A stretch of DNA of 64,000 nucleotides, from NCBI GenBank assembly GCA_026014495.1, contig JAOZIF010000150.1, forward strand, positions 1,131 to 65,130. Direction: 5' to 3'. Below are positions 1 to 64,000 of the stretch, piece by piece; within the stretch, counting starts at the first letter, position 1; every line of letters starts with the position of its first letter. A model generated the notes under the pieces. The model did not search any database and was not told where the DNA came from. It was given only the letters and a program-made list of their open reading frames with translations. The stretch is from Candidatus Bathyarchaeum sp. GTDB lineage: Archaea; Thermoproteota; Bathyarchaeia; Bathyarchaeales; Bathyarchaeaceae. Position numbers and translations under genes: made by a program.

Positions 1-1452
1 GACAAATGTAGTGGCAGAATGGTCCGCGAACCTTTTGTTTTGGATGTGTGGCACAACAGCGGCGCCTCGCCATACGCAAGATTCACAGACCAAGAATTCA
101 AAGAACTGGTTCCAACCAACTTCTTAACCGAAGCAGTAGACCAGACACGAGGCTGGGGAAACTCGCTTCTCCTTGAACACGTTATATACACAGGCAAACC
201 CGAAGCCCCATACGAAGAGTTCCTGTTTCAAGGCTTTGTTTTGGACGCCAAAGGCAGAAAAATGAGCAAAAGCCTTGGAAACGTGCTTGAAATCAACAAG
301 CTACTACAAGAACGCTCCGCAGACATCACCAGATTTTACTTCCTGTGGAAATGCTCACCAATAGACTCCATGAACTTTGACCTAAAAGAACTAAGAGGAC
401 GCCCCTACCAAGTACTAAGCACACTGTATCACTTGCACAACTTTTTCATGCAAAACGCAAAATACGACAACTTTGACCCACAAACTCATACACTTACCTG
501 GGCAACACAACAAAACGTCCTAAATGCGCCTGACATGTGGCTTCTTTCTAAACTGCAAAAGCTTGTAAGAGAATACACAAACAAAGCCGAAGAATGCGAA
601 TTCAATTTTGCACTATCCCAACTCGAAGACTATGTCGTCAACATCTTGAGCCGCGAATACGTTCCCATGATCAGAAAAGACCTGTGGAGTGATGACCCAC
701 AAACACTAAACCGAAGACTAGCCGTCTACTCAACCCTGTGGTATACACTAAAAACGTTGGTTCTACTTTCAAACCCAGTAACACCATTCCTAAGCGAAGC
801 ACTATACCAGACAGTCTACAAAGAACTAGACCCTAATCTAGCAGAAACCGTGAACATGGAAAACTGGCCCACACCAGACACAGACCTAGAAGATGACGCC
901 CTAGAAGAAGAATTCGAAATACTACTGCAGACTCTCCCTGTACTATATTCTGCTAGACAAAACGCTCAACTAAAGCGACGCTGGCCCCTAGCAAAAACAA
1001 TTGTTATTGCACCCAAAAAAGCTCAGAGTGCCCTAAAGAAACTGGAAGAACTGTTTCTTGAACTCGCAAACGTGAAAACCGCCGAATACGCTGACACACT
1101 TCCTGAAGTTGACCCTGACCGCTGGGCAACTGCCTCTGAAGATGAATTACAGGTTCTAGTTGACAAAATTCGAGACGATTCTCTTGAAGGCGAAGGTCTA
1201 ATGCGTGACTTGGCCCGCAGAGTTCAAGCACTCCGAAAAGAACTTGGATTCTCACCCACCGACATTGTTGATGCAGTTCACATTGCAGAACTGGAGCCTA
1301 AAGCCATAGAGCTGCTAAAACCATTCATCGATGAAATGGAAGCACTTGTCCGCGCTAAAAAGGTGAACGTTCACGAGCAACAAGTTGAAATCAAAGCTGA
1401 TTGGCACGAAGACAAACTGGACAAGAAAAAAGTGTATGTCGCCGTCGTCTAA
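1..1452 (+). CDS. ileS: Isoleucyl-tRNA synthetase (C-terminal part; 5' end outside window)
   Basis: Frame open from base 1; DQTRGW and KMSKS motifs; archaeal-type C-terminus (EGLMRDLARRVQALRK). Confidence 0.93.
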   Translation, partial: DKCSGRMVREPFVLDVWHNSGASPYARFTDQEFKELVPTNFLTEAVDQTRGWGNSLLLEHVIYTGKPEAPYEEFLFQGFVLDAKGRKMSKSLGNVLEINKLLQERSADITRFYFLWKCSPIDSMNFDLKELRGRPYQVLSTLYHLHNFFMQNAKYDNFDPQTHTLTWATQQNVLNAPDMWLLSKLQKLVREYTNKAEECEFNFALSQLEDYVVNILSREYVPMIRKDLWSDDPQTLNRRLAVYSTLWYTLKTLVLLSNPVTPFLSEALYQTVYKELDPNLAETVNMENWPTPDTDLEDDALEEEFEILLQTLPVLYSARQNAQLKRRWPLAKTIVIAPKKAQSALKKLEELFLELANVKTAEYADTLPEVDPDRWATASEDELQVLVDKIRDDSLEGEGLMRDLARRVQALRKELGFSPTDIVDAVHIAELEPKAIELLKPFIDEMEALVRAKKVNVHEQQVEIKADWHEDKLDKKKVYVAVV

Positions 1453-1486
1453 CACACAAAGCTTGCTACCGTATGTTGTATGTGAA

Positions 1487-2003
1487 CTAGTTCTGTTTGT
1501 GCCCTCGTAATTGTAAAATGTATACTAATCGACTGAAGAGTGTCGCTATTGTGGCAACTACAACGCCGATAGTGACTATGCTGTAAGTTAGCTGTTGCTG
1601 AAAAAGCATTGTGAGCCCAATTCCGCCATACATTAAGCTACCGTAATATTTTCCAACAGGGTCATAGATTGTGCGTTTCAAATACATGTTTGTTAGTATG
1701 AATTGCACAAAAACAAAAACCACAAGAAAAACAATCCACGGCTGATACAAACCTTCAAGAACAAAAACTAGCAACATGCTGGAGACAAAGAGACTGTCGG
1801 CAGTTGCATCAAAGTAAGCGCCTAGCCTTGAGGTTACTTCAAGTTTTTTTGCAATGTAACCATCCAGTAAATCTGTACCCACAGCAAAAACAAACAGAAC
1901 ACATGATACAACATGCATTTCTTTGTTAAATGAGTAAAATGAGAAAAACTAAAGCGACTACACGCAGAGATGTAATTACCCACGGAACTCTATCTTTTTG
2001 CAA
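1487..2003 (-). pseudogene. CDP-alcohol phosphatidyltransferase, frameshifted near 5' end
   Basis: DLLDGYIAKK..G...DATAD motif in 1487..1918; expected N-terminus (LQKDRVPWVITSLRV, TTG at 2003) lies in another frame ending in TAA at 1926; removing one T near 1937 joins the frames. Confidence 0.7.
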
Positions 2004-2556
2004 TGAATAAGTCTCTTCCAGCCTGCTCAGCAATATCCAACGAGTCATCAGTGAAAACAGACACAACCTCTTTGACAGTTCCATTATACTCTTCAACAGT
2101 TTGCTGCATTGATGCTTCTGCGCCTCCATCACTGCCTCCAGACGTGACCAAAAGTACAATATCTATCCCTTGAAGATCACCCACTCTTTCAATATGCCCC
2201 TTGATAGTAAGACTTGGGCTACCTGCGTAAACTGGTGAACCCAAAACCAAAAGGGAATACCCCGACAAATCTGTTGGCGCCTGAGAACTTGCAGTTGTAA
2301 CCTCTACTCTCCAATCATTTTCTACAAGCCCATCCGCAAAGGTATACGTCACATCTTTCATGAATGATGACAAACCCGGATGATAAATAATCAACGCAGT
2401 TTTTGAGCCATCAGCATTCAAAACATCAATTCCGCTGACATAATCGCTGTTTATTTTGAACAAAACAAACCCTAAAACAGCTGCAACAACTATAACAAAA
2501 ACAAGTATGGCAATTAACAGAATTTTTTTCCATCTCTTTTGTGGCAAAAATCTCAT
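1990..2556 (-). CDS. Membrane-anchored flavodoxin-like protein
   Basis: N-terminal TM helix, then flavodoxin-type motif LLVLGSPVYAG; start taken at MRFL. Confidence 0.7.
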   Translation of the reverse strand: MRFLPQKRWKKILLIAILVFVIVVAAVLGFVLFKINSDYVSGIDVLNADGSKTALIIYHPGLSSFMKDVTYTFADGLVENDWRVEVTTASSQAPTDLSGYSLLVLGSPVYAGSPSLTIKGHIERVGDLQGIDIVLLVTSGGSDGGAEASMQQTVEEYNGTVKEVVSVFTDDSLDIAEQAGRDLFIAKR

Positions 2557-2645
2557 ATCAACACGCACCCACAATCGACATGACATGATAAAAATACTTA
2601 ACTATATTAGTTTTTAGCGACAACTCAAAGACAGGAGAGATACAG

Positions 2646-3605
2646 GTGCCCACTAAAATCAAGTTTGGCGTGTTCCTTCCATTTTATGTTTTCAAAACAG
2701 AAAAAATGACCCAACACCTGTTTAATCAACTCCGAGACGTTGCCCTCGAATGCGAAAAACTAGGATACCACTCAGTTTGGCTAGACGACCACTTAATGCT
2801 AAAAAAAACGTCCATTCTAGAATGCTGGACAACACTTTCAGCACTCTCAACAGTAACCAAAAAGATAAGACTGGGCACAATGGTAACCTGCAACTCCTTT
2901 AGAAACCCTGCGTTGCTCGCTAAAATGGCTGCAACTCTAGACAACATATCAAATGGACGACTAGAACTTGGAATTGGAGCAGGAGTTCAACAGAGCGAGC
3001 ATAACGCATATGGATTCCCTTTTCCTTCAGCAAAAACTAGGATAGAACGTTTGAATGAGGCAGTGCAAATCATAAAGAACATGTGGACACAAGAAAAAAC
3101 AAGCTACAACGGCAAACATTACCGCATAAAAGACGCGGTTTGTAAACCAAAACCCGTACAAAAGCCCCATCCACCAATAGTCATATGCGGCGGAGGCGAA
3201 AAGCTAACATTAAAAGTGACCGCTCAGCACGCAAACAGGTATGACTGGGGCTATCTTAAATCATTTGAAGATTACAAGCGTAAACTGGATGTTTTGAAAA
3301 AACATTGTAACGCAGTAGACAGACGTTTTGATGAAATCGAGAAGTCATGCTGGCCTGCAGGACAAACATTCATTGGAGACGACAAACAGGAGTTGGAACA
3401 AAAAGTTATGCAATGGGTGCCTGAAGGTGTTAGTTTGGACGATTTTGTGAAAACAAACTTTGTAGGAACTCCAAAAGATTACATACAAAACATACGTCCA
3501 TACATGAATCTGGGTGTGACCCAGTTTATGCTGTTTTTTGGTGATCTTCCTGATTTAACTGGATTGAAGATTTTTGCCAAGAACGTAATTCCTGTTATAA
3601 CCTAA
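2646..3605 (+). CDS. LLM-class (probably F420-dependent) oxidoreductase
   Basis: SVWLDDH, RNPALLAKMAATLD.ISNGRLELGIGAG, PKPVQKPHPPI motifs. Confidence 0.88.
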   Translation: MPTKIKFGVFLPFYVFKTEKMTQHLFNQLRDVALECEKLGYHSVWLDDHLMLKKTSILECWTTLSALSTVTKKIRLGTMVTCNSFRNPALLAKMAATLDNISNGRLELGIGAGVQQSEHNAYGFPFPSAKTRIERLNEAVQIIKNMWTQEKTSYNGKHYRIKDAVCKPKPVQKPHPPIVICGGGEKLTLKVTAQHANRYDWGYLKSFEDYKRKLDVLKKHCNAVDRRFDEIEKSCWPAGQTFIGDDKQELEQKVMQWVPEGVSLDDFVKTNFVGTPKDYIQNIRPYMNLGVTQFMLFFGDLPDLTGLKIFAKNVIPVIT

Positions 3606-3651
3606 CCAAAGCACATTTTGTATTTTTTTAGCTTGACGCCTAAAACGCTGA

Positions 3652-4704
3652 CTATATTGGAACTACTGAAAGGATAAAAACGCCAACAAGTACAACTGCG
3701 CCAATTTTTCTTTTAGTTGTAAGTTCCGAAACATCGTCTAAAGGACCTGGATGCCTAGCCGCAGAGAAAAACAAAGCTAAGATAGCCATTGTCCACCATC
3801 CAATAAGCGCCAACAAAATAATGCCTGCATACGAAACAAGCTGGTGTTTCTTTTCCCCCAGTACGCTTCGAGCAACATGACCCCCATCAAACATGCCTGA
3901 AGGAACCAAGTTAAGCATTGTTACTATCATTCCAACCCAACCTGCAACAGCAACTGGGTGCAATACTACCACTTCACCTACCCCGCCAGGCGGAAACAGC
4001 ATTAATATAAATTGGAATAGAAGCGGCACTGAGAGGTATGCTCCTTCAGGGTCTGCTGGACCATATGTGGATAGCTGGATTCCTATTGCTGTTACTATTG
4101 CTGCGATTATGAAGCCTGTTATTGGTCCTGTGAATCCTATGTCAAATAGGGCGTCCTTGTTTGGGGGAAGTGCTTTTTGTTTGATGAGTGCTCCAAACGT
4201 GCCGATGCCATAAGGATACGGAATGCCTGGAATGAAATATGGGTATGTAGCATCTACATCATGTTTGTCTGCAAGTAGTTTGTGTCCCATTTCATGAGTG
4301 CCCAGTATTAGCATAATTGCTCCCGTGAATAGTGACGCACCTAAAATGTCCGATTCTGCTAGGACATATCCTGAGATAAAGACTGTTACAAGTGTTGCAC
4401 AAAACAATGCAACGTTTACTATTTTTTTATCAGGTTTTATGGAAGGTTTTGTTATTATTCTAAGCACATTTTTTTCGTTTTTTTGTCTTAGAATTGGTAC
4501 GAGTTCCAGTGAATCTAATTTATTCACAAGTCTCAGGAAAGCTTCTTTTGAATCTTCACGGTATTTCACATTGAATGTTGGAACTCCATGTTCCACAAAG
4601 CTTTCTTCTACATCAAATTCTGCTTCAACCATGTCTTGAACTTCTTCAAAAGATGGCACTCCAACAGAGTTAGTGGAGTTATCGTCTGAAGATGCACAGC
4701 ACAT
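3652..4704 (-). CDS. Site-2 protease (M50) family membrane metalloprotease
   Basis: HEMGH and NLVP...DGGH motifs, multiple TM segments. Confidence 0.9.
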   Translation of the reverse strand: MCCASSDDNSTNSVGVPSFEEVQDMVEAEFDVEESFVEHGVPTFNVKYREDSKEAFLRLVNKLDSLELVPILRQKNEKNVLRIITKPSIKPDKKIVNVALFCATLVTVFISGYVLAESDILGASLFTGAIMLILGTHEMGHKLLADKHDVDATYPYFIPGIPYPYGIGTFGALIKQKALPPNKDALFDIGFTGPITGFIIAAIVTAIGIQLSTYGPADPEGAYLSVPLLFQFILMLFPPGGVGEVVVLHPVAVAGWVGMIVTMLNLVPSGMFDGGHVARSVLGEKKHQLVSYAGIILLALIGWWTMAILALFFSAARHPGPLDDVSELTTKRKIGAVVLVGVFILSVVPI

Positions 4705-4919
4705 GGTAACCTTGTATTGGAGTCGTCCAGAACTATTAGAATGTTATGTAAACTAGTCTTTGGCTCAAGATTTTTGGTGTCATGTAATGCTAATAGTGAC
4801 CAATTTTTTGGTGTGCACACAACTTTTTGGTGGTGCATTGTTTTTGTTTTCTTTGTTTTAGTGTGACCAAAAACTCTTTATAACAGCGTTATAGAAACAT
4901 AAGAGCAAACAACTAAACG

Positions 4920-5930
4920 GTGACACAAGTGACTGCAAACAACATCCTAGACCGCATCGGAAACACGCCACTTGTAAGAATAAACAATCTAAACCCAAAC
5001 CCCAAGTTTGACCTGTTCGTTAAACTTGAAAAATTTAACCCAGGCGGCTCAGTCAAGGACCGCATAACAAAATACATGATAGAAACCGCAGAAAACAACG
5101 GACAACTAAAAAAAGGAATGACAGTCATTGAAGCCACCAGCGGCAACACAGGCATAGGTCTCGCTTTGGTTTGCCGTGTAAAAGGATATGACCTAGCCCT
5201 TGTAATGCCCGACACCATGACCAGAGAAAGACGCCAGATACTCTTAGCCTTAGGCGCCAAAGTTATACTAAGTGAAGGAAAAAATGGAATGGACGGCGCC
5301 CAAGATGTAGCGCATGAAATTGCAGCCAAAGACCCAAAAAAATACTTTATACCCAACCAATTTGCAAATCAAGCCAACGTTCTTGCACACTACGAAACTA
5401 CTGCAGAAGAAATTTGGAGAGACACACAAGGTAAAGTCACACATTTTGTTGCCGGCATCGGCACTGGCGGTACTTTGATGGGTGTGTCGTGCAGACTAAA
5501 AGAATTAAACCCCGACATCAAAGTGATTGGGGTTCAACCAGAAGCAGGTAAATCAATTCAAGGATTGAAAAATCTGCAGACCCAGTATGTTCCAGCCATA
5601 TGGAAACCTGAATTGGTGGATGAAATCTACACTGTTTCTCCAATTGATGCTGAAGAGTCGGCGCGATTGTTGGCGCTTCAAGAAGGTTTGTTTGTAGGTA
5701 CGAGTTCCGGAGCGATTTTTTACATGGCTACAAAGAAGGCACAGGAGCTTGATGGCGGCGTTATGGTTGCGATAGCTCCAGATGGAGGAGAAAAATACCT
5801 TAGTACCTCTTTGTGTGACCCAGCTTTATGCGTAGAAGCTGTCAACAAGTTTGGAATTCAGTGCTCCTACAAGGACGGACAACCTGTAACAAAAGCTGCA
5901 ACTGCTGCTCTAAAATATGATTCGCTCTAA
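4920..5930 (+). CDS. Cysteine synthase family (CysK/CysM) PLP enzyme
   Basis: NPGGSVKDR, EATSGNTG, GIGTGGT motifs. Confidence 0.9.
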   Translation: MTQVTANNILDRIGNTPLVRINNLNPNPKFDLFVKLEKFNPGGSVKDRITKYMIETAENNGQLKKGMTVIEATSGNTGIGLALVCRVKGYDLALVMPDTMTRERRQILLALGAKVILSEGKNGMDGAQDVAHEIAAKDPKKYFIPNQFANQANVLAHYETTAEEIWRDTQGKVTHFVAGIGTGGTLMGVSCRLKELNPDIKVIGVQPEAGKSIQGLKNLQTQYVPAIWKPELVDEIYTVSPIDAEESARLLALQEGLFVGTSSGAIFYMATKKAQELDGGVMVAIAPDGGEKYLSTSLCDPALCVEAVNKFGIQCSYKDGQPVTKAATAALKYDSL

Positions 5931-5963
5931 AACAATGACGATTATTGTGTAGCATTTTGTTCT

Positions 5964-7307
5964 TCATTTTATCCACATTTTTCTTAATCCCCATCTGGCG
6001 ACCTTTGGGATTCTTTGTTTTAATGGGAGCCACTTGATACTTTCAATTCTTAACTTCTGAAGCTGTTTATTCAAGTATTTGTAATCTAGACCCAAAATTT
6101 TCGGTTCAGTTGCGTTACGTGAACCCAAAAAAGCAGGGTCATCATTTAGCAGTAACTTGTTTTTCTGACAGTAATCATACATGTGTGTCCCTTGTATTGG
6201 CGTGTAAAAACTTGGACTATGATAAAATGGTTTAAGCTCTTTTATTTTATTGATGGTTTCTAATGTCTCTTCTTTTGTTTCTGTAGGCAAACCAAACATG
6301 AGGTTAGCCCCAACTTTGATTCCCATTTTTTTACAAATCTGTATTGCTTCAATATTTTGTTCAACTGTAGTGCCCTTGTTCATGAAATCTAGTAATCGTT
6401 GATTAAAACTCTCTATTCCCATAACAACCAGCCATAAACCAACATCACGTAGCCGCTTTACTAAATCAGGATGTTTAACAACAAAATCTGCCCTAGTTTG
6501 ACAACTAAACGGACGCTTCACGCCTTCATAGCTGTCACAGAAATCTTTAATGTAGCTTGGATTAACAGTAAACGAATCATCATCAATCATTAACATTTTG
6601 TAGTTGTAATGGTCACGCAAATGAATAATTTCTTTCATCAAATTTTCTACACTGCGCATCCTGAATCTACCAAAAATCATGTCTTCTCCGGGTTTGCAAA
6701 AACCACAGGAAAAAGGGCATCCTCTTCCTGACATCACGTTTACGAATGGGCTGGGATAAAACGTGTGCTTGGTAGATAAAACCTTGTTCATGTTAAAAAT
6801 TTCTCGGTCCTCTATTGGAAGACTGTTTAAATCTGAAGGTTCACCCTTGATTACTTTTTGGTCATTAGTGAACTTTTGTTCTTCTACAAACTCTGGAAAT
6901 GTTTTTTCTCCCTCGCCAACAAACACAAAATCAAAATCCGTGTTTTCTGCAACCTGCTCAGGACATATAGATGCATGAGGTCCACCAACAACAGATGGTA
7001 CACCAAGTTTCTTTGCAAACGTAGCAATTTTGGCGGCTTCATGAAAATCTAGAGTAGACATTTGAACCGCAAAAACGTCAGCATTTGACAACCGCATTTT
7101 AGTAAAAACATCGTCCCAGCCTGAACATTCTCGTAAGTCAATCATGCTGACAGTGTGACCTCTGGATTTTAAGACTGCACTTAAACTGGTGAAACCGTGA
7201 TTTACGTAAATGTTTGACGGGTGTTTACCTAACTTGTTGAAGCCTCCAAACCATCTTATCGATGGATAAACTAGAGTAACCTTGCTTTTGCTGTTTGCTT
7301 GGCTCAA
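5964..7307 (-). CDS. Cobalamin-binding radical SAM protein
   Basis: N-terminal B12-binding-type GGPHAS / GEGE motifs; CPFSCGFC (CxxxCxxC). Confidence 0.88.
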   Translation of the reverse strand: MSQANSKSKVTLVYPSIRWFGGFNKLGKHPSNIYVNHGFTSLSAVLKSRGHTVSMIDLRECSGWDDVFTKMRLSNADVFAVQMSTLDFHEAAKIATFAKKLGVPSVVGGPHASICPEQVAENTDFDFVFVGEGEKTFPEFVEEQKFTNDQKVIKGEPSDLNSLPIEDREIFNMNKVLSTKHTFYPSPFVNVMSGRGCPFSCGFCKPGEDMIFGRFRMRSVENLMKEIIHLRDHYNYKMLMIDDDSFTVNPSYIKDFCDSYEGVKRPFSCQTRADFVVKHPDLVKRLRDVGLWLVVMGIESFNQRLLDFMNKGTTVEQNIEAIQICKKMGIKVGANLMFGLPTETKEETLETINKIKELKPFYHSPSFYTPIQGTHMYDYCQKNKLLLNDDPAFLGSRNATEPKILGLDYKYLNKQLQKLRIESIKWLPLKQRIPKVARWGLRKMWIK

Positions 7308-7310
7308 CTT

Positions 7311-7403
7311 TTACTCCCCCTTTCTTGTTGCCAAAAACCAGATGATGCTGGTCGAAAACTTTTGACCTTTTGTATTAACCATTTTTTTGTCACGCGAGTT
7401 CAC
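7311..7403 (-). CDS. Putative 30-aa peptide MNSRDKKMVNTKGQKFSTSIIWFLATRKGE
   Basis: GTG start preceded by AAGGGGGA; stop 3 nt before the radical SAM start. Confidence 0.3.
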   Translation of the reverse strand: MNSRDKKMVNTKGQKFSTSIIWFLATRKGE

Positions 7404-7759
7404 CTTGTCCCCCTTCTTTGCGAACTGCGTTTGTAATTTAGTGTGTCTTACTTGAGACGTACACTTTCATATTATTTTCTTATGCAAAAATTAATGGTCT
7501 ATTTTGCATTGTTATGCATTTTATTTGCCTTGTTTATTTCTAAATGCTAATAATGTCCGCAAATTTACTATTGACTATTTTTTACCTCACCTAGGCTATC
7601 TGCTCTTTGTGATATGCACGATGCATGTTCTATTCAAATTTGACATAGCCGACCAGTTGACTTGTGGATAAAGGTTATTAGATGATGGGCGATAACTTTC
7701 TTTCATGTCCCTGTGTAGTTATAAAATCAGGTAGCAATTCAGGGACAGTCATTCTATGG

Positions 7760-8923
7760 ATGGTGACCAAAATTAGTCAAAAAATTTCTGGCGTAGAATA
7801 TGTCGAACGAATCAATGACAATCTTCTAAAAATGACTGCAAAGAGCCTACTTCCCTTGTATGAAGAATTGAAAGCCGCTGACTGCATTGTATGTGGAGGC
7901 TCAGGACGCTCCTTGCATTCTTTGAACATAGCCATGAGCCAAATAGCCATGATGAAAGAACCCAAAGTGGTTATCACCAGAGAAGACGTTGGTTTTCCAG
8001 GAAGAGGAATGCTTGACGCCGCTTCACAACTCGAAAAAAGACACAAAAAAATTGTTCTTCTCATAAATTCTGGGAGCGGCGAATCCGATGATCCTAGGCA
8101 TCTTGCTGAAGAGCTGGAAAAATATCTAGAAAAAACTGGCAGCACCAAATTTACTATGGGGCTGATAACTTCTAATTCTAGGTCTTCGATTGCAAAAATT
8201 GTTCAGAAGCACGGTCATGTAGTTACTGTTGAGGGTCGAATAAAACAGCAGTTACCCTCATCTGATGCTTACAGTCAAACAGGAATAATGGGTGACCTCT
8301 TTGAACTTGGTAGCTTATTTTTGTTACAAATGATTACTGAAGCAATATCCGAAAGGGCTTCTGTAGACAGAGTTATTGAACTTATAGCTGAGGAAGCGCC
8401 AGTTTTACGGGAAATAACTGAACGTGCAGTTGAGTCTGAAGCCACAAAAGCGGTGCTAGACATTCTTGAGAGACGCAGTGACGTTTTCTTGGGAGGTCGC
8501 GGAACAGCTGAAGAAGTTGCTAAGATGACTGCTGTGCGCCTGTTTCACATCAAAAAATTTCTTGGAGACGACATTTACATTGCCCGTGGAGTTAACACTC
8601 CTCATCCAAGAGCTGGAGATCTAGAAATCTTAATTTCTTACTCAGGGACAACCAAGCCTGTTGTTGGATGGTGTAACAGATTTAGGGGCTTGGGGGGAAC
8701 TGTTCTTTCCATTGTTGGACGCAAAGAAACAAATCTTGAAATAAATTCTGATTTGAAGATTCTTCTTGAGGAAACAGTTGAGCATGGGAAGCCACGCAGA
8801 TTCTACATGCGGGCAGCCTATGTGCTCAGTTGTCTACCAATTCTGTTAACCGCAAGGTTGAGCCTGAAAGGTCTGATTCTGCCCGAGTACATATTCAAAT
8901 GGTATCATAGCGTAATCGAGTAA
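7760..8923 (+). CDS. Tandem SIS-domain sugar-phosphate isomerase-like protein (Phi-like)
   Basis: Two SIS-like halves: GSGRS...SGSGE..MGDLFE and GRGT...SYSGTT; start uncertain (ORF open from 7682). Confidence 0.7.
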   Translation: MVTKISQKISGVEYVERINDNLLKMTAKSLLPLYEELKAADCIVCGGSGRSLHSLNIAMSQIAMMKEPKVVITREDVGFPGRGMLDAASQLEKRHKKIVLLINSGSGESDDPRHLAEELEKYLEKTGSTKFTMGLITSNSRSSIAKIVQKHGHVVTVEGRIKQQLPSSDAYSQTGIMGDLFELGSLFLLQMITEAISERASVDRVIELIAEEAPVLREITERAVESEATKAVLDILERRSDVFLGGRGTAEEVAKMTAVRLFHIKKFLGDDIYIARGVNTPHPRAGDLEILISYSGTTKPVVGWCNRFRGLGGTVLSIVGRKETNLEINSDLKILLEETVEHGKPRRFYMRAAYVLSCLPILLTARLSLKGLILPEYIFKWYHSVIE

Positions 8924-8960
8924 CCTGAAAAGGTTAATTACGTCAATAACTGGGGACTAA

Positions 8961-10619
8961 TTATGCACTTTTTAAGGTGCTTCCTTTGTGTGCAGGTTGA
9001 ACCATCTGGGAATAGCGCGCCAAGTAACCTGTTTTAACGCTTGGTTCTTTTGCAGTCCAAGACTTTGCCCGTTTAGCAAGTTCTTCATTGCTTAGTTTCA
9101 CGTTTAGCTTTCTGTTAGGAACATCAATTTCTATTATGTCGCCGTCCTTTACCAGTCCTATCGGACCACCTGTAGCGGCTTCGGGAGAAACATGTCCAAT
9201 GCATGGTCCTCTGGTTGCTCCAGAAAATCGTCCATCAGTAATCAGAGCAACTGATTCGCTCAAGCCCATGCCCGCTATAGATGCTGTAGGCGATAGCATC
9301 TCTCGCATTCCTGGTCCTCCTTTTGGGCCTTCGTAGCGGATAACAACTACATCTCCTTTTTTGATTTGCTTGTTTAATATAGCATTCATTGCGTCTTCTT
9401 CTGAGTCAAAGGTTTTTGCCGGACCACTATGTAACATCATGTTAGCTGATATTCCTGCTGCCTTCACTACTGCCCCATCTGCTGCTAAGTTTCCAAATAA
9501 AACGGCTATGCCGCCTTCTTTGTGGACGGGATTGTCTAATGGGCGAATTACTTCAGGATTATTGACGACTGCTGAGGCGATGTTTTCTTTGACTGTTTTT
9601 CCTGTTACTGTAGTTGAGTCAAGATGAAGCAAATCCTTTAGCACTTTCATTACTGCTGGGATTCCTCCTGCCTCGTTTAGGTCTTGCATGTCGTAGGGTC
9701 CGCTTGGAATCATGCTTGTAATGTGTGAAACCCGTTTACTCAACTGGTCAAAGAGCGCTAATGGTAATGTTACTCCTGCTTCGTTTGCAATTGCAGTAAC
9801 ATGCAATACAGTATTTGTTGAGCCGCCAAGAGCCATATCTACCATTATGGCATTCTCAAAAGAGTTAGATGTCATTATTTCTCTTGGTTTCAAGTCTTCT
9901 TTTACTAGCCCAACAATTCGTTCTCCTGTTGCCTTGGCAATTCTCATCCGTTGTGCACTAACAGCGGCAGGAGTAGCACACCCAGGCAAAGACATGCCCA
10001 GAGCCTCAGTTACACATGCCATAGTGTTAGCTGTGAACAAGCCATTGCATGACCCGCAGGTAGGACACGCAACATCTTCAAGGCACTTTAATTCTTCTTC
10101 AGTCATTTTGCCAGCTGCAACTTTGCCTATGGCTTCAAACATCGAGTCTGTTCCTACTTTCTTTCCTTTGTAGGTGCCTGATAGCATTGGACCGCCTGTG
10201 ACCATTATTGCGGGTATGTTGAGTCGGGCTGCCGCCATCAGCATTCCGGGAGTTATTTTGTCGCATGTGGTAATCATGACTATGCCGTCGAATCTGTGAG
10301 CTAAAACCATTGATTCGACAGAGTCTGCGATTAGTTCTCGGGAAGGTAGGGAATAGCGCATTCCGTTGTGGCCCATGGCTATTCCGTCGCAGATGCCTAT
10401 TGTGTTGAATTCGAAAGGAACACCGCCTGCGCTAATTATGCCTGCTGTTACTGCTTCGGCGACCTGTTTTAGGTGAACGTGTCCGGGGACTACGTTTGTG
10501 TAGCTGTTCACTACGCCGATGAATGGTTTATTGATGTCCTTGTCTGAGAGTCCTAGTGCTTTTAGTAGGGCACGGTGAGGGGCTCTTTGAAAACCAACTT
10601 TTACTGCATCGCTTCTCAT
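8961..10619 (-). CDS. ilvD: Dihydroxy-acid dehydratase
   Basis: [35 protein letters not shown] motifs. Confidence 0.97.
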
Positions 10620-10764
10620 TTTTTATTCCTCTGAACCTTGGTTAAATAAGAAATGCTGATTCTGTTAAATGTTTTGACCCAACAAAAAAGGCGCTTATGT
10701 GTTTAACGGGACTATGCTGTGAATTTGTACATGGAAACTTTTAAAGAAAAACTACGTATTTCTG

Positions 10765-11655
10765 GTGTGTATGAGTTTGTTTTCGGATAAGGTTCGGGAA
10801 ATCAAGTTTGATAGGACAAACGGGGCTAGCAAAATCGCCCGAAATGCTTTAGATGTGCTCAGATTCTTTGTGCAAAACCACAAAAACAGCACTCATAAAG
10901 AGTTTGTAGCAGAGTTTAGGGAACTTGGCAGAAGACTTGTTGAAGCAAGACCCAACATGGCTCCTGTCCAAAATTTGGTGGCACAAATTGTCTATGAAGT
11001 TAGCACCTTAGAAAAAAAGGATTTGATTTTTGCTCAAGAGTTTGCATTATCTAGACTAGATAAACTACACAAAGAATCTGAGACTGCTGTCAAAAAATGT
11101 GCCGAATTGGCAGCCACCATAATTCATGACTCTGATTGTCTGGCAACTTGTAGTTACAGTTCGACAGTTTGTGAGACCTTCAAAGTGGCTAAGCGTCAGG
11201 GAAAGCGCTTCAAAGTTTTTGTTGCAGAATCAAAAACTGATGATAACATGTTTTGTTATGGTCAAGACACAGCAACATTTCTTAAATCCATAGGTGTCCC
11301 TGTAGACGTTTTTCCTGATACCAAAATCTATAGGTTCGCCCCTTTGACAGACTATGTTTTGGTGGGAGTTGACAGCGTGCTTTGTGACGGGTCAATCATA
11401 AATGGCAGTCCAACTTGTGAACTTGCATTAAAGGCAAATGAATGTGGAATTCCTTTTTATTCTGTCTGTGAAACTGCAAAGGCGAACACCTTGAGTTATC
11501 TGGGCAAAAACGTTGAGTTGAAGAAAGGTTTTGACCTTGTTCCCTCTGATTTAGTAACAAAAATAATGACCGAAACAGGACCCTTAGAAGCCAACGAAAT
11601 TGTTGAGGTTATGAAAGAAAAGTCAAAGTTTTTTGAAGAATTCCATATTCCATGA
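10765..11655 (+). CDS. eIF-2B alpha/beta/delta family protein
   Basis: GAS, RPNMA, TCSYSSTV, VAES, VGVD motifs. Confidence 0.8.
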   Translation: MCMSLFSDKVREIKFDRTNGASKIARNALDVLRFFVQNHKNSTHKEFVAEFRELGRRLVEARPNMAPVQNLVAQIVYEVSTLEKKDLIFAQEFALSRLDKLHKESETAVKKCAELAATIIHDSDCLATCSYSSTVCETFKVAKRQGKRFKVFVAESKTDDNMFCYGQDTATFLKSIGVPVDVFPDTKIYRFAPLTDYVLVGVDSVLCDGSIINGSPTCELALKANECGIPFYSVCETAKANTLSYLGKNVELKKGFDLVPSDLVTKIMTETGPLEANEIVEVMKEKSKFFEEFHIP

Positions 11656-11704
11656 GAGCTTGCACTGTGAAATCAAAGAAACAACACATCGATGACATTT
11701 CATG

Positions 11705-12457
11705 TCAGTTGACTTGCAGGATATAGAAGACGTAACCGTAATAGTCTGAGTAATTGCGGAACATTTCAATCTCGGTTTCTTCACAGGCTATGTACTGCAA
11801 AGCGTCTTTGTTGTCTTTGTGTTTAACCTTCATGGCTGGAAGTTTTGCTTCTATCCAATTGTAGTAGTTATCCCACCAACTCTTTGAGGGCAAAACAAAC
11901 GAATCTATTATACGATATCCGCTTTTCTGGGCGACATCTAGATTCTCTTCTACTGTTTTAATGACTGGATACACCTGTTTCATGAATTCTACAGCTTCAT
12001 CTGGCAAATCAGGTTGTAACCACGACATTTCTGAAACAACAACGTAGCCATCTGGAGCCAACAAACGCCTCCACTCACGTAAACCCTTTTCAAACCCGAT
12101 TACAAAGATTGCGCCCTCAGACCAGATTAAATCAAAACTGTTATCTTCATAGTTTAGATTAAACATGGTTCCGTTTACTACTTTAATTCTGTCAAGCAGT
12201 CCCTCTTTTCTGGCGCTGTTTTTCAGTTGTTCCAAAAACGGCTGATGAAAATCCAAAGCAACTATTTGCCCCTTGGATAACTTTGCCAATTGGCGTGTTT
12301 GCATCCCTGGACCACAACCAATATCGAGTATGCGAGGATTTTTTGGTAAATCTTTGAGCAGCATGTAGGCTTTCCGTGTTGACTGATTGTCTCCTGGTCC
12401 TTCTCGGGGGAGACCGTTGTGAATTTCCCAAAAAACTTTCGGTAATTCTTCTGACAT
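11705..12457 (-). CDS. Class I SAM-dependent methyltransferase
   Basis: ILDIGCGPG; FDLIWSEGA. Confidence 0.9.
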   Translation of the reverse strand: MSEELPKVFWEIHNGLPREGPGDNQSTRKAYMLLKDLPKNPRILDIGCGPGMQTRQLAKLSKGQIVALDFHQPFLEQLKNSARKEGLLDRIKVVNGTMFNLNYEDNSFDLIWSEGAIFVIGFEKGLREWRRLLAPDGYVVVSEMSWLQPDLPDEAVEFMKQVYPVIKTVEENLDVAQKSGYRIIDSFVLPSKSWWDNYYNWIEAKLPAMKVKHKDNKDALQYIACEETEIEMFRNYSDYYGYVFYILQVN

Positions 12458-12664
12458 TATTGAGACGCCCGTGATTGTAGCTGGCTTTTAATATGGAAAA
12501 ATATAAAAAACTTTTGGCATCATTTCTACCATTAATTGAATCATAAATAATGTGTAAGTAAAGCTTATACAGAAAAACTTTTATATTAAGGCTTAAGTTG
12601 TTGAGAAGGAACGAGGAATGTACTGTGAGGGATCATTGGGTTCTCGAGGGACACAAAATGGGGG

Positions 12665-14191
12665 ATCGCTTTATTCGCTAGCTTCCCCAAAAAGATAAGA
12701 GTTTTTGACACTACCCTCAGAGATGGCGAACAGACCCCCGGAGTTTCTTTGACTCCAGAAAAAAAGCTTAGACTCGCTGAGAGCTTAGACCGTATCGGGG
12801 TTGATGCCATGGAGGCTGGTTTCGCCGCAGCTTCTGAAGGCGAAATGGAAGCGATAAAACTCGTTGCCGATGCAGGACTTAAAGCAAAAGTCTACAGCAT
12901 GGCTAGGGGCGTAACAAAAGACATAGACGCCGTACTGCAAACCGGCGCTGTGGGTGTGCATCTGGTTATTCCTTCATCCGATTTACATCTTCAGTACAAG
13001 CTCAAAAAGAGCAGAGAAGACGTTCTAAAAATCACAGAAGATACTACCCAATATGCTAAGGACCATGGGCTTATAGTTGAGCTTTCAGCCGAGGACGCAA
13101 CAAGAAGTGACCTTGATTTTCTTACCCAATTTTTCAAGGCAGGAGTTGCTGCAGGCGCAGACCGATTATGTCCATGTGACACTGTTGGAGTATTGATACC
13201 TGAAAGAACCAGCGTAATGTACACTGAGCTAAAGAAAAGATTACCAAACGTTCCTTTGAGTGTTCACTGTCACGACGACTTTGGGTTAGCAGTAGCTAAC
13301 TCGATAATTGCCTTAAAGTCTGGGGCAGATCAAGCTCACGTAACCATGAATGGGATGGGTGAACGGGCTGGTAACGCGTCTTTAGAGGAGCTTGCGGTTG
13401 TCCTTAAGGCACAATATAACGTGAATTTGGCGATAAAAACTGAGTTGCTTTACGAGACGTCCCGTCTGGTTTCGCGGATAACTGATTTTCATTTACAGCC
13501 AAACAAGGCAATCGTAGGTGAGAATGCCTTTGTACACGAATCTGGCATGCACACTCATGGAATATTGGCTAATCCTTCAACATATGAGCCTTTCAAGCCT
13601 GAGATGATTGGAAGAACAAGGAGAATCGCCGCTGGAAAACATTCTGGTTCAACAGGAATCAAAGCTTCTCTAAATGAGATGGGACTTGAACCCACGGACG
13701 AGCAGGTTAAAGAAATTTTTCTGCGAGTGAAAACTATAGGCGACAAGGGAAAACGTGTTTCTGATGCTGACCTGCAGGCAATCGCTGAAGCAGTTATGGG
13801 CTTGCCTGTGAGTCGTCCAATAAAGCTTGAGGAAATAACAGTTGTCACTGGTAGTGGAGTTACATCAACTGCTTCTGTTCGGCTTAACCTAAATGGTAAA
13901 ATGCTCACTGAAGCTGCTACGGGAGTTGGTCCTGTAGATGCTGCTATTACCGCTATTAAGAAGGCAGTTGGAATCGTTGAGCCAATAGAGCTAGAAAACT
14001 ATTCTGTAAAGGCTATTACGGGAGGCACAAATGCCGTAACTGAGGTAGCTGTAAGCCTCAGCAAAGGAGACAGAAAGTCCACGGCGGTTGGAGTCAACGA
14101 GGACATAGTCATAGCCAGCGTTGAGGCAATGCTTAGTGGCATGAATGTTTTGATGACAAACTATAACAACAAAAAAGTTAAGGAGTCTTGA
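12665..14191 (+). CDS. cimA: Citramalate synthase / 2-isopropylmalate synthase (DRE-TIM); start codon unresolved
   Basis: DTTLRDGEQ lies upstream of the ORF-track start; HCHDD and GERAGN motifs; C-terminal regulatory domain; cimA versus leuA not certain. Confidence 0.7.
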   Translation: MALFASFPKKIRVFDTTLRDGEQTPGVSLTPEKKLRLAESLDRIGVDAMEAGFAAASEGEMEAIKLVADAGLKAKVYSMARGVTKDIDAVLQTGAVGVHLVIPSSDLHLQYKLKKSREDVLKITEDTTQYAKDHGLIVELSAEDATRSDLDFLTQFFKAGVAAGADRLCPCDTVGVLIPERTSVMYTELKKRLPNVPLSVHCHDDFGLAVANSIIALKSGADQAHVTMNGMGERAGNASLEELAVVLKAQYNVNLAIKTELLYETSRLVSRITDFHLQPNKAIVGENAFVHESGMHTHGILANPSTYEPFKPEMIGRTRRIAAGKHSGSTGIKASLNEMGLEPTDEQVKEIFLRVKTIGDKGKRVSDADLQAIAEAVMGLPVSRPIKLEEITVVTGSGVTSTASVRLNLNGKMLTEAATGVGPVDAAITAIKKAVGIVEPIELENYSVKAITGGTNAVTEVAVSLSKGDRKSTAVGVNEDIVIASVEAMLSGMNVLMTNYNNKKVKES

Positions 14192-15897
14192 AAATGGCAA
14201 AAATGACTGGAGCGAAAGCTCTCATAGAATCTTTGAAACAAGAAAAAGTGGAAGTAATGTTTGGTATATCTGGAGGAGCACTTCTGCCCATCCACGATGT
14301 CTTATGCGACTCGGAGATACGTCACATTCTTGCTCGACATGAGCAAGGTGCAGCCCATGCAGCAGACGGTTATGCTCGGGCAAGCGGTCGTGCTGGAGTG
14401 TGTATGGCTACTTCAGGTCCTGGAGCAACAAACATTGTTACAGGATTAGCTAATGCATACTTGGATTCTTCGCCAATTGTTGCATTAACTGGGCAAGTTA
14501 ATACTCATTCCGCTAATACGTCTTACATGATTGGGCGAGACGCCTTTCAGGAAGCAGACATCATAGGAATAACCACGCCAATCACAAAGTATAATGTTCA
14601 AGTGAAGAGCGCAGCAGAGATTCCTAAGGCAGTGAAAACATCATTCTATATTGCCACAACAGGCAGACCAGGACCCACATTGATTGATCTTCCAAAGGAC
14701 ACTCAAACAGCAAAAGTTGAGATGGACTTTTCAGACAATCTACAACTCCGAGGCTACAAACCCAACACTGAACCACACCCACTTCAAATCAAAAAGGCTG
14801 TTGGGCTGCTCCTCAAGGCAGAGCGTCCCATGATACTGGCGGGAGGAGGCGTGAATCTTTCAAACGCTTCTCCAGAGCTAATGCAAATTGCTGAACTGCT
14901 AATGATGCCTGTGGCGACAACATTCATGGGAAAAAGTTGTTTCCCTGAAAACAATCCATTATCAATGGGAAACATTGGCATGCACGGAACTATGCTGGCA
15001 AACAAAATGATTTTGGAAGCTGACGTTTTGCTGGCAGTTGGAACAAGATTCCAAGATCGAAGCACAGGAACATTGGATGATTTCTGTCCTGACGCAAAAA
15101 TAATACACATTGACATCGATGCCGCGGAAATAGGAAAGAATGTTGATGTTGAAGTTCCAATTGTAGCTGACGCAAAACCAACCCTAAACCTGATTTATCA
15201 GCAGCTAGTCAAGAAAATAAAGAAGCGCGATGACACTGCATGGGCCAAAAGGGTCAAAGAAGTCAAAGAAAAGTATCTGAGCGAAATTGATCTTGGAACA
15301 GCAGAATTGACTTCTGCAAAGCTACTAAAAGAGCTTCGTAAACTTCTTCCAGAAAACGCAATAATCGCTACAGAGGTAGGTCAAAATCAGATGTGGGCTG
15401 CTTTGCATTTCCAGACAATCAAACCAAGAACATTCATCAGTTCTGGCGGCTTAGGAACTATGGGTTTTGGTTTCCCAGCATCTATTGGCGCTAAAGTAGC
15501 ATGTCCGCAATGTCCAGTTGTGGATATAGCAGGCGACGGAAGTTTCAGAATGACCGAACAAGAGCTAGGAACTTCAGTTACTGAAGACATACCTGTAATT
15601 GTGATTGTGCTTAACAATTCGATGCTGGGTATGGTGGCTCAGTGGCAACGCCTTTTCTATAAAAGCAGATACTCTGGAGTGAAACTGGGAAGTGTTCCCG
15701 ACTTTGCCAAGCTGGCTCAAGCTTACGGTGCAGAGGGAGTTCGAATTGGTTCAATTAACGAGTTTTCTGGTGCAGTGAAAAAAGCTTTAAAGTGTGAAGT
15801 AACCACGGTCATTGATGTTCCAATTTGCCCAGAGGATGATGTGTTTCCGATGGTTCCTCCGGGTAAGGGTCTAAAAGACACGATTGCGGGGATGTAG
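14188..15897 (+). CDS. ilvB: Acetolactate synthase large subunit
   Basis: RHEQGAAH, TSGPGATN, GDGSF..N TPP motif, GMVAQWQ. Confidence 0.95.
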   Translation: MKMAKMTGAKALIESLKQEKVEVMFGISGGALLPIHDVLCDSEIRHILARHEQGAAHAADGYARASGRAGVCMATSGPGATNIVTGLANAYLDSSPIVALTGQVNTHSANTSYMIGRDAFQEADIIGITTPITKYNVQVKSAAEIPKAVKTSFYIATTGRPGPTLIDLPKDTQTAKVEMDFSDNLQLRGYKPNTEPHPLQIKKAVGLLLKAERPMILAGGGVNLSNASPELMQIAELLMMPVATTFMGKSCFPENNPLSMGNIGMHGTMLANKMILEADVLLAVGTRFQDRSTGTLDDFCPDAKIIHIDIDAAEIGKNVDVEVPIVADAKPTLNLIYQQLVKKIKKRDDTAWAKRVKEVKEKYLSEIDLGTAELTSAKLLKELRKLLPENAIIATEVGQNQMWAALHFQTIKPRTFISSGGLGTMGFGFPASIGAKVACPQCPVVDIAGDGSFRMTEQELGTSVTEDIPVIVIVLNNSMLGMVAQWQRLFYKSRYSGVKLGSVPDFAKLAQAYGAEGVRIGSINEFSGAVKKALKCEVTTVIDVPICPEDDVFPMVPPGKGLKDTIAGM

Positions 15898-15900
15898 CAG

Positions 15901-16413
15901 ATGGCACAAGAACATAATCACATAATCTCTACAATAGTTGAGCACAAGCCTGGTGTTTTGTATAACGTTTCGAACCTTTTCAGGTGTAGAGGCTTTAACA
16001 TAGATAACATTACAGTTGGACCTGCCGAAGAGGTGGGATTAGCCCGAATGACCATAATGGTACGGGGCGACGACAGAACCATTGAACAGGTAATAAAACA
16101 GCTCAACAAGCTTATTGACGTCATCAAAGTTACGCGATTAAACCCAGAAAGCATTGTTACACGCGAATTAGCGCTAATCAAAGTAAACGCCACAAACACT
16201 AAAGCTCGATCAGACATCATTAATTACGCTGACATCTTCAGGGCACGAGTGGTAGACGTTTCCACCGAGTCATTGATGATGGAGCTCACTGGAACCTCAG
16301 ACAAAATAGACGCCTTTATCAACTTAATGAAGCCCTTTGGTGTTAAAGAAGTAGCTAGAACTGGAATAACTGCCCTTTCAAGAGGAGCAAAATCAGTTAA
16401 AATTGATGAATAA
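15901..16413 (+). CDS. ilvN: Acetolactate synthase small subunit
   Basis: ACT domain (KPGVL..RGFNI), KQLNKLIDV, EVARTG. Confidence 0.95.
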   Translation: MAQEHNHIISTIVEHKPGVLYNVSNLFRCRGFNIDNITVGPAEEVGLARMTIMVRGDDRTIEQVIKQLNKLIDVIKVTRLNPESIVTRELALIKVNATNTKARSDIINYADIFRARVVDVSTESLMMELTGTSDKIDAFINLMKPFGVKEVARTGITALSRGAKSVKIDE

Positions 16414-16687
16414 ACTTTAGGTCTGCACTTAAATCGGTGACAAGACCTCAATGCTTCTTTTTTTATCTTAATCAAACGGTCTATGGTTGAGGTCGTCTTT
16501 TTTGTGTTTTTCAATGGTATATTATAGTCTAATTCTGTCTTTGCTCCTTATGAGTGTCAGGTGAAACTAGTGAATTTGCTAAATTCTTTCTAGAGAACCT
16601 TGTTATGGGAAAATAAAGAAATGAAAAAGAAGAAAATATGAGATTTAGATGTAATGCACTGTTGTTAGTGCACTATTCTAACTCGTT

Positions 16688-17770
16688 TTAGTGGTTGTGG
16701 CAGCACTTTTTTGTGTCATGGGCTTGTGTGTCTGGTCGTAGTGCGCGGACTGTTTTGCCTGCTTTCCACATTTCAGAGTTGCCCATTTCTTCCAGTTCTT
16801 CAGATAGTTTTTGTGCGTAGTCTGCTTCTTTACTTTTTTCAAGAACGATTTTAACTTCTTCGCCTGTGGCTACAAGTTCGTATAGTGAGTCGAATAGTGG
16901 TTTTGTGCAGTCTCTGAATCTTTCTCTCCATCTGAGTGCGCCTATTCTTGCGGTTTCACTGCAGTTGTTATACATCCAGTCCATTCCGTTCTGGTCAACT
17001 AGTCTGATTAAGCTTTGAGTGAATTCTTCTACGGTTTCGTTGAATGCTTCGCTGGGGCTATGACCGTTTTCTCTTAGGCAGTTGTATTGTGCTTCCATTA
17101 TTCCAGCTATTGCGCCCATTAGCACTCCTCTTTCTCCTGTTAGGTCACTGTATACTTCTTTTTCGAATGTGGTTGGGAACAGGTAGCCTGAGCCGATGGC
17201 TATTCCGATTGCTTTTACTCTGTCTTGTGCTTTTCCTGTGTAGTCTTGATGGACAGCATAGCTGCTGTTTATTCCGCTGCCTGCCACAAAGTTTCTTCTT
17301 ACGGATGTTCCAGAGCCTTTTGGCGCAACCAAAATAACGTCAATGTTTTCTGGAGGAACCACGCCTGTTTGGTCTCTGTACACTATCGAGAATCCGTGAG
17401 AGAAGTAGAGTGCGTCTCCCTCTTTTAGGGTGGGTTTGATTGTTGGCCACACTGCTTTTTGTGCCGCGTCAGTTAGCAGATACATTTTGATGGTTCCTTT
17501 TTGTGCAGCTTCTTTAGTCGAGAAAAGTGTCTTGCCTGGAATCCATCCGTCTTCTAGTGCTTGTTCCCAGTTCTTTGTAAACCTTTTTTCTTGTCCAATG
17601 ATAACGCAAAGTCCATTATCTCTCATGTTTAATGATTGTGCTCGTCCTTGAATTCCGTATCCTAGGACAGCAATTGTTTCTTTTTTTAGAATTTCTTTGG
17701 CTTTATCTACCGTAAATTCTTCTCTTGTTAATACATTTTCTTTTATTCCGCCGAAGTCTAATTCAACCAA
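16688..17770 (-). CDS. ilvC: Ketol-acid reductoisomerase
   Basis: GYGIQG, FSHGF, VAPKG, SDLTGER motifs; TTG start after GAGGAG. Confidence 0.95.
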   Translation of the reverse strand: MVELDFGGIKENVLTREEFTVDKAKEILKKETIAVLGYGIQGRAQSLNMRDNGLCVIIGQEKRFTKNWEQALEDGWIPGKTLFSTKEAAQKGTIKMYLLTDAAQKAVWPTIKPTLKEGDALYFSHGFSIVYRDQTGVVPPENIDVILVAPKGSGTSVRRNFVAGSGINSSYAVHQDYTGKAQDRVKAIGIAIGSGYLFPTTFEKEVYSDLTGERGVLMGAIAGIMEAQYNCLRENGHSPSEAFNETVEEFTQSLIRLVDQNGMDWMYNNCSETARIGALRWRERFRDCTKPLFDSLYELVATGEEVKIVLEKSKEADYAQKLSEELEEMGNSEMWKAGKTVRALRPDTQAHDTKKCCHNH

Positions 17771-17947
17771 TGTTGACTCCTCACACACGGTCTATTAACA
17801 GGTTGCAGTTTATAAAAAATTCTTTTTTTGTTTAGCTACATGTAATTGTCTGACCTGCAATATTCCCATTTTTGGTATATGATTTGTTACAGAGGATGCT
17901 ATTTATAGAAAATTGCTGGCTCTGTTCTAGTAATGGAATGTTGTAAT

Positions 17948-18184
17948 ATGAGAAGTTCCTTTGATATAATCGCTGAAATTCTTGAAACTGCTAAAAATGG
18001 CGCAAAAAAGACACGCATTATGTATTCTTGTGGACTTAGTTACCTGTTTGTCCAGAAATATTTGGACCTCTTGCTGGAAACTGGTCTTCTTAGATTAGGC
18101 AATTCTTATCAGACAACTGATAAAGGCATGGGATTTCTTAGTAAATACCAACGATTAGATTTACTGCTTAACACAAGAAATTGA
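17948..18184 (+). CDS. Archaeal winged-helix transcription regulator
   Basis: RSSFDIIAEIL..KTRIMY..LSY...YL..L...GLL...Y.TTDKG pattern. Confidence 0.85.
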   Translation: MRSSFDIIAEILETAKNGAKKTRIMYSCGLSYLFVQKYLDLLLETGLLRLGNSYQTTDKGMGFLSKYQRLDLLLNTRN

Positions 18185-18233
18185 TTAAACCCTTCGGGAA
18201 AAGGTTTTATTTTCTCTTTGAGAGACTTTAATT

Positions 18234-18407
18234 ATGATAACTAAAATATTTACAGATGAAGAGCGCCAAATCTTGGAATCACATCTCATTAATGCTAAGG
18301 TTGACAAAGCTGCACTCACTGAACTTCTTGACCAAATAACGAACCAGAAAAGCTTGTTTGATGACGTTTTCTTGTATCTTCAAGTTAAGAAAACGCTTAC
18401 TTCCTGA
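18234..18407 (+). CDS. 57-aa hypothetical protein (MITKIFTDEERQILESHL...)
   Basis: Open ATG..TGA frame with upstream AAAGGTTTTAT promoter-like sequence; below the ORF-track cutoff. Confidence 0.6.
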   Translation: MITKIFTDEERQILESHLINAKVDKAALTELLDQITNQKSLFDDVFLYLQVKKTLTS

Positions 18408-18453
18408 AAAAAGCTTGTTTTCAACAATGAACCTCTATTAGTCTCCTAATATG
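18404..18453 (+). repeat. Dispersed ~50-bp element, copy A
   Basis: ctgaaaaaagcttgttttcaacaatgaacctctattagtctcctaatatg; matches copies B-D. Confidence 0.9.
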
Positions 18454-18606
18454 GCTGGGCTCTTTGTCTACTTTAGTTCCTGTAACAATAACAAAACATG
18501 ACCTCTTGGAATTATTAACCTAAACTATAGGTCAAATACGAAAAGGTTTTTAGTTCCGTCCTATTACAAAAGAGACAAAACGTAGTTCATGTATGAGGTG
18601 ATTTGT

Positions 18607-19341
18607 GTGTCTGTATTTGCCGCACCGGGAGCTTACGATCGTGCCATCACAGTATTTTCTCCAGATGGTCGTCTATTTCAGGTCGAATATGCCCTAGAGA
18701 CTGTGAATCGTGGGGCAACCATCATTGGAATTGCTTGTGCTGGAGGAGTTGTTTTAGGTGCAGAAGAAAAAATTGAGACTCCTTTGCAAGATCCGACTTT
18801 TACTTGGAAACTTTATGGTGTTGATGATCATCTTGGAGCAGCAGTTGTTGGTTTGGGATCTGATGCTCGGATACTAATTGATCAGGCTAGAATCTATGCA
18901 CAAAGCAACAGGTTAACGTATGATGAACCAATTGATGTTGAAATAATGACTAAACGTGTTGGGGATGTAAAACAGCTTTACACTCAGCATGCAGGTGTAA
19001 GACCTTTTGGTGTTTCAATCATTTTTGGTGGAGTAGACAAAACTGGAAACAGAGTATTTGCAACCGATCCAAGTGGTTCCTACCGGGGCTACAAGGCAGT
19101 TGCTGTGGGCATTGGTCGTGAGACTGTAGAGGGCATCTTGAAAGAAGAGTATAATGAAGACCTTAGTTTGGATGATGCTGTTAAACTTGCTGTTAAATGT
19201 CTAACACGCGGCCTCGAAGCTAGAGGCGAGCCCAAAAGAATCAAAATAAGTGTTATTCCCGTGGATACAAAGAAGATCCAAGCACTAAACGACGAAGCAA
19301 TTGAGACTATCCAAAGAGGGCTTGAGGGCAGTGGAACTTAA
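18607..19341 (+). CDS. psmA: Proteasome alpha subunit
   Basis: YDRAITVFSPDGRLFQVEYA; GTG start after GAGGTG. Confidence 0.97.
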   Translation: MSVFAAPGAYDRAITVFSPDGRLFQVEYALETVNRGATIIGIACAGGVVLGAEEKIETPLQDPTFTWKLYGVDDHLGAAVVGLGSDARILIDQARIYAQSNRLTYDEPIDVEIMTKRVGDVKQLYTQHAGVRPFGVSIIFGGVDKTGNRVFATDPSGSYRGYKAVAVGIGRETVEGILKEEYNEDLSLDDAVKLAVKCLTRGLEARGEPKRIKISVIPVDTKKIQALNDEAIETIQRGLEGSGT

Positions 19342-20033
19342 TGAGCGAACGTTACACCATAGCACGCATCACACATGATGGCGAGCACTTCGAAATTCTA
19401 ACAAAACCTGATCGTGCTCTTCCCTATAAGCTAGGGAAAATCTCTTCTTCTATATCCGAAGTTCTGGTTACAGACACAATTTTTGTTGATGCTGGCAAAG
19501 GAACAAAAGCCTCAGAAGAAAAACTGCAGGAAATCTTTGGAACCACAGACCCGCTAAAAATAGCTGACGTGATTATTAAGAAGGGTACCTTGCAGTTAAC
19601 TACCGAACAACGGAAACAGCTTGTTGAAGAAAAACGGCGCCAAATTATTTCGTTTATATCACGTGAATGTATTGATCCAAAAACAAATCTTCCTCATCCA
19701 CCCGTGCGGATTGAACAGGCAATGAAGCAACTTCACTACTCTATAGATGCTTCTAAAAGTGTGGAAGAGCAGTCAAAAGAAGTAATTAAGCTCCTACGTC
19801 CAATTATTCCCCTTAAAATGGAGAAAATCTCAGTGGAAATCCACGTACCTCCCGAGCATGCTAGCAAAGTTTACGGAACCGTTAAAGGCTTCGGTACGCT
19901 AAAGAGAGACCAATGGCTGGCTGACGGGTCTTGGTCTGCAATCGTGGAAATGTCCGCTGGTATGTATGGTCCTTTTTTGGACAAGTTGGGGAAAGTGACC
20001 CGAGGAAATATTGAAGCGAAAATGGTAAAATAA
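19341..20033 (+). CDS. Ribosome maturation factor SBDS/Sdo1
   Basis: HFEIL, QLTTEQRK, DPKTNLPHPP motifs; superoperon position. Confidence 0.95.
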   Translation: MSERYTIARITHDGEHFEILTKPDRALPYKLGKISSSISEVLVTDTIFVDAGKGTKASEEKLQEIFGTTDPLKIADVIIKKGTLQLTTEQRKQLVEEKRRQIISFISRECIDPKTNLPHPPVRIEQAMKQLHYSIDASKSVEEQSKEVIKLLRPIIPLKMEKISVEIHVPPEHASKVYGTVKGFGTLKRDQWLADGSWSAIVEMSAGMYGPFLDKLGKVTRGNIEAKMVK

Positions 20034-20060
20034 TTAAAAAATTTATTGAGGTGTTAAAAT

Positions 20061-20762
20061 ATGCCCTTATTTTATGAAAAAAAACAGCTTGTAATTCCTG
20101 GTGACCTTCTCGCTGAAGGTGATTACGTATCAGGAGACAGCACCTATAAAACAGATGGAAAAATTTATGCTTGTCGTCTTGGGCTTGTCGATTACGACGG
20201 TAAAAGAGTTCACGTCGTTGCCCTAAAAGCATTTTATATTCCAGTCCCTGGAGACCTAGTTATAGGAAACGTCGTTGAAACAACACCTGGCGGTTGGGTT
20301 ATAGACATCAAAGCTCCCCATCTTGCTAGGCTTAGAGCATCTGATGTTGTTGAACGATCCTTTAAACCCGAAACAACAGATTTGCCATCAATCTTTGATG
20401 TAGGCGATCTGATAATCGCAAAGGTAGTTGCCTATGACCGAACTCGAGACCCACAGTTGAGTGTCCGTGAACCCGGTTTGGGGAAGATTATGCGGGGGCA
20501 GCTTGTTGAAGTTACTCCCACAAAGATTCCAAGAATTATTGGGAGACAGGGTTCCATGGTGGGTATGATAAAGAGGGAGACTGGCTGTCAGTTGACTATT
20601 GGTCAGAACGGTTTGGTTCTTATTAGTGGCAGGTCTGCTGAGGATGAACGGGTTGCTATTATGGCTCTTCGTAAAATTGAGCGTGAATCCCATACTAGTG
20701 GGTTAACTGACAAAGTAACTGAGATGATTAGAAAGGAAAGGAAAGCAGTTGAAAGCAAATAA
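20061..20762 (+). CDS. rrp4: Exosome RNA-binding subunit Rrp4
   Basis: VIPGDLL, S1 domain, KH domain ([10 protein letters not shown]). Confidence 0.95.
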
Positions 20763-20790
20763 AAAGAAACCTAAAAAAGAGGGAGAAAAG

Positions 20791-21528
20791 ATGACCTCTA
20801 AAAAATCTGAGAAATTAATTGATAAGAAAGGTATCCGTTTAGATGGACGAAAAGTAGACGAGTTACGACCAGTGAAGATGGAAGTTGGTGTTCTTCCAAA
20901 CGCAGACGGTTCAGCATATCTGGAGCAGGGAAGAAATAAGATTCTTGTAGGTGTATATGGACCTAAAGAGGCTCATCCTCGACACATAGCACAACAGGAT
21001 CGCGCTGTCATTCAATGCCGCTATCACATGGCGCCATTTTCGGTTGACGAAAGAAAGTCGCCTGCGCCTTCAAGAAGAGATATTGAACTCTCAAAGGTAA
21101 TCAGAGAAGCATTAGAGCCAGCAGTTTTTCTTGAATACTATCCTCGAACATCAATTCAAGTATATATCGAAATCTTGCAGGCAGATGGAGGAACAAGATG
21201 CGCTGGTATAACTACGGCTGCTCTTGCATTGGCAGACGCTGGAATTCCTATGCGCGACTTGGTTGTAGCTTGTGCTGCTGGCAAGGCTGGCGGAAAAATA
21301 GCTCTTGATCTTATGGACACTGAAGATAAAGTCGGTGAAGCTGATGTGCCTGTGGCTTTTATGCCTAATCTGAATGCCGTAACTTTGTTGCAGATGGATG
21401 GTAATTTGTCTGTTGACGAGTTTAATACTGCTGTTGATATGGCTATTGGTGGCTGTAAGAAGCTGTATGAAATTCAGAAGGAAGCGTTAAAATCAAAATA
21501 TGTCTCTGAGGGGGTTAAAGAAGAATGA
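20791..21528 (+). CDS. rrp41: Exosome exonuclease Rrp41
   Basis: [24 protein letters not shown]; ATG after GGAGA. Confidence 0.96.
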
Positions 21529-22325
21529 CCTCAACGATTGTTGTGAATGTTAAGAAAAAGCGAATTACTGAACTTCTTGCGGGCGGAAAACGAACCGACG
21601 GACGAGGAGTAAATGACTACCGCGAAATCCAAATAGAATCTGGCGTTATTGAACGTGCTGAAGGTTCTGCTCGGGTGCGTTTAGGCAAAACTGAAATTAT
21701 TGTTGGCGTAAAAATTGGAACTGGAACTCCGTTTCCGGACACTCCTGACACAGGTGTTCTAACTGTTAATGCTGAACTTGTGCCTCTTGCGTCTCCATCT
21801 TTTGAGCCTGGCCCACCTGGAGAGGATGCAGTGGAGTTGGCTCGTGTCGTGGACAGAGGTATACGTGAATCTAAAGCAATTGACTTGGAGAAACTGTGCG
21901 TTGAGTCTGGCAAACTGGTTTTCGTTGTTTTTGTGGACGTTTATGTTCTTAATCATGACGGAAACCTCATTGATGCTTCGGCTATGGCTGCCTTAGCTGC
22001 TTTGGTCAACACGAAGATGTTCAAGTATACTGTAGAAGAAGGAGAAATCGTGAAGAAGCCTGGTTACACTCCCCTTCCAATGCTTGACTATCCGATAGCT
22101 GTTACTTTCGCCAAGATAGGCAATAAGCTCATATTGGACACTGGACTTGATGAGGAGCAGGTTATGGATGCACGATTGACGATTACCATGAACAAAGACG
22201 GAAACATATGTGCCATACAGAAGGGCGGTGGTTCAGGATATTTCACTCGCGAGGAGATATCAGAAGCCACAAAAATTGCCGTGGAAAAAACTGCAGAATT
22301 AAGAAAAGTCGTGGTTAAAAGCTAA
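21525..22325 (+). CDS. rrp42: Exosome subunit Rrp42
   Basis: [32 protein letters not shown]. Confidence 0.96.
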
Positions 22326-22600
22326 TGGGAAGAAAAACAAAAAAAGTTGCTATGACTAGAGGACTTGGGACTCGTTACGGCGCAACTGTCAGAAAACGTT
22401 ACATAAAAGTTGTTACAGAAGCCAAAAAGACCCACAAGTGTCCACAATGTGGCGCTGAGGCGGTCACACGTGTGAGTGTTGGCGTCTGGAACTGCAAAAA
22501 ATGTGATGTAACTTTTACTGGTGGTGCCTATACTCCAGTTACGAAGCTTGGGGTTGTGGCAAAGCGTCAAGTAAAGAGTTTGTCCTCTTCCGAATCCTAG
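22325..22600 (+). CDS. rpl37ae: 50S ribosomal protein L37ae
   Basis: GTRYGATVRK, CPQC...CKKC zinc ribbon, FTGGAY. Confidence 0.95.
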   Translation: MGRKTKKVAMTRGLGTRYGATVRKRYIKVVTEAKKTHKCPQCGAEAVTRVSVGVWNCKKCDVTFTGGAYTPVTKLGVVAKRQVKSLSSSES

Positions 22601-22662
22601 ACCTAATAGCCATTAAGGCGAAAGCCTTCTTGGTCACCTTTTTTTGGTGAGGTGGACTAAAT

Positions 22663-23214
22663 TTGATTTTGTTGACTACCTCTCGGAGACCAACCGGAAG
22701 GATACGAACGTTTTGTCGTGATTTAGCTAATTCCATTCCTAATGTTGTGCGAGTTAATCGTGGAAAGATGAGTTCAGATGGTGTAGCCGAGAAAGCAATT
22801 GAGCTTGAGGCAGACCACGTGATTATTGTTGACCGCTGGCATGGTGGACCTGGAAAAATCAATCTTTTTGTTGTTTCATCAACTGGATTAAAGCCTGTTT
22901 CTCCGTTAATGTTGTTGTCTGCAATTTGTCTTCGAAGGGAACTCAAAGAGGGGACAAGACGTGTCTGCTCATCTGTTGTCACTGTAGCGCCTGAAGCTTC
23001 CTCTAACCTGGGCAAAGTAGCTGGCTGTTTGTCACAGTTTTTAGGTTTGCCCCTTCAGTCCTTTGATGAAGCAGCTGAGAATCATCGTGTTTCAATGCAT
23101 TTTTCGTTTGACTCTAAGCGGCGGTCTCAATTCACGTTCTTGCTTCTTGGTCGAATGGTTGAAATAGGGCCCAGAGTCACACTTTCAAAGGTTATTTGGG
23201 AAGTTTCGTCATGA
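22663..23214 (+). CDS. Brix-domain rRNA maturation protein
   Basis: MILLTTSRRP, VNRGKMS, EIGPR motifs; superoperon position. Confidence 0.88.
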   Translation: MILLTTSRRPTGRIRTFCRDLANSIPNVVRVNRGKMSSDGVAEKAIELEADHVIIVDRWHGGPGKINLFVVSSTGLKPVSPLMLLSAICLRRELKEGTRRVCSSVVTVAPEASSNLGKVAGCLSQFLGLPLQSFDEAAENHRVSMHFSFDSKRRSQFTFLLLGRMVEIGPRVTLSKVIWEVSS

Positions 23215-23456
23215 ATGCTCAGGCTGTTGTACGCCTAAACTTTTCTTCAGAAACACAGTTACATGTAGTCTTGCAGGCACTAAAACCCGAAACCGAGACT
23301 TCATCTACGAGCCGCTCAAAAGTGGGTATGACCGCTGAAGGTCAAAGTTTGGTCTTGGATTTTAGCGCAAAAGACACTTCTGCATTAAGAGCAGCAATGA
23401 ACTCGTATTTACGGCTAATCGGCGTAGCAATTAATTTGCACAACTTAACAGAATAA
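23211..23456 (+). CDS. pcc1: KEOPS complex subunit Pcc1
   Basis: AL.PE, AKDTSALRAAMNSYLR. Confidence 0.9.
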   Translation: MNAQAVVRLNFSSETQLHVVLQALKPETETSSTSRSKVGMTAEGQSLVLDFSAKDTSALRAAMNSYLRLIGVAINLHNLTE

Positions 23457-23559
23457 TTTTGCTTCAAGCTTGGTTACAACCTATAGGGTGAAAACGCTTA
23501 ATATGTGCCAAGTTATTTAAGCTGAAGGACTTTAGAGGCTAAAATTTGAGGAGTATAAG

Positions 23560-23928
23560 ATGAGCGAAGATATTTCTAGACTTCCACCACAAGTTCAACA
23601 ACGGTTACTTAGACTTCAACAGTTACAGCAGTCACTACAAGGAGTAATGAGCCAAAAACAGCAGCTTGAAATGCAACTCACCGAAGTTGAACAAGCATCA
23701 AGTGAATTAGAGAAACTTGATGAAAATGCTGTAATCTACAAATCTATTGGTGCACTTCTTGTCAAATCAGAAAAAGACAAGGTTACAACAGACTTGACAG
23801 AACGTAAAGAACTCTTGAAAATGAGAGTTGAAGTTCTAGCCAAACAAGATGAGCGCCTTAGAACTCAGGTAAAGGACCTACAGGAGAAACTGCAGCAAGA
23901 TCTGCGCCCCGTATCTGGTTCTGTTTAG
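23560..23928 (+). CDS. pfdB: Prefoldin beta subunit
   Basis: LPPQVQ, coiled coils, IYKSIGALLVK. Confidence 0.93.
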   Translation: MSEDISRLPPQVQQRLLRLQQLQQSLQGVMSQKQQLEMQLTEVEQASSELEKLDENAVIYKSIGALLVKSEKDKVTTDLTERKELLKMRVEVLAKQDERLRTQVKDLQEKLQQDLRPVSGSV

Positions 23929-23940
23929 GATGAAAACCTC

Positions 23941-24243
23941 TTGGCAGAGACTGGCATCCCCCAGCTAACTCTTGAACAGGTTGCAGAGTTATGTGAGGGT
24001 GCAGAGCACGCTGCCCGCGGATACGTGTTGTCTAAAGTATCCACTAACCGAGTAGTTACCTTAGATGTGACCGTGGACGCTGAGGGAACAAAACCCGTAA
24101 CCGTAAACGTTGACGTAACCGTTGTTTTATCCCCAATAATGAAGGACTTTGACGTTAACACATTAACAAAAGAAGCAACAAACCAAGCCTTCGTTTACGT
24201 TGAAGAATACTTGAGGGAACTCAAGTGCAAATCAAAGAAATAG
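23941..24243 (+). CDS. DUF3194-like conserved archaeal protein
   Basis: GIPQLT.EQV..LCE.AE pattern; usual position after pfdB. Confidence 0.7.
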   Translation: MAETGIPQLTLEQVAELCEGAEHAARGYVLSKVSTNRVVTLDVTVDAEGTKPVTVNVDVTVVLSPIMKDFDVNTLTKEATNQAFVYVEEYLRELKCKSKK

Positions 24244-25205
24244 TTGCATTAATAGATAAGCTGGATGCCAAGCTAGCTGTTCTTTTATGTCACAACAATG
24301 CAGACCCAGACGCCATCGGCTCTGCATTTGCCTTCAAAGGGCTACTACAACGTTTGAGACCAAACTTGGAAACTGAAATTGCGGCGCCTTTGGGACCAAG
24401 CAAGCTTTCCAAATCTGTGATGGCTGTTTTGCCAATAGAACTTACTGAGCAGCCTCGTATCGAAGAAGCTGACCTGATTGTTTTACTGGATACAAACACT
24501 ATTCAGCAGTTAGATGAATGGAGCACAAGAATAACGCCTGACCGTCCTCTAATAGTGATTGACCATCATGCGAGCCACCCAGAAACCGAGCGCATAGCAA
24601 CCCTTTATGTATCAGACGAAACTGCTTCATCCACTTGTGTAATTGTTTATCGTCTCTTCAAGGAGGCTGGGCTTTCTTTATATGATGCAGAGGCAAAAGC
24701 GCTATTTCTTGGAGTAGCCTTTGATACACGCCATTTTATCTTAGCCAACTCTGAAACCCTCAAAATTGTTGCTGAACTCGCAGAAAAAATAGATGTCCAA
24801 GAAATGCTTTCTGTTCTTTCTTTGCCTATGGTGTATTCTGAGCGTGTAGCTCGGCTGAAGGCTGCAAACAGAGTTAAGGTCTTAAAAGTGAATGATTGGT
24901 TGATTGCTTTTTCTCATGTTAACGCCTATCAAGCTTCGGCTGCTCGGGGACTTGTTGCGTTAGGTGCACATCTTGCAGTTGTTGCTGGAAAAAAGGAGAA
25001 GAAAGTTCAAGTGAGTTTTAGGGCTTCACACGAGTTTTATGCCCAAACTGGTGTTCATGTTGGTCGTGATTTGGCAACGCCTCTAGGCGAGTTTTTGGGT
25101 GGTATGGGTGGTGGACATTCAGTTTCTGCTGGGGCAAATGGCGTTGGAGACGTGAAAGCTTGTTTGGCGTTTTGTGAGAAGATGTTAAAAAAGAAGCTGC
25201 ATTAA
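24225..25205 (+). CDS. DHH family phosphoesterase
   Basis: HNNADPDA, IDHH, GGGH motifs. Confidence 0.9.
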   Translation: MQIKEIVALIDKLDAKLAVLLCHNNADPDAIGSAFAFKGLLQRLRPNLETEIAAPLGPSKLSKSVMAVLPIELTEQPRIEEADLIVLLDTNTIQQLDEWSTRITPDRPLIVIDHHASHPETERIATLYVSDETASSTCVIVYRLFKEAGLSLYDAEAKALFLGVAFDTRHFILANSETLKIVAELAEKIDVQEMLSVLSLPMVYSERVARLKAANRVKVLKVNDWLIAFSHVNAYQASAARGLVALGAHLAVVAGKKEKKVQVSFRASHEFYAQTGVHVGRDLATPLGEFLGGMGGGHSVSAGANGVGDVKACLAFCEKMLKKKLH

Positions 25206-25269
25206 CCCTTTTCTGGGTAGCTACTCTTAAATGGATTAAAAAAGTTGCAATAAACTGGCGGACCAAACA

Positions 25270-26118
25270 TTGGCTGTAATCAAGACCAACGATTTAACGT
25301 ACACATATCCTGGCGCAACAAAGCCATCCATCGAAAAGGTATCCCTAACCATAAACAAGGGCGACTTTGTCATCTTAACTGGTCCCAGTGGATGCGGAAA
25401 AACAACACTTTGTAGGTGCTTCAATGGGTTAGTGCCCCATTTTTACAATGGGAAACTGGAAGGAACACTTACCGTAGCGGGTCTAGATGTGGCTGAGCAC
25501 CAAATCTACGAACTTGCACGCCACGTAGGGCTTGTATTTCAGAATCCCGAAAATCAGCTTTTTGCACTGTCGGTTGAAAAGGATGTGGCATTTGGTCTGG
25601 AAAACTTTGCTATGCCCCGAGAAGAAATGAGAAAACGTGTCGAGTGGGCGCTCAAAATGGCGGGAATAAGTGAGCTTGCTGAACGTCCTCCACATGAGCT
25701 TTCAGGTGGACAACAACAGCGGGTTGCAATTGCTTCTGTGCTTGCAATGCAGCCTGACATTATGATTTTGGATGAGCCCACCTCGTTTCTTGATCCATTG
25801 GGTGCCGAAAAAATATTTGAGGTAATCAATGACTTAAACAAGAAGCTGGGAATTACAACTATTTTGGTTGAGCACAGGCTTGACCTTGCTGCAAAGTATG
25901 CGAATCATGTTATTGTTATGGATAACGGCAAGGTTGCATTAACAGGTAGTCCCAGAGAAATTTTTTCTTCTGAAGAAGCGCGTTTGATTGGTGTTGGTAT
26001 TCCAAAGGCAACAAAACTGTATCAGCATCTTAAGAAAAATGGGGTAGAGCTAAAATCTGTTCCAGTTACAACCGAAGAGGCTGCGAATCTTTTACGGGAG
26101 GTCTTAAAGAATGCTTGA
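25270..26118 (+). CDS. ECF transporter ATP-binding protein
   Basis: GPSGCGKT, FQNPENQ, LSGGQ, LDEPT. Confidence 0.9.
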   Translation: MAVIKTNDLTYTYPGATKPSIEKVSLTINKGDFVILTGPSGCGKTTLCRCFNGLVPHFYNGKLEGTLTVAGLDVAEHQIYELARHVGLVFQNPENQLFALSVEKDVAFGLENFAMPREEMRKRVEWALKMAGISELAERPPHELSGGQQQRVAIASVLAMQPDIMILDEPTSFLDPLGAEKIFEVINDLNKKLGITTILVEHRLDLAAKYANHVIVMDNGKVALTGSPREIFSSEEARLIGVGIPKATKLYQHLKKNGVELKSVPVTTEEAANLLREVLKNA

Positions 26119-26932
26119 AGTCAAAGACCTCTTTTACGCTTATCCTACTGGTCTTGAAGCCCTTAAGGGAATCAATTTAACTGTTGATGATGGCGAATTC
26201 TTGGCTGTCATGGGACAAAATGGGGCAGGAAAAACAACGCTTGTTAAACACTTCAATGGGCTTTTAAAGCCAACCTCGGGCGAGGTCTTAGTTGATGGGG
26301 TAAGCACTCGTGATGTGAGTGTTGCAAAGCTTGCTAGAACTGTTGGTTTTGTGTTTCAAAATCCAGACCATCAACTGTTCAGTGAGAGCGTTGAAGAAGA
26401 GATTGCGTTTGCGCTCAAAAATTTTGGTTTCGAAGAGACAGTTATAGAAAAGCAGGTTACTTGGGCTTTGAATCTTTTAGATGTGCTTGAGTATCGGAAG
26501 ACGTCGCCTTTTATGCTCAGTGGAGGCGAACGAAAGCGGGTTGCTTTGGCTTCTATTCTTGCTTGGGACCCTAATGTAATTATTTTGGATGAGCCAACGA
26601 TTGGTCAAGACCATCAGCAAAAAGAGAAACTGCAGCAGTTTATTTTGCAATTAAATGCTCAAAAGAAGACTGTTGTTGTTGTCACGCATGATGTAGAGTT
26701 TGTGGCTGAATGTAATCCTCGTGTTATTTTGATGCGTCAGGGAAAAGTTTTGGTTGATGGTAAAGCGGAGAAGATTTTGACTGATCCCGAGTTGTTGTTG
26801 CAGGCTTCTATTGTTCCTCCGCAGATAACGCAGATTTTTCTTGAGTTGGCTGATTTTGGGTTGCCAACAGACGTTATTGATGTTCATGTAGCCACTAAGG
26901 TTTTGTTGAACCGTTTGAGGGGGCAATCATGA
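26111..26932 (+). CDS. ECF transporter ATP-binding protein
   Basis: GQNGAGKT, FQNPDHQ, LSGGE. Confidence 0.9.
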   Translation: MLEVKDLFYAYPTGLEALKGINLTVDDGEFLAVMGQNGAGKTTLVKHFNGLLKPTSGEVLVDGVSTRDVSVAKLARTVGFVFQNPDHQLFSESVEEEIAFALKNFGFEETVIEKQVTWALNLLDVLEYRKTSPFMLSGGERKRVALASILAWDPNVIILDEPTIGQDHQQKEKLQQFILQLNAQKKTVVVVTHDVEFVAECNPRVILMRQGKVLVDGKAEKILTDPELLLQASIVPPQITQIFLELADFGLPTDVIDVHVATKVLLNRLRGQS

Positions 26933-27750
26933 GCGTCTTTGAGGGCTTTAAGTTCCGCAAGGTTTCTTCTGTAGTTCATAATTTAGACCCGAGAGTCAAG
27001 TTTTTCTTTGTCTTAGTTTTGTTTGTTATGGCTGTTTTGTTCACCAATTTTTTGGCGTTGCTTGTCTTGTTTTTGGTGCCATTGCCCTTTGTTTTTGTGG
27101 CAAAGGTTAATCGACAATGGCTACGTTCTTTGCGAGGAGCTGCCTTATTGGCTATTTTCATTTTTGCAACTAACTTTATTTTTGGATATTTTTATCCTAC
27201 TTCGCTTTCAGGGATTACTCAGCCAGTTGATACGCTCTTTGAGTATGTGGTGCTTTTAGAGCGCTCAGTAGCGATGACTCTGCGTTTTGTTGTTTTGATT
27301 TCGTCTTTTTCTGTGTTCTTTTTGACGACTTCGCCTGACCATCTGGGTTTGGCGTTGCAGCAAAGTCATGTTCCTTACGAGTTTTGTTTTGCTTTCACTA
27401 CTGCGGTTCGTTTTGTGCCTGTGTTAGCTGACGAGGCGCAGACAATAATGGATGCGCAGAAGGCTAGAGGCTTGGAGTTAGAGCGTGGGAACCTGTTTAA
27501 GCGTGTCAGAAACTATATTCCCATACTTATTCCGTTGATTGTTAATGCTATTCGAAGAAGCTTAGAGTTGGCGGAGTCCATGGAGTCTAGGGCTTGGGGT
27601 GCGAGCAAAAAACGCACAAACCTGTATGAGCTTAAACTAAAGCGGGCAGACTATGTGCTTGTTGTAATTTCTGTTTTGATGCTGATTTGTGCAGTTTATG
27701 TTTGGCTGTTTGTTCCTGTTCCTTCGTTGACGACTTTGCTTTCGTTGTAA
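26929..27750 (+). CDS. ecfT: ECF transporter transmembrane component T
   Basis: LDPRVK; AQKARG and MESR motifs. Confidence 0.9.
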   Translation: MSVFEGFKFRKVSSVVHNLDPRVKFFFVLVLFVMAVLFTNFLALLVLFLVPLPFVFVAKVNRQWLRSLRGAALLAIFIFATNFIFGYFYPTSLSGITQPVDTLFEYVVLLERSVAMTLRFVVLISSFSVFFLTTSPDHLGLALQQSHVPYEFCFAFTTAVRFVPVLADEAQTIMDAQKARGLELERGNLFKRVRNYIPILIPLIVNAIRRSLELAESMESRAWGASKKRTNLYELKLKRADYVLVVISVLMLICAVYVWLFVPVPSLTTLLSL

Positions 27751-27852
27751 CATGCTCTTTTTGGTGCGCAACTTGTTTTGTAGAGCTTTTTATTAACTGA
27801 TGGAAAAGACTTTTAACATATGGTACAGATTCCTCTGCTTTGTGGGACGCCC

Positions 27853-28452
27853 TTGAAATGGTTAATGGCTGCATCTGAAGAAATTCTGGCTGGCTCAAGA
27901 AAAGCAATGACTGAGCTTGATCTGGAAAAAGTAGAACAATTTATTCAATTAATTTTGGATTCAAAAACCAAAAAAATCTTTGTTGTCGGTCAAGGACGAA
28001 GCGGATTTGTTGGACGCGCCTTCGCTCTAAGACTCATGAACATGGGCTTAACTGTTTACTTTTTAGGAGAAACAGTCACACCCGCAGCAGGAAAAGATGA
28101 CTTGCTAGTAGCCATTTCAGGTTCAGGAACAACAAAAATAACCCTGACCGCCAGCTCAACAGCAAAAGAAATTGGCACAAAAGTTGTCGCCGTCACTTCA
28201 TATCCAGAATCTACGTTAGGCAAACTTGCTGACCTTGCTATGCCTATTGGCGGCAGAACAAAGCTTGGTTGGCCTACAGAAGAAGATTATCTGGTTAGGC
28301 AAATTTTGGGTGAAAGCGAAACTTTGTCTCCTTTAGGCTCCATCTTTGAAAACAACTGTATGGTGTTCCTTGATAGCTTAGTTGTAGAACTCATGCACCG
28401 TCTTGGAAAAACCGAGGATGAAATGAGAAAACTTCACGCCACCCTCGAGTAA
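27853..28452 (+). CDS. hxlB: 6-phospho-3-hexuloisomerase
   Basis: GQGRSG, AFALRL, ISGSGTT, PLGSIFE, HATLE; start approximate. Confidence 0.9.
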   Translation: MKWLMAASEEILAGSRKAMTELDLEKVEQFIQLILDSKTKKIFVVGQGRSGFVGRAFALRLMNMGLTVYFLGETVTPAAGKDDLLVAISGSGTTKITLTASSTAKEIGTKVVAVTSYPESTLGKLADLAMPIGGRTKLGWPTEEDYLVRQILGESETLSPLGSIFENNCMVFLDSLVVELMHRLGKTEDEMRKLHATLE

Positions 28453-28586
28453 TCTTTTCTTCTTTTTTACAGAAACATTCTTTGGCAATTTAGCGTAGTG
28501 GCTAGTATGTTCTAAAATTGTGCCCTGTTTTGTTTGAACTAAAATTTAGTTAAAGTATAGGTTGTCTGATTTTGGCTATTCTCAGA

Positions 28587-28682
28587 CTACTTGGACTTAT
28601 TCCGTCTTCTTTGTCTTTTCTTCTTTGTTCTCTTTTGCTTCTTTTTGCTGGTCTTTTTTGTCATGCCGTGGTGTCTAGTCAT
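28587..28682 (-). CDS. 31-aa ultra-basic peptide MTRHHGMTKKTSKKKQKRTKKKRQRRRNKSK
   Basis: ATG..TAG frame with GGAAGGA upstream and an AAAACTTTAAG TATA-like box. Confidence 0.6.
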   Translation of the reverse strand: MTRHHGMTKKTSKKKQKRTKKKRQRRRNKSK

Positions 28683-28899
28683 TGTAATCGATTTCCTTCC
28701 CTGTTAGTCTAAACTGTTATTCTTAAAGTTTTATGTTTACCAACCAACTAGCACCTATTAAAGATTATTTTACTTGTCTATTGCTTTGTTGAAAGAACCT
28801 GTTTGTTTGCTTTTGCTTTCATCCGCTTTTCTGGTTGAGGTGGTTTTGTGCCAGATTAAGCGTCCAGTTGTCCTATGCTTTTGGCTTAGGATGTAAAGC

Positions 28900-28960
28900 T
28901 ATTCAGAGTCGCTCCATCTCATCATCACGAGAGCTCAGAATGGTGTCCCTCATCACATAG
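28900..28960 (-). ncRNA. C/D box methylation-guide sRNA
   Basis: Minus strand reads GTGATGA-gggacaccatt-CTGA-gctctcgtg-ATGATGA-gatggagcgact-CTGA; TTTTAAA box about 25 nt upstream. Confidence 0.85.
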
Positions 28961-29042
28961 TACATCGTTTAGTATGCAGGTTTAAAATCTTACCCTTTTT
29001 TTATGGTGCTGAGAAACTGCCCGTAGCTGCAGGGTTGTCTGT

Positions 29043-30452
29043 TTATTTTTTGTTTAGCTTGAATTCTGTGTGTATTGCGCGAACTGTTTCGTTTCCATCG
29101 GCTTCTTTGACTATAAATGACACGTTAAGTTCAGATGAGCCTTGAGCTATCATGCGAACATTTATTCCCTCTTTTGCCACGGCAGTGAATATTCTTGAAG
29201 CAACTCCGGGGATTCCTTTCATGCCTGCCCCCAACACTGCGACTACACAAACGTCGTCTTCGGAGACAATTTCGCGAATAAAGTCTCTGCCCAGCAATGC
29301 TATTTCTAGGGTGTTGACTGCGCGTTCAAGCAGATTTCGTTGAATTACAAGTGAAATGTTTGCTTCTGAGACGCTCTGGGAAATCATTAGGATGTTGATG
29401 TTTTCTTTTCCAAGAACCTCAAAAACCTTTGCCGCTGTTCCGGGCGCACCAACCATGCCTGCTCCGCTGACAGTGATTACTGCAACATTCTTGACTATGG
29501 TTACAGCTTTTACTCCATTTTCTGTTTTAGCTGTCTGCTCTTTCACTATTAGGGTTCCCGTGTTGTCTGGACTGAAAACGTTTCTGATTCTAACAGGGAT
29601 TCCCTCTTTTCGGGCTGGCTCCAAAGCTCGGGGATGCATTGCTTTGGCTCCAAAGATTGTTAGTTCTGTGGCTTCTTGAAATGACAGCTCATGGATTGTT
29701 TTTGCTTCTGGAACAATTTTTGGGTCTGCAGTCATCAACCCATCCACGTCAGTCCATATCCAGACCTCGTCTGCTTCTATTGCAGCTCCCACGATAGTGG
29801 CGGTGTAGTCTGACCCGCCCCTGCCCAATGTTGTGGTTTCCTTGTTTTGGGTCTCCGCAATAAAGCCCGTTACCACCGGAACTGTTCCTTTTTTCAGCAG
29901 AGGCTCAATGTTCTTTTTTAGCTGAAACTTGGTGACATTCATCAAAAGACCCGCCTCCCCAAAGTTTGAGTCTGTGGCTATTCCTGCTTCTCCTCCAGTG
30001 AGATGCTCCGAATTGAGTCCTAGGTCTTTTATGGCTCCGCTAACTATCGGCGCAGACAATCTTTCCCCAAATGAAATAACAGTATCTCTTGATTTTGGCG
30101 TAAGCTCGCCAACATAACCAATTCCCGTAAGCACCTGCTGAAGCTCGCCTATCCGCGCTTCAACAATCTTCTTAGCATCATCTGCTAACTGCTTATCTTT
30201 AATTGCCTCTTTGACGGTTTTAAGGTGTCTTTCAAGAAGTTCTTGCTTGAATTTACTGACATATTCGCTGTTTCCCTTTTTTGCTTCCTGTGCCGCTTGG
30301 ATAAGCTGGTTTGTAACGCCCTCTAAGGCTGAAACAACGACAACAACTCCACAGTCCAAGTTTTTGTTGTCTGCTACAATTTTAGCTACATGACAAATCT
30401 TCTTGCCATTAGCTACAGAGCTTCCTCCAAACTTCATCACTATATTCTTCAA
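29043..30452 (-). CDS. lysC: Aspartate kinase
   Basis: KFGGSS, TTLGRGGSDYTA, WTDVDG, two ACT domains. Confidence 0.95.
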   Translation of the reverse strand: MKNIVMKFGGSSVANGKKICHVAKIVADNKNLDCGVVVVVSALEGVTNQLIQAAQEAKKGNSEYVSKFKQELLERHLKTVKEAIKDKQLADDAKKIVEARIGELQQVLTGIGYVGELTPKSRDTVISFGERLSAPIVSGAIKDLGLNSEHLTGGEAGIATDSNFGEAGLLMNVTKFQLKKNIEPLLKKGTVPVVTGFIAETQNKETTTLGRGGSDYTATIVGAAIEADEVWIWTDVDGLMTADPKIVPEAKTIHELSFQEATELTIFGAKAMHPRALEPARKEGIPVRIRNVFSPDNTGTLIVKEQTAKTENGVKAVTIVKNVAVITVSGAGMVGAPGTAAKVFEVLGKENINILMISQSVSEANISLVIQRNLLERAVNTLEIALLGRDFIREIVSEDDVCVVAVLGAGMKGIPGVASRIFTAVAKEGINVRMIAQGSSELNVSFIVKEADGNETVRAIHTEFKLNKK

Positions 30453-30466
30453 GTCTTTTTCCTCAC

Positions 30467-31492
30467 TTATGTCATCATCTTGTTTGCTATGTTCTGTTTT
30501 ATGTCCAATAAATCCCGCAATACTGCGCTGGCAGTTTCTACTCCACCTGCCCCCAAGCCAATGATTGTTTGCTCTCCAGCAGATTCGGAAACAAACGTTA
30601 CAGCGTTAAGGGCTCCATCAACAGCTAAAGGATCATGCTTGGATATTTGGGTCGGCTCCACTTTTAGGGTTTCTCCGATAACGCCTATGAGCTTTATTGT
30701 GCAGCCCTTCTTTGCAGCATCCTGTATGTTCTGGGCTGACACTTCACGGATGCCCTTAATATTCACATCTTTAATCGTGACTTTCCTGTCCATTATCCAG
30801 TTCGCCATAATCACAAGCTTCGCAGCCGCATCATAACCATCAACATCCATCGTAGGGTCAGCCTCAGCAAACCCAAGCTTCTGCGCTGCAGTCAAAGCCT
30901 CATCAAACGTAATGTGCTTCTCATCCATCTCAGAAAGAATGTAATTTGTAGTTCCATTCAATATACCCTTAACAGAAACTAGCCTATCACCCTGCAGACA
31001 ATTTTTTGCAAACTCAAGAACAGGAGTTCCCGCACCAACAGTTCCACTAAAACGCAAGTAAACCTTATTGTGGTCAGCCAACTCAGTCAGCGCTGGCAAC
31101 GCAAGAGCCAAAGGCCCCTTGTTTGTTGTAACCACATGCTTTCCTGTTCTAAACGCAGTTTTAATGTAGGATAATCCAGGTTCTCCATCTTCAATGTTGG
31201 TGGGCGACACCTCAACCACCGCTTCAGCCTCAACAGACTCTATCACATCTAGCGCAGACATGTCAGGACGCCCATATTGGCCACTGGCTGACACTGTACC
31301 CTTCTCTTTTTTCAAAGACAGCATCAACTCCAAGTCTAGCCCCTTCTGGTTTATGGCTGCGCCTTTCTTGTCAACTATAGCTACAATTCTGGGACGAAAA
31401 CCGTACTTCTTGGCAAGCTCCCTCTTTCTGCTCAGAAAGATTTTGGCTAAACTTTGCCCGACTACTCCCCATCCCACCAAGATTATCCTCAT
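30467..31492 (-). CDS. hom: Homoserine dehydrogenase
   Basis: GWGVVG, NKGP, GILNGTTNYIL, AEADP, GAGG.ETASAV. Confidence 0.95.
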   Translation of the reverse strand: MRIILVGWGVVGQSLAKIFLSRKRELAKKYGFRPRIVAIVDKKGAAINQKGLDLELMLSLKKEKGTVSASGQYGRPDMSALDVIESVEAEAVVEVSPTNIEDGEPGLSYIKTAFRTGKHVVTTNKGPLALALPALTELADHNKVYLRFSGTVGAGTPVLEFAKNCLQGDRLVSVKGILNGTTNYILSEMDEKHITFDEALTAAQKLGFAEADPTMDVDGYDAAAKLVIMANWIMDRKVTIKDVNIKGIREVSAQNIQDAAKKGCTIKLIGVIGETLKVEPTQISKHDPLAVDGALNAVTFVSESAGEQTIIGLGAGGVETASAVLRDLLDIKQNIANKMMT

Positions 31493-31616
31493 CGTTGTTC
31501 ACTCTGCAAGCGCTGTTTACTGTTGTATATTGAATCTTCTCTATTACAGTTACGTTTTATAAATAATAACCGCGCCTCAAAAAACAACCCTACCCGTTAT
31601 TCACATTTCTGTGCGG

Positions 31617-31668
31617 CATATTAGGATACAAATAGAGGTTCATTGTTGAAAACTAACTTTTTTTCTGA
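31617..31668 (-). repeat. Dispersed ~50-bp element, copy B (reverse orientation)
   Basis: Minus strand tcagaaaaaaagttagttttcaacaatgaacctctatttgtatcctaatatg. Confidence 0.88.
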
Positions 31669-31823
31669 AAAATGTTGCACAGCGCACATTTACCAAAAAA
31701 GTTCACACGACCATATTGACACCAGAACATTTTGTTGAACATAACTTTGAGGCTCCAGCCCTGTTTCTTTTCACGATTGGTTAATTAACCTCCAGCATAT
31801 ACGTTCAGGTCGGTGCTGCCAAA

Positions 31824-32045
31824 ATGAGTAACTCAGAGGACATGGAACTCAGGGACGCCTACAAACACTGGGCTGAGCAAGTAGAACATCACCAGTATCA
31901 AATTTTTGTGGAAACCGCCAAAATCGTGGATTTACTAAAGAAAAAAGAGGCATCTGCGAGAACAAAAAACGAGATGCTAATAGTCCTTAAAGGCTTGCAG
32001 GCAACCGTGAAATCTATCTCTAAGGTGCTTTCAAAGTACATCTGA
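31824..32045 (+). CDS. Hypothetical helical protein (73 aa)
   Basis: Clean ORF with protein-like amphipathic composition; no motif recognised. Confidence 0.6.
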   Translation: MSNSEDMELRDAYKHWAEQVEHHQYQIFVETAKIVDLLKKKEASARTKNEMLIVLKGLQATVKSISKVLSKYI

Positions 32046-32067
32046 TAATGACGCAAATTATATTGCT

Positions 32068-33291
32068 CTATTTGGATGAATCACCGTTTTTTCCCAAAAA
32101 CAGCGACATAAACGCTTCACCCTCTACCAAACCATACACTCCCTTCTTGGCAGAGTCCTCGTCAAAGCGTTTCACACAATCAGCTTTAGCCGATGGCGAA
32201 TAAATCGCAAACGGAACAGGGTCTCTTGTATGCGTGCCAATACTGATAGGTGTTGGATGATCAGGCAAAACAGCAACAACGCACTCTTCTTTTAATCCAT
32301 CCAGTGCCCGCCCAAGAAGTCGCTTATCCAAATCCTCTATTGTTTTCACCTTAAGATTGCAATCTCTGGAATGGCCTGCCTCATCTGGCGCCTCAACGTG
32401 AACAACAACCATGTCATACTCTTCAAGCGCTTCTAGTGCATGGTCTGCTTTGCCTTCATAGTTAGTATCATACAAACCAGTAGCACCCGGAACCTGAATA
32501 ACCTTCATTCCCGCGTAAACTCCAATCCCCTTCATCAAATCAACCGCAGAAATAACCGCAGACGTTACCCCATGCCTTTCTTTGAATGTCGGCATAACTG
32601 GCGTTTTGCCCCCGCCCCAAGGCCAAATCATGTTTCCCGCCCTTTTACCTGCCCGTTCTCTGGCAACATTAACTGGATGCTTTTCCAAAATCTGTTTAGA
32701 CTCAAGAATCATTTTGCTCAGCAACGCTGCAGTACTCTTTGTTTGCTCTGTTTTGGCTTTTGGCAAAATCTCTGAAATTTTCTTTCCTATAGAATCATGA
32801 GGCAAATTGCACTCAACAAGTTCATTATGCATATAATTTCTTAAAATCAAGAAATGACGGTAGCTTAAACCCACAAAAAACTCAACCTCGCCCTGCTTTT
32901 GCATCTTACGCTTTAACAAATCTATTAGCTCTTCAGCCTCACTGTTTGTTATATGGTCAGCGGAGTAATCAACCAAAATGCCATCTTTTTCTGTAATCAG
33001 ATTACATCTGTATGCTACATCGTTTTTGTTTAGTTTGATGTTTCTGGCAGCAGCTTCGAATGGTCCCCTTCCAGTATAGTATGATGATGGATCATAGCCA
33101 AGAACTGAAAGGAGCGCAGGACCTGAACCTGGAGTCAAAGCTTCTGGAACTGTTTTAAGCAGCCCATTTCGCCCTTTGGCTGCAATCATATCAATGTTCG
33201 GCTTGTTTGCAACTTGAAGTGGCGTCTTGTTGCCTAGTTCTGCAACAGGATAGTCTGCCATTCCGTCTCCAATAACTAGTAAATACTTCAT
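32068..33291 (-). CDS. apgM: Cofactor-independent phosphoglycerate mutase family (ApgM / proposed homoserine kinase)
   Basis: GDGMAD, TPLQ.A, PGS, HVEAPDEAGH, PDHPTP, HTRDPVP. Confidence 0.9.
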   Translation of the reverse strand: MKYLLVIGDGMADYPVAELGNKTPLQVANKPNIDMIAAKGRNGLLKTVPEALTPGSGPALLSVLGYDPSSYYTGRGPFEAAARNIKLNKNDVAYRCNLITEKDGILVDYSADHITNSEAEELIDLLKRKMQKQGEVEFFVGLSYRHFLILRNYMHNELVECNLPHDSIGKKISEILPKAKTEQTKSTAALLSKMILESKQILEKHPVNVARERAGKRAGNMIWPWGGGKTPVMPTFKERHGVTSAVISAVDLMKGIGVYAGMKVIQVPGATGLYDTNYEGKADHALEALEEYDMVVVHVEAPDEAGHSRDCNLKVKTIEDLDKRLLGRALDGLKEECVVAVLPDHPTPISIGTHTRDPVPFAIYSPSAKADCVKRFDEDSAKKGVYGLVEGEAFMSLFLGKNGDSSK

Positions 33292-33364
33292 TGTTCATCA
33301 ACTGCCCCTTTTTTCTTGACACCTTGTTTTGTTTGGTTACACTGTTATGGTGTTTTACTGTATT

Positions 33365-34375
33365 TTAGTTTTGGAATCTGCCCTGTTTTAGTATCGTGAC
33401 TGTTTCTTTGTTCTGTTTGGTCACCCTTACTGTGGGCTCGGAGATTAGCATGTCCATGTGGTTTTTTGACGGATTTTTGCCTCCAGGCATGTCCGTGTTT
33501 GCCCCAAACGCAACATGCACTGTTCCTAACACTTTTTCTGCCTCAAGAAACTCGTCTACAAACCTTGCTTTAGGGTTTATTCCAAACGCAAACTCTCCAA
33601 CAACATCCGCCCATTTGTCAGTCTGAAATGTTTCTTTAATCCTGCGTAGGTGCTCAGAATCTTGCGAAACCACGTTCTCCACTTTTCCGTTCTTCACTGT
33701 TACTTTTACTGGTTTTCTTAGTTTGCCCATTCCGCCAATAGCCATATCACACACAAGTTCTCCATTCAACGAATCTTCAACAGGCGCAACAATAACCTCG
33801 CCCGTAGGCAGATTCATCCATTTCATTGTCTTCCAGTCTAACTGCGTGTCTGTGAAAAATCTCCTGTTCTGAGTGCATAACGTCAAGCTGGTTCCCGCTG
33901 GACTGCAAACCTCAACTGTAACTGTATCTTCTAGAGCAGACATGAGTTTTTGTGCGTGAGCCTGCATACGTTTATGCTCTTCTATCTTGAGCGCTAATGC
34001 GCCTTCAGTAAGCATATCCACTGTTACTCCAGGGCAATGTCCTAGACGCGATTTATGGTCATGAGTTTGCGTTTTAATTAGCTGTATTCGAAAGGGAGTC
34101 TCTTCGCGGTTGCCTCGTAGCAGATTAATGTAAATGTCCGTTTTATCTGCTAGCAACTTCTGCAGATGCTGCGGAATCTGGGTTCGTGGCTCTTTTTGTT
34201 TTTTAAGAATTACAAGCCGTGTCCACAAATCTAAATCTAAAGCACCATTTGCAAAAGCTTCCCCCACTTCAGCTTTTTCTTCATCACAAACTATGAGTAT
34301 TCTTTCGTTGCTGCTGGCTTCAAGAACACTCTTCAACGCATTTTTTGCAGCTTCTGAGGCTTCCAAACCAATCAC
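33365..34375 (-). CDS. Thermophilic-type (M29-like) aminopeptidase
   Basis: NLPTGEV, GEFAFGIN, EAEK..GTVHVAFG, HMD. Confidence 0.85.
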   Translation of the reverse strand: MIGLEASEAAKNALKSVLEASSNERILIVCDEEKAEVGEAFANGALDLDLWTRLVILKKQKEPRTQIPQHLQKLLADKTDIYINLLRGNREETPFRIQLIKTQTHDHKSRLGHCPGVTVDMLTEGALALKIEEHKRMQAHAQKLMSALEDTVTVEVCSPAGTSLTLCTQNRRFFTDTQLDWKTMKWMNLPTGEVIVAPVEDSLNGELVCDMAIGGMGKLRKPVKVTVKNGKVENVVSQDSEHLRRIKETFQTDKWADVVGEFAFGINPKARFVDEFLEAEKVLGTVHVAFGANTDMPGGKNPSKNHMDMLISEPTVRVTKQNKETVTILKQGRFQN

Positions 34376-34437
34376 TGCATCGAAATAATATAGATAACAT
34401 GTTTAAACTTTCGTGGAATCCTGTTAGATGTGCCTTT

Positions 34438-34680
34438 TTACTTTGATTCCAGCTTTTGTTCTAGCTGATAAATCAGGAGCGTGCACAGTAGTAATCCACC
34501 GCCTACCCCTGTAAAGAGTGCACCTGCCTGTGCTGTTACAAAATATTGGTCTGAAATCAAGAGATACCCTGTAACCGTAAGTGTTGTTGGAATGTCTAGA
34601 CTGTTTGCCCACAAAAGCATAACAATCCCAGATACAAACATAACAAATGCGCCGCCAAGCGTGACCTGCCACTCCTTCAT
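34438..34680 (-). CDS. Small two-TM membrane protein
   Basis: Two hydrophobic segments; ATG after GGTGA; last gene of the surface-protein operon. Confidence 0.55.
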   Translation of the reverse strand: MKEWQVTLGGAFVMFVSGIVMLLWANSLDIPTTLTVTGYLLISDQYFVTAQAGALFTGVGGGLLLCTLLIYQLEQKLESK

Positions 34681-34721
34681 AACGTTCACCAATCTCTTGT
34701 TTATTCAACACAGATTCGTTA

Positions 34722-36302
34722 TTATCTTTTGTCACACATTTTTCGTCTATATGCAACCGATGAAACTGCAAGAATCGTTAATGTGAACAGTACAAGTGCC
34801 TCTGAGGGAAACTCTGGAATTGTCTGTGGGTCCATGATTGGATAGCGGTCAATATTGTTTGGATTGATGTAAAACTGGGTATCTCCTATTCCTGTGTCAC
34901 CGATTTCTGTTGCGTTTGGGTATCTTGTTGCGTAGTCGCTCCAGTAATTGCCTTTTTCTCCGTCATCCCAAACGTTAGGGTTTCCGGGGTCCCACGTGTC
35001 TGGTGCCCAAAGTCCAGGAATAGACACTTGCATGCCTTCTGCATTGTTGTCTGTGAAGTAGTTGTGGTAGATTATGTTGTCTTTTTGTCCGTCCTCAAGT
35101 TGAATTCCCCAGCCGATGTTCTCTTTTACCACATTTCCGATGATTATGTTGTTTGAGGACTCGTCTATTTGGATGCCATTACCGTTTCTTTCTATATTGT
35201 TTTCAGAAATAGTGGTTTTTGAACTCCAAGAAACTGTAACGCCATCTTCGATATTTTCTATTATTGTGTTTCTTGTTATGTTATTGTTCATGCTTGAACT
35301 GTAAACATAGATGCCTTGCGTGTTTAATTTAACGTCGTTTGTGTTTATGCTGTTTTGCGAAGAGCTAAAGAGGTATACGCCATTTTGATTGTTTGCGGTT
35401 AAACTGTTTCCAGTAACAGTGTTGTCTGTTGAGTGCCAAAGGTGAACTCCATCATCACCATTATCTTCTATTGTGTTTTCGGTTATGCTGTTGCCTGAAG
35501 ATTTGTAAACGTAGACTCCATTGTCCTCATTGTTTGTTATGCTGTTTTGTGTCACTGTCGAACTGTTAGTGTAAATTAGCATTACGCCATGACTGTTGTG
35601 TGTAAGGTCTAAGTTCTGAACCGTAATGTTTGTGCAGTTTACAAGAATTACCTGTCCCGCATCTTGTGGAACTGTCTTGTCATGCTGGTTTATCCAATAA
35701 ATGATGGGCTTGCCGTTGACAGTGTTTGAGGTGTCAATGTCGTTAATGAAACTGGGCATATCATCTGAAAGTGGACTGTATGTGACAAAAATGCTGCCAG
35801 TGTTGTTTAGCTGATTATTTCTTATCACATTATTTGTGGAATGTTGTATGTAAATGCCCCACTGGTTGTTTGTTATGTTGTTTGCGTAAAGCATGTTATT
35901 CCCTGTTGCTTCCATAAAAACATCTGAAAACAAGTAAATCCCTCTAGTGAAGCCGCTAATTTTCATATTCTGCACTGTCACATTATTCCTGCCTTTTATG
36001 AAAACACCTGTTGAATTTCCGTTTCCCTGTAAAGTGTAGCCATTTCCATCAAGCACAATACTGTCCCGTTCAACTGCAATCGTATACCCTACAATGTTGT
36101 CCGTGAGCTTGTAACTGTCTCCATCTCGCTGAATAGGAGCTGTTGCAGGGTCAACGCTGCCGTCACTTAGAATGACGTAAGCTGGTTGAGGAGTTAGAAC
36201 TGGAAGAAAATTTGCTTCCACTACAATAACAAAATGTAATCCAAACAAAAACGAAAACACAACCAGCGAAACAAGAACTGTTGGAATTGGCTGCTTGTTC
36301 AC
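34722..36302 (-). CDS. NosD/CASH right-handed beta-helix surface protein with PEF-type C-terminal anchor
   Basis: Signal peptide, Asn-rich repeats, GNYWSDY..GIGDT..DRYP, IPEFPS + TM + basic tail. Confidence 0.88.
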   Translation of the reverse strand: MNKQPIPTVLVSLVVFSFLFGLHFVIVVEANFLPVLTPQPAYVILSDGSVDPATAPIQRDGDSYKLTDNIVGYTIAVERDSIVLDGNGYTLQGNGNSTGVFIKGRNNVTVQNMKISGFTRGIYLFSDVFMEATGNNMLYANNITNNQWGIYIQHSTNNVIRNNQLNNTGSIFVTYSPLSDDMPSFINDIDTSNTVNGKPIIYWINQHDKTVPQDAGQVILVNCTNITVQNLDLTHNSHGVMLIYTNSSTVTQNSITNNEDNGVYVYKSSGNSITENTIEDNGDDGVHLWHSTDNTVTGNSLTANNQNGVYLFSSSQNSINTNDVKLNTQGIYVYSSSMNNNITRNTIIENIEDGVTVSWSSKTTISENNIERNGNGIQIDESSNNIIIGNVVKENIGWGIQLEDGQKDNIIYHNYFTDNNAEGMQVSIPGLWAPDTWDPGNPNVWDDGEKGNYWSDYATRYPNATEIGDTGIGDTQFYINPNNIDRYPIMDPQTIPEFPSEALVLFTLTILAVSSVAYRRKMCDKR

Positions 36303-37198
36303 TTATTTTCACTCCAATTTTTGCGTCTAAGAAGAACAAAACAAGACAACCCCGCTGCGGCTATCACAGTCACCGCTACTATAGCATAAGCTTGATTTGT
36401 CGTTAAACTTGAGCCTAAGAAACCTGAACTGGTCTGTTCAGTCTGTTTATCTGAACTAAATGTTATCAGCAGGTCTCCAAGGAGTGGTTTTGAGTAATCT
36501 GAAACCACCTGCAGCAACACAGTTTCTGTTTTTCCCTCATTTGTAACTGTATACTCTACAGGAGTGATTGCTTCGTCGGTTGTTATTGTTACTACTTGAA
36601 GGTCTGTGATTTCTGTTTCAAAATTTATGGCAAAGTGAGCTGTGGATTTGTTGCTCCACTGCGACAAGTATGGGCTTATGTTCAGGTCATACAAAAACAT
36701 GTAACCTCCCTTTTTTATGACTGGATGCTCATAATGAATCATCAACGTAAACTGGTCCAGAACAGGATAAATTGTACAAGCAATCACTGGCCAATCACCA
36801 ATGGCTGTATAATGTACAGCATCAGAAACTGATTGGGTATAGTTGCTCCATTCTAATTCTGTTTCATCCATCTTTATGGAGATGTTTGTTGTACCTGGGG
36901 GCGTAGGATAAAGCATCAAAACTTCATTGCCCTCAAACGTGAACACTGTACTATTATTTGTGACTGATTGGTTTTGGATTTCTAAGTCCAATTTACTTAG
37001 AGGATATGTTCCATCAACCTTCGCCCATAAACTCCCATTAATCCAGCAGACTGTGTATTCGATGTGCTCTTCAGGCATTTCAAGACAATAAACCGAGCTA
37101 GCCTGTGTAACTTTAACAAATTCTAACCCGCTTGTTACTAGAAGAAAACAGGCTATAATTGCTAACAATGAACAGACACGTTTGTGCTTTGGTCTCAT
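36299..37198 (-). CDS. Secreted protein with C-terminal membrane anchor
   Basis: Signal peptide, beta-rich body, GFLGSSL linker + TM + RRK. Confidence 0.75.
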   Translation of the reverse strand: MRPKHKRVCSLLAIIACFLLVTSGLEFVKVTQASSVYCLEMPEEHIEYTVCWINGSLWAKVDGTYPLSKLDLEIQNQSVTNNSTVFTFEGNEVLMLYPTPPGTTNISIKMDETELEWSNYTQSVSDAVHYTAIGDWPVIACTIYPVLDQFTLMIHYEHPVIKKGGYMFLYDLNISPYLSQWSNKSTAHFAINFETEITDLQVVTITTDEAITPVEYTVTNEGKTETVLLQVVSDYSKPLLGDLLITFSSDKQTEQTSSGFLGSSLTTNQAYAIVAVTVIAAAGLSCFVLLRRKNWSENK

Positions 37199-38772
37199 TC
37201 TTCATTTATTTCCTGTTTTAGTTCATGTTTGCAAATTGCACGTTTTTTACTCCTAATCTTGTTGTGTAGTTTTCGTTTGTAAACGTTTAATGCAAATATA
37301 AGAACTGAGAGCGCAATCAACGTGAAAGTCCATGACGAAAATTCTGGAAGCTCATTGGAGATGCTGACTGGAGTCATAAGAGGGTACCTGTCTGTGCTGT
37401 TAGAGTAGCTGTCAATGATGTATTGTGTATCACCTATGTTGTCGCCGTTTGTGTCTGTGGCGTTGTATGCTTCCCAGTAATTGCCTTCAAAACCGTTATC
37501 CCAAAAGTTTTGGATGTCCCTGTCTCCCGGTGAACCCGTCCAGTTTCCTATGAAATTGTTGTGGAAAAACGTGTTGTTTGCTGAATTATGCCAGATGTTA
37601 AAGTAACAAAAGTTGTCAACCACATTGTTTTCTGTTATTGTACAGTTAAGTGTATCTTCAAAATAGAACGCCGCATACCCATTATCGCTTATCAGATTAC
37701 CAAAAATGGTGCAGTTGGAAACCAGATCAAATCTGATAGCATTGAAGTTTTCAGTTAATGTTGAATTAGATATTCTTGAGTCACTTGTTTTAACAAAAAG
37801 TATGGCGTCCCAGTTGGGCGTTGATGCCCAATTTTCAACGGTTATGTTGTTGCAGTTTATTGCTGCTATCCACCCTGCATCTGTTGGCACTTGGATGTCT
37901 GATTGGTTGACAAGAAAATAGACTGGTTTTCCATTGACAGTGTTTGTTGTGTCAATGCTGTGCATGTTGCGTTCCAATTGGGTGCCCAAAAGTTTGAACC
38001 CAACCTGATTGTCTACTAATGTGTTGTTTGAGAACTTGAGGTTGGTGCACTGGCGGATGTTGATTCCAATCATTTTTCGTTCAATCGTGTTGCCAAAAAC
38101 TTCACAGTTGTCACTTTGCTCAAGATTAATGGCTCCTACATCCGCAACGTAAAGCATTTCAACATCTTTGCGTGTCTCATTTGAAACCTTGTTATTTTTG
38201 ATTATAATGTTAGATGCACTAAGAATCGAAATCCCGCCCACATCGTTATCCATTATTATGGAGTCGCTGCCACGACTCAGACTAACCCCGCCTCTAGTTA
38301 TTGTGTTCTGTAAAATATTATTATAACATGAGCCTTGTATGTTGATGCCTCCACTTTCAACAATCTGGTTTCCTTGTATAACGCTGCAGTTTGTGTTGAG
38401 CCAGTAAAATGCATAACTAAATCCATGAATTCTAACATTTTGTACCGTCACATTATTTTCCATCTTTACATACAAACCCGTTCCACCGCCACCACCTAAC
38501 AGCTGGTAGCCGTTCCCATCAACTATAACATTGCTTCTCTCAACTGCTATGCCTCCTGAAACATCTCCCGTGAATGTGTACACGTTACCAACACGCTGAA
38601 TTGGCACAGTTGACGGGTCAACGCTTCCATCACTTCTGATAAAAATGCTTGAGGCATGATCTGGAGCTGGAATAAAATTTGCCTCTGCTAACTTTACAAA
38701 CTGCACTCCAATAGTTGCCAAAACTAAAAGAGCACAGATGCCCGTTGGTGCTAAAACTGTTCTCTTTTTAAT
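37195..38772 (-). CDS. NosD/CASH beta-helix surface protein with PEF anchor (probable ATT start)
   Basis: Paralog of 34722..36302 (DGSVDP, NTVNGKP, GNYW, LPEFSS); signal peptide extends in frame to ATT at 38772 behind GAGGA. Confidence 0.82.
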   Translation of the reverse strand: MKKRTVLAPTGICALLVLATIGVQFVKLAEANFIPAPDHASSIFIRSDGSVDPSTVPIQRVGNVYTFTGDVSGGIAVERSNVIVDGNGYQLLGGGGGTGLYVKMENNVTVQNVRIHGFSYAFYWLNTNCSVIQGNQIVESGGINIQGSCYNNILQNTITRGGVSLSRGSDSIIMDNDVGGISILSASNIIIKNNKVSNETRKDVEMLYVADVGAINLEQSDNCEVFGNTIERKMIGINIRQCTNLKFSNNTLVDNQVGFKLLGTQLERNMHSIDTTNTVNGKPVYFLVNQSDIQVPTDAGWIAAINCNNITVENWASTPNWDAILFVKTSDSRISNSTLTENFNAIRFDLVSNCTIFGNLISDNGYAAFYFEDTLNCTITENNVVDNFCYFNIWHNSANNTFFHNNFIGNWTGSPGDRDIQNFWDNGFEGNYWEAYNATDTNGDNIGDTQYIIDSYSNSTDRYPLMTPVSISNELPEFSSWTFTLIALSVLIFALNVYKRKLHNKIRSKKRAICKHELKQEINEE

Positions 38773-38945
38773 TTTTCCTCGACCGCCTTTTGGGGTTTAA
38801 GGAACAGCATGTACACTGATATTGCTACAAAAATGGTTGATGCGCTTGCTATCATGCAAATGTGTTGTATTTGTAAACTTGGACAAAAGTAGCCTAAAAC
38901 AACCGACAACATCGCTAACGGAAGTGTTAATGCATATTTGTTCAT
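38751..38945 (-). CDS. Small two-TM membrane protein
   Basis: GGTGA upstream; two hydrophobic helices; first gene of operon. Confidence 0.55.
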   Translation of the reverse strand: MNKYALTLPLAMLSVVLGYFCPSLQIQHICMIASASTIFVAISVYMLFLKPQKAVEEKLKREQF

Positions 38946-38999
38946 GTTGGATTCACCAACAATGCATTATTATGGCTAAATATTGATAAAAGCATTTTT

Positions 39000-39060
39000 G
39001 TAAAGGTTTCTTGACCTATCAAATGATACATAAAGAACACTTTAGTCAAGGTTTCTTGAC
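39000..39060. promoter_or_regulatory. Two 16-bp palindromic operator-like sites
   Basis: GTAAAGgtttCTTGAC at 39000-39015 and GTCAAGgtttCTTGAC at 39045-39060, upstream of the surface-protein operon. Confidence 0.6.
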
Positions 39061-39135
39061 CAAAACCTTTCCAGCCCAGACTACGCTTTTTCTATCTGTT
39101 CTATTTCCAGAACAGAACAGATTATAGAAAAAAAT

Positions 39136-39184
39136 TCTGAAAAACCTGGTTCTCAACAATGAACTACTATTAGGAGACTAATAG
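39136..39184 (+). repeat. Dispersed ~50-bp element, copy C
   Basis: tctgaaaaacctggttctcaacaatgaactactattaggagactaatag; overlaps the stop codon of the CooC-like gene. Confidence 0.88.
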
Positions 39185-39939
39185 CCAGCCTTTTGCAGTA
39201 TCTCCTTCACCGAATTGTAGGCAATTGACGTTTCTGGCAAATCAAGCAAAGATTTACCATAAAGAACATAGTTTTCTACTTCTTTGTCGTAGCTGATTTT
39301 TCCAAGGTATTCTAGTTTCGTTCTTTTGGTGACTTCTGCTTCTAGGTCTTCTGGCACTCTGTTGCCTCCAACAACGTAGAAGTTGTTGAATTCTATCTTT
39401 ATTTCGTTGGCTATTTTGTATGCTCGCTCTACATGGTGAAACGATTTCTGTGATGGGTCAATGATGTCGAATATATCGTCGATTTTTGATGAGATTCGCC
39501 TGTTTAGGTGTTCTAGTCCACCTGGAGAGTCAATGATTACATACTGGTATGCTTTAATCAGACCTTGTAGCGCATTTTTTAGGGCATTGTTTGGAAGACA
39601 GTAACAGCCTTCAATGAATTTTGTTCCAATGGCCATGAAGTCAAAGTTTTGTCCCTCGTAGAGTCCAAGTTCCCAGATTTTGCTTTCAATTCTTTTGGAT
39701 GGGGGCACTCCAACTGTGGTGCCTCCGCTTTCAAGGAAGGTTTCTACAAGTAATTCGGAGACAGTTTTTTTTCCTACTTCTTTTAGGTCGATTCCAAGCA
39801 TTTCGGAGAGGTTCTGGTCTGGGTCTGCGTCGATAAGAAGTATTGGAGTTTCGCCTTTTTCGATGAAATATTTTGTCATAAGGGAAACAAAGGTTGTTTT
39901 GCCGCTGCCTCCTCTACCCATGGTAACAAGTCTCTTCAT
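39178..39939 (-). CDS. CooC/AcsF-like ATPase
   Basis: GRGGSGKT, IDADPDQNL, EGCYC, GLEHLNRR. Confidence 0.85.
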   Translation of the reverse strand: MKRLVTMGRGGSGKTTFVSLMTKYFIEKGETPILLIDADPDQNLSEMLGIDLKEVGKKTVSELLVETFLESGGTTVGVPPSKRIESKIWELGLYEGQNFDFMAIGTKFIEGCYCLPNNALKNALQGLIKAYQYVIIDSPGGLEHLNRRISSKIDDIFDIIDPSQKSFHHVERAYKIANEIKIEFNNFYVVGGNRVPEDLEAEVTKRTKLEYLGKISYDKEVENYVLYGKSLLDLPETSIAYNSVKEILQKAGY

Positions 39940-39991
39940 TATAGGTCACTTCCATTTCTCACGAAACCAAAATGCTTCACATAATTTATAG

Positions 39992-41128
39992 TTATTCAAT
40001 TGGCACTGTTTGCTCTATTTTGTAGTCTGTTAGCACTTTGATTGTTCCCCGAAAAGCTGCGTCCAGTTCGGGGTCGCCTGTGTCTACTTTTAGTCTTTTG
40101 AGGTTTTTCATCTTGTTTTCTGTGGCGATGACAATTATGTTGTCTTTGCCTACTTTTTTGATTACCTTTGGGCTTATCTGCTGGTTTCCCCTGCCAAAAA
40201 CAAAGCCTTGACCACCAATTGGCGTAACAACAATCTTAACCTGTTTTCCTTCTGTTGCCTCTAGAATCTGTTTTTCGTTCACGTCTTTTGCCACTATTTT
40301 TTTGTTAACAAAAAGGTCAACCCCAAGAAGTGTCTTTTTTTCATCCAATATGTCTCCTATTGTGCGTGTGGTTGTTCCTGCAGAGACAACATAAACAACA
40401 TCATCTTCCATATTTTCTGTGACATAGACTGCTATTGCAGCTTGATTTCGTAACTCGCTCTCGGTCATGGGCGACGCCATCTTTGCTCCCTGAATCAACT
40501 GTGGCTCATACGGACTAAGCAAGTAGCCATGCAGCTTAGCAGAAACTCTGCCCTGCCTGAAAGCTTCTTCGTCTATATCCATAACTTCAGCCTCCCACAA
40601 AGGCAACTTTTTGTTTAGAAACCTTACTACAATTCTTGCCGCGGCTTTGGGGTCAACAGCAAAAACTGCGCTATGCATTTTAACTCCAGTTGGAACCCCC
40701 AAAACAGGAACCTGCATATCAACACCTGCTAGCACATCTCTGGCTGTTCCGTCTCCTCCGCAGAAGACAAGAAGGTCAACGCCTTCAACTGCGATGTTTT
40801 CTACAATATCTACCGTGTCTTGTGGCTGGGTGTCCTTTTTTTGTTCTCCAAAAACAGTGTAACAAAAATTGTGGTTTTTTGCTTCAGTTTCTCCCATTAG
40901 TCCTGCTCCGACCATGAGTTGCACATCTTTTTTGATTGACGTTAACACAGAAAGAAAAGTTTCTGCACGTGCTGGAGCTACAGGTGTTGCGCCAAGAATA
41001 ACTGCTTTTTCGAGTATGTCCTTTCCGTCAGTGCCCTTTAGTCCGACTGCTCCGCCCATGCCTGCGATGGGATTAACTATGAAGCCTACTTTCTTTTTTG
41101 AACCTTCTTTGCTGTCGTTTAATGGCAA
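39992..41128 (-). CDS. ATP-NAD kinase / AcoX-like protein
   Basis: NPIAGMGG..GLKGTDG, GGDGTARD, GVKMHS, GRGNQQ. Confidence 0.85.
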   Translation of the reverse strand: MPLNDSKEGSKKKVGFIVNPIAGMGGAVGLKGTDGKDILEKAVILGATPVAPARAETFLSVLTSIKKDVQLMVGAGLMGETEAKNHNFCYTVFGEQKKDTQPQDTVDIVENIAVEGVDLLVFCGGDGTARDVLAGVDMQVPVLGVPTGVKMHSAVFAVDPKAAARIVVRFLNKKLPLWEAEVMDIDEEAFRQGRVSAKLHGYLLSPYEPQLIQGAKMASPMTESELRNQAAIAVYVTENMEDDVVYVVSAGTTTRTIGDILDEKKTLLGVDLFVNKKIVAKDVNEKQILEATEGKQVKIVVTPIGGQGFVFGRGNQQISPKVIKKVGKDNIIVIATENKMKNLKRLKVDTGDPELDAAFRGTIKVLTDYKIEQTVPIE

Positions 41129-41175
41129 GAATGCTCAGTCCATGTTCAGTATGTTTTCACTTATGCTCTCGTCTT

Positions 41176-41559
41176 TTAGAGATACTTCTTTAGTGCATTT
41201 TCTAGAGGGTCTCGACCCACGGCGCCAACTATCTTCTCGGCGACAGTGCCGTTTTTGAATATTAGAAAGTGTGGTATGCTCATTATTCCATAGCGTCCAG
41301 CAATCTGAGAGTTTTCGTCGACGTTAACTTTTCCGAATAATGCTTTTCCTGCGTAAGCTTTTGCAAGCTCGTCCATAACCGGAGCCATCATTCTACAAGG
41401 CATACACCAGTCAGCCCAGAAATCAACCAAAACTGGCTTGTCAGTGTTCAGGAAGTTGTCAAAAGATGAGGAAGTCAGTTTAGTTACGCCTGCCTTAGCT
41501 TGGTCTAGCATTTTCTTTATTTTTTCTTCTTTTAATTTTTCAAGCTCTTTATCATCCAT
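41176..41559 (-). CDS. trxA: Thioredoxin
   Basis: DFWADWCMPC; ATG after GGAGGTGA. Confidence 0.93.
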   Translation of the reverse strand: MDDKELEKLKEEKIKKMLDQAKAGVTKLTSSSFDNFLNTDKPVLVDFWADWCMPCRMMAPVMDELAKAYAGKALFGKVNVDENSQIAGRYGIMSIPHFLIFKNGTVAEKIVGAVGRDPLENALKKYL

Positions 41560-41822
41560 TGAAACAGTCACCTCCAAAAAAGTAATCTTGTCTTTAGATT
41601 TCCAGTTGATGGGCGTCATTAAAACATTATGGTTTTATTTCACGTAACCTTGCGTTATGCTTGAAGATTTGCCACAAAAAAGGAATTGTTAAATAATTTC
41701 ATAATCCAACATTATTATCGACTGGCACTTGTCAAACACATCAATGGAACTAGTTATCATTCACTCAAAATCAAACAAGAGATTTGATGCTATGCCATGA
41801 AATTTGAAGAAAAGGGGTATGA

Positions 41823-44282
41823 ATGACTAACGAAAAGAAAAAACGGATTGTCTTGGACATTGGGGGAATGAGTTGTGTTACTTGTGCCCAAACAATAGAG
41901 AAGCGGTTGCCCAAACTGAAGGGAGTAATTTATGCAACAATCAATTTTGCGGCAGAGAAGGCAATCATAGACTATGACCCTAACCTAGTTGACCAAAAAG
42001 CCATCGAGGACGCCATCTCAGAAGTTGGCTACAGAGTAATCCATCAAAATGTTACTCTAAAAATTAGCGGAATGCACTGCGCCGTCTGCGCCCAGACAAT
42101 AGAGAAGACCCTAAACCAAAAAGAGGGCGTGTACAAGGCTGTCGTCAATTTCGCTTTAGAAACTGCATCTGTCGAGTACAACGCTGAGCAAATTAGCTTA
42201 GAATCAATCAAGAAAGCCATACGCGAAGTGGGATACGACGTTATCGAACCCGAGGGGGGAGTGGAGGATGCAGAGCAAAAGGAAAGAGACAAAGAAATAC
42301 GCTCACTAAAATATAAGCTAATTTTTGCTGTAGCAATAACCCTGCCTGTGGTTATTTACAGTAATTCGCGCTTTTTGCCATTCACTTTGCCTCTAGCCGA
42401 TTTCACTCCATGGCTACTTTTTGTGTTATCTACGCCAGTTCACTTCATTGTTGGACACAGTTTCTTTGTAGGCGCATACAAAGCATTACGAAACAAGAAC
42501 CCAAACATGGATGTACTAGTTACAATAGGCACATCAGCCGCGTACTTCTATAGCGTCTACATTACACTCTTGGGCGAAGGCAACCTGTATTACACCACCG
42601 CCGTATCATTGATGACCTTTCTTATTCTGGGCAGATTATTGGAGGCTACAGCCAAGGGCAGAACCTCCGCGGCTATAAGAAAACTCATGGGGCTTCGAGC
42701 CAAAACCGCGCGAGTAATACGTGACGGCAACGAAATCGAAGTTCCCGTGGAAGAAGTTCAGGTCGGCGATGTTGTTGTTGTTCGTCCCGGAGAGAAGATA
42801 CCCGTTGACGGGATAGTGACTGACGGCTACTCTGGGGTTGATGAGAAGGTGATAACTGGAGAAAGCATCCCTGTGGAAAAGAAGGTAGGCGACTCGGTTG
42901 TGGGCGCAACCATAAACAAAACTGGTATGCTCAAATTCAAGGCAACAAAGGTCGGCGCTGACACGGTTCTTGCCCAGATTATTAAGCTGGTTGAAAACGC
43001 GTTGGGGTCAAAGGCGCCCATCCAAAGGCTAGTGGATGTTGTAAGCAGCTACTTTGTTCCCGCCGTATTGATAACCGCAACATCCGCTTTCATTGTTTGG
43101 TATCTGCTGGGAATGGGTTTCACTTTTGCGCTCACCATCTTTATTGCCGTTCTAATTATTGCATGTCCATGCGCTATGGGCTTAGCTACTCCAACAGCAA
43201 TTATGGTGGGTGTTGGGAAAGGGGCAGAAAATGGTGTTTTAATTAAGAGCGGAGAAGCTCTGGAAACCGCCCACAAGCTTCAGGCAATAGTGTTTGACAA
43301 GACTGGGACACTAACCAAGGGAGAGCCTGAGGTCACCGACATTATTTCTGCATCTTCTTTAGTTGGTAACCCAAAAAAAGTCAAAGTTAACGAAGAGGAA
43401 CTGTTACTGTTTGCTGCTGTTGCAGAGAAAAACTCAGAGCATCCTCTTGGAGAAGCAATAGTGAGAAAGGCAACCGAGAAGCACCTTGAGGTTGCTGACC
43501 CCGAATTCTTTAATGCCATACCCGGATACGGCGTGGAAGTGAAATACAACAAAAAGACGATTTTGCTTGGTAACCGCAAGCTGATGGAAAACAACAACAT
43601 ATCCATCAATTTGCTTGAGGAAACCATGAAGGCACTAGAGGAGAATGGCAAAACCGCTATGCTTGTGGCAGTAGATAATGAGGCTGCTGGTTTGATTGCT
43701 GTTGCTGATACTTTGATGGAATATTCTGTAGAAGCGGTGAAGACTCTGCAGAGTATGGGTCTTGAAGTGATAATGCTTACTGGAGACAATACACGAACAG
43801 CGAACGCTATTGCAAAGCAAGTTGGCGTGGACCGTGTATTGGCAGAAGTACTTCCGCAAGATAAAGCAAACGAGATTAAACGCTTGCAAGATGAAGGCAA
43901 AATAGTTGCAATGGTTGGGGATGGAATTAATGATGCTCCTGCATTAGCGCAGGCGAATATTGGAGTAGCTGTTGGAAGCGGAACCGATGTTGCTATGGAA
44001 ACTGGCGACATTGTGCTGGTAAAAAACGACCTGCGAGATGTAGTCACCAGCATCCAACTCAGCAGAGCTACAATGAGTAAAATTAAGCAAGGACTGTTTT
44101 GGGCATTCGCTTACAATACTGTACTGATTCCCGTAGCTGCTGGAGTCCTGTATCCCTTTGACATTTTACTGGACCCCATCTTTGCGGCTGCGGCGATGGC
44201 TTTTAGTTCAGTGTCCGTGGTCACCAATGCATCTCTTCTGAGACGGTTTAAACCAAAACTTGAAACAGGAGGTGAAAACTGA
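41823..44282 (+). CDS. copA: Copper-translocating P1B-type ATPase
   Basis: Two GMxCxxC domains, TGES, CPC, DKTGT, SEHP, GDGIND, YN and MAFSS motifs. Confidence 0.95.
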
Positions 44283-44429
44283 ATGGCAATTGACCCAGTT
44301 TGTAAAATGAAAGTGGACGAAAAAACGGCAAAGCACAAAGCCGTTTACAAAGGAAAAACCTACTACTTCTGTGCTCCCGGATGCAAAATAGCCTTTGAAG
44401 AGAACCCTGAAAAATACCTCAAAGCATAA
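44283..44429 (+). CDS. YHS/TRASH-domain metal-binding protein (48 aa)
   Basis: MAIDPVCKM...YKGKTYYFCAPGC...PEKY; GGAGGTGA upstream. Confidence 0.9.
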   Translation: MAIDPVCKMKVDEKTAKHKAVYKGKTYYFCAPGCKIAFEENPEKYLKA

Positions 44430-44533
44430 CAAACAGACAACGCATGCAAAAATCAAGTAATGGCTAGCAGTTAACATGCTGCTTTAACATCGATAAGGTT
44501 ATTAGTTTTTTTAAACATTGAAGTTTAGCCTCT

Positions 44534-44609
44534 GGTGGGGTGGCTGAATGGTTTAGGCGGCAGCCTGCAGAGTTGCTCTATAAGGGTTCAATTCCCTTCC
44601 CCACCTCCA
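44534..44609 (+). tRNA. tRNA-Cys(GCA), intronless, with encoded CCA
   Basis: Acceptor GGTGGGG/CCCCACC, anticodon arm GCAGC-CTGCAGA-GTTGC, T arm AAGGG-TTCAATT-CCCTT, U73 discriminator. Confidence 0.95.
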
Positions 44610-44801
44610 AAACTCCTATTGTGGTCTCCTTTTTGTGATGAATCAAAAAACTATGCTACAAAGAAACTAGTTTCAAAGAAGCAAATAGTGTTCTTTGGAA
44701 CATGGTAAAGAACTGTATCTTTCTGCTCCTAAATCTGTTGGTGGTTTATCTGTGAGAAATTAGTTCATTTATGTGGAAAAAAGAGTCAATCTTGTTCTCT
44801 T

Positions 44802-45002
44802 TTAGTTTCCAACATAATATCTGTGGTTTTCAGTCTTCTTTATTTTGCCAAGAAAAACTCCTGCAAAATAGTCTAACCAGTACTGTTCTTGCAGGTCTAG
44901 TTTAGCTTCTTCAAATGTTACTGCTTTTTCTTTTGAAGTTGCGCCTGCTTTCTCAAATTTACGAATAAGTTTGTTTTGTATTTTAAATTGAATCCCGGAC
45001 AT
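44802..45002 (-). CDS. Small hypothetical protein (66 aa)
   Basis: ATG after AGGAGGG; KFEKAGATS.EKAVT pattern. Confidence 0.6.
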   Translation of the reverse strand: MSGIQFKIQNKLIRKFEKAGATSKEKAVTFEEAKLDLQEQYWLDYFAGVFLGKIKKTENHRYYVGN

Positions 45003-45326
45003 AGACAAATCTTTACTTTCCCTCCTTTTTATCCACTGTTTAGTTGATAGAAGACTCAAAATGAAGGACAAAAACTTTGATTCTTGTCAAGGTCCATTAA
45101 GAAAATACTACCACTATATAGTAACACGTTGTCTCTTATTAATACAGCACTTTTAGTGTCATGCAAGAAAGCGTGACTGTGGGTTCATTTGTTGTCTTCT
45201 CCACAACGTAAACACCATAGTAGTTTGTTTACCTGTTTTGTGCTGAGAATTACACCCAGTTTGTGGCTGGTTTAGAAAGTTTAAAGTTTAGATAAACTAG
45301 TTAACAGTGTATCAGTAGGAGAGGCG

Positions 45327-46508
45327 TTGAATCTGGAAAAGAAAAAACTAGTTTTTGTTATATGCCTCATTGTTGTTCTTTTTGCAAGTGCTTTTAGTGT
45401 ATTGGTGCTGTTGGTTGACGAAGGTCCTCAAGGTGAGGAATATGCAGCTTTAGCTGAACAATTGCTAAGTGACGCTCGAGAAGACTTTGAATCCATTCGT
45501 GGAACGCCTGTTAGGGAAGTAGTTCTTGAAGTAGTAAATGAAACATGGGTGCTCGAAAACTGGGGTGTAGCCTATGTTGACGTTGACGAAATAGCTATGG
45601 AAGAAAACATCTACAAGGCCTTGTTTATGATCGCTCAGGATGTCAACTTGACTGATGTTGAGCTTAAGTGGGTTGGCAGTTATCATGCAGCAAAGTGGAA
45701 AGGCACAATCTATGTTGTTGAAGAGAACTTTGATGTAACCAACGAGTTTAAGGCTACGTCAACTTTTGTTCATGAGTTAACCCACATCATGCAAGATGAG
45801 TACTCTTTTCCGACAAGAACAACATTTGATGGTGGCAAAGCCTTATCTTCTTTGAAGGAGGGAGATGCAACCTTAATGGCTGATACCTTCAAAAACGGTG
45901 GAGTTGTGCCTTCTTTGGCCGAAGTGAATATTCCTAGTTCGTCGACTCTTCCAGAATCTATTAACAAACTTAACAGATTTGTATACCGTTATGGTGTCGA
46001 ATTTGTTAAAGCCCTGTATTATCATGATGATGGTGGCTGGAACGCTGTTGACGAAGCATACGAGAATCCGCCTAACACGACCGAACAGATAATGCACCCT
46101 GAAAAATACTTTGCAATGGAAGATGCCCTAACTGTTGAAGCGACATCCATAACTGGGGATTGGACTTTAACAATGACGGACAGTTTTGGGGAATACTATA
46201 TTCTTGTTATGCTGGATAATTGGCTTTCCAGTGATGCTGCAAAGCTGGCAGCGGAAGGCTGGGGCGGAGATACATTCAACTATTACAATGGTGGTGACGA
46301 TTTTCTTTTTACTTGGGACATTGTTTGGGATTCTAATGAAGACGCTTACGAATTTTATACAGTATTTCAGGACATGATGGACAAAACATCTGCAACTAAC
46401 AAGACTGATGATTGCTGGTTTGCGTATGGAAGATACCTTTCAATTCAATGGACTGAAAACTCGACTTTGATATCAAGTTCAACTAATGAAACTTTGTCTA
46501 TTGGCTGA
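45327..46508 (+). CDS. Membrane-anchored zincin-like protein (Hvo_1808-like)
   Basis: N-terminal TM; HELTHIMQD, EGDA, PP.TTEQIMHPEKY, AAEGWGGD. Confidence 0.8.
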   Translation: MNLEKKKLVFVICLIVVLFASAFSVLVLLVDEGPQGEEYAALAEQLLSDAREDFESIRGTPVREVVLEVVNETWVLENWGVAYVDVDEIAMEENIYKALFMIAQDVNLTDVELKWVGSYHAAKWKGTIYVVEENFDVTNEFKATSTFVHELTHIMQDEYSFPTRTTFDGGKALSSLKEGDATLMADTFKNGGVVPSLAEVNIPSSSTLPESINKLNRFVYRYGVEFVKALYYHDDGGWNAVDEAYENPPNTTEQIMHPEKYFAMEDALTVEATSITGDWTLTMTDSFGEYYILVMLDNWLSSDAAKLAAEGWGGDTFNYYNGGDDFLFTWDIVWDSNEDAYEFYTVFQDMMDKTSATNKTDDCWFAYGRYLSIQWTENSTLISSSTNETLSIG

Positions 46509-46555
46509 AATTGTTATATACTTTTTTAGGTTTAGATTTCTCACAGCTAAGGAGA

Positions 46556-47230
46556 ATGGGGGCAATGAATAAAATAACTGATTTTTCTGACTTATCGCAG
46601 GCTCTTGTAGACAAGACACTTACAAAACAAGGGCTTCTGAAAACAGTTAGGCAAGATTTTAGTATGATTCCTTTACTGCTTACGGGAGTTGGTTCTCCAA
46701 AAGCTGCTGTTAGATACGGCTGTGCAAAAGTGCTGATGGATTTAAGTGAAGACTACCCCGAGAAATTGTATCCCCACATGGACGTATTCGTTGACATGTT
46801 GGACAGCAAGTATCGTATCATAATTTGGAATGCATTGGCTATACTCGCAAATCTAACTCGAGTTGACGCAGACAAAAAGTTTGATGCCATTTTTGACAAG
46901 TATTACAGCTTTTTAGATCACGATTACATGGTTACAGTGGCTAATGTTGTTGGCAACTCAGCTAAGATTGCGTTGGCGAAGCCCTATCTTATATCTGGTA
47001 TTACTGATGAGTTGCTCAAAGTTCAACATCTATCCTTAACTCCTCATCTAACTGAAGAATGCAAGAGAGTCATAGCTCAGCAAACTATCAAATCTTTTGA
47101 TTTGTTTTTTGACCAAATTAGTCAAAAAGAAAACGTGCTCTCCTTTGTTAAGATACATCTTGATAGCCCACGAGAAAAGCTTAGACTAGCTGCAGAAATT
47201 TTTGTTAAAAAATGGGGCAATTCATTCTAA
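46556..47230 (+). CDS. HEAT/ARM-like helical hypothetical protein
   Basis: VRYGCAKVL..LSE..PEKLYP, IIWNAL helical-repeat pattern; start may be 46565. Confidence 0.65.
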   Translation: MGAMNKITDFSDLSQALVDKTLTKQGLLKTVRQDFSMIPLLLTGVGSPKAAVRYGCAKVLMDLSEDYPEKLYPHMDVFVDMLDSKYRIIIWNALAILANLTRVDADKKFDAIFDKYYSFLDHDYMVTVANVVGNSAKIALAKPYLISGITDELLKVQHLSLTPHLTEECKRVIAQQTIKSFDLFFDQISQKENVLSFVKIHLDSPREKLRLAAEIFVKKWGNSF

Positions 47231-47395
47231 TTGTGTGGTATCGTAGCCTGATAGTGTTGCTGAATACTTGGGCTGTATGTTAAAATATGCTTTAGGACGT
47301 GAAGTGTATTTCTGTTGTTCCTGTCTACAAAAACGGATTCAGACTTCAGAACCTTTTAATTATATTATGCATAAAAACTTGAAAGGAGTTCCTAA

Positions 47396-47515
47396 ATGAA
47401 AGTAGATGAATCTTTTGAAACACTGTTGAAACGCCGCGGGTGCTCTGATAAAGCAATCAAGGAACTCTGGAAATGGTTTGATTATTCAGAAAAAAAGGGC
47501 GTTGCCAGCTTCTAA
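47396..47515 (+). CDS. 39-aa hypothetical protein MKVDESFETLLKRRGCSDKAIKELWKWFDYSEKKGVASF
   Basis: AAAGGAG upstream; TATA-like CCTTTTAAT; protein-like composition. Confidence 0.65.
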   Translation: MKVDESFETLLKRRGCSDKAIKELWKWFDYSEKKGVASF

Positions 47516-47580
47516 CAGGCTCATTTAGAATCAACTTTTTAATATTATACTTTGTAGTTATACTATCTGAGTTGGGCTAA

Positions 47581-48081
47581 TTGGTTGGAAAACAAAAAAC
47601 TGCAATCCAGATTTCTTTAATGGCTGTTATGTCCGCACTGGTAAGCGTGGGAACCCTGATTGTCCAGATTCCTAACACTATGGGCGGCTACTTTAACGTT
47701 GGAGATGTCATGATTTTTGTTGCTGCACTAACTTTTGGTCCTCTTGTAGGCGGTGTTGCAGGTGGATTAGGCTCAGCTATAGCAGATGTTATAAGCTTTC
47801 CAGTATTTGCTGTTCCAACTTTGGTTGTCAAAGGTTTAGAAGGTTTACTGGCAGGCTTGGTTACAAGCAAGAAAAGTGTTTTTCGTGATGTTCTTGCAGT
47901 AGTTATTGCTGGAACCGAGATGATTATCGGTTATTTTCTGGTTGAGGTTTATCTTTGGGGTGTAGGTAGTGCGTTGGCGGAAGTTCCGGCAAATATTGCC
48001 CAAATTGCTGTTGGTGGTCTTGTTGGAATTCCTATTGCTCTTGTTTTGCGTAGAAGACTACCTGAAATCCTTAGGGAATAA
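47581..48081 (+). CDS. ECF transporter S component
   Basis: GGYFNVGD, GLGSAIAD, PT...KGLEG, N.AQ; ~6 TM. Confidence 0.85.
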   Translation: MVGKQKTAIQISLMAVMSALVSVGTLIVQIPNTMGGYFNVGDVMIFVAALTFGPLVGGVAGGLGSAIADVISFPVFAVPTLVVKGLEGLLAGLVTSKKSVFRDVLAVVIAGTEMIIGYFLVEVYLWGVGSALAEVPANIAQIAVGGLVGIPIALVLRRRLPEILRE

Positions 48082-48161
48082 AATGTGCGTAAACATTTTT
48101 ACGGTAGCGCATACAGTTTTCTAGTCTCGATGTTTAGTTTCATTAAGGTGGACCATGAAGC

Positions 48162-49589
48162 ATGGTTGGCAACTTGTCAAGAACACCAAAAAAGCTGAAG
48201 AAGGCTCTAGTAGTTGTTTTTCGGCGTGACCCTTCAAAGGTCAAAAGTGTTTTAGAATCAGAAGGTTTTGAGGTTGTTGACCAGAACCCTGATTTTATTG
48301 TCTGTTATGGCGGAGACGGCACTGTCCTGTTTAGTGAGCGAGAGTTTCCTGAGGTTCCAAAGCTTATCATCAAAACTTCACGAGCATGCAGAATGTATGA
48401 TTATGCCCTAAGCGACCTGCGTGAGTTGTTGTCTAAGCTTAAGGATGGCAAATACCTGATTCATTTTGAGATGAAACTAGAGACAGTGGCTAAGGGCGAA
48501 CGTCTTGTTGGTTTGAATGAGATTCAGGTTCACCTAAAGTTGCCAATTTATGCTGTGAGATTTTCTTTATCTGTTGATGGAAAACAGTATAATGAGCTGA
48601 TTGGTGACGGCGTAATTGTTGCCACCTCCTTTGGTTCCACAGCATACTACAAGGCAACTGGAGGAAAGAGTTTCGAAAAGGGACTTGGCATCTCCTTTAA
48701 CAATCTGCACAACAATGATGCAAAGAGCTTTGTGGTTCCAGAAGATTCAGTTGTGACTCTGACAATCACTAGGGGTCCTGCGTGGCTGTTGGCTGATAAC
48801 AACGAAAACTTTGTTGCATTGGATGCGGGAGACAAAATAGCTATCCGCAAGTCTGAGAGTGTTGCCAATTTCATTTACTTTGATTCTCCAGTAGAGTCCA
48901 CGCCATCTAATTTGGGTGCGCATTCCTTTTTGAAGATAGGACATAGAGGAGCAAGAGCTTACGAGCCAGAGAATACCCTGCGGAGCTTCCGGAAAGCTAT
49001 TGAGCTTGGGGTTGACGCAGTGGAACTGGATGTTAGAAAAACAAAGGATGACCAGATTGTTGTTATCCACAATGATGACGTGAACAAAACCACTAATGGC
49101 AAAGGCGCGGTTAGTGAGCTTACTTTAGAACAGATAAAGCAACTATTTACCGAGAAAGGCGAGCCGATACCTACCTTAGATGAAGTGCTGGATTCTGTGG
49201 GTAAGCAGGTGAAGGTTCTTATTGAGCTTAAGGAAACTGGACTTGAAGAGCAGGTCATGGATTTGATTAGCAAGAAAGGGCTGGTTGAGAATGTGGTAAT
49301 CATTTCTTTCCATGAAGATGCCCTGAGGAATGTTAGGGCACTAAATGCTGATGTGGCAACTGGTTTGGTTTATGTGCGTCACAAGAACCCCATACAGGCA
49401 GCTTTGGATTTGAAAGCACAGTATCTGTTGTCACTGTATAGTTTCACTCACTCTGCAACCATCAAAAAAGCTCATGAAAACGGGTTAAAGGTGATTGTGT
49501 GGACCATTAATAAAAAAGAAGATGTTGCGGTCTACAGAAAAAAAGGCGTTGACGGCATAGCAAGCGACAGTCCCGACATCTTAAATTAA
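48162..49589 (+). CDS. NAD kinase - glycerophosphodiester phosphodiesterase fusion
   Basis: N-terminal GGDGT, LNE, GDG, GSTAY; C-terminal GHRGA, PENTL, ELDV, VWTIN, VDGIASD. Confidence 0.82.
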   Translation: MVGNLSRTPKKLKKALVVVFRRDPSKVKSVLESEGFEVVDQNPDFIVCYGGDGTVLFSEREFPEVPKLIIKTSRACRMYDYALSDLRELLSKLKDGKYLIHFEMKLETVAKGERLVGLNEIQVHLKLPIYAVRFSLSVDGKQYNELIGDGVIVATSFGSTAYYKATGGKSFEKGLGISFNNLHNNDAKSFVVPEDSVVTLTITRGPAWLLADNNENFVALDAGDKIAIRKSESVANFIYFDSPVESTPSNLGAHSFLKIGHRGARAYEPENTLRSFRKAIELGVDAVELDVRKTKDDQIVVIHNDDVNKTTNGKGAVSELTLEQIKQLFTEKGEPIPTLDEVLDSVGKQVKVLIELKETGLEEQVMDLISKKGLVENVVIISFHEDALRNVRALNADVATGLVYVRHKNPIQAALDLKAQYLLSLYSFTHSATIKKAHENGLKVIVWTINKKEDVAVYRKKGVDGIASDSPDILN

Positions 49590-49620
49590 GAATTAATTGG
49601 CGTTGTTCTTGCTTGGAATT

Positions 49621-49671
49621 TCTGAAAAAAGCTAGTTTTCAACAATGAACTGCTATTAGGAGACTAATATG
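49621..49671 (+). repeat. Dispersed ~50-bp element, copy D
   Basis: tctgaaaaaagctagttttcaacaatgaactgctattaggagactaatatg, between convergent genes. Confidence 0.9.
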
Positions 49672-49675
49672 CTTG

Positions 49676-50803
49676 TTATTGTTCGTGAATTGTGCCGTTC
49701 CAGAATACAAGTTTAATGTACATGCTGGTGTTGTCAGCTTCTAGTCCGTCATCGTAGATTATGTCCAGTTTGGTTCCGTATTCTTTTAGTGCATTGCTGA
49801 CGTTGACTGATAAGTCGTACGAAAAGGAATCTGCTTCCCATAGTCCCCAGATTTTGTCGTCTGGTCCTCTAAACCCGTAAGCGTAATCGGCTGGAAGAAC
49901 ATATGCCACTCGTTCATCTTGCAACGCACTGCCTCTGGGATTCTGTTGTGTGTACTCCCAGAACTGTTCCAGAGCCTCTAAATGCTCCTCTTCTAAGATT
50001 CCTTTGGTGTAATTCTCGTTTGAGTCAAAAATCAAGATGTACTCTGCACCATTATCATATGCTAAAACTAGGTCGTTATAGAGTTCTTCTCCAGACCCGA
50101 TGTAAGGATGGTCATTGTATGTCCAAGTTATTATTACTCCCCAACTCTTGTTTTGAACTGTGGCTGCTCCTCTGCAAAGTGCTACATTTAATTGTCGACT
50201 GTAATTCCAGCCAAGCTGTGCAAGCATTACGTCATATCCTGCTTTGTAGTCAAACCAGTAAAGCGCATAGTCTGAACTAAACACAGTAGGACTAACAGAA
50301 CTAGGATATCTGCGTTTAAATGACGTCAAACTTACGTTTAAATGCTCAACAAACTGGTTGCTAGCATCTGTAATATTGTCTGCTTCCCTAACTCGCAGTG
50401 AACCCCTATCCAGTTGCCGTCCACCCGCTTCGTCAAAGGCATAATAACCCAAAAAATATTTGCCCCATGTGCTTGTAGCGCTCTCTATCCATTCTGCTCT
50501 GGGTGCATGCTCGGAGTAGATTATGAAAAACATGTTTCGGTCGTACAGGTATTGGCATGTGTCGTTGAGTTTTTCTGTGTCATACGTGATTCCTGTGCAT
50601 CCAATAACAAACGTGTTCGTGTAAGATTGTACTTCGTCAATAAGCTCCTTTATTGATGCAAGGTCCTCGTAAGCTACGTCAATGCCAACATAAACATCTG
50701 GAAGTTCTTCATTCAATGTGACATTTACAAAAAAAGTTTGTTGCAAAAAAATGGCAACAATCAATGCACAGCCAACAAGTGGAATCAGGTGTTGATATTT
50801 CAT
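49676..50803 (-). CDS. Membrane-anchored secreted hypothetical protein
   Basis: N-terminal TM; aromatic-rich motifs DEAGG.QLD, SDYALYWFDY, LCRGAA, WGVIITW. Confidence 0.75.
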   Translation of the reverse strand: MKYQHLIPLVGCALIVAIFLQQTFFVNVTLNEELPDVYVGIDVAYEDLASIKELIDEVQSYTNTFVIGCTGITYDTEKLNDTCQYLYDRNMFFIIYSEHAPRAEWIESATSTWGKYFLGYYAFDEAGGRQLDRGSLRVREADNITDASNQFVEHLNVSLTSFKRRYPSSVSPTVFSSDYALYWFDYKAGYDVMLAQLGWNYSRQLNVALCRGAATVQNKSWGVIITWTYNDHPYIGSGEELYNDLVLAYDNGAEYILIFDSNENYTKGILEEEHLEALEQFWEYTQQNPRGSALQDERVAYVLPADYAYGFRGPDDKIWGLWEADSFSYDLSVNVSNALKEYGTKLDIIYDDGLEADNTSMYIKLVFWNGTIHEQ

Positions 50804-51087
50804 ATTGTTCTAACATAGCATTGGTCTTCAACATAAACCTTTTTCAAATTTTGATTCTGCCAAATTTAAGTGAATAACAACATTGGTTTTCTGTTTCAAT
50901 ATTTTATTTTTCCATTCTTTACGGTTCAAATCGAACCATTTGTTTGAATAAGTTTTCACATTTGGGATAAAGTGTATGTCTCATCGTTGATACACAAAAT
51001 TTTGTGCCTGTCATTTTGCACTATATGCTATTTTGTCTCGTTTTTAATGGGGGTTTTTCTAAAAAATTAACCAAACAAATATGGATA

Positions 51088-51495
51088 TTAAGTTTGCTTG
51101 TCAACGTGTTCCTTAAGTTCTGTTGACTTTTTGTCTGTTTCTGAATTTGCCAACTCTCTTACCGATATTAGCATATAGTCTGCCCATGCTGCAAAGTAGC
51201 CGCGGTCATAGTCTGAATAAACCTTGTTTTTGTATTCTTGTAAGAAATCTTTTCGGTTCTTTTTCAGCTCTTTTTCGTCCTCAAAGTTAAGGTTCGACAA
51301 AAACGCGTAGGAATCATTGGATTTCTGTGCAAGAAGCACCCCATCAAGAGCATGCAGGTACCCGCTGTTCCATTCGGTTTCGTTTGTTTTGTCTCTGATT
51401 CGCTCAAGCACACGTTCTGCTTCAGCAAAGCGCCTTCCCTGCAAAAGCTGGAAGAACCTAACTACAAACATCTTTGAAATTGGCATCTTAATCAA
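51088..51495 (-). CDS. Hypothetical protein coupled to radA
   Basis: Overlaps radA stop; GY..AL.G and YDRGYF..W motifs. Confidence 0.7.
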
Positions 51496-52478
51496 TTCTC
51501 CGAATCATTTTCATTAACATTCTCTATTCCTCTTTCAGTAATCTTAAACACGCCTTCCCCTTCTGGTAAACGTGGACTTGAAACAAGACGTGCAATTCTA
51601 ACTGGTCCACGAGCAGATTTTCGAAGAAAAACGCGAGTGTGACTAGTGTGAGCAACTATGTGGCCGCCCACAGGATGTATAGCATCCCCAAAAAATACGT
51701 CAGGCTTTGACATCACCTGATTTGTGACAACAGCTACAGCATTAAAGCCCCGAGCCAACTTAATCAGCCTGTGCATATGCTTGTTAAGTTTTTGTTGCCT
51801 TTCTGCGAGCATCTCTCTGCCTATATATTCACTTCTGAAATGAGAAGTCAACGAGTCCACAATTATCAATCGCACTTTATTTTCTTTAATCACTTTGTCC
51901 GCGTTCTCTAAAAGAAACATCTGATGGTCTGACGTGAACGCCTCAGCAAAAATAATATTTTTAATAGCCTCTTCAGGGTCTAAACCCACATTCTTTGCCA
52001 TCTGAAAGATACGTTCAGTTCTGAATGTGTTTTCTGTGTCTATGTAAAGGGCTGCGCCGTCCAAACCGCCCTGTTCAAGAGGCAACTGCACATTCACACA
52101 CAACTGATGACAAATCTGGCTCTTGCCACTGCCATACTCACCATAAAATTCCGTGATTGACTGTGATTCAATTCCTCCGTCTAACAGTTTATCTAGCATG
52201 TTGCTTCCTGTAGTCAAACGTAGGATGTTTTGGCGCATCTTCACCAGTTCATCTCCCCTGATGAACGGGAGCGGCATGCATAACCGCGCTTTTTGAATCA
52301 GATTTTTGGCGCTCTTTTTGTTTATTCCAGCCTGCTCTAGCTCTTTAGGTGTGGTCATAGCAAGATTTTCAACTGTATGTAACCCTAGCTCCCGAAGCTT
52401 TTTTGACATAGCAGACCCTATCTCAAGGTCTTCCAAGCATTCGTATCTTTTCTTTTCTAGGGCTGCGCCTTCACTCAT
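51492..52478 (-). CDS. radA: DNA repair and recombination protein RadA (or close paralog)
   Basis: [41 protein letters not shown]. Confidence 0.9.
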
Positions 52479-52645
52479 TTTGGCGTCTCAATTCCAGATT
52501 TAGAAGCAATAGCCGTTGTGCGTATTTAAGTTAGACGATATCTCAGATAAAACATTCGTTAACCAATCACTAAATCCAAATCTGGTTGTAGCAAAAAGTA
52601 TAAGGCATATCTTCTAAATCTGCTCTTTACGGAGAGAACAACATT

Positions 52646-53527
52646 TTGGTGTCCATGCAAGTTGTGGAAAACGTAGCAGTCAAACTTTTACAACTAGCAG
52701 TCACAGAACTACCCCAAGACGTGAAAGATGCTCTACAAAGAGCACATCGCGAAGAGGATACACAAGTTGGAAAATCTCAACTAAAAGCCATCTTAGATAA
52801 TATAGACTTGGCTGAGAAAACTAGTGCTCCCATGTGCCAAGACACTGGAGTCATAATCTTTTATGTTAAAGCAGGCAGCAAACTAGATGGAATAGACAAA
52901 ATTGAGGATGCTCTACGCAAAGCCACAATAAGAGCAACAAAACAAGTGCCACTTCGCCCCAACGCAGTTAACCCTTTCACTCAAAAGAACACATCAGACA
53001 ACACAGGAAGACACATCCCCTATATCCACTGGGAAATTGTTCCCGGAGACACCCTTGAACTAACTGTCCTGCCAAAGGGAGGCGGATCAGAAAACGTTTC
53101 TGCCCTAGGAATGCTCAGCCCAAGCCAAGGAACCAACGCACTCAAGAAGTTTGTCATTGATACAATAATCAACGCTGGCGCAAAGCCTTGCCCCCCCACA
53201 ATCTTGGGCATTGCAGTTGGAGGCGGAGCTGACATAGCAATGAACCTAGCCAAACAGACTCTGCTAAAGCCCCTAAATCAACCAAACCCTGACCCGGAAC
53301 TCGCAAAACTTGAACAAGAACTACGTGAAGCCGCAAACTCGACTGGAATCGGACCAATGGGCTTGGGAGGCAAAACAACAGTTTTAGACGTAAAAATTGA
53401 CTACGCTTACAGACACCCCGCCTCATATCCCGTAGCCATAGTTGTTCAATGCTGGGCTGCCCGAAGAGCTTCAGCAAAAATCTACTCTAACGAAAAAATT
53501 GAATACATCTCTCACAAGGTGAACTAA
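52646..53527 (+). CDS. Fe-S fumarate hydratase alpha subunit (fumarate/tartrate family)
   Basis: PMCQDTG, KGGGSEN, PCPP, GIGPMGLGG, HPAS. Confidence 0.92.
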   Translation: MVSMQVVENVAVKLLQLAVTELPQDVKDALQRAHREEDTQVGKSQLKAILDNIDLAEKTSAPMCQDTGVIIFYVKAGSKLDGIDKIEDALRKATIRATKQVPLRPNAVNPFTQKNTSDNTGRHIPYIHWEIVPGDTLELTVLPKGGGSENVSALGMLSPSQGTNALKKFVIDTIINAGAKPCPPTILGIAVGGGADIAMNLAKQTLLKPLNQPNPDPELAKLEQELREAANSTGIGPMGLGGKTTVLDVKIDYAYRHPASYPVAIVVQCWAARRASAKIYSNEKIEYISHKVN

Positions 53528-53531
53528 AGCG

Positions 53532-54131
53532 ATGACCACCTACCCGCTTAGAACTCCAATTTCAGAGAAAGATGTTAGAAAACTTGTAGTAAACGACACC
53601 ATCTACCTCACAGGAACAATTGTTACTGCAAGAGATTCAGCACACAAAAAAGCACTAGACTTACATAAGAACGGAAAGCAGCTTCCCCTTAACCTAGAAG
53701 GATTGGCAGTTTTCCATTGCGGTCCCATAGTAAAAAAAGAGAATCATGAATGGAACGTGTTGGCTGCTGGTCCAACAACAAGCACACGTATGGAGCCCTT
53801 CGAGGACGACTTCATAAAAAACTTCAAAGTTCGAGTTGTAATTGGGAAGGGTGGCATGGGCAAAAAAACTGTTGACGCCATGAAACATTATGGAGCAGTT
53901 TATGGAGCCTTCACTGGAGGCGCCGCGGTTCTTGCAGCCAAAGCAATAAAACAAGTTAAAGGCGTAGAATGGACTGACTTAGGAATGCCCGAAGCCATGT
54001 GGATACTAGACGTTGAGAACTTTGGACCCTTAACCGTAGCAATTGACACCCACGGAAACAATCTTTTCCAAACAATCCAAACCAAGGCTGAGACTAAAAA
54101 ACAGAAAATTTACAAAACGCTTGGATTCTGA
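53532..54131 (+). CDS. Fe-S fumarate hydratase beta subunit
   Basis: TARDSAH, GPTTSTRM, IGKGG, LGMPEA, IDTHGN. Confidence 0.92.
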   Translation: MTTYPLRTPISEKDVRKLVVNDTIYLTGTIVTARDSAHKKALDLHKNGKQLPLNLEGLAVFHCGPIVKKENHEWNVLAAGPTTSTRMEPFEDDFIKNFKVRVVIGKGGMGKKTVDAMKHYGAVYGAFTGGAAVLAAKAIKQVKGVEWTDLGMPEAMWILDVENFGPLTVAIDTHGNNLFQTIQTKAETKKQKIYKTLGF

Positions 54132-54242
54132 TTACTTTTATTGAATCTGCAAACTGTTTTGCCAAAAAATAAAGACAAAAAATGGGAAGAGAACAAGTTC
54201 TTGTCCTCATTTTTGTTCCACCTAGATGGATTATGTCTGTTT

Positions 54243-56597
54243 TTAGTTTTTCACTTTGATTATATCGCTGTCTTCGAATGCTGTACCTGCAACTTCACCA
54301 GTTATTGTTAGACTAATTTTGCTGAACTTTGAACCCTCAATAGCGTACGTGTTTTTAATGTGTGTTTGCACGGCATCTCTGCTGAACTTCACCACAAGTT
54401 TGCCTTCATCACAAACTTGGCTTGTTTCAGGTTCAACTTCACCATCAAGTAGGATTGAAGAAACATCAATGTCTTCTGCGCTGTAGCCTTCTGATAATTC
54501 AATGTGAACTGTAACCCATTTGCCATTACTCTTCAAGTTGAGTGATTGTGGCGTAATCTTTACATTTACAGTTAATTCTTCAGCTTGAAGAACTTCTGTA
54601 ACCGTAAACACTGCTGCCTTAGATTCGTCAGGACCCATGTTGTTTTCGTCATCTTCTAAACCTTGAGCATCTAGTAGTGCAGACCAAGTTCCCAGTGGGT
54701 CTTCTGTTGCTAGATTGTATGTTGCTTCAAATCTGCTGGCTGCTGAAACGTATGTTGCTGCTAGTTGAGTAGTTGTTCCGTTAGACATTGTTATGGTGAT
54801 TGTTGCGGTTCCTGTAGTCACGGCGCTTCCATTTTGGTATTCGGCAGTAAAGTATACCATAACAGTTTCGTCTAACATGTAGCTGCTCTTGTCAGTGTTG
54901 ATTGACTCAACAATCAAGGTAGACGCAATTAACTCAAAATCATCACTGCTAACATCTGCGTTTGGTCCACTGTTCGGGTTCGCAACATCAACAACCTCGT
55001 TGGCTTTTACTGTAAACCTGTAATCATCTGCAAGTATAGCATCCCATGGGCTAGTCCAGCTAACTGTCCACTCATTTGTGGTTGAGTTGAAATCTTGGGC
55101 TTCTAAAGTCACGTTTGCTACGTTCGTAACGCCCTGATACACCCGCACCTGTATCTCGCCTAAATCTGCGGCAGTATAGAAGCTGTCATCAGGATATGTG
55201 ATTTCTATCTTAGTTGTGACCGCTTCTGTGCGCATGTAACTAGCTTCTGGCTGCTCAGTTACCTCAACATTTAGTGTAGCTGCTTGCACTGTAAACGACT
55301 CCGACACAACAGCAGTTGCTGGACCCATGTTCGCTTCAACATCAGTTATGCTATCAACATCTAAACTGAACACATAGCCAATTCCAAGAACTGCGTCTCT
55401 TGGAATCTTCCAAGAAACAACCCACGTATCATCTGCTGTATAATCGCTTGCGGATAGCGAAATAGTGTCAACAAGTGTTGTATTATAGTAAACGCTGACC
55501 GCTATTGCATCAAAGCTTGTTTCGTTATCGTAGACGCTGTCATCTGGATACTTAATCGTGAATTCAGCGGTTGCTGTTTCTGTGCGCTGTAACGGAGTTG
55601 CAGGATCAGTTTCGAAATTAACCGACAAGGCTCCTGAATTAATCGTGAATGTCTGAATTGAAGCCACAGCCTTTTCATCGCCAGTAGAGTTGACCACTTC
55701 TACAGTGTAAGTTCCCACGGGAGCATCAACTGGAATCGTCCAATCTCCTGTCCATGTTCCATCAGTGGCGTTCACAGGATCCCATACGCTGACATTTTGC
55801 ATTGACGGGTCTTTGATTGTAACTGTTATGTTCTGGTTTGGCGCCCATCCAGAAGTTTTCACATTGACGGTCTCAAAGCGCTCATACACTGTTGCATTAG
55901 TTAACCCAACATCAAAAGTTGCAGTTGCTGCGTTTGCTATTGCGTCTGGAAGTGTCTGGTCTGCAACTATGGTGTATGTTCCAGTGAAATTCGAAGTTGC
56001 GCCTGTTGAAAATTCTGCAGGAAAGTTTGTGATGTTGTATCCAAAGCCATTTGCATCTGTTGTGAATGAACTATTATAGTTCATGGATGCGGTTGTTGCT
56101 GGGTCAGTGACAGTGATTGTGAAATTACTAACAGTGTTTGCGGCTCCGCCAGTAACTGACATGTTCATTACCACAGGGTCGCCTTCTTGTACATATTCTG
56201 GCACAGTTAGTGTCCTTGATGTTTCCAGTGTGAACTCTACATCATAGGTGTCTCCTGACAAATCATCTTCCAATGTGACTTTGTGTGCGATTCCTGTGTC
56301 ACTGCCTACACAAGAAGGCACCAAAAATTTGGTATTTACAGCATAAGACTCATCGGGGGCATTACCTGTTTTAACAACTGTGTCTCCTACCGCAGTTCCA
56401 TCATTGTCAACATCAAACCAGATTGTGTACGCTCCAGCTTCAGTGTTGATTGTTCCAATCATTTCGACTTCTGTTCCAACAGTACCTATGGCAGGGTCCA
56501 ATTCAGCAAAAACTACTGCGTATGTAGGGACTGCAAACAAAACTGCTAATGATAATGAAACTAATGTAAGTATGCTTATTGCTTTATTTCTATTCAT
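54243..56597 (-). CDS. Large acidic secreted protein with repeated Ig-like domains (S-layer-like)
   Basis: Signal peptide; T/V/D-rich; internal repeats (RTE...YPDDS.Y...W.VSW..P.DA). Confidence 0.75.
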   Translation of the reverse strand: MNRNKAISILTLVSLSLAVLFAVPTYAVVFAELDPAIGTVGTEVEMIGTINTEAGAYTIWFDVDNDGTAVGDTVVKTGNAPDESYAVNTKFLVPSCVGSDTGIAHKVTLEDDLSGDTYDVEFTLETSRTLTVPEYVQEGDPVVMNMSVTGGAANTVSNFTITVTDPATTASMNYNSSFTTDANGFGYNITNFPAEFSTGATSNFTGTYTIVADQTLPDAIANAATATFDVGLTNATVYERFETVNVKTSGWAPNQNITVTIKDPSMQNVSVWDPVNATDGTWTGDWTIPVDAPVGTYTVEVVNSTGDEKAVASIQTFTINSGALSVNFETDPATPLQRTETATAEFTIKYPDDSVYDNETSFDAIAVSVYYNTTLVDTISLSASDYTADDTWVVSWKIPRDAVLGIGYVFSLDVDSITDVEANMGPATAVVSESFTVQAATLNVEVTEQPEASYMRTEAVTTKIEITYPDDSFYTAADLGEIQVRVYQGVTNVANVTLEAQDFNSTTNEWTVSWTSPWDAILADDYRFTVKANEVVDVANPNSGPNADVSSDDFELIASTLIVESINTDKSSYMLDETVMVYFTAEYQNGSAVTTGTATITITMSNGTTTQLAATYVSAASRFEATYNLATEDPLGTWSALLDAQGLEDDENNMGPDESKAAVFTVTEVLQAEELTVNVKITPQSLNLKSNGKWVTVHIELSEGYSAEDIDVSSILLDGEVEPETSQVCDEGKLVVKFSRDAVQTHIKNTYAIEGSKFSKISLTITGEVAGTAFEDSDIIKVKN

Positions 56598-56705
56598 TCT
56601 TTTTCCTTCCTATAGCTTACGGTAAAGCTTTATGTTGGTTCTTTTGTGATATGATTTGAGTTAGCTTCGTGCGAACCAAAATTTAACTAAAAAGGCTACA
56701 GGGCA

Positions 56706-57329
56706 ATGTCATGGGAAAAAGAGTTGTCCCAACGGTTATTACGCGTTATACCCCTTTCAGAAAAGCGTATGAAATACGTGCAGAAAGCTGACGCCCCTGA
56801 AGAAGAACTTCTTACACGTAAGGTGTTATTGTCTCTGGCAAAGATGGTTTACGAGAAACGTGAACCCGTAAAGCTGCGAGAAATTGTTGACGACTTGTAC
56901 AGTTCAGCGAATAAACGAGAGATGGATGTTGTTCGACTGCTAATTAAGAAAACGTTAATTCCATCCGGAATCGTTGAGAAACTCTACGTTGGAAAAAAGG
57001 ATGTTCGGTACCTGTTGGCTGCGTACCGTTTCCAAGAAACCCGCAAACTTCACTCAAGTTCCGGTCAAGTCATAAGTGAACCTGTAGGACCAATTGTAGA
57101 AATTCCTCGAGAATATTTTCCTATTCCTTCAGAAGTGCTTGAGCTTCTATTGCAAAAGACAAGTTTGGAAAGTGTACTGACTAAAATCGACAAGGATTTT
57201 AGTCTCGAAAAAATCAGCGAATCCCTATATCAGAGCTTGAGCAAAGAATACAACGCTTCAATGGCTGATGTCTGCGAGCGTCTGAAAGATTACGACGAAC
57301 TTGTCAAGTTGCTGGATTTGAACCACTAG
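56706..57329 (+). CDS. Hypothetical protein, possible winged-helix domain plus C-terminal helical hairpin
   Basis: PVKLREIV...L..SGIVEK....KDVRY resembles a wHTH; C-terminal coiled coil. Confidence 0.6.
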   Translation: MSWEKELSQRLLRVIPLSEKRMKYVQKADAPEEELLTRKVLLSLAKMVYEKREPVKLREIVDDLYSSANKREMDVVRLLIKKTLIPSGIVEKLYVGKKDVRYLLAAYRFQETRKLHSSSGQVISEPVGPIVEIPREYFPIPSEVLELLLQKTSLESVLTKIDKDFSLEKISESLYQSLSKEYNASMADVCERLKDYDELVKLLDLNH

Positions 57330-58599
57330 TTTTTGCTCTACGATTTTTCGCAAGTTCATTTTCTGTTTCCTGTTTCATGGTCTCGTACTTTTCTTTGCTT
57401 ATAACTCCCTTCTGCAATAGCTTATCTAGTTCCTTGAGGCTGGATTTGAGCCTCAATATTTCTAGGCTGTTTCGGTAATCAGTTTCCTTTATTTCTTTCA
57501 AAAATCCCCTTCTGCTTCTCCAAAGCAAGATTAATGCTATTGCTCCAATTATGACCAGCGCTCCTGCACCCAGTTGCCACAATTCAATTGCACTTTGTTG
57601 AGTTGCAGCGTTGTTGGGTGTTAACGAAAAGTTTTGTGTATATGTTTTAGATTGTTCTGTGATAACCGAAGTTTGGGAGCTATTGTATCCCGAAACTTCC
57701 ACTTTGATAGTGTATGTGTCAGGTGGGATGTTCTCAAATTTGTATTGACCCGCTGGCTCTGCTAGACTATATGTGTATTGTTTTGTTTCCACAATTGTAA
57801 CCTTTGCGTTGGTGATTGGGTTTCCTTGATTGTCAGTTATTTTTCCAGTGATTGTTGAGTTCTGTGTTTGAAGAACATAATATGCTGTAACTGCTGTGTA
57901 ATTTGTCAAGTTTATGCTTCTAATTGCACTTGTAACTCCGTTTTCCCATTCAGCAAACGTGTATACTTTTCCATCATTGGTTAGATTAAGAGGCATGGCA
58001 ACCGTGTAGCTTCCTGTTTCCAAAAAGCTTGAATATGGTGTAGCTTGGTTAGCCCCGTCAAGTGTAAAGTTTACGTTGCTGATGGGTGATGAAGAAATCG
58101 TCAATTCGTGTGTTGGTTGAGCTTTTGGTGAAACCTGTATAACATCATTTGGGTCAAAAGTAACGGGTTTGGGTGGAGCAGTTTTTAAGAATATTTGAAC
58201 TGTCCACGCGCCAGTTTTCTCTAGTCTCGACAAATTAAATGAACCCGTGTATGAGTTTGGTTGGCTCATGTTCTCGTCGTAATTAAGGTAGAACTCTTGT
58301 ACGTAATCGTCTAGCTTGATTTGACAATAATGTTCATTTAGGTTGTATGGGTCAATCTTGGACGACCAAGCCCAAACGTAGAGAATATCACTTTCCGTAT
58401 AGTCCCGATCGTCCGTTGTGTAATCAGAATTTTTTGACAGCACATATCCTTCTGTGATTACTGTCGTCTGTGGTTCTTCTGCCTGAATTTGAACATATGT
58501 TGTGTCGGTTCCAAATGCCGAGCTTGTGCAAGCCAACACGTAGATAACAGAAATAGAAATCAGGAAAATAGCTGGAACCATTCTCAACTTTATACACAT
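57304..58599 (-). CDS. Single-pass surface protein with carboxypeptidase-regulatory-like domain and SHOCT-like tail
   Basis: Signal peptide; ITGKITD..GNPI.NAKV...G.Y.FENIPPDTY; TM; G.ISKEKYE tail. Confidence 0.75.
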   Translation of the reverse strand: MCIKLRMVPAIFLISISVIYVLACTSSAFGTDTTYVQIQAEEPQTTVITEGYVLSKNSDYTTDDRDYTESDILYVWAWSSKIDPYNLNEHYCQIKLDDYVQEFYLNYDENMSQPNSYTGSFNLSRLEKTGAWTVQIFLKTAPPKPVTFDPNDVIQVSPKAQPTHELTISSSPISNVNFTLDGANQATPYSSFLETGSYTVAMPLNLTNDGKVYTFAEWENGVTSAIRSINLTNYTAVTAYYVLQTQNSTITGKITDNQGNPITNAKVTIVETKQYTYSLAEPAGQYKFENIPPDTYTIKVEVSGYNSSQTSVITEQSKTYTQNFSLTPNNAATQQSAIELWQLGAGALVIIGAIALILLWRSRRGFLKEIKETDYRNSLEILRLKSSLKELDKLLQKGVISKEKYETMKQETENELAKNRRAKTSGSNPAT

Positions 58600-58744
58600 G
58601 TTACATTAAGATTGTAATTAGATAACCCTTTTCACAACATCTTCTATAGTAATCTTCTATTTTCACACACAATCAAAAAACGATTTTTATCAAAATTAGA
58701 ATCTGTAGCCATATCAAGCAAGTGTTCACGATCTTTGGAACTTC

Positions 58745-59944
58745 CTAAGCTGTAAGTTGAGTCACAATTTTTTTCACAATATCTGCTGGCGCGTCTGTTC
58801 TAAATCCTCTGCTGTTAAAATGGGTTAAAACAGCTTGAAAGCCCTGCTCCTTTAGTTTGTCAAGTACCTTCTTTTGGGGTGGAACAGGCAGGTTCAGTTT
58901 GTCGCAGATTTTATCCACAGCGTAATATGTGCTTGGAGCTTCAGCCTCATTTTTTACAAGAGCCAATATTTTCTTGAGCTTCTTTTCTTGTCTGAAACTC
59001 CTTTTTTCCAGCTCTTTTTCCATCATAGAACTAAACTCTTTGTCTGCGATTCTGCCTGGCCACAAAGGACCAGCAACACTCAATTTTGCTCCACAAACTG
59101 GACACACATGTTTTAGGGGCGCAACTATTCCGGAAGACGTCTCTCTGTGAAAACATGAAAAACAATGAAGAATATACCCCATCTGCTGCACGCTCTCATC
59201 TGCTACTTTAGCGCCATAACTGACAACCGCGTAGACTCGAATATAATGGTCTATACTGTGGCTGAACATAACGTCAATTCCTATCTCATGTTTTGCAGCC
59301 ATCATGGTTAAGCATCCCGTCAAGAGGCGAACCGCCAGCTCATGGCAATACTCTGTACGCAGGGGAACTCCACCATATTTTCGTAGACACGCTCGGCGAT
59401 GCACTCCACATAACGGAGCCATGTCTGTGGCAGTTAACGCAAGCAAACCCCCGTTACGTAAAGAGCGTATGGCAGAATCCATGTAAGGTACAGGAGGTCC
59501 AAACGGGTCAACATCAACGTAATCAAATCGTTTTCTTGGTGCGGAATGTATGCTTAAAAAAAGGTTAGCGTCCTCGTTAGTCACCTCGACAATGTCCGCT
59601 ACGCCATTTAGCTCAGCATTAACACTCGAAATCTTAGCAGAGTCTGGTCTAATGTCATTCAAAAAGACCCTTTGAACACCTTCAACCTCCACCGCAAATC
59701 TTGCACCCCTAATTCCACATCCTGTCAAGGGCTCAGCAACCCAAACTTCTTTTCCCAAAAACTTCTGATGAGCCTGCAGAGCTAAAACCGCTAAATCCCT
59801 GTTTAACTCCATTGTTGGATTGTAAAATACTGGCGCCTTAGATGGAGCGTAATCTGACGGCTTTTTTTTGTAAGCTGCAAGCTTGGGCACCACTACCTTA
59901 ATTTTTCCTTCGTTTATTGTTTCGGTGGGGAAACCAAAGCTCAA
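58745..59944 (-). CDS. trm1: tRNA (guanine-26-N2)-dimethyltransferase
   Basis: VFYNP.MELNRD, GIRGARF, DVDPFG, TATD..PLCG, zinc finger. Confidence 0.95.
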   Translation of the reverse strand: MSFGFPTETINEGKIKVVVPKLAAYKKKPSDYAPSKAPVFYNPTMELNRDLAVLALQAHQKFLGKEVWVAEPLTGCGIRGARFAVEVEGVQRVFLNDIRPDSAKISSVNAELNGVADIVEVTNEDANLFLSIHSAPRKRFDYVDVDPFGPPVPYMDSAIRSLRNGGLLALTATDMAPLCGVHRRACLRKYGGVPLRTEYCHELAVRLLTGCLTMMAAKHEIGIDVMFSHSIDHYIRVYAVVSYGAKVADESVQQMGYILHCFSCFHRETSSGIVAPLKHVCPVCGAKLSVAGPLWPGRIADKEFSSMMEKELEKRSFRQEKKLKKILALVKNEAEAPSTYYAVDKICDKLNLPVPPQKKVLDKLKEQGFQAVLTHFNSRGFRTDAPADIVKKIVTQLTA

Positions 59945-60031
59945 CCTTTATTGCTCCTATATTTACTGAATCTTTTAGTATCACAACTAGATATTAGGGT
60001 TAAGTCTAGCTCAAAGCGAGGTGACAAGAAG

Positions 60032-60574
60032 CTGAAGCGAATCATACTTTTGACTGGACCTCCAGGAATTGGAAAAACAAGCGTATTTCGTCGAACAGTA
60101 AAGCAACTCAAAGAAAAAGGGTACAACGTAGGCGGCATGGTCTGCCGCGAAGTCCGCGAATGCGGCGCAAGAGTAGGCTTCGAAATCATGGATTTATCCA
60201 CTGGACAAAGAGGATGGCTAGCACACTTAAACCAGCCTACAGGTCCAAAAATAGGCAAGTATACTGTTAATTTAACTGACCTTGACATGTTAGGCGTGAG
60301 TTCTATTCTTGATGCAATTCAACACTCGGACATATTAGCCGTGGACGAGATTGGTCCAATGGAGCTTTTGTCAGCCTCCTTCAGTAACGCTTTACTTAAA
60401 GCTGTAGAAAGCAGCAAACCCGTGGTGGGAACCATTCATTACAATCTAAGCACTTCTTTGGTTGACCGTATCAAAGCAAGGGATGACACAGAAATTCTTG
60501 AGGTAACGTATGATAACCGTGAAGAGCTTCAAACCCTTGTATCTGACAAGATACATGAATGTTTGATTTGTTGA
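60032..60574 (+). CDS. Nucleoside-triphosphatase (THEP1/NTPase_1); probable CTG start
   Basis: LTGPPGIGKT, RVGF, GKY.V, DEIGPME; GAGGTGA 7 nt before CTG. Confidence 0.88.
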   Translation: MKRIILLTGPPGIGKTSVFRRTVKQLKEKGYNVGGMVCREVRECGARVGFEIMDLSTGQRGWLAHLNQPTGPKIGKYTVNLTDLDMLGVSSILDAIQHSDILAVDEIGPMELLSASFSNALLKAVESSKPVVGTIHYNLSTSLVDRIKARDDTEILEVTYDNREELQTLVSDKIHECLIC

Positions 60575-60598
60575 CTTAAAATTTCAGATGTTGGGAGA

Positions 60599-61193
60599 AT
60601 GAATTTGTTGGAAAAATATTCTGTGTACACTAATATAAAAACAGAAGAACAATCAGAAAATTCCTTCAAAAACCAGTTCCACAAGATGTAATATTAAAAT
60701 GTGTGGATGCTACACGACTTTCGTCTTGTGGAGGTAACCTTCAACCATTAAAGTATGTAATTGTTAATGACAAACAGTTGCTGGTCAAAGTTTTTGACAC
60801 TTTGAGTTGGGCTGTTTATTTGCCTAATTATTACCCCATAAACGACGAGATGCCCCAAGCTTACATTATTTTGTTACTGTACAAACATGGCAGAACACCC
60901 ATTCATGACGCAAGCATAGCTTCAATGAGCATTTCTATGGTTGCATATGATGAGGGCGTGGGCTCGTGTATTCTTGCCTCAGTTGACCGAGAGAAACTAA
61001 GAGCAGTGTTTAATGTACCTGAACGCTTTGATGTTGTGTTGGTGGTTGCTCTTGGTATCCAGCAGAAAAACCACTGGTGGAACTTGTTTCGGATGAAGCC
61101 ATAAACTACTGGCTTGACAAAAACGGGGTGTTGCATGTGCCCAAGAGGGATATCAAAGAAATAGTTCGATGGAATACTTGCCAAAACCTGTAA
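60599..61193 (+). pseudogene. Nitroreductase family gene with two frameshifts
   Basis: RRTIRKF..NLQP and GYPAE..YW...LHVPKR motifs split across three frames; shifts near 60640 and 61056. Confidence 0.8.
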
Positions 61194-61292
61194 TCCTGTG
61201 TGCTTTCTTGTATGAGTAAGTCTGATTTATGGAAAAAATCGCCAAAGGCTTCATAAATATGCCTTCACATATTATTTTACTTGGGAGATAAT

Positions 61293-62039
61293 ATGCCGAT
61301 TCAAGGTAAACTGTATCTATGGGGCGACAGAGCAAAAGGTGTTCCAGAGGAGACTGGCGTCTACGCTTTTTATGACAAAGACCGATCTATGATATACCTT
61401 GGCGGAAGTTCAAACCTTAGAGAAGCTTTCACTCGATATATTGAAACAAACTTTTCTGACGACCCGCGCAAACAAGAAACCGTATATTATCGAAGAATGA
61501 GTGCCTCCAACTGGGAAGAAACAGTTAAGTGTCTTCTAAACGAATATAAAAAGGATTGTGGGGACATACCTAAATTGAATATTCCTTTAAAACAGGGCGA
61601 AAAGGTCACTCCAGAGTGGGGATTCTACTTTTATGAATCATTCAACAAACCAGTCTTTGAGGCTGCATTCAATCTGGACGAGCTTAAAAAGAAGATGGCA
61701 AAAGTTCCGGTTGCTTCTCTAGAATTTCACCAAACTAGAGGCGACTTTGCAAGATGGATTCGAGAAGTGTTCAAAGAGACTCAGTTAGCTGACAGAATAA
61801 CAAACATACGTAGCAGTGGCGAAACTCTCAGACTTGAACTGCTAAACGCTTTAGGCAATCCTGAAGTAGCTGAGTGCCCTGAATGTGAAACCCTGTCAAA
61901 GCCAACTAAGACTTGGCAGATGGCTGGAAGACCTAGTAAGTCTGGTGAGCGGCTCCAACTTACAATAGCATTGTACAAGTGCCAAAGCTGTGACAAAACT
62001 TTCAGAAAAGTAATCAAGAAAGAGAAAATCAGCGCTTAG
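61293..62039 (+). CDS. GIY-YIG-like / DUF5752-like / Cren7-like zinc-ribbon fusion protein
   Basis: GVYAFYD..IYLG..SNLR; FYFY...SLEFH..RGDFARWI; CPEC..KPTKTWQMAGRP...IALYKCQSCDKTFRK. Confidence 0.7.
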   Translation: MPIQGKLYLWGDRAKGVPEETGVYAFYDKDRSMIYLGGSSNLREAFTRYIETNFSDDPRKQETVYYRRMSASNWEETVKCLLNEYKKDCGDIPKLNIPLKQGEKVTPEWGFYFYESFNKPVFEAAFNLDELKKKMAKVPVASLEFHQTRGDFARWIREVFKETQLADRITNIRSSGETLRLELLNALGNPEVAECPECETLSKPTKTWQMAGRPSKSGERLQLTIALYKCQSCDKTFRKVIKKEKISA

Positions 62040-62589
62040 TTTGTTCTATAATCAATGCTATGTGTTTGTTGTTCAGCGGTTCTGTTTGTTTCTGTAGAGT
62101 TTTTTCTCTTAACGCTAACATAACCTTTCTACTGTTAGAACTTTAGGCTATTTGTGTCAATTATGTGACCTGGAACACAGTCATGTTGTTGTGGGTGCCT
62201 TTTTATTATTCAAAAATCTATTTTGGTGCCTCTTTGTTTTTCATTCTATTCCTTTTTATTTGTGACGCATTTTAATTCTGAATCAGAATAAATATAGTTA
62301 ACATTGATTCATACTATCCCTTCATATGACTTAAAACCAATTACTGTTGATTTTCTATGTAGCAAATGGATTGGGGCGACAACTAGGTGTTATTACATTT
62401 TAATCAGAATCTAACAGCTTTTAAGCATCTGCGAAATGAATCTCACAGCAACTGTGTAACCACCCTTCTGCATAAAGACATGGTTTTGGTTTTCCCAATT
62501 AGTGAAACCAGTTGCCACCTCAAAAGTTGCCCCCTCGGAATTGCCACAGACTTTGCTGATATGCTGAACATAAAAAGACAGGAAGTTGA

Positions 62590-62904
62590 GTGCTCATGAT
62601 TTTGTATGTGCTGCTGTTTGGTTTATGGGCTGCTTTAGTGGCTTATGTTTTTTGGTTCATTTTTAAGGCAAAAACTGTTCAACCTCTAACTTTAGACGAC
62701 CTTGCTTTAACTTGGAAGGTACATAAACAGCAGACCGGATGTAAATCATCTCGTATTCATGGACTAATAAAAGAAAATGATGAAATTATTGGATTCAAGT
62801 GTGATTGCGGCTACGAGTTCATTCAAAAACGCCTGATCAGTCAAAGACCTGTTGAGAGAACAGCAAAAATTAATCATGTGCAAAAACAACTCCAGATGCC
62901 ATGA
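62590..62904 (+). CDS. Membrane-anchored hypothetical protein with possible zinc ribbon
   Basis: N-terminal TM; H....GC and GFKCDCG. Confidence 0.65.
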   Translation: MLMILYVLLFGLWAALVAYVFWFIFKAKTVQPLTLDDLALTWKVHKQQTGCKSSRIHGLIKENDEIIGFKCDCGYEFIQKRLISQRPVERTAKINHVQKQLQMP

Positions 62905-62972
62905 GCCTTGAAAAAACTGTTCATAATTTATGTTGTGTACTCTAAACCAATGGTTTGTATGTTTTGATGTTT

Positions 62973-63875
62973 TCAAATCAATATGACTTGTTGATACGTT
63001 AGATAACCGCTTATCATCAAATTTGTTGTATGCACTAGTGCAATAATTACGAAATCTTTTGCAAAAGCCTCGCCTAACTTGAGCAGGGATTCTTTGTTGG
63101 CGCTAGAACCTCCAACGAGCAGATGACGGTTTTGAACTAAACGAAGCGATATGTAGCATATGAGCGCAGCGAGGATAACAAAGTAAAGTATGCTCAGTTT
63201 GAATAAGATGCCAACTAGAATCATAAGTGGGATAAGAGAATAACCCATAATTATTGTGAAATAAAGCCCACGTTTAAATCCTAACACAATTAGAATTGTT
63301 CGTGCGTGAGCATTAAAATCTGATTTGTAGTCTGCTAAGTCTTCCCATAAACTGTTGACTGCTGTGGACACACCAATAAGACTCAGCAACACAAGTATTT
63401 CAACAGAAAAAACATCAAAGAACGCAGCTACCATTAAAACAGGCACGGCACCAACAGAAAAATTCACTAGCGGTTTGTATATTGTCTGCCTGAGTCTAAA
63501 AGGCGGGACTGAATATACTACTCCCGCAAGTATCCCGATAAACACAAAAACAGTTACTAGCTGAATTCCAGTTATTGCGCCTAGGCTCATGGATAACGCA
63601 AAGAAAATTAATGATATACACAACCCAGTTCTTCCAAGATTCTTTGTATAATCAGCTCTGAGGGGGTCTGATTTGACGTCTAAATCAACGTCGTAAACGT
63701 TATTTATGGCGTCTACTCCGCTCCACCCACAAAACGCAACAAAACCAAGATATATTGCTCCAGATAACGTAGTGCTCTTTGCCATAAGAAAAGTTGAACC
63801 CATTGTAATCATAAACAGCATAATCCCTCTTTCAAAAGAAATGAAAGTGAGGAATCCCCTTATGTTGCGGAGCAT
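62973..63875 (-). CDS. UbiA family prenyltransferase
   Basis: NNVYDVDLD, YSVPPFRL, DLADYKSD motifs; multi-TM. Confidence 0.88.
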   Translation of the reverse strand: MLRNIRGFLTFISFERGIMLFMITMGSTFLMAKSTTLSGAIYLGFVAFCGWSGVDAINNVYDVDLDVKSDPLRADYTKNLGRTGLCISLIFFALSMSLGAITGIQLVTVFVFIGILAGVVYSVPPFRLRQTIYKPLVNFSVGAVPVLMVAAFFDVFSVEILVLLSLIGVSTAVNSLWEDLADYKSDFNAHARTILIVLGFKRGLYFTIIMGYSLIPLMILVGILFKLSILYFVILAALICYISLRLVQNRHLLVGGSSANKESLLKLGEAFAKDFVIIALVHTTNLMISGYLTYQQVILI

Positions 63876-64000
63876 ATCGTTTCTGGATTTGGATTATATA
63901 AAAACTTTTTGTGCATCAATCAGATGTTAAATCGGTAAATAGTTATCTGACTGGTTCTGTTGGAATTAAATCACTTCAATTTTTTCATGTTTGCTATTTT

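Follow-up and report, generated by a model that had tools for sequence, protein, structure and literature searches.

A dispersed intergenic repeat family that coincides with synteny breakpoints in Candidatus Bathyarchaeum

The window, a stretch of 64,000 nucleotides from the genome of a Candidatus Bathyarchaeum species (here G000), contains four copies of a short repeated element, A to D. Copy A, a short form on the forward strand at 18401-18453 (nhmmer envelope 18399-18471), lies 217 nt past an HTH_45 gene (17933-18184) and 135 nt before psmA (18589-19341). Copy B is a long form of about 113-125 nt on the reverse strand (~31596-31708; core 31617-31670) between apgM (32068-33291, reverse strand) and the homoserine dehydrogenase gene (30467-31492, reverse strand); its 5' extension starts with GTGTGAAC and its 3' extension is CCGCACAG..GTGTGAATAA. 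Copy C, a short form with a flipped loop (GAGA) at 39135-39184 on the forward strand, contains in its last bases the stop codon of a MinD/ParA-like ORF (39178-39939, reverse strand). Copy D, also short and with its loop flipped, occupies 49619-49671 on the forward strand between the converging 3' ends of a GDPD gene (48162-49589, forward strand) and a secreted-family gene (49676-50803, reverse strand); one related metagenome contig has a tandem second copy at this site. The four places given in the initial annotation are confirmed, as is the identity in all four copies of the 12-mer TCAACAATGAAC, which is followed by variable bases (CCT, CCT, CTA and CTG); for copy B the core had been located correctly, but the whole unit is longer. 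Copies A, C and D had also been placed at gene 3' ends, which holds for C and D but not for A, and all four beside small or surface-protein accessory genes, which holds for A, C and D, where small or secreted-type genes do adjoin, but not for B; core genes (proteasome alpha, apgM, homoserine dehydrogenase, GDPD) are neighbours as well. The reported absence of a recombinase or transposase nearby is upheld, as no match to PF00589, PF01609, PF00665, PF13358, PF01797, PF07282 or PF01385 was found on the window's contig.

Column entropies over 246 unique copies divide the element, a unit of about 55-80 nt, into four near-invariant blocks, in order TTTTCWGAAAAAAG, GTTTTCAACAAT, CTATTAG and CTAATATG, with three short hypervariable patches between them. 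On the forward strand of copy D the first block reads TTCTGAAAAAAG (49620-49631), and the second, the invariant GTTTTCAACAAT (49635-49646), has variable patch V1 before it and V2 (49647-49652) after it. The last two blocks make a small palindrome, CTATTAG-N4-CTAATA(G/T), with arms of 6-7 bp and a 4-nt loop; in copy D it spans 49653-49669 (forward strand; CTATTAG, loop GAGA, CTAATA), GAGA being the reverse complement of the commoner TCTC loop. Loop flips are recurrent, each of four loop sequences being found in both orientations and 17 of 93 copies being flipped, and sequence conservation stops right past the palindrome. Read directly, the imperfect inverted arms previously described around a 7-bp centre in copy D agree at 8 of 13 positions; since several of the agreeing positions belong to patches that differ or are flipped from copy to copy, the arms are not a family feature. 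G000 additionally has a form of ~125 nt, with about 28 copies, that is specific to this genome; together with the subfamily structure present, this long form points to copying rather than independent origin. The variable patches, only a few bases apart, are common to long and short forms and are reassorted among copies, and in the relative G024 two copies are fused head to head with one palindrome in common (near 723958). The element is AT-rich, and around TTTTTCWGAAAAAAA both strands have T-runs. Its sequence allows two small hairpins, a possible outer stem exists in the long form (CTGTGC/GCACAG), and a flipped loop creates GGAG seven bases before a conserved ATG, from which no ORF of at least 90 aa starts. 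Folding energies are indistinguishable from those of shuffles (z +1.0, -1.1 and -1.7, the last for the weak hairpin predicted from the palindrome of copy D), and the 246 unique copies contain no long-range covariation, all high mutual-information pairs being between neighbouring columns. With Rfam 15 the only match in the window was a tRNA; the best relaxed match on copy B had an E-value of 0.62 and the element reached the gathering score of no known RNA family.

The window's copies belong to a large family. A short 13-mer alone is not significant in the window (6 matches at up to 2 mismatches against 3.9 expected); a stricter 21-nt pattern, however, occurs 34 times in the genome and not once when read backwards, so the window copies are not due to chance, and a pattern search of G000 gave 92 matches against 0 for its backwards control. 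With nhmmer we obtained 113 matches at E<=1e-3 in the 2.19 Mb of G000, so that the set is chromosome-wide, as had been proposed. Scanning relatives, we found the block pattern in 19 of the 23 other species of the genus (0-79 copies each), in 9 of 31 genomes from other genera of the same family (1-7 copies) and, outside that family, in 4 of 146 genomes; among the 80 matching contigs listed from a species collection, 74 bear Bathyarchaeia, Bathyarchaeota or Bathyarchaeum titles. The family has thus expanded within one Bathyarchaeia genus, where copy number ranges from 0 to ~80-110 among species; four species, one of them a 97%-complete single-contig genome, have zero copies by the block pattern. 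Copies are dispersed about 20 kb apart, most of them solitary and never in arrays of more than 3, and the single scaffold of G024 has at least 57 matches along its length with no polarity (runs test z -1.7).

The copies are essentially intergenic. Both neighbours were called for 89 of them, of which 25 lie between co-oriented tandem genes, 25 between convergent, 22 between anti-oriented tandem and 17 between divergent genes; the 5' side of the element faces 55 gene ends and 41 starts, the 3' side 55 ends and 44 starts. Since every orientation relative to genes is found, the copies are not promoters or terminators. Some supply a gene's stop codon. Most copies are solitary and flanked by housekeeping genes, and copies are enriched beside paralogous secreted and wHTH gene families, 4 of the 7 members of a wHTH-membrane family having one at the 5' side in one orientation. 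Upstream of psmA the element is kept in 8 of 11 relatives' loci with a different neighbour on its far side; across these loci the blocks are conserved while the patches drift. In the spacer beside the homoserine dehydrogenase gene that houses copy B, the element is absent in five relatives, present in short form in four and in long form in G000 only.

The expectation that copies coincide with synteny breakpoints is borne out. Measured against a single comparator genome (G024) with crude longest-ORF gene calls, a break is seen at 30 of 41 junctions that have an element versus 178 of 836 that lack one (odds ratio 10, p=8e-12), although G000 is fragmented partly at these repeats, 16 of its 392 contig ends being within 150 nt of a copy. 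When the comparison is confined to directly adjacent genes whose spacer, net of the element, is at least 100 nt, the figures are 11 of 16 versus 65 of 242 (p=9e-4), the excess survives matching for spacer length and gene arrangement, and in the reverse direction, starting from G024, 4 junctions with an element are broken and 4 kept, versus 60 broken and 580 kept among those without (p=0.0045). Where synteny is kept, G024 retains the element on 3 of 17 gene sides; at broken junctions 20 of 46 gene sides still have one there, the baseline being 98 of 2964. The pattern that the initial annotation had set against a set of recombination sites, copies at syntenic positions whose neighbours never vary, was not seen. 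We stress that the elements may also just accumulate in spacers that tolerate breaks.

Individual rearrangements can be traced to the element itself. Two related loci, L279 and L293, run collinear as far as the element, past which one is inverted relative to the other; positions 6081-6135 of L279 match each of the two inverted copies in L293, which places the switch point of the inversion inside the element. At a second locus, G000 has iscU, a copy, a GNAT gene, a direct copy and nth, where two relatives (L274 and L281) have iscU, a single copy and nth; the 24 other genomes of the genus gave no match to the GNAT gene. This agrees with the gene-cassette capture that had been proposed. The genome G019 lacks both element and cassette at two junctions, which is compatible with more than one order of events. 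Neighbouring copies up to 4.25 kb apart in G000 are direct in 18 of 18 pairs (p=8e-6), as against 12 of 32 pairs further apart, and in G024 the direct orientation is shared by 8 of the 11 pairs within 5 kb. Close direct pairs bracket 0-5 ORFs, and pairs of direct copies with 1-5 accessory genes between them are found, as the proposed cassette shuffling would have it; the genes enclosed include NosD/beta-helix, GNAT, radical SAM, Pycsar-type TIR, TrmB-like wHTH and DUF6512 genes and four without a Pfam match. Members of close pairs are no more alike (median identity 0.71) than random pairs (0.73), and they are therefore not local duplicates.

Searches for an enzyme or a parent element found none that accounts for the family. 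G000 encodes five tyrosine recombinases (PF00589), whose highest scores are 99 bits for XerA (NF040815; cut-off 220) and 60.5 bits for the integron integrase (TIGR02249; cut-off 265); a true XerA may be missing from the assembly, which is 93% complete. The supposed link to a recombinase encoded elsewhere was not supported by the two integrase types checked for distribution: the C140 type is restricted to G000 and G005, which has 0 copies of the element, and the C10 type occurs in 7 of 24 other genomes, including G019, also with 0 copies. Descent from REP/RAYT or IS200/IS605 elements was rejected, as G000 (93% complete) has no match to Y1 transposase, TnpB or OrfB profiles (PF01797, PF07282, PF01385), for which control genomes were positive. 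Nor was the element recognized as the terminal repeat of an insertion sequence or MITE: an alignment of 28 long copies with flanks contains no terminal inverted repeats or target-site duplications (for short copies, between-species flanks are too diverged to fix insertion boundaries), no parent with matching ends was found, and contigs with DDE transposases (C5, C92 and C20) share only chance matches of 8-12 nt with the element, with the proviso that MAG binning may have lost insertion sequences. An attC site was rejected because the outer inverted repeat, the reverse complement of the TCAACAAT block, follows the element with 7 or more of its 8 bases in only 3 of the 85 copies from G000 and 1 of 37 from G024, close to the 14 of 1700 among shuffled controls.

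Multi-copy, intergenic, variable in presence and with crossovers inside copies, the element falls into the functional class of dispersed intergenic rearrangement-mediating repeats, which is no curated family. Spacers that are otherwise conserved gain or lose copies, and copies are switch points of rearrangements. From these observations, we hypothesize, with somewhat more confidence than doubt, that the four sites belong to a lineage-specific orphan family of non-coding, intergenic repeats that is mobile and prone to recombination, with exchanges mainly driven by homology. The conserved blocks would be the recognition surface for a putative trans-acting protein that inserts new copies, and the DNA would be cut or exchanged at the palindrome on the 3' edge. 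Most large rearrangements would arise from recombination between copies; a segment between direct copies could be excised as a circle and re-enter at another copy, accessory genes thereby moving as cassettes. Such exchanges would mainly follow homology between repeats, as they do for bacterial REP, MITE and IS copies; the main competing idea is a dedicated enzyme. Among the points against this reading, the 55-125 nt that copies share, at ~70-90% identity, are a short substrate for efficient homologous recombination, and conservation of the blocks across the genus could mean a host function instead of a selfish one.

The alternative of a dedicated site-specific system, integron-like or Xer-like, in which a putative recombinase reads the four blocks, exchanges strands at the palindrome and lets circles re-enter elsewhere, seems to us unlikely but deserves weight. 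It would suit the conserved blocks and unconstrained spacers of 246 unique copies, the abrupt end of conservation past the palindrome, the reassortment of patches, the head-to-head fusion, the uniformly direct close pairs of unrelated subtypes, the iscU-nth locus and the accessory-type genes inside close pairs, among them the defence-type TIR gene; a copy also lies within ~100 nt upstream of two unrelated integrase genes (the C140 gene of G000 and one at 1458951 in G024). If true, it would amount to an integron spread over the whole chromosome, with ~100 docking sites and without the attC fold or the integron integrase. Against it, the integrase types tested fail to track the element, all five tyrosine recombinases fall below the XerA and integron-integrase cut-offs, and the palindrome is short beside known tyrosine-recombinase cores, which are longer than 6-7-bp arms with a 4-nt loop. 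Copies are moreover mostly solitary and between housekeeping genes, and both the inversion between inverted copies and the new copies in intact spacers are unexpected for a resolvase-like, direct-only cassette system; the inversion is localised to the element as a whole, its crossover point within the element not being mappable.

Less probable still is a host-functional DNA site at the ends of transcription units, bound by an architectural or boundary protein or acting as a two-way transcription stop, with breakpoints coinciding because such borders tolerate rearrangement. The psmA-upstream copies, the T-runs, the slight excess of gene ends over starts and the single orientation beside the wHTH-membrane family would fit, but four species of the genus do without any copy, the element is usually absent from G024 where synteny is kept, 17 of the 89 copies lie between divergent genes, which need no stop, and 25 between convergent genes, which need no promoter; the breakpoint excess after matching and the evidence for copying (subfamilies and the long form) also speak against it. 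A multi-copy small RNA gene or structured RNA motif is very improbable, for although hairpins, a long-form stem and a GGAG before the ATG can be pointed out, folding energies, Rfam scores, the lack of covariation, the lack of a preferred orientation relative to transcription and the lack of an ORF of at least 90 aa from that ATG all count against it.

The preferred reading, a mobile and recombination-prone repeat family, can be set beside several known systems. The initial annotation had likened the element to dif/Xer sites, whose layout is two inverted arms of ~11 bp around a 6-8-bp spacer. It does share with dif, and with the pdif modules of plasmids that bracket movable accessory genes, a short site with a variable centre; however, its arms are not a conserved inverted repeat, the small palindrome being its sole conserved symmetry, no G000 protein reaches the archaeal XerA cut-off, and a chromosome has ~100 sites, where dif occurs once in each replicon, at the terminus of replication. 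Hairpin-loop flip-flop inversions occur in plastid DNA, and there too a loop between short inverted arms, here of 4 nt, is repeatedly found in both orientations, although our element flips among paralogous copies within one archaeal genome, perhaps by template switching or arm-to-arm exchange. Integron attC sites include clusters as well as single sites without an integrase; archaeal cases are described in PMC9668308, most of them reportedly with no integrase nearby. Like these, the element mostly lacks a nearby integrase, brackets single accessory genes with direct repeats and is sited at gene 3' ends; unlike them, it conserves sequence rather than structure and is dispersed rather than arrayed, the outer inverted repeat is not a family feature and no integron integrase was found in G000. 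MITEs, which include the Correia elements of Neisseria and the SM-type MITEs of Sulfolobus, are likewise non-autonomous, 50-150 nt long, divided into subfamilies, variably present at orthologous sites and near genes, in some cases supplying stop codons; terminal inverted repeats, target duplications and a parent insertion sequence were not seen for our element. Finally, while the element is archaeal, AT-rich rather than GC-rich, mostly non-palindromic with four blocks and symmetry just in its last 17-18 nt, and without a Y1/RAYT gene in G000, it resembles bacterial REP/BIME sequences and RAYT-mobilised REPINs in being a short palindrome-bearing repeat of tens to hundreds of copies, strictly intergenic, often just past gene 3' ends, lineage-specific, sometimes in tandem and a substrate for rearrangement.

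All four copies of the element that the initial annotation had described in the window were recovered in place, as copies A (18401-18453, + strand), B (31596-31708, - strand), C (39135-39184, + strand) and D (49619-49671, + strand), and de novo repeat finding grouped three of the four unaided. The 12-mer TCAACAATGAAC is invariant in all four, and the bases 3' of it vary as had been reported. Within the window only, the statistics are weak, with 6 matches at ≤2 mismatches against 3.9 expected. Across the 2.19-Mb genome that holds the window (G000), there are 34 occurrences of a 21-nt pattern and none of its backwards control, and an nhmmer profile made from 64 anchored copies returns 113 matches at E≤1e-3, or about one per 20 kb, so that the chromosome-wide set proposed from four sites does exist. 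Copies are found no more than 150 nt from 16 of the 392 contig ends of G000, so that 113 is probably an underestimate. When contigs of one DNA run were aligned to the window, the copies had high summed depth, and copy D showed one tandem duplication; no excision joints at the copies were found in these contigs.

Some features near the copies and elsewhere in the window deserve mention in their own right. The stretch between the apgM stop codon and copy B (31798-32067) is conserved across the genus, with relatives' matches reaching query positions 603-658, past the gene end; a 73-aa ORF within it (31824-32045, + strand) is a candidate small gene missing from the annotation. Immediately upstream of copy C, two direct 29-nt repeats 45 nt apart (38988-39061), both ending in AAGGTTTCTTGACC, adjoin a 64-aa ORF (38751-38945, - strand) and may serve as paired sites for a regulator. 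At 44423-44491, just upstream of a tRNA (44534-44606), 67 nt are replaced by two different 27-nt stretches in related metagenome contigs, so that the tRNA promoter region varies among relatives. A 77-nt direct repeat with 73% identity (25705-25781 and 26522-26598) lies inside the adjacent ORFs 25270-26118 and 26111-26932, which look like tandem paralogous genes; as we read it, the repeat may resemble an ATPase motif region.

Alignment of 246 unique copies, from G000, from the synteny comparator G024 and from 104 loci of other genomes, defines a core of 65 columns in which three hypervariable patches (4, 7 and 4 nt) lie between the near-invariant blocks TTTTCWGAAAAAAG, GTTTTCAACAAT, CTATTAG and CTAATATG. 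The variable centre of the presumed dif/Xer-like site is thus real as to its bases, which form the middle one of these patches; the inverted arms around it do not hold up, as in copy D they agree in 8 of 13 positions, several of these in variable patches, and the symmetry is not family-wide. Instead, CTATTAG and CTAATATG pair as a palindrome around a 4-nt loop. The loop states among 93 copies include TCTC (34) and GAGA (13), TATC (22) and GATA (2), ACTC (4) and GAGT (1), and TTTC (3) and GAAA (1); with four loop sequences each present in both orientations, the loop has been inverted repeatedly. Approximately 28 of 102 anchored copies, window copy B among them, belong to a long form of about 125 nt with extra conserved flanks, which in our search of the genus occurs at many places in G000 and elsewhere only once, in G017. 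Conserved blocks with free spacers suggest that the element is read by a protein. The palindrome would be the place where the DNA is handled, given that conservation ends abruptly 3' of it, that its loop flips repeatedly and that in the one clear head-to-head fusion the two copies have one palindrome in common. A search for solitary palindromes as products of reciprocal exchange carried no signal beyond this fusion, the relaxed motif giving 87 solo matches against 235 in a shuffled genome.

The initial annotation had also raised the question of whether copies coincide with synteny breakpoints. Synteny was assessed from 1023 reciprocal best BLASTP pairs with one comparator genome, the whole G024 scaffold, which carries at least 57 diverged copies; gene calls were longest ORFs, a crude set (2069 ORFs, 85% of G000), and the G000 assembly is fragmented at element copies. 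Over all G000 junctions, synteny is broken at 30 of 41 with the element and at 178 of 836 without it (OR 10, p=8e-12). The excess persists for directly adjacent genes (14/20 versus 110/679, p=2e-7) and for adjacent genes with a spacer of at least 100 nt net of the element (11/16 versus 65/242, p=9e-4). From the G024 side, 4 junctions with the element are broken and 4 kept (4/8), against 60 broken and 580 kept without it (60/640, p=0.0045), a further 11 element junctions being ambiguous with G000 contigs ending there. Of the 46 gene sides at broken junctions, 20 retain the element in G024, against a baseline of 98/2964; an element thus tends to keep one of its flanks and to have the other replaced. 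Where synteny is kept, 3 of the 17 gene sides touching an element in G000 also touch one in G024. Apparent identical att-like duplicates in G024 proved to be a 99-nt overlap at scaffold gaps: the identical stretches near 1169235 and 1458843 are bounded by N runs and are overlapping contig ends. The order of this one-contig scaffold may be wrong there, with the break at an element copy.

Two rearrangements could be traced to individual loci. In G000 the region 3' of iscS-iscU reads element, 358-aa GNAT-type gene, element, nth, the two copies being in direct orientation, and the GNAT gene is without a match among the genus's 24 other genomes. Among 80 metagenome loci with IscS (best 87% protein identity), iscU was found in 78, of which 14 have the element within 400 nt after iscU; two (L274 and L281) read iscU-element-nth, a single copy without an intervening gene. 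In another such locus, L293, a neighbouring 3-kb segment is bounded by two inverted copies, and this segment is inverted in L279 and L281 relative to L293. The L279-L293 alignments switch from collinear to inverted inside the element, positions 6081-6135 of L279 matching both L293 copies. One species, G019, has neither element nor cassette at the iscU-nth junction or at the junction on G000 contig C113, a state compatible with more than one order of gains and losses.

Neighbouring copies in G000 at most 4.25 kb apart are direct in 18 of 18 pairs (p=8e-6), against 12 of 32 pairs farther apart; in G024 the figure for direct pairs within 5 kb is 8 of 11. For the 14 pairs spaced 0.4-4.25 kb (one of them mis-anchored), median identity is 0.71 against 0.73 for random pairs, and the members are thus not local duplicates. 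The genes between close pairs are of accessory type (NosD/beta-helix, GNAT, radical SAM, CAP12/Pycsar TIR domain, TrmB-like wHTH, DUF6512 and four without a Pfam match). Enriched beside copies are two secreted-protein families (5/8 and 10/32 members) and a wHTH-membrane family (4/7). On G000 contig C175 (59098-59871, - strand; L261:2599-3372), a 257-aa CAP12/Pycsar-effector TIR protein is encoded alone between two direct copies 813 nt apart, a defence-type gene in cassette position.

Among the 23 other species of the genus, 19 have the block-only pattern, copy numbers running from 0 to 79 (none in G003, G005, G019 and G022; 79 in G018). The pattern is also present in 9 of 31 genomes from other genera of the family, with 1-7 copies each, and, outside the family, in 4 of 146 genomes, its backwards control giving 0 in all genomes scanned. 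When each species was represented by a single genome, 74 of the 80 contigs listed by the scan had Bathyarchaeia, Bathyarchaeota or Bathyarchaeum in their titles, and the remaining 6 are single bacterial contigs, as chance would give. In the spacer before the homoserine dehydrogenase gene, five relatives lack the element, four have the short form and G000 alone has the long one; the genes on either side are in place in all relatives compared.

On our analysis the element is a lineage-specific repeat that undergoes copying and at whose copies crossovers take place, and we somewhat favour its being an orphan mobile, recombination-prone repeat. A dedicated cassette-exchange system acting at the copies, as the initial annotation had it, is a minority reading that we hold unlikely. 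The direct pairs around accessory genes are among the points in its favour; homology-driven and dedicated exchange are not separable here, because crossovers are unmappable within 55 nt between species about 85% identical. None of the five tyrosine recombinases in G000 reaches the XerA or integron-integrase cut-offs. The C140-type integrase (named for its contig) occurs outside G000 only in G005, a zero-copy genome, and the C10-type in 7 of 24 other genomes with no tracking of copy number; on this distribution both were rejected as partners. Copies just upstream of two unrelated integrase genes are suggestive at most of a link. The ends of contigs C137 and C140 hold the same copy, and the contigs probably adjoin; joined, they would put that copy 76 nt upstream of a 414-aa tyrosine recombinase whose only genus ortholog is in G005 (0 copies). 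Y1 transposase, TnpB and OrfB are absent from G000. Transposase ends were rejected as the element's source, as the three small contigs with one DDE transposase each (C5, C92 and C20; 1.2-2.5 kb) share only chance words with it. These contigs match nothing else in the bin and are single-copy insertion sequences or mis-binned fragments. A k-mer scan of G000 found no repeat array, and a CRISPR origin was rejected on that ground.

Still less probable is a host boundary or binding site. Upstream of psmA, 8 of 11 loci from relatives have an element in the same position, with a far-side gene that varies (tRNA, HTH gene or something else), and a 97%-complete genome without copies argues against an indispensable host role. 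Copies in G000 are essentially intergenic. A general promoter or terminator is excluded by the arrangement of neighbours (25 co-oriented tandem, 25 convergent, 22 anti-oriented tandem and 17 divergent among 89 copies with both genes called) and by gene ends and starts being faced about equally by each end of the element; as we read the sequence, the true psmA, hom and tRNA promoters appear to lie elsewhere and look unlike it. No ORF of at least 90 aa begins at the element's conserved ATG, on which ground a start codon there was rejected, and copies in G024 have no replication-strand polarity. An RNA gene is very improbable, as the element folds no better than shuffles, Rfam returned nothing and there is no covariation, the high mutual-information pairs of the 246-copy alignment being neighbouring columns only.

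What is known of Bathyarchaeia, archaea abundant in sediments, comes almost entirely from metagenome bins, and to our knowledge little has been written on the forces that shape their genomes; literature searches, judged from titles and abstracts, turned up no description of this element. Read as a mobile, recombination-prone repeat, the family would account for a large share of the gene-order differences among species of one genus and, with 16 contig ends at copies, for where the G000 assembly breaks, and it supplies traced cases of one inversion and one gene seated between two copies. Its copies bracket defence-type and surface genes, whose rate of turnover may therefore depend on the family. 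The lack of any hallmark of known repeat-moving enzymes points to a protein partner yet to be found, for which the four zero-copy species and the many with 40-80 copies are a ready contrast. With respect to known systems, an attC-like outer hairpin is hinted at by a few copies and is not a family feature; the archaeal attC sites tabulated in PMC9668308 could bear on this comparison.
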